The notes: generated from the letters alone by a model not told the origin. Shown: positions 1 through 64,000, numbered from the stretch's first letter. The stretch: DNA of 64,000 bases from Octopus bimaculoides (GCF_001194135.2 NC_068981.1:120892071-120956070), one strand, 5' to 3'. Program-made: numbers and translations.

Positions 1-335
1 AACCATTCTTCTATCCCAAGTTTCCTCATTGACCACCAGATAAGGGATCGGGGGACCCTGTCAAAGGCTTTCTCCATGTCAACGAAAGCCAGGTACAGAG
101 GTTTATCCTTAGCTAGGTATTTCTCCTGCAACTGTCTCACTAGAAATAAGGCATCAGTAGTGCTTTTACCTGGCACGAACCCAAACTGCATCTCATCTAA
201 ATTGATTCGCTCCCTAATTAGTTGGGCTATGACCCTCTCTGTAACTTTCATAACCTGATCTAACAGCTTGATGCCTCTGTAATTATTTGTATCTAAAGCG
301 TCACCTTTACCTTTGTAGCAGTTGACTATGATGCT
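1..335 (-). mobile_element. RTE-clade LINE reverse-transcriptase fragment
   Basis: Minus frame reads YRGIKLLDQVMKVTERVIAQLIRERINLDEMQFGFVPGKSTTDALFLVRQLQEKYLAKDKPLYLAFVDMEKAFDRVPRSLIWWSMRKLGIEEW (RT motifs QFGF, FVDMEKAFD). Confidence 0.92.
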
Positions 336-1214
336 GCTAATAATAAGTAAAGACCAAATATACAGTGCATGTATTTAATTGACAAAGTATGACCATCCTC
401 AAGTGTATCAATATCTGTTTCAACACATGATTTCACATCAGGAATCTTGCAAAGCAAATAGTTAAATGCAAGAAAGCTAATACATTTATATAAAATAATA
501 ATGAAAATTAAAAAAAAGAAATATAATTAAACCTTGGGAGAGGCATTATGCCGGTAATAAACACACGCACTGGTTCAGTCTTTTATTAATTTATAAACAA
601 TATATAGTTTTTTGTTAAATTATTTCATTGCACTCTTGCAATCTCTTCAGTAACTTGTCTCTCCACTTCCATTTATTTTGAATGTATGAGTTAGCGTTGT
701 TTTGAAACTGTTCGGTATGAGCATGTGAGTGTGTGCAAGCTCGTATGTGTGCACGCTCATATGTGTGCACACACTTATGTGTGCACACACTTATGTGTTC
801 GTGCTTATATGTAAGTATGTGCGTCCATATGTGTGTTTGTAACAATTTCGTTTATATCAGATAAGATAGAGACTTTGGACTTGGTTTTGGTTTCCTTTCT
901 GTTATATAAAAGAAAGACATCAGAAAAAGCTTGGTATTTTTTTATCAATGTGGCCAAAATATAAACACTAGTTAAGTACTAGTGTTAATACTATTGAGTG
1001 TATCTTGTTTCATCTAAAATATGAAGCCTTGTACTGCAGTTAGGAATCCTTATTTTAATTGGTGCTACTGCACAGATCAAGAACCACTGAGTTGTATTTT
1101 TCTTTCAGCAATTATCAACATTTTTACACAAGAGATACTAATATCTGTAGGCAGGCATGTTGTTTTAAAAGTATTTTAATGCAAGATGTATCTGGAAAGT
1201 CAATCTACTTTAAT

Positions 1215-1410
1215 GCTTCAGCATTCAGATTACTCTTTGTTTTGAATTAATCATACAGTGTCTTATAACTTTGAGATTTCAGTGATGTGAATTTTATTTT
1301 TAGTAAGATCTGAAAGGATAGGCATGAGAGGCCAGGTCTGGCCAGTTTGAACATACAGCAGGCAGAATATTTGGGTCAGATATGGCTGGTTTAAATGCTA
1401 AAGGGTTAAA
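1215..1410. mobile_element. piggyBac-like MITE, truncated copy (family also at 18339-18562 and 27059-27286)
   Basis: Ends aaatgctaaaggg-TTAA; internal sequence shared with the other two copies. Confidence 0.6.
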
Positions 1411-2099
1411 ACATTTTCAACATTTTACCTCAGATTTCCCAAACTACAGTAGTTTTTAGATGATTCTTTTAAAAATGTAAACATGCACATGACTTGTTGA
1501 AACATTACTTTTTGTTGGGGATGGCAATTGGCTGTGAAACTAGCTAGGGTATCTCTTTTTGTAACTATCAGACCTCAGTCTACTACTGACATATCATTCA
1601 GTCAAGAACAGTATATGGTTTGTGGCAATATTCCATTTTGTTACTTTTACCAGACTGCTAGACTATATACTCCCCACTTCTTTCTCAAGTAAAAACTATT
1701 TGTCCTTCTCTTGTAAAATCAACTGTGGTACTTGTTTTCACTAAAGAAGTACCAGTAGAGTCCTGGAGTCAGTGTAACCAACTAATCTACCTTTGCCAAA
1801 CCTGCTGGCCTTATGCCAAAATTTGAAACCAATATTACTATTAATTGTAAGGTGGTGAGCTGGCAGAGTCATCACTTCTTTGGACAAAATGCTTAGTGAT
1901 ATTTCTTTTGACTACATTTCAAGTTCAAATTCTTCTGGGGAATATTTTAGATCAGATATGATTAATACTCACTGATCTTAGATTTTCACTATTAGATGTT
2001 TAATGTCAGTGTGCATGAATGTTAGAGAGGAGAAATGAACTGGTATGAAAAGAAAAATTGGGTGGTATAGGAATCAGCTGTTGTTGCAAGAGATGAGAC

Positions 2100-2355
2100 T
2101 ACCTTTATATGCACATACTTATGAAGAGTTATATTTGGGTGAAGAAGGCTCAAGGGATCAAAGCAGTGGAAAGCAGTTGAAGAAAAAGACCAAAGAAAAC
2201 ATGTCAAGAAATGGTGAAGGCTGAGCTGAAGATGTTGAGTCACATGAAAGAAATAACAAAGGACCACAATTAGTGGAGAGGTGTTTGGTAGAAATGACTC
2301 AGCCAGCCCATGCCAGCAAGGAAAATCTGATATGCAACAATGATGAAGATGATAA
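2100..2355 (+). mobile_element. Old RTE LINE 3' end (ORF C-terminus plus (GAT)n tail)
   Basis: Reads RPKKTCQEMVKAELKMLSH, followed by cccatgccagca...tgatgaagatgat. Confidence 0.7.
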
Positions 2356-2686
2356 CACTGACCTTAAACTTTGTTTTTAATTGTATTGTAAAAATATGTT
2401 TTGAGCTCTTTAGCCTCTGCTCATTGTTGGATGTGAGTTACCTGTAATCTAGTGGATGGGAGTATTTGGGTGGTGCCTTGTGTTCTTAAGCAAAATACTT
2501 AATTTCTCATTGCTCTGCAATCATTTCGACACCTGATGTGTGGTACACAGTGCACTTGTTCAGGTAACACCAATTTGGAGAGAGTGAGCTAATGTGTGGC
2601 ATGAACGTTTGATCTCTATAAGCAAACAATATGTGCAGGTCATGTGGTAAAGCTAAACACTCACACATCGTCATTGATGGGAGAGT

Positions 2687-2725
<39 letters not shown>

Positions 2726-2940
2726 ATATAAATATTAAAAATTTACAGATACATAAATATATAAAAATATAATAGACATATATGAGTAGAAAAACTATAC
2801 TGATGTATAAAAATATGTTAGCTTATTAGAAGACATATACTGAAGACATTGTCCTACTTACAGATTAAGAGTGTTGTTAAAAAGATATAAAAAAAATATA
2901 TTAAAAAGTAAAAGTGTAAATCCTTGCAGAAAGGTGACTA

Positions 2941-3750
2941 AAGAAATGTTGAAGCATCCAGATGGAAGGTAAAGTTTCCAATGATTAGATGGTGGTACAC
3001 CAATTTCAAGAATTAAGTGACGATACTCCGACGGCTGTTTCAGGGGTACAGTAATCCATAGAAATAAAGGATATTCCTATCCAAATTTTAGACACTGCCT
3101 CCTTCATCAGGGAGAATGTATTAGTTAAGGATTCACATCTCATATAATGAGTAAATGGGTGTTTGATTTTATAAGGAGCTATACGTGTTAGCAGGAAGAG
3201 GAAATATTATGGCAAGAATTGTGAGAAGTAAATTTAGAAAATATGGTAGATTATAAGCAAGTAATTATTCATTAAGTGGAAGGTGAGAGGGGGTGTGAGT
3301 ATAAATATTAGGTGGAATGTAGCTAATTATAGAGTTTAATGATGAATCTATCCAGATTGATCAAAATGCTTAAATGTTGAATGGTATCTATGGTTACAAG
3401 AGATACCATTCCTCTTAGTGAATAATTACTTGCTTATAATCTACAATATTTTCTAAATTTACTTCCCACAATTCTTGCTATAATATTTCCTCTTCCTGCT
3501 AACACGTATAGCTCCTTATAAAACCAAACACCCATCTACTCATTATATGAGATGTGAATCCTTAAGTAATACATTCTCCCTGATGAAGGAGGCAGTGTCC
3601 AAAATTTGGATAGGAATATCCTTTATTTCTATGGATTACTGTACCCTTGAAACAGCTGTCAGAGTATCACCACTTAATTCTTGAAATTGGAGTACCACTA
3701 TCTAATCATTGGAAACTTTACCTTCCATCTTGATGCTTAAACATTTTCTT
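2941..3750. repeat. Long inverted repeat (~340-bp arms, ~127-bp spacer), probably inverted Penelope-like termini
   Basis: 2941-3281 is the reverse complement of ~3409-3750 at roughly 90% identity by eye. The arms carry a degenerate CTGATGAAGG..CC(G)AAA motif. Confidence 0.9.
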
Positions 3751-3829
3751 CACATACAAACACACATACCTGCATATACACATGCTCCCCCTCTCCCCCC
3801 CCCCCCACACATGTATGGAACGGAACGTC

Positions 3830-4140
3830 TCTGTAGTTGTTTGAAGTGCTAGAAATTTTACTCAAATCACCCTTCTTTCACACCTTACCATCTTAAAAAA
3901 GGGGAGGTGACACATTGGCTGATATAACCCTAGAATACACTATTTCTTTAAGGTTGAGGATTATCTAGAATAGGTCAGCCAAATAAGAGCTTGCCTTGGG
4001 GAAATGAAGAATTCACTGTGGTTGCTGAACCTTTTAGAAATATCAGCCAAATATCACTCAGAACCACACATTACTACCTTAAAAATAGGACATTTTGGAT
4101 GATGTATACTTGAAGATAAGAATATGATAGTCCTGCCTGA
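3830..4140 (+). mobile_element. Unclassified short retroposon with (AAC)n tail (copies ~42440-42690, ~44370-44580, ~45610-45815, ~53250-53400 minus)
   Basis: Recurrent decayed motifs: ctagaa..agccaaat..ctc..a..acac..tac...cttaaaaa..ggacacatt, and ..acctgggg..aaacaacaac at the 3' end. Confidence 0.5.
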
Positions 4141-4724
4141 TATACATTGTTTCATAGATTTGCCAGTTCAAAGCTGGGCTGGTCATATGTTGAGCTTCAA
4201 GAGCAACTACATGTCTCTCTCTTCTTCATCACCTGTATTAAGACCTGCTTCTGTTAACTCACTCTATCAGCACCAACAAACACCTTTAGTAGTAGTCATT
4301 CGTTCTGAGAACCACATCAGTACAGAACTTTCCCAGCATTAACCTTCATCATTCTTATTCTTTATTTACTTCTCATTTTTAATGTACGCATCACTGTTCA
4401 TCTTCTTTATTTAATGGTGTATGAGCTGACTATATGACTGTGTAATCTAACAATTATTACGTTAGATAATAATAATGGTTTCAAATTTTGGTACGTGGCC
4501 AGCAGCTTTGATGGAGGGGTTAAGTGTATTACATTGACATCAGTGCACAACTGGTACTTATTTTATTGACCCTCAAAAGGATGAAAGGCAAACAACAAAC
4601 AACAAACCCCCACTGAACCCTCCAAAAAACAAATGCCTTACCTTATAGCTGCGCTTTCAAAGTTCTTCAGTCCAACAGTGCTGCAAAGCAACATCTTGAC
4701 AACAACAGTGCAGCAATAAAACTG

Positions 4725-4905
4725 TTGTTGTCATCTACTTTGAGAGATCGGCACTTCTTTATGGAACTATCAGCATCCATCTGCATCACATGACCAAACC
4801 AGTGCAGTCTTCTCTCTTGCACACAACAACTAATTCCTCTTATGCTTAACTTCTCTCTCAAAACAGTGGCACTCTATCGAACATGTACACTTATGTTACA
4901 CATCT
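4725..4905 (-). mobile_element. RTE LINE ORF C-terminal fragment
   Basis: Reads LREKLSIRGISCCVQERRLHWFGHVMQMDADSSIKKCRSLKVD; RRLxWFGHV is typical of RTE. Confidence 0.85.
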
Positions 4906-5715
4906 AATCCGTTCTACTATAGGCACAACAGGAAACAAAAAAAAACCCAAGGAAATAGAATTGTTTCTTTATTTCTGTAAGTCATGTTGCCTCAATAAAC
5001 TTGACTGAAGTTAAAGGTGATGAAATTTTGAGTGGTTATATCTGATTTCTGTAGTAAAAGGGTTAAAGGCATGGTTGTGTAGTAAGCAGTTTGCTTCCCA
5101 ACCACGTGGTCCTGCGTTCAATCCCACTGTATGATGAGTGGATTTGGTAGATGAAAAGGAAAAGAAGTTTGTTGTATATATGTGTGCTCTGTATCTCTGT
5201 GTTTGTCTCCAGCCATTTTTTGATGCTGTTTACTTCCTTCTCTGGTCTCTCAACTCCTGATGAAGTTGTAGGGATACTATTGTGATGATATAGGACATAT
5301 TTTGAGCATCTTAAACCTGATAGAGCCTGTCCCTCTCCAGGTCTGAACAACACAAATTTCTTTCAGCATAAAAGACAGGAAGTGAAAAAGCTGAAGAATT
5401 GACTCCAGTCATGCACTGGCATTTTATTTACCAATCCCAAAGGATGAAAGGCAAAATATCTCTCAATGGGATTTAAACTCAGAATGCAGATTGTTTGAGT
5501 GAACATTGCAAAGCAGTCTATCCTATGCACTAATGTCTCTACCAACTCACTAATTATCATGCATTTACTACCCTATGTTCACTACTATATGTTTACTGTT
5601 GTATGTTCACAAATTCATGTTTATTGATGATAATGGATACAGTTTTTACTGTCTTATGTTTCTATTTAACATGTTCACAACTGTTTAGTTATTTCTTGTT
5701 CTGTCTTTTGTCCAG

Positions 5716-5925
5716 TTTCACAGGGATTTAACTACCAAGTAGCATTCCAGAAAACACAAGTACCGAGATTCCTTGGCTTGAGTGATGATGATGACGATGA
5801 CGATGACGATGATACAATTCCGTCTCGGTCAGGTTTTCACAGTTGGGGTCAGGGCCGGCGTCTTGGCGAGGAAGCAGACAACGAAGAATCTCATCGGGAA
5901 GAACACGATGGCCAAGAAGTCCAAA
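5716..5925 (+). CDS. Coding exon A of SHP/BC-box/LRR gene (phase 1-1)
   Basis: Acceptor ttttgtccag, donor A|gtaagt. Reads SQGFNYQVAFQKTQVPRFLGLSD10TIPSRSGFHSWGQGRRLGEEADNEESHREEHDGQEVQ, with SHP-like WGQGRRLG. An alternative in-frame acceptor at 5724 is possible. Confidence 0.8.
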
Positions 5926-6614
5926 GTAAGTTTTGATGGTCTCTTAATGAACCTGTATATTCACCTCATCTATACACTGCACACTGCTAGATTCAGTCTT
6001 GATGTTTACAACCTTCATGTTTACATCAAAATTTGTATTATATTACATTAGTTATCTGAATTACATTCTCTAGTTTCATGCATATGAAGATATTTTTTCT
6101 TTCATGTCTGGTATTCTTGTAATGTATTGTTACTGTTAGTTTGTGGTTAAGTGCAATACATGTGTTTTACTTTATGATTTTCTTTCTATTGATGTAAACA
6201 TCCAAGTTCTGATGTAAACATGTGAAATGCAATGAAAAATCTCAACTGTCCAAATAATAGATTTCAATGTGATGCACAGTCACTCTGTCTTTTGCTACAT
6301 CTGTACCATTCAACATTGGTCCTATCCAAGTCCTGCTAAAGCTCATACTAATGACCATATCTTCTCTATAATCTCCCATGCCACACATAAAATGCACTTG
6401 TGCTGGTGATTTGTAAAAGCCCCCAACACACTATGTAAACTGGTTGGCATTATGAAGGGCATCCAGCCATAGAAACAATGCCAAAACAGATAATTGGGGC
6501 CTGGACAGCTCTCTGGTTGGTCAAATCCTGTCAAACTATTCAATCCATGCCAGCATGGAAAATGGATGTTAAACGATGATGATGATAACAGACAAAACAC
6601 AACACAGTGCAGAT

Positions 6615-7085
6615 AAGTATTTACTTAAGCCCTTTGCTCCCTATGGGGCATAAGCCATTGATAAGCTTTCTCCACTGTTCTTGACTCCAGTTCATCTTAT
6701 CTGCTTCTCTCCAGTTGGGGCCCTGCCTTAACCTTGCAGCTTCCTTAGAGATTTTGCTGCATAATGCTATATTTCCTTGAGGGAAGGCCTTCTTCTCCCA
6801 GGTCTTGCTGGTTTTGAATTATCATTAATGCATCTGTAGCTTCACTTTGTTTCTAAGTAAGGATTTTACTCCTTGCAAACCCATTTTTCCTTTGAGGAAG
6901 AGGTAGTTCATATATTCGTCTGGAGAGAAGCAGATAAGATGAACTGGAGTCAAGAACCCTAACCCTAACCCTTTGACCTGTCAAGCATAGAGACCCTATC
7001 AGGAGCTTGTGCTCTGCTGGTATAGCTCTCAGCGTAATTGTAGCATACTACACAAGCCACCATCTTGCAACAAGGGCTGGATCAC
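6615..7085. mobile_element. Decayed retroelement UTR-like fragment with a perfect 38-bp inverted duplication and (AACCCT)3
   Basis: 6677-6714 is the exact reverse complement of 6920-6957; AACCCT x3 at 6955-6972. Element class is recalled only loosely. Confidence 0.55.
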
Positions 7086-7171
7086 ATGCTGTATTGTAGA
7101 CAAATGCTGGTGACTAATGGCATCAGTATACTCAGAACACTAGCCTCAATCCATATGGAGTTCACAAAAGT

Positions 7172-7555
7172 ATCATCATCATTTAACATCTGTTTTCCAT
7201 GCTGGCATGGGTTGGATGGTTTGATAGGAACTGATAAGGCATCAGGTTTCATAGTCTGTTTTGGCCTGGTTTCTATGTCTGTATGCCCTTTCTAATGTCA
7301 ATGACTTCACAAAGTGTACTGGGTACCTTTTAAGTGGCATCAGCACCAGTGCTTTTTACGTAGCACTTTGGTTTTAGGATTTCAATTCTGTTGTGGTGGA
7401 CAGGTCTTCTCAAGTACAGCAATGCCCCACATATCTCTGTCCTCTGTCATCACCTTTGTAAGGTTCAGCGTTTTGAGATCAGCTTTCAAAACTTCATCCT
7501 TGGGTCTCCCTCTTCCACAACTTCCCTCCACTTTAAGCGATCAGCACTTCTATAA
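7172..7555 (-). mobile_element. 5'-truncated RTE LINE 3' end
   Basis: (CAT)n tail, shared 3'UTR, and minus-strand ORF end (VEGSCGRGRPKDEVLKADLK-like). Confidence 0.8.
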
Positions 7556-8340
7556 CTCTGACTACAAATTGTCTAGCTCAACCAACATACATATGCGTAT
7601 GTTTGTGTGTGTGCATGTTGTATGACTGCTTTTGTATCTGTGTATGCAAGAGACGAGGATAACCACCAATCTCAGATGTACAGTGATACTTCAGGTGGAG
7701 ACTGTAGTTTTTGGTAGTCTAGTTGGTAGCAGACACGTTGCTTTAGTTTGATAGTATGCGAGGTAGTTGAAGTGTTACCTAGATTTGGTAGTATAAACAA
7801 TAGTGGGAGTTTTGTTAAACTATGATAATTTTTGCAGTATGGGTGGTTGTAGAGGTGTTGTGTAGGCTTGACAGGTTTTTTTTTTTTGTACATGTAGATT
7901 TCATTAGTATAGGAGGTCATATCAGTTTTATGTAGGTTTAATAATTCATAATAGTATGGGTGATAGTAGAGATGTTGTAGTAATTTTTGTAGCTTCCAGT
8001 TGTGTGGTTTGTAGTGGCAGTGTTGTGTAGATTTTGTGAGTTACTTGGTGACCTCACAAGTGCTGTTGATACAGAAAAAAAGCACCTTGTACACAATGTA
8101 AATTGGTTGGCGTTAGGTATCCAGCCTAGAAACCATGCCAAAGTTGACATTTGAGCTCCATGTCACCATGTAGCTCACTCGATCCTGTCAAACCACTCAA
8201 TCCATATCAGCATGGAAAATGGGCGTTATATAATGATGTTGATGACGACAACAACAATGATGATGATGATGATGACGGTGATGTTGACAAGGCGGTAGGA
8301 TCACATTTGGGTAGATTTGATAATTTGTAATAGTACAAAT

Positions 8341-8632
8341 CGTTGCCAGTGCCGCTGGACTGGCTCTTGTGCAGGTGTCACGTAAAATACACCATTTTGA
8401 ACGTGGCTGTTGCCAGTACCGCCCGCCTGGCCTTTGTGCCGGTGGCACGTAAAAGCACCCACTACACTCTCGGCGTGGTTGGCATTAGGAAGAGCATCCA
8501 GCTGTGGAAACTCTGCCAAATCAGATTGGAGCCTGGTGTAGCCATCTGGTTCACCAGTCCCCAGTCAAATCGTCCAACCCATGCTAGCATAGAAAGCGGG
8601 CGTTAAACGATGATGATGATGATGATGATGAC
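8341..8632 (+). mobile_element. Young RTE 3'UTR copy with (GAT)n tail; related copies at ~6420-6590, 8050-8250, 10250-10480(-), 18745-19055, 19400-19680, 23535-23720(-), 55515-55720(-), 59110-59230, 62520-62735
   Basis: Conserved ccaacccatgctagcatggaaagcggacgttaaacgatgatgat terminus. Longer copies connect this UTR to the RTE ORF end. Confidence 0.85.
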
Positions 8633-9150
8633 AAGTAGTAGTACAGATGTAATAGTTTTTATAGTTTCCCGTAATGTCGTGTGTAGCAGCAGTGATGTAT
8701 AGGTTTGGTGTTAGTGGCAGCACAGTGTAAGGTTAAATGTGTTATGTATGATAACTATACTTGTCAGTGCAGTGATTGAATCTTGTTTTCTGGTTTCAAT
8801 TAGTAATAATATCTCTGTAGGTTAACTGATCATCTAGTAAACATAAATCATTTTGGATTATGTAATGAAATCAGATGAAAAATAGTCTTTGTTTGCAATT
8901 GAGTCATTACTCAAAAGTCTGTCTTCAAATGGCAAACATTTAAACAGTCTTTATTTTTATAAAAGTTATACTAACAAAATATGCTTTTGGATTTCTTTCT
9001 TTTTCTCTCTCTTTGTTTTATTTTGATTGGCAGGGTGAGGGGATGTTGTTATAAACCCTGTTATAATATCACTGTTTAATTGTCTTAATATTATCCAGAT
9101 ATGTTTATTTGAAATACTCTTTAATGGCTGAGCTCATCTCCAAATCGTGG

Positions 9151-9187
<37 letters not shown>

Positions 9188-9500
9188 AAAGTGTAAAAAC
9201 AAAAAGCAGTTAATGTGTTTACATTGTTAGTTCAATAGTTATTTCATCCTCTGCTACTATTCTTGGCTTGTATCAATAGTCTAAACTGCATGAAAATACC
9301 AGCCCGACATTCATCTTGTTCTGCGATCTGTGGTCTGCACACTCACTTCAGTACTACCTCAATGTCGTTAGCTGGAATTCTATAAAAGGCTAGTCAGTTT
9401 CTTGAAAGCGTGCCAAGGAAGATTATCTTTGTACAGTATTGGTAAACAATGTAATAGAGGAACTATGAAATATAATTTGCCAAAAGAATTCAAATTTGCT

Positions 9501-9544
<44 letters not shown>

Positions 9545-9717
9545 ATTATTATTATTATTATTTTTTTTTTTTCTTCTTCATTCTTTTTGCTTCTTTTATT
9601 TTCTCATCTGTCTGTAGTCTGTGGTGGCGATAGGCCAGGCTAGCTAAACTTGCTTAACCTAAGAACTTTATACATTTATCTTTAACTCTTTAAGATTGCC
9701 TGAATATCAAGCAACAA

Positions 9718-9755
<38 letters not shown>

Positions 9756-9812
9756 CAACATCATCATCGTTGTTGTCATCATTGTTATCATTTATTATTA
9801 TTTTTGTAATCA

Positions 9813-9843
<31 letters not shown>

Positions 9844-9870
9844 ATTATTATTATTATTATTATTATTATT

Positions 9871-10020
9871 GCATGATTTCACTGCATAGATGAGTGCAGT
9901 TCTGTGTGCCTTGGGTGTGTACTGTTTTGTTTCATTTGGTTTTTATGTTATTTAATTGTATAGAGAGTTGGGAGTAGTATTCTTTGTAATACATGCACAC
10001 TAGTGCTGTTTCCTGTATGA
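9871..10020 (-). mobile_element. R4/Dong-like LINE 3' remnant abutting a (TAT)n tract
   Basis: Similar to the 3' ends at 50116 and 50655 (tttcactgca..gtgccttg..); directly follows long ATT arrays. Confidence 0.5.
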
Positions 10021-10242
10021 AAGTGAAACAGTAGAATTTGGGATAACAGTGTAATGGCTTGCATCAGCAAAGAAAAAAAGAAAACACAATTAGAAAAAAA
10101 TTGTAAAGTGGAATAAATCATTTTGCAATGAGAAAGAAGACTCTGGCTGTAAGGTCTGTATGTTGTTTGAAAGGCACAAGTATGGATATGTGGTTATTGA
10201 GTTTACTTCATACTCATGTGATTTTTGGTTATCTTTCACTGT

Positions 10243-10273
<31 letters not shown>

Positions 10274-10838
10274 AGTGTCCATTGTCCATGTCATCATGGG
10301 TCGGACGGTTTGACCAGGGCTGGATAGCTGAGGGGCTGCACCAAGCTCCAGTCTGATTTGGCATGGATTCTTTGGCTGGATGCCATGCCTAACACCAACC
10401 ACTCTGAGAGTGTAAAGGGTGCTTTTACATGCCACCAGCACAGTTGTCAGTTGTGTGGCACCAGTATCTGCCACGACTACAATTTCACTTGGTTTGGTGG
10501 GTCATCATATTTTCTTATAATCTTTTATTATAGCTCCAGACTCAGCAATGCTTTGTGAGTGAAACTGGCAGATGGTTATTATACTAAAGCATATTGCCCA
10601 TGTGTGTATGCATGGGAGCTTTTTTTTTCCATGTGTCATCATACTGGCACAATTTGAGTGCCAGTAATGCCATGTTTATGTCACCTGTAAATGATATGTA
10701 CTGCAGTTTTATTGGGTTTTGGTACGTGAAAATAAGGGAAATAAAGTAATTTCCTTGAAAATAATTGAGTTTTGGTCACAGGAAGTACATCCTATTTTAG
10801 AATAAGGCCTGCTGAAGTCTAATCCAACCCATTCCAGC

Positions 10839-10900
10839 ATGGGTAAAAAGCAGAAAAATGAAGAAGGTGATGATGGTGATGATGATGATGATGATGAGGG

Positions 10901-10932
<32 letters not shown>

Positions 10933-11020
10933 GTGATGATGATGATGATAATGATGACGATGACGACAATGACAACAATGATGACAATGGCAACGACGAT
11001 GACAATGATGATGCGTATGT
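10839..11020 (+). repeat. Compound (GAT/GAC/AAT)n microsatellite grown from an RTE tail
   Basis: Preceded by RTE terminus ccaacccattccagcatgg. Confidence 0.85.
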
Positions 11021-11661
11021 TTAAGTCCTGATGTTTTAATTAAGCATTCCTCAGCATTTTTTCTTATCTTTCACAAGGCATCTATTATTATAAGAATTGT
11101 TTCTTTTTTTGTGGATGTTTCTATTTCCAGATCTTTACATTTGGATGGTTTCCCAAAGTCTTTCAGAGATGTGTTGGCAGTTTTTGAAATTAATATGCTA
11201 ATTAATAGACAGTTCTTTGTCTGTAGTCTGTGATAATAACGTCTTGGGGTTTCTTTATAATTTCTTTGGTGTCACCACCTTCATCAACAGGCATGGTAGG
11301 CTACAAGAAATTTTGCATTCCCTCACATCTGCCTCATAGGAGTGACTGCCAACCCTCACCTTCTTTCTTGCTATCCCTCTGTGTGTGATTATGTTGAAGT
11401 TTTTCTGAAACCTAAAATTATCAAGAGCTGGTATTGAGTTACATCAGGAATGTGTAGCATTTGGAATTAGTTTTAGATTCATATTTGATTACAGTAACTT
11501 AATGAGTTAAGGTCTTGGTATCTATATAAGTTCAGTGAAGCCATAGATAAGGACTGAAAGATTCCAGAGGAGTTGTTCTGACACAATGTCATGCAAGACT
11601 TTAACTGTATGTTTTTAAAGTGTAGAAAATCCATGCACTGAGCCTATCCCACTTTCTAAAC

Positions 11662-12009
11662 CAGGGGTTCTGTTTTATCTTCTGTTTTATCTCTGAACCC
11701 CTTTGATTACTATTTTATTCTGGTGGACCCCCCATAGCCATTCAGTGTTTAATGGCTCTGAAACGTCTTTCAAAATTCCTATTTTTTTTCCCGTATATAA
11801 ACTTGTGTAGGTTGAATTGTGTAAGACATTTGAGAAAGAAACCTAGCTGTTTCTTGTAATGCATACCAGTATATACATACAAAACAAAATTTTTTCAGGG
11901 GCCCTTAAAATACTATTGTGGATCCCCAGTTTACTATTTTGTTGTGTAGACCCCCGAAAGTCTTATACATATGCTCAGGGGCCATATGGGCCCTGGTTGA
12001 GAACCATTG
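11662..12009. mobile_element. hAT (Charlie-like) MITE, copy 1
   Basis: Termini CAGGGGTTC / GAGAACCATTG; flanks ttctaaac and ttctaagt (6/8 TSD); homologous throughout to 41252-41592. Confidence 0.85.
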
Positions 12010-13949
12010 TTCTAAGTGAAGTAAACATTTGCCTATAAAGAACTAGTCTACATCACTGGATGCAAATGAAGTTGCAGGTGTTACCTCAGACTTTTCCTTC
12101 TCCAAGAGTGATGTCTAAACAAAGATCAGAGAGTCTCTAACTCTTGGCTATTGGATGACCATTGACTATACTGAGTTCATCCCATCATATGACAAGTTTT
12201 GTTTTAGGTCCTGCAGAGTGTCCAATGAAAACTACGTGCCTTACTAAGCATGGTTGGTAGTGTTGCTGGTTTAGTGATTAATGACCCAACCATGCAACAT
12301 GTACTAGGTTACATGTTATCAGTAACACAAAGTTACCTGATATAACATACATAGATATGTACATACATACACATAAATATAAGTATGCACATGCATGCTA
12401 CCCCTTATTGCATTAGTGCCCCTAGTGTGTGGTAGTGTTAATCGATCACTTATCTTAATTCTGCCATCTGGCTATTGAATGCCTTTAGTAGAACTTCCTT
12501 TAATAATCTGAGGGAAACTCAATATACTGATGTACTTATTCCTACTATAACAGCACTAGTTGTGATTTCTTTGTCCCTTTTATTACCTCACCAGTCTAAG
12601 ATCCCTACAAAAATATCACGAGCTCAGCCCTTCCTTTAACTAAACTGTACAAGAAAGAAAGGAAAGCTAAAGAAAAGAAAATGTTATGACACTGGTCATA
12701 TTATTCATTTAAAACATATAAAACATGATTTTGTATATATTATGCATTTAATACATTATACATGGTGAACTGATACAATTGTTAGCTTGTTGGACAAAAA
12801 TTCTTATCAGTAGTTTTCTGGATCTTTGTGTTCTTTGTTCAAATCCCTCCTTGGTCAACTTTATAATTTTTTACCTTTCTGGGTCAATGAAACCAAGTAT
12901 TATTGAAGTATTGAAACTGATGTAATTGACTTTCCCCTTTTCTACAAATGGTGACTTTGTGCCAGAATTTGAAGCAATTATACATTACATTTGATTCACC
13001 ATATTTTAAAATATGTTTTAGATATGATATTGTCTCTTATAAATGATTTAAAGAGAAGAAATTGTTACCAAATACAAGTCATACACACCTGAATAATGCT
13101 TTCACTACAGAATCAGGATGAATATTATGTTAGATGCGACATGTTTTAACAATGAAATAAGGATGGATATCAAATTAGATGCTATATCAGTGATTCCATT
13201 TGTGGTGGGGCATACACCTCATCAGCGGGACCGGCGAAGACTGCAGTGGGATGTGGGATCCAAAATTGTTTTCTGTTTTGTTTTTTAGTGGGACATGGAA
13301 TTGTGAAAATGTACTATGCCTTTACTCAGCCTAGCCAAACCAATCCCTCCAGCCAAGCATATTTTGTGAAGACCTATTTGTTAGTGTACAGTGGTATTTT
13401 AATGCCCTAATGTGAATAGGAAATTATTTGATTAATATTGATTTCAAATTTTGGCACCATTGTTCAACTGGTACTTAATTTATCAACCTCAAAAGGATGA
13501 AAGACAAAGTCAACCTTGGCAGAATTTGATATAATTATGAAATATTAAAAATAAGTTATTTTTTCCCAACCAGGCATTTTTCTTGAAAGTTATAGTGGGG
13601 GGCCTGGTGGAAAATATGTTGGAAAACATAGCACTACATGTTCTGACTACAAAATGAGGATAAATATCAAAACAGATGCTACATGTTCTAACTATAAAAT
13701 TAAGAAGGTCATTATATTAGGTGCTGCATGTTCTTATTAGATGCTTCAGGTTATGACTATTAAATAGGATGGATATCGAATGAAATGCTACATGTTCTAA
13801 TTTCCTACCACCCTGCACTACCATTAACGAAGCACTTGTGGTTTGCATAATGTCACAGCAGAAGAACTGCTGCATATGCAGGGTGGGTATTAGTTCAATC
13901 ATGAAATGGTCAATTGGTCATATAGCTGAGCTATGCCTCAACAGTAATA

Positions 13950-14462
13950 ATATTGGTTTCAAATTTTGGTCAAGGCCAGGAATTTTGAGAAAGGTAGATT
14001 GGTTGATTTCATCAACCCCAGTTTTTAACTGATACTTATTTCATGGACCCCCCGCCACCCGGCAAAAGAATGAAAGGCAAAGATGATCTCAGTGTAATTT
14101 GAGCTCAGAATGTAAAGACAGACAAAAATGCTGTTAAGCATTTTGCCTGGTGTGCTAGCATTTCTGCCAACTCACCACCTTAACAGCAACACCAAAACAA
14201 CAGTAATACTACTAATAATAATCTTTTCTACTAAAGATACAAGGTCTGAAATTTTGGTGGAGGGGCTAGTTGATTGCTGCCCCAGTGTTTCACTAATACT
14301 TAATTTATCGGCCCCCGAAAGGATGAAAGGCAAAGTTGACCTCAGTGGAATTCAACTCTGCCTTTCATCCTTTTGGGGTCAATAAATTAAGTACCAGTGA
14401 AACACTGGGGTTGATGTAATCGACTTACCCCTTCCCTGAAATTGCTGGCCTTGTGTCAAAAT

Positions 14463-14480
<18 letters not shown>
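13950..14480 (-). mobile_element. Cluster of tRNA-headed SINEs with a Nin/Deu-like central domain (two minus copies, one plus partial)
   Basis: Core ttgcctttcatcctttcggggtcgataaattaagtaccag; B-box-like gagttcaaattc; (ATT)n tails. Family naming from memory. Confidence 0.8.
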
Positions 14481-14499
<19 letters not shown>

Positions 14500-16227
14500 T
14501 AATAATAATAAGGGCAGGTTAGTTTTTTTTTGTGTGGAATTAAGAACACAATATGTTATCTTATTAATTGCTGCCTTCATCTCAACTGACACACTGTTAT
14601 TGTTTCCACACTTGTCTTGCTCCTTTCTTTCTTTAAACTCTCACAATAAAATACTACCACCACCAATACCAATCTTATTAATACAGTCATCGACAGAAGC
14701 ATATTAAAATCTTGGTATGTTTTCTTTTAAGACTGATTCTCTCTGCCTTTGTAACAACATTGTTTGCCTTTGCTGTCTTTTTTTCCTTTTTTACATTTTG
14801 TTAAACTCAATTATCATATTACCATAACAGAAAAGAGTGGATGCGTGCAATGCTATATGTCATTGACTACCACCTCATCTGACAGTATCGTCTTCTTTGA
14901 ATGTATAAGCAAACATTTGTATAATTTCTCATATCAACATGCTTTTACCCTCAAGCATTTCATTGCCAGTTGATTCTGCTTTTCTCTCCAAGAAACTCTG
15001 TCAGGAAATTAATATCCTCATTTTTTTGTTTTCCATTCTGTTCATTATCAAAACAATTCAGTAAGATCTACCCTGCCCCAGGGTGTATGATGCTGATAGT
15101 GTGTGTGTATGTGTGTGTGTGTGGTGTGAGTGGTAGGACATCACATTGTATAAATGCTGTAAAGTTCATGTCACATCTATGGTTCTTCTTTATGTTCTCT
15201 TTGTTGGCTTTTGTTTATTGGCTTCTGTATATGATTCTGACTTGAAGCAATTTGTGATTTTAAATATGCATATACACACACACACCCACACACACGTGTG
15301 CACGCGTGTGTATATATGTATATGTGTGTGTGTGTATACCCATATGCATATATATATATATGTATATTTATATATGTGTGTATACTCCTATGCATACATT
15401 ATACATCTATATATAAACATGCATATATCAATACATACATGTGTATATGTGTTTCAGCTACACCTTACCAAACCTGTGTATGTGTCTATATAAGTCTATG
15501 TTAGTGTATATTTACGTGATTACTTATATATATAGCAATAAATGCATATTTGTGTATACATGCAATGACTCAAGGATAAAATTATTCTAATTTATTTTTG
15601 TAAGGTAAAAGAAATATTTCATTTTTTGCTCCAATAATGCAAATATTTGATTAAGATGAACAAATATCATTTTATCTCTTTCTTCCATAATTGTATGCAC
15701 GTGTGTGTGCACGTGTGCATGTTTGAATAAAATATTTCCTTTTGTGTTGGTTTCACATTTATATCATCTAATTCTATTGTATTTGAGTCATAACAGAGAA
15801 TTTAGTTTCTGAATAGACTAACTTGTGATTTGATCCTAGTTATTGCAGTTTGTTACGATCTTTCATTTAAGGATCTCTTAGCTACTTTTCTTTGTTATTT
15901 TGTTAAAAAACGTAAATGAGAACAAATTGAATGTGTTCTAAAGAGAATATTTGATTGATACGGTACTAATTAACAAAGAACACTTTACTTCCTTCTGAGA
16001 ATAACTAAATTAGCTACTGCCTCATTAATCTGATCTTAATTTCCAGTGCAGTTAGTTAGCAGAGCTGAATAAATTAAACAGATACTATGTTTATTATTGT
16101 CAAATCTAAAGAAAGTAGCAGAAATGTTAAAGTGCTATACCAAATGAACATCTAACTGAACTAGTTGTTCATTTTCTTCTCTTTATGTTTCAAGTTAAAA
16201 TCCAGCTGTGGATTGATTTTTGCATTT

Positions 16228-16695
16228 CATTCATCATCATCATTTAATGTCTGTTGTCCATGCTGGCATGGATTGGATGGTGTGACCAGAGCTGGCAAAC
16301 TTGGGGCTGCACCAGACTCCAGTCTGATTTGGCATCGTTTTTGCTGCTGGATGCCCTTCCTAATGCTAACTAGCGATGCACGGGCAGTTTTATGTGGCAC
16401 TGCACAGGCGCTTTTACATGATACTGTGCAGGCACTTTTATGTGATGCCACATGAGCACTTTTACATGACGCCACATGAGCACTTTATGTGGCACCACCA
16501 CAAAGGCTTTACACTGCCAGAAAGATCAGTCATAACACCTCTGCTACAGGGTCTTCTTGAGTATGATTAGGCACTAGGTATCTCAGTCCTTTGTTATTTT
16601 GCCTGAAAAGTTCAGCTTCCTGAGGTCGTTCTTCAGTACTTCGTCACATGTCTTCTTGGGTCACCTACTTCCATGTGTTCCATCCACTTTCAATA
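16228..16695 (-). mobile_element. 5'-truncated RTE LINE 3' end with internal ~22-nt tandem array
   Basis: Tail at 16228; minus ORF end PKKTCDEVLKNDLRKLNF; array at ~16375-16500. Confidence 0.82.
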
Positions 16696-17509
16696 AAGAA
16701 ACTGTCAAGGACCCGTTATTTATTGAACTTTGCAATGCCTTGGGAGGACAGGTTCAACACTTCTCACCAGCTTAAGTAAACCGAATATCAGGATTTGGTT
16801 GACAAGGCCTTTGTCAAAGGATAGCATATCCCTACTTGCCCTATTGATGTTGGCAGTTGTGGTTTTCTTGCTAGATTGTTGTCTTATTTCCTGCAGAAGA
16901 TTGGCCTGGAAGCCAAACGACAGAAGTTAGTCACCAAAGAATTAGGGCAGCTGAAACTAGTTCATAGCAGCTGTGTTTGACAAGAGACTGCAGGTGGAAC
17001 CCTTCTGCTGGTGAAGAATAATTCAGTCCTTGTTGCCCCATACAGGTGAAGGGTATAGACTTAGGGGTAAAATGCTTGTGACTTTGAGTTATCTATAGAT
17101 TCAGAAGAAGAGCTTACAAAACCACTGAGTTAGCTACTTCAGTCTCTGCAAGGAGTACAGCATCTCTGATGTTTATTTCATCTGATTGGTTCAGTTGCCT
17201 TCACTGCACTAATTCAATATTGTTATTTTGTTTCCAAAATAAAAAAAAATAAAAAATGCTATTTTGAAGGTTAAGGTCAGCAGAGTGGCAGAAAAGGGAG
17301 AGAATTAGACTGAAAAATTAGCAATTATTAAGTGACCAAATATTTAAATCATTAACCCTCTTGTGACTCTATTTCTGAAAAAAAATTTCATCTCTGTGCT
17401 TCAATTAATTTCTGGAAATAAATAAATAAATAGAGAGCTTAACTAAAATAGCTAACTTTTCCATCATTAAGCAGGAATTTGAGACAATATTACAGAAAGA
17501 TCTTATATA

Positions 17510-17752
17510 AAATATTGGTTTCAAATTTTGGTCAGAAATTTTGGGGGAGGGGTAGGGTAAGTTGATTACACTGACTCCAGTGTTCAACTGGTACTTATTT
17601 TATTGACTCCGAAAGAATGAAAGGCAAAGTTGTCCTCAGTGGGATTTGAGCTCAGAACACAAAGACAGACGAAAAGCTGTTAAGCATTTTGCTTGGCGTG
17701 CTAACAATTCTGCTAGTTTGCCACTTTAATAATAATAGTAATAATAATAATG

Positions 17753-17791
<39 letters not shown>

Positions 17792-18012
17792 GTATTAATC
17801 CTTTCTACTGAAGGCTCAAGGCCTGAAATTTTTAGGCAGGGGTGACTAGTTGATTACATTGAGCCTACTGTTCAACTGATACTTATTTTATTGACCCCCA
17901 AAAAGATGTAAGGGAAAGTTAACCTTGGTGAAATTTGAGCTCAGAATGGGAAAATGGATGAAATGCCGCTAAGTATTTTGCCTGGTGTGCTAATGATTCT
18001 GTTAGCTCACTT
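17510..18012 (-). mobile_element. Two tandem Nin/Deu-like SINEs separated by (AAT)n
   Basis: Two ~210-bp copies of the same consensus in head-to-tail arrangement. Confidence 0.85.
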
Positions 18013-20326
18013 CCTTCTTATATAAAATATTGATAGAATGTTTAACCCTTTTGTCACCATGTTTCTGTGAAAATACACTGCTTTTGTTTCAGATAATCTT
18101 AAACAGGTAAAAGAATTTAGTAAAATAACTCTAACATTATTAAGTTCATGTTTGGAACATAAACTAAAATGAAATTTTGATAGAAGGCTTTATTTTCAAT
18201 CACTTTAAATACAGAACTTTTATCATAACATCAGACAGTTGATGTTAAAAAAGTTAAACTTATGTATAAATTCTTGAAAACAGACAACTTTATATCATGG
18301 AAACAAGAGAGGTCTCAGTGGATTAGTATGAAAAGAATTAACCCTTTAGCATTCCGATTTCTTTATCAAATGTATTTGCTTGTTTTTTAACATTGTTCTG
18401 AATTAATCATGCATTATCTTGTAGCTTCAAAATTTCAATGGTGCTTTTGTATATTTTAAAAATGACATTGTAGGGTAGATGTGAGAGTTTGGATCAGATC
18501 AGTTTTAACATAAAACAGGTAGAATATCTGGGCCGGATATGGCTGGATTAAATACTAAAGTAAAGCCATGTACAAGCTCCTTTTTTGGCTAATGTAAGGC
18601 CTTAATACGAGAGAGAAAAAATTTCAAAAATATTAATAGATGATTAATATTATCCTTTCAGTTTTATTATTGTAGTATAGATTGGTAAAATGGGAGACAA
18701 CTGCAGATGTATTTAAGAATTGCTAGGTTTCATCAACAAACATTTCTACGGCTGGATGCCCTTCCCAATCACTTCACAGTGTGTACTGGGTGGTTTTAAC
18801 ATGGCACCAGCTCGTAAAAGCACCCATGCAGGTGCTATGTAAAAGCACCCCTGTGCTGGTGCCAGTGCCCATGCTGGTACCACGTCAAAAGCACCCAGTA
18901 CACTCTCTAAGTGGTTGGTATTAGGAAGGGCATCCAGCCATAGAAACCATGCCAAAACAGACAAAATAGAGCTTCGGCAGCTCTCCAGCTGGCTAGCTCC
19001 TGTCACACCATCCAACTGATGCCAGCACGGAGAATGGATGTTAAATGATGATGTTTCTATTTATGGCACAAGGTCCAAGATTTGGATAGATGGTGTTAGT
19101 TAGTTACATTGACTCTAGTACAATTATTTCTACCACATAGGAATTTGTGGGAAGGGATTAGTCAATTAAATTGGCCCAATATTTAACTGGTACTTTATTT
19201 TGAAGAATGAAAGGCAAACTTGACCTCTGTGTAATTTGAACTAAGATTAACAATAATGGTTTTTAATACTGTGAACAGTTGACAAATCTGTGAATTTAGG
19301 TATATTTGGTTGAATCAAATCTCAGTCCATAACTGGTGTCCATTTTATAAACCCTAATGATATGAAGGTTCCAACAACTAAATTTCCTTCAGTTATTGCT
19401 GGTGACATGTAAAAGGCACCTGTACTGGTGAAATGTAGAAGGCACCTTTGCCAGTGATATGTAAAAGGCACTCATGCCAGTGAAACATAGAGGACATCCA
19501 TGCCAGTGACATGTAAAAGCTACTTGATACACTCTATGGAATGGTTGGCATTAGAAAGGGCATCCAGCCATAGAAACCAAGCCAAAACAAACTGGAACCA
19601 GGTGCAGCTCTGTGGCTTACCAGCCCAGTCGAACCATCTAACCAATGCCAGCATGGAAAACAGACACTAAATGCTGCTGTTACTGCTACCGCTGCTGCTA
19701 ATGATTGCTCGAAGCATTCATCAGATGATATTTTAATGAAGGAGGTGTCTTGTTTTATTCTAAAGTCAGTAATGAGATAAGTGATGTTTAATTTGGAAAG
19801 GAATGTTGGTTGCAGTCTTCTGATAGAGGGGATGGGTTTCATCTTTTTATTATATAATTTACCCGGTCAAATGTGTTTTTGTGATGGAATTTCAGTATGA
19901 TTTCCATCAATTCTTTCTCTGTTGTTATCCTGAAATTATTGCATCCATTTACACCTTTCAATTCAGTAAAGTTGACATCACAGCTTAGAAAGGGCATGAT
20001 ATCTTGACTGATTGTTCAATAACCATGACTCACAAACAGTCTTTCAGCTGTTATATGTGTGTGTTTATGATATATATAAATATGTATGTAAGGGAGTGAG
20101 TTGGTAGAGTCATTTGGACAAAGTATGTTGCAACATTTCATCTGTCTTTACAGTTTGAGTTCAAATTCCACTTTTGTTGACTTTATCTGTTGTCCTTCCA
20201 GGGTCAATCAATTAAGTAGCAGTTGAGCACTGGAATCAATATCATCGATTGATCCCATCTTGCAAAATTTCAACACTTGTGCCTATATTAGAAATGACAT
20301 GTGCATATATATATGCACATGTCATT

Positions 20327-20515
20327 TCAGCATTCGCCATGATAGATCGCTGACCACTACATTTATATATTTTTTTCTTTCCTTATTTCTTTCTGAAAGT
20401 TGAAGAGCGTAGGCTCGAAACGACAAAGACTTTCTCTATTCCCGAGCATTAAACTAATACATCCATTTGTTGTTTACACCACCTGTCTTCGTTTTATTTT
20501 TTTCGTAAGTTCTCC

Positions 20516-20557
<42 letters not shown>

Positions 20558-20894
20558 ATATGTCACATTCTTTACTACATATATATATATANNNNNNNNN
20601 NNNNNNNNNNNNNNNNNNNNNNNNNNNNNNNNNNNNNNNNNNNNNNNNNNNNNNNNNNNNNNNNNNNNNNNNNNNNNNNNNNNNNNNNNNNNNNNNNNNN
20701 NNNNNNNNNNNNNNNNNNNNNNNNNNNNNNNNNNNNNNNNNNNNNNNNNNNNNNNNNNNNNNNNNNNNNNNNNNNNNNNNNNNNNNNNNNNNNNNNNNNN
20801 NNNNNNNNNNNNNNNNNNNNNNNNNNNNNNNNNNNNNNNNNNNNNNNNNNNNNNNNNNNNNNNNNNNNNNNNNNNNNNNNNNNNNNNNNNNNNN

Positions 20895-20928
<34 letters not shown>

Positions 20929-21125
20929 CCATGATAGATGGCTGACCACTACATTTATATATTTTTTTCTCCTTGTTTCTCTCCTTATTTCTTTCTGTGT
21001 TCCTTTCAGTTGATGAGCGTAGGCTTGAAACATCAAAGACTTTCTCTATTCTCGAGCGTTAAACTAATACATCCATTTGTTGTTTATACCACCTGTCTTC
21101 GTCTGTTGTTTTTTTCATAAATTCT

Positions 21126-21130
<5 letters not shown>
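20327..21130 (+). mobile_element. Two direct copies (~190 bp) of a Penelope-like terminus flanking a (TA)n/gap
   Basis: 20330-20515 is similar to 20928-21130; both carry the degenerate hammerhead-like tgaagagcgtaggctcgaaac / tgatgagcgtaggcttgaaac. Confidence 0.65.
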
Positions 21131-21159
<29 letters not shown>

Positions 21160-21161
<2 letters not shown>

Positions 21162-21339
21162 CAGTCTGCAAATGTCAAGGGTGGGCAGCATATTCCTTTA
21201 TTTGACTTCATTTAAGGCATGACTATCTTCAATGAATTAAATAGGACCCATTTGCTTCAGAATTCATTGCAGATATTCATGCCTTAAGTGATATTGAACA
21301 AAGGAATGTGCGACCCATCCTTGACATCTGCAGACTGAA
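21160..21339. mobile_element. Palindromic MITE-like fold-back element (~180 bp)
   Basis: ttcagtctgcaaatgtcaagggtgggcagcatattcctt pairs with aaggaatgtgcgacccatccttgacatctgcagactgaa; inner segments also pair. Confidence 0.75.
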
Positions 21340-21529
21340 TAGCAGAATAAGTCCAGCATCACCATGCACACCTCCTCCCCCATATAACTACCATTCCTTC
21401 CCCTCTGCAAACCTAAAGTGTCTTAACTACTCTATAGTGTCTCTGTTCATTCAAAGCAATATAACTCTCAAACCAGAGGATGAATAGAAGGAAGAATGGA
21501 GAGCAAGTCAATGAAGGAGTAATAAATAT

Positions 21530-21789
21530 AATGTTGGAGTGAGAGAGTGAAGAGACAGAGTGATGGTACAATGGATAAGAGAAAGGGTGAGTGATAGAGG
21601 AGGGTGAGTTACAGAGAGAGAGAGAGAGAGAGAGTGAGCAACAGAGAGATGGTAAATGAGAGAGAGAGAAGTAGAGGGTGAGTAACAGAAAGAGATGGTG
21701 AGTGAGAGAGAGAGGGTGTGAATGATAGAGGAGGGTGAGTTACAGAGAGAGAGAGAAAGTGACAGAGAGAGGGTGAGCAACAGAGATGG

Positions 21790-21841
<52 letters not shown>

Positions 21842-21876
21842 TAGAAGATGAGTGACAGAAAGAGATGGTAAGTGAC

Positions 21877-21907
<31 letters not shown>

Positions 21908-22015
21908 AAGTGAGAGAGTCTGAGTAGCAGGGAGTGAGGGTGAACAAAAGAGAAAGAGAGTGAATGACAGAGAGTGAAGGTGAGTGTGAGAGTGTGAGTG
22001 ACAGAGACAAATGAA
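21530..22015. repeat. Purine-rich (GA)n-derived minisatellite with higher-order ~130-nt repeat
   Basis: Recurring gagggtgagttacagagag and gatggtaaatgagagag blocks. Confidence 0.85.
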
Positions 22016-22508
22016 TGATCAGTAAGTATCAAAGAGGGGGAGTATCAGAGCAGGTGGAGGCAGATGATGGATTTAAAACTAGTCAATGGGGCGAATGTAA
22101 GTGGAGTGGGGCAGCAAATAGGATGTCATGGGGATATTTTGGACAATAAACTCAAATGAAGATATGTGCCACCCAGCCCAGCCAGCATCTCTGTCATCAT
22201 CAATGCTTAGGATGCCATTCTTGTACATGCAGACTGGTCTAATACGATCAAATATGTTGCTGCATCAACCAAGGCTAGAACACCTTTGATCATATATCAG
22301 CTCAGTCAGGAGTGACGTAGGGTTAAACAACAGCAGCAACAACAACAAAAGAAACCCTTATTTGTCTATATGTAATTGCTTGACCAGGGATCAGTTTCAA
22401 TTTTTCTTCCCTTAAGTGGGAATGATGTTCAAATACCATTGAAAATACCCAACAACAACATACCATATACACATTTTGAAACTGTTTTGCTTTAAATTCA
22501 ATATATGG

Positions 22509-22543
<35 letters not shown>

Positions 22544-23724
22544 TATGAAACACTTGCTGTATCTGCAGAGTTGTTTAGATTTCTGGTTTCCGGATGTAAA
22601 TGTTTATTGATAATAATTCATGCTTACAAAAATTTCTTGATTTGATTCAATAATATTTATGTACAAATATATATANNNNNNNNNNNNNNNNNNNNNNNNN
22701 NNNNNNNNNNNNNNNNNNNNNNNNNNNNNNNNNNNNNNNNNNNNNNNNNNNNNNNNNNNNNNNNNNNNNNNNNNNNNNNNNNNNNNNNNNNNNNNNNNNN
22801 NNNNNNNNNNNNNNNNNNNNNNNNNNNNNNNNNNNNNNNNNNNNNNNNNNNNNNNNNNNNNNNNNNNNNNNNNNNNNNNNNNNNNNNNNNNNNNNNNNNN
22901 NNNNNNNNNNNNNNNNNNNNNNNNNNNNNNNNNNNNNNNNNNNNNNNNNNNNNNNNNNNNNNNNNNNNNNNNNNNNNNNNNNNNNNNNNNNNNNNNNNNN
23001 NNNNNNNNNATATAATATGTGTATAAATATCAGCTTGACTAGAATGTTTACTGTAATTTACGTTTGATCTTTTTAGAAACAAAAGATAGGGAAAACAAAA
23101 CAATAAATAAATAAATAAATAAATGAATAAATAAATAAAAGGACAAGAATACAAAGCAAAAATATAATTCTTACAACAGCAACAACAATGCTAGTAGCAG
23201 TGGTAGCCGTAGCAAGAACAAAGCATATTGGATTTTGTTAATCTTCAAGCTACGTTGGTGTATGTGTTAGAATATGTTTGTGTGTATATTTAATGTTTAT
23301 TCATGTGTGTGTCTGTGTTGTGTGTGACACTTGGAAATTATACCTATTTGTGGCATCATGTATCCAATTTCAGTCTATAGATCTTGTGAAATATTCTTTT
23401 GCTGGTTAGTGTGTGTGTGTATGGCATATCTATGCATCTATTCTTACATATGAATGTCATATGTATGCATCTCTTCATACATAAGAGTGTATGTTGGAGT
23501 GTTCATGGGGCTTGCAGTATGGAGAATGGACATTAAATGATGATGATATCATATTCATTTAATGACCACCTTCCATGCTGGCATGGGTTGGATGGTTTGA
23601 CAAGAGCTGGCCAGGCAGAAGACTGCACCATACCTCTGTGTCTGTTTTGGCATGGTTTTTATGGCTGTATGCCCTTCCTAACAGCAACCACACCACAGAA
23701 TGGACTGAGTGCTTTTTGATAATA

Positions 23725-24129
23725 GGAGTGGCTGTGTGGTAAGTAGCTTGCTTACCAACCACATGGTTCTGGGTTCAGTCCCACTGTGTGGCACCTTGGG
23801 CAAGTGTCTTCTACTATAGCCTCAGGCCGACCAAAGCCTTGTGAGTGGATTTGGTAGACGGAAACTGAAAGAAGCCTGTCGTATATATATGTATATGTAT
23901 ATATGTGCGTGTGTGTGTTTGTGTGTCTGTGTTTGTCTCCCCAACATTGTTTGACAAGCGATGCTGGTGTGCTTACGTCCCCGTAACTTAGCGGTTTGGC
24001 CAAAGAGTCCCGATAGAATAAGTACTAGGCATCCAAAGAATAAGTCCTGGGGTTGATTTGCTCGACTAAAGGCGGTGCTCCAGCATGGTCGCAGTCAAAT
24101 GACTGAAACAGGTAAAAGAGTAAAGAGTA
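23725..24129 (+). mobile_element. tRNA-headed CORE-like SINE, full length (octopus OR-type); copies at 5085-5210, 27940-28110(-), 31120-31320, 39068-39510, 39780-40160(-), 43370-43900, 47975-48380, 54365-54490, 60735-61150(-)
   Basis: A box tggctgtgtggt, B box ggttcagtccc, CORE-like accttgggcaagtgtctt, internal (TA/TG)n, 3' (TAAAAGAG)n tail. Confidence 0.85.
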
Positions 24130-25012
24130 TATGTGGGGTGTTGAAAAGTTCCTGGCTTTAAGGGTATCATGAAANNNNNNNNNNNNNNNNNNNNNNNNNN
24201 NNNNNNNNNNNNNNNNNNNNNNNNNNNNNNNNNNNNNNNNNNNNNNNNNNNNNNNNNNNNNNNNNNNNNNNNNNNNNNNNNNNNNNNNNNNNNNNNNNNN
24301 NNNNNNNNNNNNNNNNNNNNNNNNNNNNNNNNNNNNNNNNNNNNNNNNNNNNNNNNNNNNNNNNNNNNNNNNNNNNNNNNNNNNNNNNNNNNNNNNNNNN
24401 NNNNNNNNNNNNNNNNNNNNNNNNNNNNNNNNNNNNNNNNNNNNNNNNNNNNNNNNNNNNNNNNNNNNNNNNNNNNNNNNNNNNNNNNNNNNNNNNNNNN
24501 NNNNNNNNNNNNNNNNNNNNNNNNNNNNNNNNNNNNNNNNNNNNNNNNNNNNNNNNNNNNNNNNNNNNNNNNNNNNNNNNNNNNNNNNNNNNNNNNNNNN
24601 NNNNNNNNNNNNNNNNNNNNNNNNNNNNNNNNNNNNNNNNNNNNNNNNNNNNNNNNNNNNNNNNNNNNNNNNNNNNNNNNNNNNNNNNNNNNNNNNNNNN
24701 NNNNNNNNNNNNNNNNNCTTACTGGCCGCATCTCTGTACATGGCTCGCACAGCTCTCACTAGCCATTCTTCTATCCCAAGTTTCCTCATTGACCACCAGA
24801 TAAGGGATCGGGGGACCCTGTCAAAGGCTTTCTCCATGTCAACGAAAGCCAGGTACAGAGGTTTATCCTTGGCTAGGTATTTCTCTTGCAACTGTCTCAC
24901 TAGAAATAAGGCGTGAATCTGAGAGGGGGATATGTTGAATAAAATCATAATTAACTGATCCTCCTGTATTTTCTTTTACCCGAAGCCAGCAACATTTCAG
25001 CACCCCCTTGTA
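24130..25012. mobile_element. mariner-derived MITE interrupted by an RTE insertion and a gap
   Basis: Left TA-tgtggggtgttgaaaagttcctggcttt and right aagccagcaacatttcagcacccccttg-TA are imperfect inverted repeats. Confidence 0.7.
24718..24912 (-). mobile_element. RTE RT fragment nested in the mariner MITE
   Basis: Reads ALFLVRQLQEKYLAKDKPLYLAFVDMEKAFDRVPRSLIWWSMRKLGIEEWLVRAVRAMYRDAASK. Confidence 0.92.
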
Positions 25013-25212
25013 TATATGTACATGTGTGTATATATATATAAAACACAGGAAGTGGATTTCATTGATGGAAACCGAAAGAAACCTGTTATATACCCTGAAC
25101 CCACCTCCCAACATGCCCTACTATGCAATTTTTACCATATTTGGTATTATTTTTTTTCTGCTACAGTTGTAATTGATAATCAACTTTGTGTATCCCTCTT
25201 ACCTCTTTTCAG

Positions 25213-25296
25213 ATTTGGAACCAGAAATACATGATGATGAGGAACTCTATGAGTTGCAAGATGATGGCTTACTACATCCTGTTGAGGCCTTTCCCG
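25213..25296 (+). CDS. Coding exon B (84 nt, phase 1-1)
   Basis: Acceptor cctcttttcag, donor G|gtaagt. Reads (N)LEPEIHDDEELYELQDDGLLHPVEAFP; acidic, in frame with A and C. Confidence 0.8.
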
Positions 25297-25394
25297 GTAA
25301 GTTTGTTACTTTTTGAATCATTTGTTGTATTTCTTTTGAGCATGCATCAGTGCTGCTGCCACTGCTGCTGCTACTCCTTTTCTACATACTGAGC

Positions 25395-37249: not shown

Positions 37250-38000
37250 GGGAAACTCTCCAGACTGGAGGAGCTAGGGAATGAAGCTTATCCCAACATC
37301 TTCTATAGAAGTAATAGTAAAGGGCCAGCCTGGCAACATTCTGTTAGTAAAAGAACAGAGTTTCGAAAAGAGCTTGTCACCAACTTAACTATGTATTTAA
37401 TTCAAAAGTGGATTGTATATATTTGGAGGAACCTATCCAGCAGCTCACCATTTTTGGGTGGACTTGGCACTTATAGAGATTCAAAATGGACTTCAAGTGC
37501 TGGGATCTTTTGGAGGGGATTGCAGAATAAGCCCACCATTGTAGTTGTGCTGCCTCTTTGGCAGCAAATGTACTGTAGATGTCCCAACTCAAAACAGATG
37601 TGAATTAAATGCATACAGTGTAACTAAACAAGGAAACTCTTTCAAACAGTCCTATTTGGGGATGGTCAGAAATTTCATGATAGTGATGGCCTTAGAAGCA
37701 TTAAATGTAACAAGTGATTTGTCTTTTTATTACACAATTCCAGTTAAACTACTGGAAATATCTGCTGCTAGGTCCAAATGTGTGGCATTCTTTATATATA
37801 TTAATAAAGGAGCTTATTACTGTGTCAAGTAAATCAGACCCTGGAATATGCCTACATCGATTTCCATTCATGGACATCAATATTACACCATTTCTATGGC
37901 TTATTAACTTCAGGTACCTGAACAGGATTGCAAATAAATCATTTTGCCAGTCCATGACTTCTGGATGAGATTAGAGGTGAGCTATCTTGCCTGTCCAAGA
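37250..38000 (-). mobile_element. Decayed CR1/Jockey-type LINE fragment, inverted relative to the 36 kb copy
   Basis: LYKCQVHPKM resembles LYKAQVRPxME; 37757-37858 is the reverse complement of parts of 36255-36395. Confidence 0.6.
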
Positions 38001-38443
38001 CTTTCAAGTGTTCTAACACCCAGTGCTTTGAGAGAGTATTCTCTACCAAACAAGATCACAGCCTACGAGCAAATATGCTAGGCATATTCATTAAGTATAT
38101 GTGGTTGATAATGTTTATTACACTGGCTAATGACACACTGTTTGTGTCTAATTAGTGTTTTTGATGGGGAGGTCATCACTTCCATCTCTAGCCTTATGTG
38201 ATACACACAGTCTTGGGTTTATCATGTGTATCATGTAAGGCTAGAGATGGGAGCAATGACCTCCCTTGCAAATACTAATCAGACACAGACAGTGTGTCAT
38301 TAGCCAGCTGGAGGAGATGTCTTCCTGGGGCTAAAAACAACAGTAACATAGTCCTCTATGGGACTGCCACATTTAGTTGGCAAATGTATTTTATGATTTC
38401 GTACTGTTACTGTTTACCTCTCACTCAGAGATTTAATATCGCC

Positions 38444-38525
<82 letters not shown>

Positions 38526-38667
38526 NNNNNNNNNNNNNNNNNNNNNNNNNNNNNNNNNNNNNNNNNNNTATATATATTGCTGTTGTGTAATGCTAAGTCT
38601 TTTTGAGGTTGAGGGTTTCAATGATTTTTTTTTCTTCTGATATGTGTAACTCTTATTTCTCTTCCAG

Positions 38668-38995
38668 TGGCTGCTGCAAACACCCGTCATGAACATCAAT
38701 CCAGAAGTCGGAGCCCCTCTTCACAGCAGCGACACCATCATCATCAACAGCAACAACAACACCAGCACCATCATCATCGTCATCATCATCATCATCATCA
38801 TTATAGTCCGTCGGTGCCCTCTTTGGCACAGTTATGTCTTCAATACATTGCTGCACACTTCCTGAATCCGAAGGAGCACACTGTACCTTTACATGGCTTG
38901 TCAGAACAGCCAGCTCAAGCTCTTTTGGATTACTTACGAAAGGAAAAGCTCTTGAAGCCGCGAACATTTAGAATTTTACATGCATTTTTGCCTTG
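38668..38995 (+). CDS. Coding exon D (328 nt, phase 1-2): His/Gln tract plus BC-box/Cul2-box-like helix region
   Basis: Acceptor tttctcttccag, donor TG|gttagt. Reads (V)AAANTRHEHQSRSRSPSSQQRHHHHQQQQQHQHHHHRHHHHHHHYSPSVPSLAQLCLQYIAAHFLNPKEHTVPLHGLSEQPAQALLDYLRKEKLLKPRTFRILHAFLP. Confidence 0.9.
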
Positions 38996-39227
38996 GTTAG
39001 TCACTTTTATGCCTTCTTCACTTATTTTTTTCCTGATCCTGCTAACATAATTGCATTTTTAGAAAGTTTCATTGGCTGTGTGGTAAGTAGCTTGCTTACC
39101 AACCACATGGTTCTGGGTTCAGTCCCACTGCGTAGCACCTTGGGCAAGTGTCTTCTACTATAGCCTCGGGCTGACCAAAGCCTTGTGAGTGGATTTGGTA
39201 GACGGAAACTGAAAGAAGCCCGTCGTA

Positions 39228-39288
<61 letters not shown>

Positions 39289-39677
39289 GTGTGTATATGT
39301 TTGTGTGTCTGTGTTTGTCCCCCCAACTTCGCTTGACAACCAATGCTGGTGTGTTTACGTCCCCGTAATATAGCGGTTCGGCAAAAAGAGACCGATAGAA
39401 TAAGTACTAGGCTTACAAAGAATAAGTCCTGGGGTCGATTTGCTCGACCTGAGGCGGTCCCCCAGCATGGCCACTGTCAAATGACTGAAACAAGTAAAAG
39501 AGTAAAAGAGTAAAGAGAGTACAGGCATGGCTATGTGGTTAAAAAGTTCACTTTGTAACCATGTGCATTCGGGTTCAGTCCCACTGCTTGGTACCTCGGG
39601 CAAATATTTTTCCTGATGAGTGAATTTAATAAACAGAAACTGTGGAAACTCATTGTGTAGTATGTATGTGTGTGTGT

Positions 39678-39733
<56 letters not shown>

Positions 39734-40264
39734 CTATCTCTCATTGTATGTACATGTGTATATGTGCGTGTGTATTCTTTTATTCTTTTATATGTTTCAG
39801 CCCTGAGGCTGCGGCCATGCTGGGGCACCATATATATATTTTATCTTTTACTTATTTTAGTCATTTGACTGCAGCCATCCTGGGACACAGCCTTGAAGGG
39901 TTTTTATTTGAACAACTTGAGCCCAGGACTTGTTTTTTTTTAAGCATGCTACTTATTCTATCAGTTTTTTTTGTTGAACTGCTAAGTTACAGGGATGTAA
40001 GCACACCAACACTAGTTGTCAAATGGTGCTGTGGAACAAACACAGGCACAAAAGCACACACACATAGATATATATATGATGAGCTTCTTTCAGTTTATGT
40101 CTACCAAATCCACTCACAATGCTTTGGTTGGCCTGAGGCTATAATAGAAGTCACTTGCCTAAGGTGCCATACAGTATATATATCTATATATATAAAACAG
40201 AACATAAGCATACAGGCATATCAAATCAGATTCTAACATATTTAATCTAATGCAAGAAAAACAA

Positions 40265-40680
40265 GTACATCATCAACATCATCGTTTAATGTATGCTTTC
40301 CATGCTGGCTTGGGTTGGAGGGTTTGATGTGGAGCAACAGAGAGCTGTCCAAACCCCAGCTGTCTGTTGAGACATGGTTTCTATGGCTGGATGCTCTTCC
40401 TAACACCAACCACCTTACAGAGTGTGTTAGGTGCATTTTATGTGCCACTGGAATGGGTCTATTTATGTAGCACCAGCATGGGTGCATTAATGCACCACTG
40501 GCATGGTTGCTTTTAAGTGGTACCAGCACCTGAAAGGACAAACCTGTTTGTGTGGAAGACAGCGAGTTTACTTAGCTTGACATGTCTTATCAAGTACAGC
40601 AAATCACCGCATCTCCTGGTCCCTTGTCATTTCCTCAGTAAAGACCAGCATCTGAAGATCCCTTCTCACCACTTTGTCCC
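40265..40680 (-). mobile_element. 5'-truncated RTE LINE 3' end
   Basis: Tail catcatcgtttaatg; ORF end cccttgtcatttcctc...aagatcccttctcaccac. Confidence 0.8.
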
Positions 40681-41103
40681 GTATTGAACCTGGAACCATG
40701 TGGATGGGAGGTAAACTTCTTACCACAAGGCCACACTTGCATCTATGTGTGTGTGTTTGTGTGTACTGACATAAGTTGGACAGTTTGACAGGAGGCAGCT
40801 AGTTAAAAAATCTGCTCCAGACTACTGTCTTTTTGGGGAAGGTATCTGCAGCTGGTTGCCCATCCTAACATCAACCACCCTACATAGTATACTGGGTGCT
40901 TTTTACATGACACCAACAGCTGTGAGGTCACTAATTAATATACAAGATAAGGCCCTACCCCCCACTCAACCAAATGAAGGGTAGTATTGAGGGATGTGGT
41001 TTTTTGTCAGGTGATGAGAGGTGAGAATATGAACAGTGGGAGAAAAATAAGAGTCTTGCAGTGGAAGAGCTAAATGGAAATAGGTATCTTACAGTAGAGG
41101 TGA

Positions 41104-41152
<49 letters not shown>

Positions 41153-41251
41153 GTGTATGTATATATATTTGTGTGTTTGAGGTGTCTGCACTGTGTGTCC
41201 TTGACTTAACATCATGTGACGGGTGTTAATTGGTGTCACTATCATCAAAGC

Positions 41252-41592
41252 CAGTGGTTCTTAACAATTCTTTACTTATGGATCCACTTTGATTAGTATT
41301 TTATTTTGGTGGATCCCCATAACCATTCAATGTTTAAAAACTAATTTTATAGATACTCTTTTCAAAATTCCTATTTTGTTTTTCCCCCTTAACTTATGCA
41401 GGTTGAACTTTGTGAAACGTTACAGAAAAACACTGAGCTGCTTCTTGCGATAAATACATCTAATATCAAATCTATTTCATGGGCCCTTAATAGTCTACTG
41501 TGGGTCCCCAGTTTACTATTTTGCTTGTGTGGACTCCACAAAATTTTATATGGACCCTCAGGGGTCATATGGACCCCAACTGAGAACCACTG
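41252..41592. mobile_element. hAT (Charlie-like) MITE, copy 2, with perfect 8-bp TSD
   Basis: atcaaagc-CAGTGGTTCT...AGAACCACTG-atcaaagc. Confidence 0.92.
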
Positions 41593-41937
41593 ATCAAAGC
41601 GGTATTATATGTTTCCAGTTTTCTGTGGAAACACATCTGGTCAGTCATGGAAAAATAAAACTTTGCATGGAAATGAGTGAAGGTTGAAGACAGGAAGAGC
41701 ATCAGGTCGTAGAAAATCTGCCACAATGAATTCTGACTGAACCATTTAAGTATAGTAAAGTGGGCATTAAAATGACTATGTTGATGATAATGGTGATGTT
41801 ATTGATGTACATATATTTCAAACGAAAGTACTAATCAACGTTTTAGTTTCACGTGTGGTTTTTGAAATTCCTCCATTTATCATAAATGTATATCTTCTTT
41901 TAAAATTTCTCCTCCTTTTCTTTCATCTCTTTTGCAG

Positions 41938-42003
41938 TCAACTGCAGAAATTGTGTTTTGACTCCTATGCATATGTCACTAATGAATTATTATATGAAAT
42001 AAG
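41938..42003 (+). CDS. Coding exon E (66 nt, phase 2-2), first LRR-like unit
   Basis: Long polypyrimidine tract ending tttgcag, donor AG|gtatgt. Reads (C)QLQKLCFDSYAYVTNELLYEI. Confidence 0.9.
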
Positions 42004-42889
42004 GTATGTGTCTCTTGATTACACTTGTTTCATCTCATCAGTCTGATCAGTGTCTTATCAAATTGCTTGCTTGCTTATTAGTTTTGTACTTTTATCATCA
42101 CCACCACCACCACTGCTGCTGCCGCTGCCAACAACAACAACAACAACAACAACAACCATCATCACAACTACTACAGCCATTATCTTCACTGATACATCTG
42201 TTGCTATCATCATCATCATCTTATTCAATAATAGCATTCCACCAACAAATAAATAAATGAACAGCATGGGAATGTCTAATTAGAAACAAAAGCTAAATGT
42301 TCTTGCAATATCTGCCATCTGTCTGAAAAATGAAGGATACACTGGATAATTAATGTAATTTGGTAAAAGTGAACATAGGTTAGAAAAGATAAATTCTGGC
42401 AGACATAGAGAGAAAGGTAAAGGTATCAGCCTAACAAGGGAGCTTCTGTAGGGTCACAATGCTAGTAATAGCAACCAGTTTTACCCTGTATCATACCATA
42501 CCATTTTAAGAGATAAAAAAAAAAAAAAGCATAAATTGAATAATATCATCTTAGATACACTGTAAAGGAGAAAATATGAGATGTTCATGGCTGGAATGCT
42601 TTTGATCATTAGTCTTCTCATTTAAGGTTTGACTAAGACTAAATGACACCACCACTACCACCAAAGGCAGCAACAACAACAAAAGCAACAACACAAGTTC
42701 TTGCAATGTGGGAGCTTCCATATGATCACTTATCTGATAGAAGTAGCTTCCCAGTATCCCTTAACTCATACTCTGCTTGGGAATAGTCATATTTTGCCAT
42801 TTAAACACATGCACTATATGTTTGGTTTTTACTTGAGCCTCCCCCTCCTCCTCCTCCTCCTCCTCATCATCATCATCAACAATAACAAG

Positions 42890-43345
42890 GTGGCAAGCTG
42901 GCAAAATTGTTGGCATGCTGGATGAAAATGCTTAGCAGTATTTTGCCTGTCGCTACGTTCTGGGTTCAAATTCCGCTGAGGTTGACTTTGCCTTTCATCC
43001 TTTCGGGGTCGCTAAAATAAGTACCAGTTGAACATTGGGGTTGATGTGTTCGACTCTTCCCCACCTCCCCCAAGCTGCCCTTGTGGCAAAAAACAAAAAA
43101 AATATTGAAATAATTATCATTAAGGTGGTGATTTAGCAGAATCATTAGTATGCTAGGTGAAATGCTTAGTGGTATTTCATCTGTCTTCACATTCTGAGTT
43201 CAAAGTCTGCCAAAGTCGACTTCACCTTTCATCCTTTCGGAGTCATTAAATTAAATACTAGTGAAACAAAAACACTAGGGTTGATGTCATCGATTAGTCC
43301 TCTTCCCACAAATTTCAGGCCTTATACCTATAGTAGAAAGGATTA
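42890..43345 (+). mobile_element. Two tandem Nin/Deu-like SINEs (further copies at 46210-46420(-), 47240-47460(-), 49845-50060(+))
   Basis: Head ggcaagctggcaaaattgttggca..gttcaaattcc; core gcctttcatcctttcggggtc. Confidence 0.85.
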
Positions 43346-43916
43346 TTGTTGTTATTATTATTATAGGTGCAGGAGTGGCTGTGTGGTAATTTGCTTACTT
43401 ACCAACCACATGGTTCCGTGGTCATTCCCACTGCATGGCACCTTGGGCAAGTGTCTTCTACTATAGCCTCGGGCCGACCCAAGCCTTGTGAGTGGATTTG
43501 GTAGATGGAAACTGAAAGAATCCCGTTGTATATATATATATATATGTATATATGTATATATANNNNNNNNNNNNNNNNNNNNNNNNNNNNNNNNNNNNNN
43601 NNNNNNNNNNNNNNNNNNNNNNNNNNNNNNNNNNNNNNNNNNNNNNNNNNNNNNNNNNNNNNNNNNNNNNNNNNNNNNNNNNNNNNNNNNNNNNNNNNNN
43701 NNNNNNNNNNNNNNNNNNNNNNNNNNNNNNNNNNNNNNNNNNNNNNNNNNNNNNNNNNNNNNNNNNNNNNNNNNNNNNNNNNNNNNNNNNNNNNNNNNNN
43801 NNNNNNNTAGGCTTCCAAAGAATAAGTCCTGGGGTCGATTTGCACGGCTAAAGGCTGTGCTCCAGCATGGCCGCAATCAAATGACTGAAACAAGTAAAAG
43901 AGTATTATCATTACTA

Positions 43917-43995
<79 letters not shown>

Positions 43996-44579
43996 CTTTG
44001 TTTCTTTGTCAAAGCTCTTTCATCACACATCCTGTGAGCTTTTCAACGACTTTTTATCTTCAGTGACTCTTTAAGCAGAGCAAGAGGAGACACATGGGAT
44101 AAAAGGTCACTGAAGATGTCACAGGATGTGTGACGAAAGAGTTTGGACAAAATTCGCTAAAATACGAATAATAATAATAAAGCTGAAGTGAAGACCAAAT
44201 ATATAGTACATGTGTCTAATTGGCAGAATGTGACCATTCCCAAGTATAATAATATTTGTTTCAACACATGATTTCACATGAAGAATCTTGCAAAACAAAT
44301 ACATATTCTGCTCCCTTAAGAAAAGGATACCATGCATACTCACTAATTCAACATGGGAATCTATAAGTGGTCAGTTGAGCTTTGAAAAGTAGTAGCTGAA
44401 TCTCCATCAGCTCACATACTACTTTCTTAAAAAAAGAGGGACGCTTTAGATAGGACTCCTTAGTCCTAGGGTACCCTGTCTAAAAAGGAAAAGACCAGTT
44501 TGGTCAGTCATTACTGGAAGCACCTGTAATCATAGGCTTGCTTGATTAGTAAGACCAAGGGCTAAAATAAGTCAACAAT

Positions 44580-45600
44580 GACATCACACTGCAATGTGGG
44601 TGTGGTTATCATCAATATCTTGTTTCTTCTTCATCATCATCATCATCACGGCCATTATCAGTGTCATCATTGTTACCAGTTAGTCATTGTCGTTATCACC
44701 ACCACTGACCCAACATTTTCATTTATCACCCTTGCCTTTACATTTATCACCACCACAATGACCACCACCACCACCACCACCACTGTTAGCATTTATTATT
44801 CACCAAAGTCACCATCACAGCCACTGCCAACCTCATCACTCCCACAACTACCACCTCATCTAGCTCCATATCAGCAGCAGCGGCACCACCACCACCACCA
44901 TCATCATGCCCATCATTACCATCACAACTACTAACATATGCATTATTCACCATTACCATTACAACTGTAAGTCTATTACTGTCTCTATNNNNNNNNNNGG
45001 GGGGGGGGGGTCCTTTTTTTTTTTATCTCTGCTTGTCTGTCAATTTCTGCTTTTTCAAAGAATATTGAACAGAAACAGATAAAAGAAAAAGGAAACAATT
45101 AATAATCTTGATAATAATAATAATAATGATGATTATAATAATAATAACAATTGTCTTCTGCCAACAGTCATGATGGCTAAAATAAATTGAACAACTAATT
45201 GGAATAACCTGATGTAATAGAGTGAAGTAAAATAACATACTTACACACATAACCATGCAGACATTAACACAAAGGCACAGATGGGCACATACACAGATTC
45301 ACGCATACACACACACACACACACACAACACATATTTTTACACATACACACACATACATGTAATACACATATACAGATACACATGCATGCACATAACATA
45401 TTTTTACAGATCCATACATACACACACACAGACAGACAGATGTATACAAATACAAGTGCAGCCACACTCAAATGCACAAGAACACTCACACACATGTAGA
45501 CAAATTTTACACACACACTCATGACCTGGCAGTTCTTAACCCTGGCATCTGTCACTTTTCTCTCTGCTTCTTTTTCACATACACATACACACACAAGCTA
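44580..45600. repeat. Low-complexity (CAT/CAC)n and (CA)n-rich tracts
   Basis: Direct inspection; no splice-flanked frame fits the gene. Confidence 0.8.
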
Positions 45601-45914
45601 TTAACAAAAATGTTACATGATTGCTCAATCAGCTAGAAGTAGCTGCCAAATATTCCTCAAATGACACACCACTATCTAAAAGATAAAAAGGAAGGATACA
45701 TTAAATAATATACTCCCTGATATACAGATTATTTGGTCACATCTGGAAACCAGAACACCTTTAACCACAGATCTACCTTATCAGATCTAACCTGGGTGTT
45801 TAAAATCAACAACACACAGATACATGGACATATAGGCAAAGTCACAAAGATACATATAATGTGATGAAGGGAATAGAAAACGCGCATACATATAAATACA
45901 CATTTCTGATTGTA

Positions 45915-46142
45915 TTGGGTTGTCTGGAAAGTTCATGCCGATTTTTAAAGGAAAGAAAAAGGTCAATAAATACTTGCCATTACATTTTTAATCAACCAAA
46001 TATGAACCATTTTGTTGCATAATGCGTCTCCATCTTTCCTTTAACTTGAAAATACCCTCTTCCCAGAATTGAGGTAGTTTCATGGCAAATAAGTTGAAAA
46101 GTAAGCTACTATAAATTGGCATGAACTTTCCAGACAACCCAA
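45915..46142 (-). mobile_element. mariner MITE (internally deleted) with perfect TIRs and TA TSD
   Basis: TA-ttgggttgtctggaaagttcatgcc ... ggcatgaactttccagacaacccaa-TA; minus strand retains transposase C-terminus PQFWEEGIFKLKERWRRIMQQNGSYLVD*. Confidence 0.93.
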
Positions 46143-46618
46143 TACATTTAGATGACAAAGCTGTAAAATTTTATGCTTAATCAATGCATGTTGTCCAAAT
46201 AATAATCCTTTTTACTATAGGCACCAGGTATAAAATTGGGAGAGAGGGGTTTAAACAATTGCATTGACTCCAATGCTCAACTGGTACTTATTTAATGACC
46301 TGAAAGGATAAAAGGCAAAATTGACTTCAGCAGGATTTGAACTCAGAACGTAAAGACAAATGAAATGTTTCCAAGTATTTTGTCCAGCGCACTAATAATT
46401 CTGTTAGCTTCTCACCTTAAGAATAAAAATGATAATACTCCTTTCTGTAATAGGCACAAGCTGAACTTTGGGGTGGGAAGCGCTTATTTTTATCAACCCC
46501 AAAAGGATGAAAGTTAAATTTGACCTCAGTGTAATTTGAACTTGCAACGTAAAGCCAGAAGAAATGCAACTAAGTGCTTTTTCTGGACTTCTAATGATTC
46601 TGCTAACTCACTGTCTTA

Positions 46619-46663
<45 letters not shown>

Positions 46664-46666
<3 letters not shown>

Positions 46667-47228
46667 CCCGAATGCAGTACCAGGCAGTGGCAATGCCCGG
46701 ATGCAGTACCAGGCAGTGGCTCTCATGGCTCCTGATCTTAATTGATTGAAAGTGTTACCATGTACATTGTTTTGTCTTGGTATAAAAGATGAGCTACAGC
46801 AAGTATTCTGCTTAATACCACAGATTTGCTTGTCAGTTGTTTGACCTTAACCAGTTGAGCGTGTCCCTTGGTGGCTGATGATATGTGCATCTCTGATCAT
46901 GAGCAGAAGTAGTGGGAGAGCATCATAGCCATGTGTTGAGAGGAATTCTTTGGGGTTTAAATAATTCACTTTTGGAAATATGGGTATTTTGCTCAACATC
47001 CTTAAACAAACCTTATTCAGGGACCTTTTGAGTGGGATGGACTACTCGACCTGAAAAAAATTCTAACTGGGCCCCACCTGCAAGTTAATGTGCTGTTTAT
47101 CTTGATATGAGATCACTATGTTGCACACATATGGTTGTGATGCATGTGCCTGGTGTACCCTTATCAGATGGGTAGTCATGATGGGTATAATGGGCTTTGT
47201 ATATTTTACCCCAGTGTCACTTTGATGG
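46664..47228 (+). mobile_element. Unclassified ~570-bp AAT-flanked interspersed repeat (also 47533-47841 deleted form, 59826-60381 minus)
   Basis: Three copies share the same 5' start (atgccc.gatgcagtaccaggcagtgg); two end ctctctcactcaataat; no ORF. Confidence 0.8.
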
Positions 47229-48959
47229 AAAAAAAAAAAAATAATAATAATGGTTTCAAATTTTGGTGCAAGGCCTGCAATTTCGAAGAGGAGGTAAGTC
47301 AATTACAATGCCCTCCCCACCCCATCATGCACAACTGGTACTTATTTTATCAACCTTGAAAGGATGAAAGGCAAAGTCAACCTCAGTAGAGTTTGAACTC
47401 AGAACATAGGGACAGACGAAATGCTTCTGAACAGTTCACCTGCTGTGCAAATGATTCTGCCAACTCAATAACAATATTATTATTAATGATAATAATAATA
47501 ATCATAAAAATAATAATAATAATGATGATGATATGCCCTGATGCAGTACCAGGCAGTGGCTCTCATGGCTTCTGATCTTAATTGATTGAAAGTGTTACCA
47601 TGTACGTTTTGTATTGGTATAAAAGATGGGCTACAACAAATATTCTGCTTAATACCACAGATTTGCTTGTCACTTGTCATGCAGTGTTTATCTTGATATG
47701 AGATCAGCATGTCGCGCACATATGGTTGTGATGCATGTGCCTGGTGTACCCTTATCAGACAGGTAGTCACGATGGGTATAATGGGCTTCGTATATTTTAC
47801 CCCAGTGTCACTTTGATGGCATGCACTGCTCTCTCACTCAATAATAATAACAATAATAGAAAAAATATAATAATAATTGCAATGTTTTTTTTTATTTGCC
47901 ACTAGGCCGACTGATGATGGGGTCAATACAACTAACATGTGGGGATTTACATACAATGAAATGATATCTATATAAGTGGCTGTGTGATAAGAGATTTGCT
48001 TCCCAACTATATGGTTCTAGGTTCAGTCCCGTTGCATGGCATCTTGGGCAAATGTCTTTTACTATAGCATCAGGCTAATCAAACCTTGTGAGTGAATTTG
48101 ATAGACAGAAACTGAAAGAAGCCCATTGTGTGTATATATGTATGTGTATCTGTATGTGTATTTGTATGTGTCTTTGTATCTGATTTTGCCCTTCACCACC
48201 ACTTGACAACCAGTGTTGGCTTGTTTATGTACCCATAACTTAGCAGTTTGGCAAAAGTGATTGATAGAATAAGAAGTACCAGGCCTTAAAAAAAGTACTG
48301 GAGTTGATTCATTGGGCTAAAAAAAAATATTCTTCAATGCTATGCAACAACATGGCCACAGTCTATGAAACAAATGAAAGACAAAAGTATACATCAGTAA
48401 AAAAAGAAAAGAAAAAGAGTAATAACAATCTGATAATAGGGATAATCGTGAAACCTCACCACCCAAGATCTCACTGATCACCAAGGGCAAGTACCTTCTC
48501 CAATTCCTGTTCTCCAACTCAACTGGTCTATACTTAGAGCGGTACCATCCACTTTTGCCATTTCCACAACTTTCACCCACCTTTCAATATATTCAATGGA
48601 AACGTTGAGCTTGGAGTTATGGATTCTTACAGATAGCTATTAATCCATTGATTTATCAGAAATCTTAAGATGACTCTCATCAGAATTAATTTCAGCATAC
48701 TATTGCTAACACCATCACAGCAGCGTAATTCTTCTTCTTCTTCTTCTTCTTCTTCTTCTTCTTCTTCTTCTTCTTCTTCTTCTTCTTCTTCTTCTTCTTC
48801 TTCTTCTTCTTCTTCTNNNNNNNNNNNNNNCTTCTTCTTTTTCTTCTTCTTCTACTTCTTCTTTTTCTTCTTCTTCTTCTTCTTCTTCTTCTTCTTCTTC
48901 TTCTTCTTCTTCTCACTGTTATTATTATTATTATTATGATGATGTCAGTATTCATACTT

Positions 48960-50054
48960 TTTTTTATTGCAGTTTTTCACTGCAACATAGTTCACTTCTT
49001 ACCTTTGAGGCATGCATAAAGCTTTGTTTTGTATTTGTTTCTTTTTCATTCCTTTTTTTTTTTGTCTGTTGCACTGACAGTACTTTCTGCAATATTTGTG
49101 CTGTGCCTGGTGGTGTTATAACCTTCGTATTTATGTACGCAAAGTCTTGTTAGCAGGAGTTGGAGGGTGGTGGGGTTAGTTCTGTATTCATTTGTACCTG
49201 CACTAATTTTTTGATATATTGTTCCCAAGGCACTTGCTATTATAGAGATTGTGTCTGTGCTTTTTTCTTTTATTACTCCCTCCCCCGTTAATACCCTCAT
49301 TATCTCTATTTCCACATCTTTACATTTTAATAGTTTCTTAATTTATTTTATTGTTACATTGTCTGTTTGGGACTGTTACTTCGATTAAAAGTTGTTTTCA
49401 TTACTAGTGTTTAACAAAAATATGTGAAGGATTTGTCTTAAGCTACCTGTCTGTATGAATTGCCATGTCATAGAATATAGTCACATTATCAGCCGTTTTG
49501 ACAGACCTTTTTGTAACGTGTTTGTAACCATTTCTTTTCTGTTCTTATTTCTTAATACTGGCTAAATTTCCCATGTGAAGAAACTGTTTGTTATTATCAT
49601 TATTGTTTCACTTCTCAGAGCGCTCGGTTTTGTTTGCTTTGATTGATTTTGTGAGAGCGGACAGCAACCTGTTGTCAAAGGTCTCACGGGGTCCCTTTCT
49701 ACACATTATAAGCTTTGATAATTGGTTGTTAATTATCGTGGAAGACATTCAACACTCAAGCACCAATGTCAAAATCCTAGCTGTCCCCAGCAGAGCAGTT
49801 TATTATTATTATTATTATCATCATTATTATTATTGTTATTATGGCAGCAAGCTGGCAGAATCATTACCATGCTGAGCGAAGTGCTTAGCGGTATTTCACT
49901 TGTTGCTGTGTTCTGAGCTCAAATTCTGCTGAGCTTGACTTTGCCTTTCATCCTTTTGGGTTTGATAAATTAAGTGCCAGTAGAGTACTGTGGTCGATGT
50001 GATCAACTGTCTCCCTCCCCACAAAATCCAGGCCTTGTGCCTATAATAGAAAGG

Positions 50055-50094
<40 letters not shown>

Positions 50095-50585
50095 GGTAGT
50101 TTTTTTTTTTTATAATGTGCTTTCACTTCACTACCGAGCGCAGCTCTGTGTGCCTTGAGTATGTGCTGTGGTTTGCTGTGATGCTCTTATGGTTACTGTA
50201 TTGAAAGTGTTTTGCACAGGATGTGTGCAGTGCCCAGTAGTGCAATTTTCTGTATGTTATATATATTTGTAAGTCCTGGTGTTTTTGTTATGTATTTGTC
50301 TGAATATTTTTTTAATTATACCTAAGGCACCTACTATGATAGGAATTGTTTCTGTTTTTAGATTCCACATTCGAGTTACCTCTATTTCCAGGTCTTTGTA
50401 TTTTGAAAGTTTTTCCATTTCTTTTAGGGAAACGTTGTCATCTGCTGGTATTGATACATCAATTANNNNNNNNNNGAAACGTTGTCATCTGCTGGTATTG
50501 ATACATCAATTAGAAAGCATTTTTTTTTCTTTATGATCTTTGACAACTATATCTGGTCTATTTGCCTTAATTTCTCTATCTGTGT

Positions 50586-50640
<55 letters not shown>

Positions 50641-51065
50641 TCTGTAGTTTTATTTTCAATACTTGCTTTCACTGCACTACCAAGAACATCTTTGTGTGTC
50701 TTGGGTATATGTAGTAATTTGTTTGGCATTATTTTTATTGTATTGAAATTAGGTTGTATGCAATGTCTAGAAGTGCCATTTTCTTTATGGACTTGTCTGT
50801 ATATTTTTGACCAAAGCTGAAATGTTTATTACTATAGGGAAATTATTTCTGTCTTCAGGTTCCACATTTGGGTTATCTCTTTTTCTAGGTCTTTATTTTT
50901 TTGAGAGTTTCTCCATTTCTTTTAGAGATACATTGTCATCTGTTGGGTCTAATATGTCATTTTTTTTCTTGGTGTTCCTTGACAACAATATCTGGATGAT
51001 TAGTTTTGTTCTCTCTATCGGAGTGTATTGGCATATTCCAGAATATGGTTACCTTGTTATTTTCT
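48960..51065 (-). mobile_element. Stack of R4/Dong-type (RLE endonuclease) LINE 3' fragments in (TAT)n tracts
   Basis: Minus frames read HTDREIKANRPDIVVKDHKEKKCFLIDVSIPADDNVSLKEMEKLSKYKDLEIEVTRMWNLKTETIPIIVGALGII..IQKIALLGTAHIL (poly-A frameshifts). Older copies at 48960-49320, 49490-49800 and 50655-51065. Confidence 0.85.
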
Positions 51066-52329
51066 AAGACGTTTTGGTGGGTATACTTATACTGCTTTTT
51101 TTCTGCTGTTTTTTCATCATGCTGGCTCAACATCCAGTGTATGTAAGTCCTGACTCTGCCATATCTGAATATATTCCTTCTAATTCAAGGATGGTCAACC
51201 AGAGACAATATAATTTATTTGTTTCTTGCCCATCACCACATATTCTGCAGCTACTTATTGTAGCTTTATTATATATCTTTTTGATGGAGGAGATTTTGAC
51301 TTTGTGTTACAGTTATGAACCTTTCAGTCTCTGCTTTGAGTCCCAAGCTTCTCAACCAGTTTTTTAGATTTAGCTTGGTTTCTTTTCTGTTTAGCTTATC
51401 CCTGTATTTCTATCATTTTATCATGACATTTTGTAGTTCAAATTTTAGCTTAAATTTTAGCTGCTTTACAGCTTTTGTTCTTTCATTTTCTTCATATTTG
51501 TTGGGTATTTTGACCTCTTTCTTGAAGACAGACAGCCATTTTTTGTTTCGCTCATGCTTTGTCGTTATTTGTATCAGTTTTCCTTGATATTGAAGTAGAT
51601 GTTTCTTTAGCTCTCTTTCTATAATAGTTTTCTAGTTGTGGTAAGACCTCAACCACCTTCAATTCATTATATATATATAACCTTTCTATGTCAGATTTTG
51701 GGTGGTGTATACTAGTTAATTTAGTTTCCAGTTAAGAATATGGTATCTGTAGCTCGGAATTAGGACAGCTAGAGTATTGATGTCTGTTATCTTATTTTTG
51801 GCACTTAGCTTTGTTTTAAGTATTCATCTAATTCATCTGTAATATTTGTTCCTTATCTTTTCATTTATTTGTGCATGCTGTACCCCACCTAGTTCATTCA
51901 TTCCTAAGTAAATATTTGCTTGAGTTTGGTCCAGTTCACATATTTCATTTTCTTAATCTAGTGCAATATTGTTGCTCTTAATTAGCCTCCCTCTTTTCAA
52001 TTTGCTTTGGCACATTTTTCTAAGCAGAATCTTATATTGATTTCTTTGGTAAATCTGTGCACTGTCTATGGTGAAGTTGTTGTTATTATTATTAGATGAA
52101 TGTCTTCCTTATAAGGAGAACTGCATTATTGTCATTATAGTCCAACCCTTGCTAACATGGAAAACAGACGTTTGATGATGATGATGTTGATGTATATTTA
52201 TATTTCATGCTCTTTTAATATTTTCAGTTACTCATTCGATTTTCTATGTACCTCCCCACCACTTTATGTGCATTTTTATAATTATTTTCTTCATTTGTCC
52301 TTGTGGAATCATCATCATCATCTACAAAA

Positions 52330-53000
52330 AGTTGGCAGAATTGTTAGCATGCTGGGCAAAATGCTTAGTGGCATTTCATTTGTCTTCATGTTCTGCATTG
52401 AAATTCTGCTCAGGTTGACTTTGCCTTTCATCCTTTCATGGGCAATAAAATAAGTACCAGTTGAGTACTGGGTTGATGCAATTGACTTACATCCTCCTCA
52501 AAATTACTAGCCTCGTGTCAAAATTTGAAATCATCATTATTACTATTATTATCATTAGTGATGGCAGATTCGTTAGCATGCTGGACAAAATGCTTAGCGG
52601 TATTTTGCCTGTTGCTATGTTCTGAGTTCAAATTCCATTGAGGTCAACTTTGCCTTTCTTCTTTTCGGGGTCGGTAAAATAAGTGCCAGTGAAACACTGG
52701 GGTTGATGTAATTGACTAGTCCTCTCCCCAACAAAATTTCAGGCCTTGTGCCTATAGTAGAAAAGATTATTATTATTCACTATTTGGCGGCGAGCTGATG
52801 GAATCATTGGCACGCTGGATAGTAGTGGTATTTTGCCTGTCGGTCCATTCTGAGTTCAGATTCTACCAAGGTTGACTTTGTCTTTCATCCTTTCGGTGTC
52901 AATAAATTAACTACCAGTTGAATACAGGGGTTGATGTAATCAACTCATCCCCTCCCTCAAAACTAGTGCCCTTGTGGAAAAATTTGAAACCATTATTTCT
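52330..53000 (+). mobile_element. Three head-to-tail Nin/Deu-like SINEs just upstream of exon F
   Basis: Three ~210-bp copies, each ending in (ATT)n. Confidence 0.88.
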
Positions 53001-53010
53001 ATTATTATTA

Positions 53011-53047
<37 letters not shown>

Positions 53048-53125
53048 TATTATTTGTTTTGATTCTGAATTTTGAAAATTCTATTAATTTTTCTGTTTTC
53101 ATTTTGTGTTTTCACATCTCCACAG

Positions 53126-53202
53126 GATGCATACTAACTTAGTACACCTGAGTCTCAACTCATGTAGTTTAATAACAGACAGTGGTTTACAGCCTCTTAC
53201 AG
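53126..53202 (+). CDS. Coding exon F (77 nt, phase 2-1), cysteine-containing LRR
   Basis: Acceptor ctccacag, donor AG|gtaagc. Reads (R)MHTNLVHLSLNSCSLITDSGLQPLT, matching LxxLxLxxCxxITDxGL. Confidence 0.92.
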
Positions 53203-53464
53203 GTAAGCAAGCATTTTGATATCACATTTGTTAGAGTAACTTTTGTTGTTTAACCCCAGAGCTGTCCTGGTTATGCAGGCATATGATGAAAGGTGTCCCA
53301 GCTGTGATCATCCTGTCATTCTGTCAAGCACACATCATGTAAATTGTCTTTCCTTTTTAATAAGAGAAGGTAGAATGTGATTTGAAGGAAAGTTGATTAT
53401 TTTTTCGAGGGTCAGTGATTACATAAAAGCTTCATGTTCTTTGGCTTGGATGATAGACACAAAA

Positions 53465-54146
53465 ATTTCCTGTTTGCTTCTGTCTAGAAATCAAAGGAAA
53501 TGACTACTACTCCCTACAATTTAGCTTTTGTGACCTAGACTTCAATGTTTTGAAACTGAACTATTTCCATTACATTTCAGACAAATATTCTGTTCAGTAC
53601 CACAGATTTGCTTGTCAGTTGCTTGACCTTAACAACTTAAGCATATCCCTTAATGGCAGACAATATGTGCATCTCTGATGATGATCTTTAGTCAGAGCGT
53701 GTCTCAACCAGAAATGTTGATTCTATTACATGTCTTTCAAAGACATTGCACTCATAACACTGTGTAGCATGATTTTTGTCCTTAAGTAACTCCTGTTATT
53801 TCCTTCAAACTTTGCTTTTGTTACATTTATTCAAACCTCAAACAATCTCAACACATGGATATGACACTCCCTCACAACTCCTGCTCATCATCAGAGATGC
53901 ACATATTGCCAGTCACTAAGGGATATGCTCGAGTTGTTAAGGTCAAGCAACTGACAAGCCGACCTGTGGTACTGAACAGAATATTTGCTTTAGCAATATT
54001 TCTGCTTCAACAACTTAGCGTTGAATCTGTGTGAAATGTAATGGAAATAGTTCAGTTTCAAAACATTGAAGTCTAGGTCACAAAAGCAAAGTTTGTAGGG
54101 AGTAGTAGTCATTTCCTTTGGTTTCTAGACGAAGCAAACAGGAAAT
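53465..54146. repeat. Long inverted repeat (arms 53465-53684 and 53885-54146, ~200-bp spacer)
   Basis: atttcctgtttgcttc..caaaggaaatgactactactccctac.. pairs with ..gtagggagtagtagtcatttcctttg..gaagcaaacaggaaat; inner arm halves derive from the 570-bp repeat. Confidence 0.9.
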
Positions 54147-55168
54147 AACTCTTACTGACCAAAGACAAAATAGAAAAAATAAGATTTTGCTACACAATGT
54201 AATTAGCTGCTGCCTTGAATTGTCATTAATGTTCTACCTTCTTATACTATACAACATTGCTAAACATTGTGCAGTTCCACCCCTAGGAAGGAGTACCCTG
54301 GAAGGCATATAAAGAATATTTCTAATTCTGTATAGATTCTTAAATTCCAACGCAATAAATATTAGCCAAGTGGTTAAGAAGTGCGTTTTCCAACCAAATA
54401 GTTTTGTGTTCAGTCCCTCTGCATTGCAGCATGAGCAAAGGGTCTTCTGTTATTACCCTAAACTGAATGGTTTTGGTAGATGGAAACTTAAATATGTACC
54501 TTTCAATGTACTTGAATTTCCATTCTTTTACTCTCTCTCCTTCAAAAGTTTATAGCTTCACCTCATTCAATCCAAGTAATTTTAAGTTTTTAAAAATCGT
54601 TTATTGACACACTCATAAAAGTGCATGCAAGTACACATACGTATATGCACAGACACACACATTCACACACTCATGAACTTCTCCAATATATACACATACT
54701 TGCAGGTGTGGCCATGTAAAATCTTTTTTTGCATATTCGTAGTCTCCGACATCTAAAACGTAGGAATCTGAAAAGCTTTTTCCAAAAAATGAACTTTTCA
54801 AGGATAGGTGCGAAACTGCATTAGCCCCCACAATTGATTACATTCATTTAAAATCAAGGCCAGTTTTTGTTGGCGATGAGTGACTTGATTGAATTAGACC
54901 AGTATATCACTGGTACATATTTTTGTTAATCATATTCCCTTCTCTCATTCAGAAAGGATAACAAGCTAATTTATTTTGATAGGATTTGAGATGAGAATTT
55001 AGACTGACGGCATTGAATACTATTATACATTATATTCTGGTGATTTAGTGTCTTCCTCGTTGCTTTATGATGAAGAATTACTAATATTCTATTTAATTGA
55101 TTATTTAATTGGCAGAAGTCACAAAGTCACTCAAGGGCCAAGAGTTTTGCATACTAGTATTTAATCTG

Positions 55169-55216
<48 letters not shown>

Positions 55217-55486
55217 NNNNNNNNNNNNNNNNNNNNNNNNNNNNNNNNNNNNNNNNNNNNNNNNNNNNNNNNNNNNNNNNNNNNNNNNNNNNNNNNNNNN
55301 NNNNNNNNNNNNNNNNNNNNNNNNNNNNNNNNNNNNNNNNNNNNNNNNNNNNNNNNNNNNNNNNNNNNNNNNNNNNNNNNNNNNNNNNNNNNNNNNNNNN
55401 NNNNNNNNNNNNNNNNNNNNNNNNNNNNNNNNNNNNNNNNNNNNNNNNNNNNNNNNNNNNNNNNNNNNNNNNNNNNNNNNNNNNNN

Positions 55487-55519
<33 letters not shown>

Positions 55520-56296
55520 TCATCATCAGCCTTTAATGTCTGTTGGTCTATTTGACCAGAGCTGGAAAACAGAAGTTTCAATCTGACTTGGCTTGGTTTC
55601 TATGGCTGGATACCCTTCCTAACACCAACCACTTCACAGTGTGTGCTGGGTGCTTTTAACATGCCACCAGCATGAGTGCTTGCATGTGGCACTGACATGA
55701 ATGCTTTTTACATGGCACCATCACAGGACTCCTGTAGGTTAATCCTCTTCGCCAGGGGATGCAGCTTTAACACTTCTGCTGTGGAGGACAAGACATCTTG
55801 TGTACAGCAAGGTGCCAGGTATTTCCATCCTTTGTCATCTTGTCCAAATATATATATCGTTTTAATATTTCACTTGAGCATTGCACAACTAATAACCTGG
55901 TGTAGAACTCAGTATACATATGCTTCTGAACAAAGCTTTAGTCAAACACAGAATGTTAGTAAGAAAATGTGATGACAAGGGAATAAATGATTATCTTACG
56001 AACTTTATTAGCATTGAAGCCTCAAAGATGAAGTGCAATTTATTTCATATTGCACTTCATATTCGCGGCTCTATTGCAGCTATTAAGTATTACTAAGGCA
56101 CTCATTTATAAATCCAATGCATCTTATGCCAGAAACAGCTGTAAGCCAATGAAATTCATAAGATAATCATTCATTCTTTTGTCATCTCATTTTCTTATAT
56201 ATGCATACATACACACGTGTGTTTTGAGTTCTGTTTTCCTTTTTGTATTATCAAACCTGTCATTTTCTGTCTAATTATTTATTCATTTATTTCCAG

Positions 56297-56371
56297 CCTT
56301 AAAAAAACTAAAGACTTTAAAGTTAGGATCATGCCGGCAGCTAACAGACAACTGTTTAACACCTATATCGG
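56297..56371 (+). CDS. Coding exon G (75 nt, phase 1-1), one LRR
   Basis: Acceptor tttatttccag, donor G|gtaagc. Reads (A)LKKLKTLKLGSCRQLTDNCLTPIS. Confidence 0.92.
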
Positions 56372-56719
56372 GTAAGCAATTCTGTATATAGATTACGTAA
56401 CAAGATTACCTACTTCCATGATTATTATCTTTGTCGCTAGAAAAGAAACATTTTCAAAAGTTTACATCTATGTTACACTCTCATCAGTTTCATCATAATT
56501 GTTATCAAACATATTCATGGATGTGTAAGTAAAAACATTTGTTTCTAAACTCAAAGGAATAACACTTTTTTTGCACTTGGCCACTGACGCCTATGCTGTC
56601 TGGATAAGAGTGTTACTCCTAGTTAAGAACTAAATGTTTCTAATTCAGATCCAGTTCAGTAATATTATAAATCAAGTAATAAGACACTTGAGATTAAACT
56701 GAGTAGAATGTAGTATAGA

Positions 56720-57335
56720 TCATCATCATCATCATCATTTAATACCTGTTTTCCATGCTGGCATGGGTTGGATGTTTTGACTGGAACTGGCCAACCGGGG
56801 AGATTCCTAGGCTCTATTTGTCTGTTTTGGCATGGTTTCTATGACTGTATGTCCTTCCTAACACTAACCACTTCACAGGGTATACTGGGTGCTTATATAG
56901 TGACATTAGCACAAGTGCTTTTGATGTGGCACTGGCACAAGTGCTCTTACTGTGGCACTGGTACAGGTACTTTTTTATGTGGTACCAGAATAAGTGCTTT
57001 TCTATGTGGCACTTGCACTTGCGAGCCCACATGAAAAGACCTCTCAGCCGAGAGAGGGAGTGGGAGGCATGGCCTAAAGAACATGCCTATATCTATGTAT
57101 GGATGACCATGATTTTACATATCTTGATGTCTTCTCAAGCATAGCATATCGCCAGAAATCATAGTCCCTTGTCATTTCCTCTGTGAGGCTCAACATCTGA
57201 AGATCCTTTTTTTACGACTTCTTCCCATGGCTTCCTGGGTTTACCCCTTCCACAGGTTCCCTCCACAATTAGAGATCAGCACTTCTTTATGCTGCTGTCC
57301 TCATCCATATGCATCACATGTCCATACCAGTGCAG
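56720..57335 (-). mobile_element. 5'-truncated RTE LINE (~615 bp) with ~26-nt tandem array in the 3'UTR
   Basis: Minus frame reads LHWYGHVMHMDEDSSIKKC*SLIVEGTCGRGKPRKPWEEVVK..DLQMLSLTEEMTRD, then UTR and (GAT)n. Confidence 0.88.
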
Positions 57336-58199
57336 TAGATATCAGTATGAAAAGCACTACTGATCTCTCTTAGTAAGATTAATAGTTTGTAAAATTATAG
57401 TAGAATAGAACCTCACAGTACGAGTGCCCCATTGTACGAGTAATTAACTGTACAGTCTGAGACTTGCAGCATGAGCACACAAATCATTTGATCTTTAAGG
57501 TAATTCAGTTAATAAAACCAGTTTACATATTTCTTTTGCATTCTCTTTTTTATTATTGTCATTTTACTTGTAACTTTATCTTTTCTCTTTTAAAACCCAT
57601 AAAAAATAATTTTTGGGTGTGTTTGTATGGCTGGAATGGATTAATTATATTTTAGTTAATTTCAATGGGGAAAATTGATTTGTAAAATGAGTAAATTGTA
57701 AGATGGGCTTGGTCATGGAACAAATTAAACTCATACTGCGAGGTATCACTGTATTATTATTAATTCATCATTTACATTTCTTTTATGCAGTTTACAAATT
57801 AAGCAATTCTTTTTTTTTTATTTTGGTTAAGTAAGTCTTTCTGTATATTAGCGATAGTAATTGTGTTCATAAACAGCTTTTGTCTGTAAATCTGAGTATT
57901 GCCAGCAGAGAAAACATATAAGAACTGAGTTGATGGAGTATCAAATACACAACCAAGATGTTGTTATTGCTGTTGCAATGTGCCTTACTCAGCAGTAAAA
58001 CTTGATGGCTGTAAAATTTGAACTTATAACCATTTGGTCAGTAGTCCAGTATTTTAACCTCATAGATCTCGTCATTTGATTGTCTTATCAATGAATTAAA
58101 TTATAATTCATGATCATTTATTGCCATTCGTGGTCAGTTATGGTTATACTGATAAAACTGTCACTGATGAAGGAAAAAAATCCAGAAACACATGCATAG

Positions 58200-58233
<34 letters not shown>

Positions 58234-58858
58234 CAGGATATTTAGCCAATCCTTAAATAAAATTTATAAAAAATATTCTATCTTTAGTTTTTGCTTTTAA
58301 TCAGTCAAAATTACAATATTCTTTCTATTTCTCTTGAAAACAAATGTTTGCATGTGTATACACACACACACACACACACACACATATGCACACAGAAAAT
58401 ATTCAGCAACAATGAATTGAAGTTTGCTATGCATGCCAGATGATGGAGGTCTGTGACATGTGGCTGTACAGTGTGAGGCCTATTCAACTTATGAAAGAAC
58501 AGACATTGAATGATATTGTTGATGCTAATATGATTATGATGATGGTGGTTGTTGTTTTGTGGTGGTGATGAGGCTGATGATTGTGTGTGTGTGTGTGAAC
58601 AATAGCGATAGTATGGGGGTATGTGCTGTAACAAGTCATTGCATCCACCATTTGTTTGTGATTCCATATTCTTAGTGGATGATTCCTTTGCACCACTTCG
58701 CCAACAACCCTCCAACCCATGAGTCTGGTTGGCAAGTTGTTGCAGGTGAGGGTTTTACCAGTCTGGAATGAAAATTCTAACACAATACAAAATACACAAA
58801 TATTCTATGAGCTTTGTGGTAGTAATTCTTTTTTATTTTTTTTTTGTTCCCATTTCAG

Positions 58859-59020
58859 CTCTACAGTCTTTAGCCACCCTAGTACTGGAGAACACCCGGG
58901 TCACAGATGCTGGTATCATTCAGTATATCACTGACATCTCTATGCATCAGCCACCCACACTGAAGTGCCTAAATCTGAATAGAACATCTTGTACTCATAA
59001 GATATTTGGACCACTCACTG
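58859..59020 (+). CDS. Coding exon H (162 nt, phase 1-1), two LRRs; gene continues past the window
   Basis: Poly-T tract plus catttcag acceptor, donor G|gtatgt. Reads (A)LQSLATLVLENTRVTDAGIIQYITDISMHQPPTLKCLNLNRTSCTHKIFGPLT. Confidence 0.92.
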
Positions 59021-59728
59021 GTATGTTGGCATTTTCATTTTATAAGTTTTTCGAATTTTCTTTTTTTTTTCTTGAGTGAAGGTGGTACAGAGGTGTGGGT
59101 GCAGAGAGTATTTGGAATGGGTGGTGTGGAGCCTGGTGTTGCCATCCGGTTTCACCAGTCCTCAGTCAAATCGTCCAACCCATGCTAGCATGGAAAGCGG
59201 ACGTTAAACGATGATGATGATGATGATGATTGTTGTTGTTATTATTATCTTCTTTCAATTTTGTTTCCATTTCTTGCCGAGTGTCTTCCCAACACCTAGG
59301 GCAAAGAAACTTACTGTATACATTAGTAGGCCATCAAAATAAACATACCAGATTGTTCATTTACAAAGTCATGTGAGAGAGAAAAGGGGGAAGAAAGACA
59401 GTGAAAAAAGAAACAAATGAAAAAAAGAAAACAAAGAAAATAAAGGGGAAAAGGGAAAGAAAATTCACAGTGACAATGCGTTTCTCAATGCATGTGACAT
59501 ACCAGTTAGGACAATCTTTTACCTTTCCTGCATGGATGGTTAGCCACGGATCATCCTCAAATAATTTTCAGTTCCCTTTGTGATCATTCCAAGTGTTCCT
59601 ACAATCACTTGTATTTCATCCTTTCGGGGTCAATAAAACAAGTACCAGTTAAGTGCTGTGGTTAATATAATCAACTTACCCGCTCCCTCAACTTGCTGGC
59701 CTTGTGCCAAAATTTGAAATCATTATTA

Positions 59729-59792
<64 letters not shown>

Positions 59793-60379
59793 CATCATCA
59801 TTGTTGTTGTTGTTGTTGCTGTTATTGAGTGAGAGAGCAGTGCATGCCATCACAGTGACACTGGGGTAAAATATATGAAACCCAGTATACCCGTCATGAC
59901 TACCTGTCTGATAAGGGTACACCAGGCACATGCATCACAACCACATGTGCGACATGGTGATCTCATATCAAGATTAATAACATATGACCTTGCAAGTGGG
60001 GGCACAGCTAGAATTTTCTTCAGATCAAGTAGCCCATCCCGCTCAAAAGGTCCCTGAATAAGGGTTGTTTAAGGACGTTGAACAAAACACCCATGTTTCC
60101 AGAGGTGAATTATCCAAACTCCCCCAAATTCCTCTCTATACATGGCTATGATGCTTCCCCACTACTTCTGCTCATGACCAGAAATGCACATTTCGTCAGC
60201 CACTAAGGGAGATGCTCAACTGGTTAAGGTCAAACAACTGACAAGTAACTCTGTGGTATGGAGCAGAATATTTGCTGTAGCCCATCTTTTATAGCAAGAC
60301 AAAACAATGTACATGATAACACTTCCAATCAGTTAAGATCAGAAGCCATGGGAACCACTGCTTGGTACTGCATCAACGC

Positions 60380-60424
<45 letters not shown>

Positions 60425-62844
60425 GCTAGTACATGCTAATATAATTTGCAGGGATCTTATCTTGAGGTTTGGTGACAACAAGTTTCCTTAAATCTCAAGA
60501 ATCTTCCTTAGGATTCATGCAGAATAGAGGATGGTACTTTCATGTAGGTTGACAATGTGATTCCAATCTCTTTCAGTCTATTATTAGCATTTTTGGTGTT
60601 GTACCAGTTCTCTTGCTAGATCCTGATATTTCTCAATTTTTTTTTCTATTTCTTTGCTATCGACTCTATGATCTTACACTGTTTATTTTGTCCTCTCTAA
60701 TCATATGCAACCTTCTTGCTTCAATATTATCTTTCACTTTTTACTTGTTTCAGTCATAAGATTGCGGCCATGCTGGGGCACCGTCTTGGAAAATTTTTTA
60801 GTTGAATGAATCGGGCCCCAGTACCTAGTTTTTGCTAAGCCTGGTACTTGTTCTATCAGGTCTTTTGCTGAACTGCTAAGCTACAGGAATGTAAACACAC
60901 CAGCACTGGTTGTCAAGTGATGGTGTGGAATAAACACGGACACAAACACACACACACACACACACGGACACACACACACACACACACACATATGACGGGC
61001 TTCTTTCAGTTTCCATCTACCAAATCCACTCACAAGGCTCTGGTTGGTCCAAGGCTATTGTAGAAGACACTCAGCCTAGGTGCTATGCAGTGGGACTGAA
61101 CCCAGAACCATGTGGTTGGGAAGCAAGCCTCTTACCACACAGCCATGCCTGGTCAGTTTTTGTGGGGAAGTCCTACAATATCTTGCAATTCCTATCTTCT
61201 CTCAGCTTCTGGTTCATGTTCATACCACTTTTAGATTGTTTTGAGGCCACACACTTGGCTAACATCCTATTACACTCTTTACACAATGCTTGACTGGTCA
61301 CTGGTTGTTTATTTTATCAACCCAGGAAGGACAAAAAGCAAAATCAACCATGGGAGGATTTGAACTCAGTATGCGTGGAACCAAAGGAAATACTTGTGCT
61401 ACATTTAAGACTGTGTCAGTAAGGAAAGAGAATTTCCAGAAAATCAATATTTAAAAAATCCATGGTACTCAAATAAAAAACTATGGACAAAATGAAAAAT
61501 GTATTAAAATTCTTGTTTACCACTTAAAGATGACACACCTCAGAAGAAACATAACATTTTTTCCCTTCCATTTTTGTCTAGTTTTTAATTTTCTCATTCC
61601 CTTCTCTCACCACCCATACTTCTGTCTTAATGAAGGACTACTGCCTGTTTATTATTGAACTACTTGGATATGGCAACGTGTATAGTGTGTCCATGTGCTG
61701 TGAATTTGTGTATGTTTATGTGCATTTATGTGTGTCTGTGTGTGTGTGTGTGTGAGTGAGAGAGAGAGAGAGAGAGAGAAATAGAATACAAGAATCAAGC
61801 CAATGCATTGAAACAACTGTAATGGTGGTAGTGAGTATAGTAGTGCCTATGATGATATCCTCATAATGTTGTTGTTGGTGATGATGATTACTGCAATGTA
61901 AGAGCCACTGCTGCTGTTTCCATAGTCAATGAGAAAAGTTGAGAAGAAAAGGAAGAACAATATTTTCTAGTTTAACTTAAGAAAGTCTATATTTAGGAAT
62001 GACTGTGTGGTTAAGAAACTCATTTTAGAACCACCTGGTTTTAGGCTAGTGTCTTCCCTTATAGTCTTGGAACGACCAATATGAGTAAATTTAGTAGATG
62101 GACACTGTGTGGAAGCCCATCATCTCTCTCTCTCTCTCTCCTTCTCTCTCTATCTCTCTCTCCTTCTCTCTCTCTCTCTCTCTCTCCTCTCTCTCTCCTT
62201 CTCTCTCTCTCTCTCCTTCTCTCTCTCTCNNNNNNNNNNNNNNNNNNNNNNNNNNNNNNNNNNNNNNNNNNNNNNNNNNNNNNNNNNNNNNNNNNNNNNN
62301 NNNNNNNNNNNNNNNNNNNNNNNNNNNNNNNNNNNNNNNNNNNNNNNNNNNNNNNNNNNNNNNNNNNNNNNNNNNNNNNNNNNNNNNNNNNNNNNNNNNN
62401 NNNNNNNNNNNNNNNNNNNNNNNNNNNNNNNNNNNNNNNNNNNNNNNNNNNNNNNNNNNNNNNNNNNNNNNNNNNNNNNNNNNNNNNNNNNNNNNNNNNN
62501 NNNNNNNNNNNNNNNNNNNCCATTGCCAGTACCGCCTGACTGGTCTTCGTGCGGGTGACACGTAAAAGCACCCACTACACTCTGAGTGGTTGGCGTTAGG
62601 AAAGGCATCCAGCTGTAGAAACTCTGCCAAATCAGATTGGAGCCTGGTGTAGCCATCTGGTTTCACCAGTCTTCATTCAAATCGTCCAACCCATGCTAGC
62701 ATGGAAAGCGGACGTTAAACGATGATGATGATGATATAAAGTAACAAACTAAGGAAAGGAATTCCTTCAAAGGGGTGTGTAAAATATCCAATTCACTGGT
62801 ATGTCAGTTGAATACCACATAAATATGGGTATAATGCAAATTAC

Positions 62845-63344
62845 AAACAATAAATTAAATAGAGAGATTCAATTGACAATCCAATAATTTATTTATGTTA
62901 TAACATAATATACTATGAATAGAATATAACATAAAAAATCATTAAAAAATCAAAATAGTCAACTATTTATTTCGACTTATATACATTATTTTATTTATAA
63001 ACAATACATATCCATTTATATAAGTCTTTTCAAAGCTTTGGTTTATAGATAGACAAAATTCCATGTGAAAGGACAGCTGGATTATAAAAATTGAAATTTC
63101 TTTTTTCGATCCAGCCATCCTTTCACACAGAATTTTGTCTATCTGTAAACCAAAGCTCTAAAGAGACTTATATAAGTGGTTATGTATTGTTTATAAATAT
63201 CAGATAATGTATATAAGTCGAAACAAATTGTTTCTATTTTGGTTTTCTATTGTTTTTTTTTTATATTATATTGTATTTATATTATATTATATTATAACAA
63301 ATTATTGGATTGTCAATTGAACCTCTCTATTTAATTTATTATTT
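62845..63344. mobile_element. AT-rich fold-back MITE-like palindrome (~240-bp arms, <=26-nt loop)
   Basis: aaattaaatagagagattcaattgacaatccaataattt..gctggat pairs with atccagc..aaattattggattgtcaattgaacctctctatttaattt. Confidence 0.88.
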
Positions 63345-63367
63345 ACACACACACACACACACATATA

Positions 63368-64000
63368 CAGGGTGCGATGGGTAAATTGTCACTATTTTAT
63401 ACTTTTCATTTTGTGCATGCACATTGTTTTTGATTTTGTTGACTATACAGTATAGTAGGATCAGTTGGGCACTGACTGTGAGAAAAACTGCACCATTATG
63501 CAGTTCACTCTACAAGAAATTTGGAAACAACATGCTGTACTGCTTGGCATTTCACAATATTTGGGTGTCAATCTGAAGACAGTGCAATCTGAAGACAGTG
63601 CAATCTGAGGACATGTACCAAGAGTGATAAAAATCAAACATCCAGTCAACATCATGGTGTTTGGAGTGAGCACTAGTGAAGGTGATGTTATGCCTCCATT
63701 TGTCTTCCCACACGGCCTCAGACTCAATACGGAGGCCTACATCAAATGCCTGGTGGAGGTAGTGCTACCCTGGGTGAAGAGGGTGGCTGCTGGAAGACCC
63801 TATGTCTGCCAACAGGACCCTGCACCATGCCACACAAGCAGGAGAACCCAGACATAGCTGTCAGACAATTTCTGCAACCACATCACCCCTAACATCTGGC
63901 CACCTAACTCCCCAGATTGCAACCCCCTTGATTATTGTGTGGGGTGCAGTTGAGTGAGAGACCAACAAAACTCCTTGTAACACCAAAGGATTATGGCAGC
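63368..64000 (+). mobile_element. Tc1/mariner-superfamily maT (DD37D) transposon, defective, internally deleted, runs off the window
   Basis: Begins TA-CAGGGTG. Reads KHPVNIMVFGV..EGDVMPPFVFPHGLRLNTEAYIKCL..VLPWVKRVAAGRPYVCQQDPAPCHTSRRTQT*LSDNFCNHITPNIWPPNSPDCNPLDY, with 37 positions between the QQD and PLD aspartates. Confidence 0.92.

What the first reader, a model, noticed from the sequence alone, without database searches (positions are those of the whole stretch)
5716..59020. Uncharacterised protein combining p97-binding SHP-like boxes, a BC/Cul2-box-like segment and LRRs
Seen: eight GT-AG exons splice into one open ~372-codon frame. It contains FHSWGQGRRLG and VFSGVGMRL, then PSLAQLCLQYI...LHGLSEQPAQALLDYL, then LRRs. 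Established: SHP boxes (F/W-x-G-x-G-x-x-L; Ufd1, p47, SPRTN, Derlin) bind the p97/VCP N-domain. [STP]LxxxCxxx[AILV] plus a downstream hydrophobic helix is the BC/Cul2 (VHL) box that precedes LRRs in CRL2 receptors such as ZYG11/ZER1. From memory the LRR part resembles an uncharacterised UBX-LRR family (zebrafish si:ch73-173p19.1-like); this is unverified. Inference: one protein may couple substrate recognition, CRL2 ubiquitylation and p97 extraction.
Basis: partly seen in the sequence, partly recalled or inferred. Interest (0 to 1): 0.8.

Follow-up and report, generated by a model that had tools for sequence, protein, structure and literature searches.

The report
Octopus UBX–SHP–BC-box–LRR gene fragment
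The eight exons are the real middle part of an annotated but unstudied octopus gene whose protein combines a full set of p97/VCP-binding elements with a leucine-rich-repeat domain capped by a likely Elongin-C-docking helix, so one protein may both mark clients with ubiquitin and pass them to the p97 unfoldase.

Summary
Eight AG/GT-bounded exons on the + strand join into 1116 nt (372 codons). The translation is an exact substring (residues 304-674) of RefSeq XP_052825883.1, "uncharacterized protein LOC106872789" of Octopus bimaculoides (967 aa). All 14 N gaps are intronic and no residue is missing. The gene runs off both window ends: UBA, coiled coil and UBX lie upstream, and 11 more LRRs lie downstream.

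The family, named si:ch73-173p19.1 in fish, occurs from Capsaspora and Mortierellomycota fungi to cnidarians, molluscs, hemichordates and fishes. No paper in the library mentions it.

Both SHP boxes are conserved and lie in a predicted disordered linker after a UBX domain with the FPR loop, so p97 binding is well supported.

The BC-box regular expression alone is worthless here, since 30% of shuffles match it. A profile of the three-helix cap, however, finds yeast Rad7's Elc1-binding SOCS box as its best PDB hit (E 1e-3) and the ZYG11B VHL box next. hhalign gives 90-93% probability for both.

The Cul2-box proline is absent in octopus, so the cullin partner is open. The coupling of a ligase receptor to p97 is plausible but untested.

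The parts
5716..5925 (+). Exon 1 of the window fragment (XP_052825883.1 residues ~304-373). It encodes the linker after the UBX domain, a poly-Asp tract (5784-5813) and SHP box 1.
   Evidence: Acceptor ttgtccag|TT and donor CAAA|gtaagt. tblastn gives 97% identity to P0002 263-333. Exact match to P0070.
5835..5867 (+). SHP box 1, FHSWGQGRRLG. This is the Derlin-1 type, H-x-W-G-x-G-x-x-L.
   Evidence: Conserved as HxWGxGxx[LM] in molluscs, Lingula, hemichordates and fishes. The best PDB match of the segment is Derlin-1 RHNWGQGFRLG (E 0.58, short). It lies in a region with pLDDT <50.
25213..25296 (+). Exon 2, an acidic linker (NLEPEIHDDEELYELQDDGLLHPVEAFP), on a contig island between two N gaps.
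   Evidence: Strong acceptor and donor. Present in the RefSeq proteins and partly conserved in Argonauta.
34808..34921 (+). Exon 3, carrying SHP box 2 (FSGVGMRL, 34828-34851; Ufd1/p47 type F-x-G-x-G-x-x-L).
   Evidence: The second glycine is invariant in 18 orthologues. The site is F-x-G-x-G-x-x-L or H-x-W-G-x-G-x-x-L in invertebrates and fungi, and W-P-x-Q-G-N-R-L in vertebrates.
38668..38995 (+). Exon 4. It encodes a short helix, a His/Gln-rich tract (38724-38801) and a three-helix cap: the BC-box-like helix SLAQLCLQYI (38820-38849), a second helix LSEQPAQALLDYLRK (38898-38942) and a third, FRILHAF (38967-38987).
   Evidence: AF2 predicts helices at P0002 452-464, 479-491 and 502-505. The cap profile hits Rad7 (5zb2) at E 1.1e-3, then ZYG11B. 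hhalign gives 90% and 93%. L of SL is invariant in 18/18 and the Cys position is C/A/S in 17/18. The donor TG|gttagt position is conserved: fragments from other species all end F[IV]PW.
41938..42003 (+). Exon 5, first LRR (LQKLCFDSYAYVTNELLYEI).
   Evidence: Phase-compatible AG/GT exon. 100% identity to P0002 510-531. Y, T and L are invariant in the family.
53126..53202 (+). Exon 6, LRR 2 (NLVHLSLNSCSLITDSGLQPLT; CC-type).
   Evidence: Pfam LRR_6/LRR_4. FBXL2-like alignment.
56297..56371 (+). Exon 7, LRR 3 (LKKLKTLKLGSCRQLTDNCLTPIS).
58859..59020 (+). Exon 8, LRRs 4-5. It ends at a donor (CTG|gtatgt), so the gene continues beyond it.
   Evidence: A contig of another cephalopod aligns to the window only at 58853-59023. 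The next residues of the protein (ELPKLKVLLLEQT...) are not found in 59021-64000.

Best explanation
The finding is the central 372 codons of Octopus bimaculoides gene LOC106872789 (967-aa protein), a member of an old, unstudied opisthokont family.

Architecture, N to C terminus:
- UBA domain
- coiled coil
- UBX domain
- disordered acidic linker with two SHP boxes
- His/Gln tract
- three-helix SOCS/VHL-box-like cap
- about 16 LRRs
- acidic tail

Most likely mechanism:
1. The UBX domain (FPR loop) and the two SHP boxes clamp the protein onto neighbouring N domains of a p97/VCP hexamer, as UBX plus two SHP boxes do in p47/Shp1. This step is inferred from conserved sequence and is strongly supported.
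2. The UBA domain holds ubiquitin chains. Inferred.
3. The LRR solenoid binds a client. Inferred; the client is unknown.
4. The first cap helix (S-L-x-x-x-C, L491/C495 in the O. bimaculoides protein) docks into Elongin C and brings in a cullin-RING module, as the aligned helices of Rad7 and ZYG11B do. This rests on remote homology and is moderately supported. Which cullin is involved is unknown.

On this reading the protein would be a ligase substrate receptor with a built-in p97 adaptor. The client would be ubiquitylated and handed directly to the unfoldase.
For: Gene identity: exact match to XP_052825883.1. The eight junctions are shared with the O. sinensis and Argonauta models.

Family: full-length orthologues with the same architecture occur in chiton, bivalve, abalone, Lingula, two hemichordates, paddlefish, rays, syngnathids, a sea anemone, Capsaspora and Podila (E 1e-66 to 0).

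UBX: Pfam 58.7 bits against a cutoff of 21. FPR is present in 15/18. Solved UBX domains of UBXN4, FAF1 and UBXN7 match at E 1e-11 to 1e-16.

SHP boxes: two matches are rare by chance (3.5e-5). Both are conserved across phyla, and the Ufd1-type and Derlin-type forms interchange at the same alignment position. Both lie in a predicted disordered linker. The glycine and hydrophobic positions are those that contact p97N in the Ufd1 SHP structure (PMC5042407).

Cap: a profile of the cap plus the first LRR finds Rad7 from the Rad7-Elc1 crystal (5zb2) at E 1.9e-6, and ZYG11B at E 0.02. The cap alone gives Rad7 at E 1.1e-3 as best of 177,635 PDB sequences, with ZYG11B second. The LRR part contributes nothing to this. 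hhalign gives 90.3% for Rad7 and 92.8% for ZYG11B.

Aligned residues: the aligned L and C match the spacing of the Rad7 SOCS-box mutant residues L168 and C172 (PMC4551923); I could not check Rad7 numbering directly. They also align with ZYG11B L18, which inserts into the Elongin C pocket (PMC13201589). Hydrophobic character is kept at the positions aligned with most ZYG11B contact residues (I21, L26, F50, V54, L58), but not at L19 (variable) and only partly at L23 (T in 6 of 18).
Against: - No binding was or could be tested here.
- The cap has no Pfam SOCS_box, VHL or F-box hit.
- The BC-box pattern is non-specific.
- In octopus the Cul2-box proline is Ser and the fifth position is Pro (LSEQPAQAL).
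- In bony fishes the BC-box tenth position is Thr, and vertebrates have Ala or Ser at the Cys position (A is allowed by the consensus).
- ZYG11B E-values are not significant on their own in hmmsearch (0.02-0.3).
- The isolated cap folds with low confidence (pLDDT 65), and Foldseek found nothing for it.
- SHP box 1 is absent in Actinia, Podila and Capsaspora.
Confidence: 0.5

Rival explanations
1. The protein is a p97 adaptor only. UBA, UBX and the SHP boxes work as described and the LRR domain selects clients. The three-helix segment is just the N-terminal cap of the LRR solenoid, inherited from an Elongin-C-binding ancestor, and no longer recruits any cullin ligase.
For: The p97-binding elements are the best-conserved linear features. 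The Cul2-box proline is lost in octopods, and the BC-box tenth position is Thr in bony fishes. There is no Pfam SOCS/VHL hit.
Against: The Leu that enters the Elongin C pocket in ZYG11B is invariant in 18/18. The S/T before it is kept in 18/18 and the small C/A/S position in 17/18, across about a billion years. The best PDB matches of the cap are exactly the two LRR proteins known to bind Elongin C through this helix.
Confidence: 0.35
2. The protein is a cullin-ligase receptor whose own turnover or exchange is driven by p97. The UBX and SHP elements recruit p97 to strip the receptor, or the whole ligase, from its site of action rather than to process the LRR-bound client.
For: The evidence is the same domain set as for the main explanation. 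From general knowledge, p97 with UBX adaptors is known to act on cullin-ligase complexes. UBXN7 docks on neddylated cullins (PMC3349548).
Against: Nothing in the sequence distinguishes this from the main explanation. It needs the same unproven Elongin C binding.
Confidence: 0.1
3. The finding is an artefact: chance motifs in a mis-spliced or mis-assembled chimera of two neighbouring genes, one encoding UBX and one encoding LRRs, joined across assembly gaps.
For: Older O. bimaculoides and O. vulgaris annotations do split the locus into a UBX model and an LRR model. Exon 2 lies on an island between gaps and next to retroelement fragments.
Against: The same single-protein architecture is predicted in 18 species from fungi to fishes, on gap-free chromosome-scale contigs. 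P0003 from another species carries UBA, the UBX end, an SHP box and the cap in one sequence. The old split models end by read-through at the exact exon boundaries. Exon phases all fit.
Confidence: 0.03

Closest known systems
p47/NSFL1C, Shp1 and p37 (UBA-SEP-UBX p97 adaptors)
   Same: They share a UBA domain, a UBX domain with the FPR loop and two SHP boxes in flexible linkers, giving multivalent binding to p97 N domains (PMC10641518).
   Different: The SEP domain is absent here. The SHP boxes lie after the UBX domain, and the client-binding module is a long LRR solenoid with a SOCS/VHL-like cap.
UBXN7/UBXD7 (UBA-UAS-UIM-UBX)
   Same: It is a UBA-UBX adaptor that physically links p97 to cullin-RING ligases, notably CUL2 (PMC3349548).
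   Different: UBXN7 docks on NEDD8 of the cullin through a UIM and is not a substrate receptor. It has no BC box, SHP box or LRRs.
Yeast Rad7 (SOCS-box LRR subunit of the Rad7-Rad16-Elc1-Cul3 ligase; PDB 5zb2)
   Same: Rad7 is the best solved match of the cap. An S-L-x-x-x-C helix, then L-G-G-[VI]-S...L..L.K...L, runs into CC-type LRRs. Mutation of that Leu and Cys abolishes ligase function (PMC4551923).
   Different: Rad7 has no UBA, UBX or SHP elements. Its LRR body is not specially close: it is not among the top 60 hits of the whole-protein profile. It pairs with Cul3 and Rad16.
ZYG11B/ZER1 (VHL-box-LRR-ARM receptors of CRL2)
   Same: An N-terminal BC-box helix is followed by a second helix and LRRs. 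hhalign gives 92.8%. The family's invariant Leu aligns with L18, which enters the Elongin C pocket (PMC13201589). There are weak sub-threshold Pfam LRR_Zer-1 hits.
   Different: There is no ARM domain here. ZYG11B has a much longer loop between the helices. The octopus protein lacks the F-P of the ZYG11B cullin box. ZYG11B has no p97-binding elements.
UBXN1/SAKS1 and FAF1 (UBA-coiled coil-UBX)
   Same: The N-terminal half has the same order of UBA, long helix and UBX. FAF1 coiled coil plus UBX matches at E 9e-14. UniRef names for the split models are 'UBX domain-containing 1-like' and 'UBX domain-containing protein 4'.
   Different: Those proteins end at the UBX domain. Here about 700 further residues follow.
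CRL2-LRR1 with p97-UFD1-NPL4 in replisome unloading
   Same: The logic is the same: a BC-box LRR receptor ubiquitylates a client, which p97 then extracts (PMC8682755).
   Different: There the ligase receptor and the p97 adaptor are separate proteins. Here they would be one polypeptide.

Membership tests
UBX-domain p97/Cdc48 cofactors (UBA-UBX class) | UBX domain above the Pfam gathering score | tested here: met
   PF00789 scores 58.7 bits against a cutoff of 21 at P0002 179-253. AF2 gives a beta-grasp fold with pLDDT ~90. The domain is encoded upstream of the window.
UBX-domain p97/Cdc48 cofactors (UBA-UBX class) | Phe-Pro-Arg loop that inserts into the p97 N-domain cleft | tested here: met
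   Octopus has FPRR. FPR is present in 15/18 orthologues, FPK in 2 and YPA in Capsaspora.
UBX-domain p97/Cdc48 cofactors (UBA-UBX class) | N-terminal UBA domain | tested here: met
   MGFELED...AVEWL is present in the O. bimaculoides protein and O. sinensis isoform X1. In Argonauta, Pfam UBA_7 scores 27.6 bits against a cutoff of 27. O. sinensis isoform X2 lacks it.
UBX-domain p97/Cdc48 cofactors (UBA-UBX class) | Physical binding to p97/VCP | not testable with these tools
   This needs a pull-down or a complex model.
SHP box (binding site 1) p97 motif | Two glycines spaced G-x-G, an aromatic residue just upstream and Leu three residues downstream | tested here: met
   The two boxes are W-G-Q-G-R-R-L and F-S-G-V-G-M-R-L. 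The Ufd1 contact positions are given in PMC5042407. The Derlin-1 form is RHNWGQGFRLG.
SHP box (binding site 1) p97 motif | Conservation in orthologues | tested here: met
   Box 1 is present in 13 of 18 (Mobula retains only the H-S-W start in this isoform). Box 2 is present in 11 of 18 in canonical form, with a variant W-P-x-Q-G-N-R-L in the six vertebrates. The second Gly of box 2 is invariant.
SHP box (binding site 1) p97 motif | Lies in an accessible, disordered segment | tested here: met
   P0002 residues 258-391 have pLDDT <50.
BC-box / VHL-box (Elongin BC-cullin substrate receptors) | BC box consensus (S,T,P)LXXX(C,S,A)XXX-phi (PMC4878042) | tested here: met
   Octopus has SLAQLCLQYI, and 14 of 18 orthologues fit. 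The pattern is non-specific, though: 30% of shuffles match and there are two other matches in this fragment.
BC-box / VHL-box (Elongin BC-cullin substrate receptors) | Homology to a box shown to bind Elongin C | tested here: met
   Rad7 (5zb2) scores E 1.1e-3 with the cap alone and 1.9e-6 with the first LRR added. ZYG11B is next.
BC-box / VHL-box (Elongin BC-cullin substrate receptors) | Cul2 box phi-P-X-X-phi-X-X-X-phi downstream of the BC box | tested here: not met
   Octopus has L-S-E-Q-P-A-Q-A-L, with Ser for Pro and Pro at the fifth position. The consensus is met in chiton (VPEEVTQKI), Lingula, both hemichordates and Actinia.
BC-box / VHL-box (Elongin BC-cullin substrate receptors) | Match to the Pfam SOCS_box or VHL models | tested here: not met
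   There is no such hit for the octopus cap or for 16 family caps at E up to 10.
BC-box / VHL-box (Elongin BC-cullin substrate receptors) | Binding of Elongin B/C and a cullin | not testable with these tools
   No multimer prediction or experiment was available.
F-box/LRR (FBXL) proteins (name given to older split models) | F-box domain before the LRRs | tested here: not met
   There is no F-box hit in the fragment. F-box-like appears in 1 of 16 caps at E 0.03.
F-box/LRR (FBXL) proteins (name given to older split models) | CC-type LRRs (LxxLxLxxCxxITDxGL) | tested here: met
   FBXL2 is the best single-sequence PDB hit, at E 1.5e-12. AF2 predicts 16 repeats.
Rad7 orthologue | Overall orthology beyond the cap | tested here: inconclusive
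   Similarity is concentrated in the cap. Rad7 is not among the top 60 PDB hits of the whole-protein profile. No full Rad7 sequence was at hand for a reciprocal test.

The most novel reading that the evidence does not exclude
This family may be the first example of a cullin-RING substrate receptor and a p97/VCP adaptor fused in one polypeptide. The cap would dock on Elongin C, the LRRs would hold the client, and UBA, UBX and two SHP boxes would load the ubiquitylated client straight onto p97. The fusion would be ancient in opisthokonts (Capsaspora, early fungi, cnidarians, lophotrochozoans, hemichordates, fishes) and apparently lost in tetrapods, insects and nematodes. It would be 'Rosetta-stone' evidence for an ancestral Elongin-C-ligase to Cdc48 pathway related to the Rad7 ligase.
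Probability: 0.4. Interest if true: 0.75.

Novelty: new variant of a known kind. Interest (0 to 1): 0.6.

Why it matters
p97 adaptors and cullin-ligase receptors are normally separate proteins. How ubiquitylated clients are passed from ligase to unfoldase is still worked out case by case, as with UBXN7 and CRL2, or CRL2-LRR1 and replisome unloading. A conserved natural fusion would give a compact system in which the hand-over is hard-wired. It can be tested in zebrafish, which has the gene, and in vitro.

The family also enlarges the set of UBX proteins beyond the 13 human ones. It shows a Derlin-type and a Ufd1-type SHP box swapping at one homologous site. It also gives Rad7's SOCS-box cap its first clear relatives in animals.

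The practical limits are that mammals seem to lack the gene and that the client is unknown.

Tried and rejected
- A first word-indexed protein search with a partial exon concatenate found only a 122-aa genomic fragment.
- The spliced protein could not be submitted to the exhaustive search. Using the contiguous exon-4 peptide instead worked.
- No upstream start exon and no downstream exon of this gene are in the window.
- Rfam found nothing in the window.
- Foldseek with the whole AF2 model returned only generic LRR proteins (Roco, ribonuclease inhibitor, internalins, FBXL2) and says nothing about the cap.
- AF2 of the isolated cap gave pLDDT 65, and Foldseek then gave no hit below E 2.7.
- Pfam has no model that matches the cap.
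- hhalign against VHL aligns the BC box in register but without significance.
- P0005, a 1920-aa FN3-repeat protein, was rejected as a spurious low-complexity hit.
- Literature searches for the fish gene name and for UBX plus LRR adaptors found no paper on the family.
- The artefact or chimera reading was considered and rejected on cross-species architecture.
- Absence from tetrapods, insects and nematodes is only 'not among 56 hits' of a capped search. It is not a proven loss.

Full report
**What is in the window**

Eight exons result:
- 5716-5925
- 25213-25296
- 34808-34921
- 38668-38995
- 41938-42003
- 53126-53202
- 56297-56371
- 58859-59020

Together they give 1116 nt, or 372 codons, with no stop. 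Intron phases are 1,1,1,2,2,1,1. The first exon begins at an acceptor and the last ends at a donor (CTG|gtatgt), so this is an internal fragment of a larger gene. All quoted peptides are at the stated coordinates.

**Gaps**

None of the exons contains N. All gaps lie in introns 1, 2, 3, 5 and 6, or downstream of the last exon. tblastn of the full-length protein found later covers residues 263-637 without a missing stretch, so no exon is hidden in a gap. Exon 2 sits on a 793-bp island between two gaps, next to reverse-transcriptase fragments on the other strand. Its order, strand and phase nevertheless agree with the independent protein model.

**Identity of the gene**

An exhaustive HMMER search with the contiguous exon-4 peptide (64 aa) found a 938-aa protein, 100% identical over the query. 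It is XP_036357550.1, "uncharacterized protein LOC115211563 isoform X2" of Octopus sinensis. Its 90% cluster holds the O. bimaculoides protein XP_052825883.1 (LOC106872789, 967 aa). My 371-aa translation is an exact substring of that protein, residues 304-674.

Older O. bimaculoides and O. vulgaris annotations split the locus into a "UBX domain-containing" model and an "F-box/LRR-like" model. The break falls exactly between exons 2 and 3, where the gaps are.

No residues 1-262 or 638-938 of the protein (P0002 numbering) are encoded in the window. UBA, coiled coil and UBX lie upstream, and 11 more LRRs lie downstream.

A contig from another cephalopod aligns to the window only at 58853-59023, which is exon 8. 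Fragments from other species all end at F[IV]PW, the read-through of the conserved phase-2 donor after exon 4.

**The family**

A profile search returned full-length proteins of 840-1080 aa with the same architecture. Sources are Argonauta, a chiton, a freshwater mussel, an abalone, Lingula, two hemichordates, paddlefish, two rays, three syngnathid fishes (named si:ch73-173p19.1), a sea anemone, Capsaspora and two Podila (Mortierellomycota) species. All are "uncharacterized". Weaker hits are bacterial LRR proteins without UBX. No paper in the library mentions the fish gene name, and none describes a UBX-LRR p97 adaptor.

**Architecture**

Pfam finds UBX (58.7 bits, cutoff 21) and several LRR models. 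UBA_7 is found in orthologues that keep the first exon. AF2 with the 18-sequence alignment gives the following (P0002 numbering):
- a long helix, 94-144
- a confident UBX fold, 179-254
- a disordered stretch, 258-391
- a helix, 391-411
- a disordered His/Gln tract
- three short helices, 452-464, 479-491 and 502-505
- a 16-repeat LRR solenoid, 513-890, with pLDDT >90

**p97-binding elements**

The UBX has the FPR loop: FPRR in octopus, and FPR in 15/18 orthologues.

SHP box 1 (FHSWGQGRRLG) is conserved as H-x-W-G-x-G-x-x-[LM] in molluscs, Lingula, hemichordates and fishes. It copies the Derlin-1 C-terminal SHP box, RHNWGQGFRLG.

SHP box 2 (FSGVGMRL) is Ufd1/p47-like. At the same alignment position, orthologues carry either F-x-G-x-G-x-x-L (bivalve, abalone, Podila) or H-x-W-G-x-G-x-x-L (chiton, Lingula, hemichordates, Actinia). 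Its second glycine is invariant in all 18.

Two such matches arise in only 3.5e-5 of shuffles of the fragment. The glycines and flanking hydrophobic residues are the ones that contact the p97 N domain in the Ufd1 SHP structure (PMC5042407). UBX plus two SHP boxes plus UBA is the p47/Shp1 solution for multivalent p97 binding (PMC10641518). I regard p97 binding as well supported, although it is not shown.

**The BC/Cul2-box question**

It matches in 30% of shuffles and three times in this fragment. The position and homology are evidence.

A profile of the cap plus the first LRR finds, as best hit in the PDB, yeast Rad7 from the Rad7-Elc1 crystal (5zb2, E 1.9e-6). The alignment starts at Rad7's S-V-S-S-L-Q-S-L-C helix. 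ZYG11B from CRL2 structures follows.

With the cap alone (62 columns), Rad7 is still first of 177,635 sequences (E 1.1e-3), and ZYG11B is second and third. The LRR part contributes nothing. hhalign gives 90.3% for Rad7 and 92.8% for ZYG11B, against 1% for the Skp2 F-box and 0.8% for VHL.

The family's invariant Leu and its C/A/S position align with ZYG11B L18, which inserts into the Elongin C pocket (PMC13201589). Their four-residue spacing also matches Rad7 L168 and C172, whose mutation kills the ligase (PMC4551923). I could not check Rad7 residue numbers directly. Positions aligned with other ZYG11B contact residues mostly stay hydrophobic.

Against this reading:
- There is no Pfam SOCS/VHL hit.
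- The Cul2-box consensus (PMC4878042) is met in chiton, Lingula, hemichordates and Actinia, but octopus has LSEQPAQAL.
- Rad7 uses Cul3.
- The isolated cap folds poorly, and Foldseek found nothing for it.

So an Elongin-C-docking helix is moderately likely. The cullin partner is open, and "CRL2" is not justified.

**Mechanism and rivals**

My best reading (0.5) is a ligase substrate receptor with a built-in p97 adaptor. The LRRs hold a client, the cap brings an Elongin C-cullin-RING module, UBA holds the chain, and UBX plus the SHP boxes load p97.

The main rival (0.35) is a p97 adaptor whose cap is only a structural relic. A variant (0.1) has p97 acting on the receptor itself. An artefact or chimera (0.03) is excluded by the conserved single-protein architecture across 18 species.

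**Novelty**

The gene is annotated, and its UBX and LRR domains are in the databases. I found no description of the two SHP boxes, of the Rad7/ZYG11B-type cap, or of the idea of a fused receptor-adaptor. It is a new variant of known kinds (UBA-UBX adaptors and BC-box LRR receptors). It would interest p97 and cullin specialists and is testable in zebrafish. It is apparently absent from mammals, but that rests only on a capped search.

Noticed in passing
24718-24948 (-) and 25318-25510 (-): Two reverse-transcriptase-like ORF fragments lie on the opposite strand and flank exon 2, on the small contig island between two N gaps. The first (FVDMEKAFDRVPR) gives Pfam RVT_1 at E 4e-4. The second (LKGLRVNLAKTK...PCSVCRKGV) ends about 20 bp from the exon's donor. 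They are not colinear, so they are probably two LINE remnants. They may explain the assembly gaps.
   Followed up: partly
63609-63954 (+): Frameshifted ORF pieces (…VCQQDPAPCHTSRRTQ…, …PLIIVWGAVE) look from memory like the C-terminal DDE region of a Tc1/mariner transposase. Pfam gave no hit.
   Followed up: partly
whole window, e.g. 17539-18001, 42893-43092, 52329-52784: The introns are packed with short interspersed repeats (38 segments with three or more self-matches) and with microsatellites. The eight exons have no self-match at all.
   Followed up: partly
5784-5813 and 38724-38801: There are two coding microsatellites: a run of ten Asp codons before SHP box 1, and a His/Gln tract before the cap. 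The His/Gln tract differs in length between O. bimaculoides, O. sinensis (one extra Asn) and Argonauta.
   Followed up: partly
locus as a whole (proteins P0067, P0068, P0071, P0073): Older O. bimaculoides and current O. vulgaris annotations split this gene into a 'UBX domain-containing' and an 'F-box/LRR-like' model. The UBX model ends by read-through of the exon-2 donor (…VEAFPGKFVTF), and the LRR model starts at the Met inside SHP box 2.
   Followed up: yes
alignment A3, region of SHP box 1 (Polyodon, Mobula, Narcine): Paddlefish and rays carry an extra, third W-G-x-G-x-x-L motif (SHSWGPGEFL, PRTWGRGELL, HRAWGRGQAL) about 55-65 residues upstream of SHP box 1.
   Followed up: no
The 'L.G..P.....LL' element may therefore be a general entry motif of CC-type LRR domains rather than a cullin box.
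   Followed up: no
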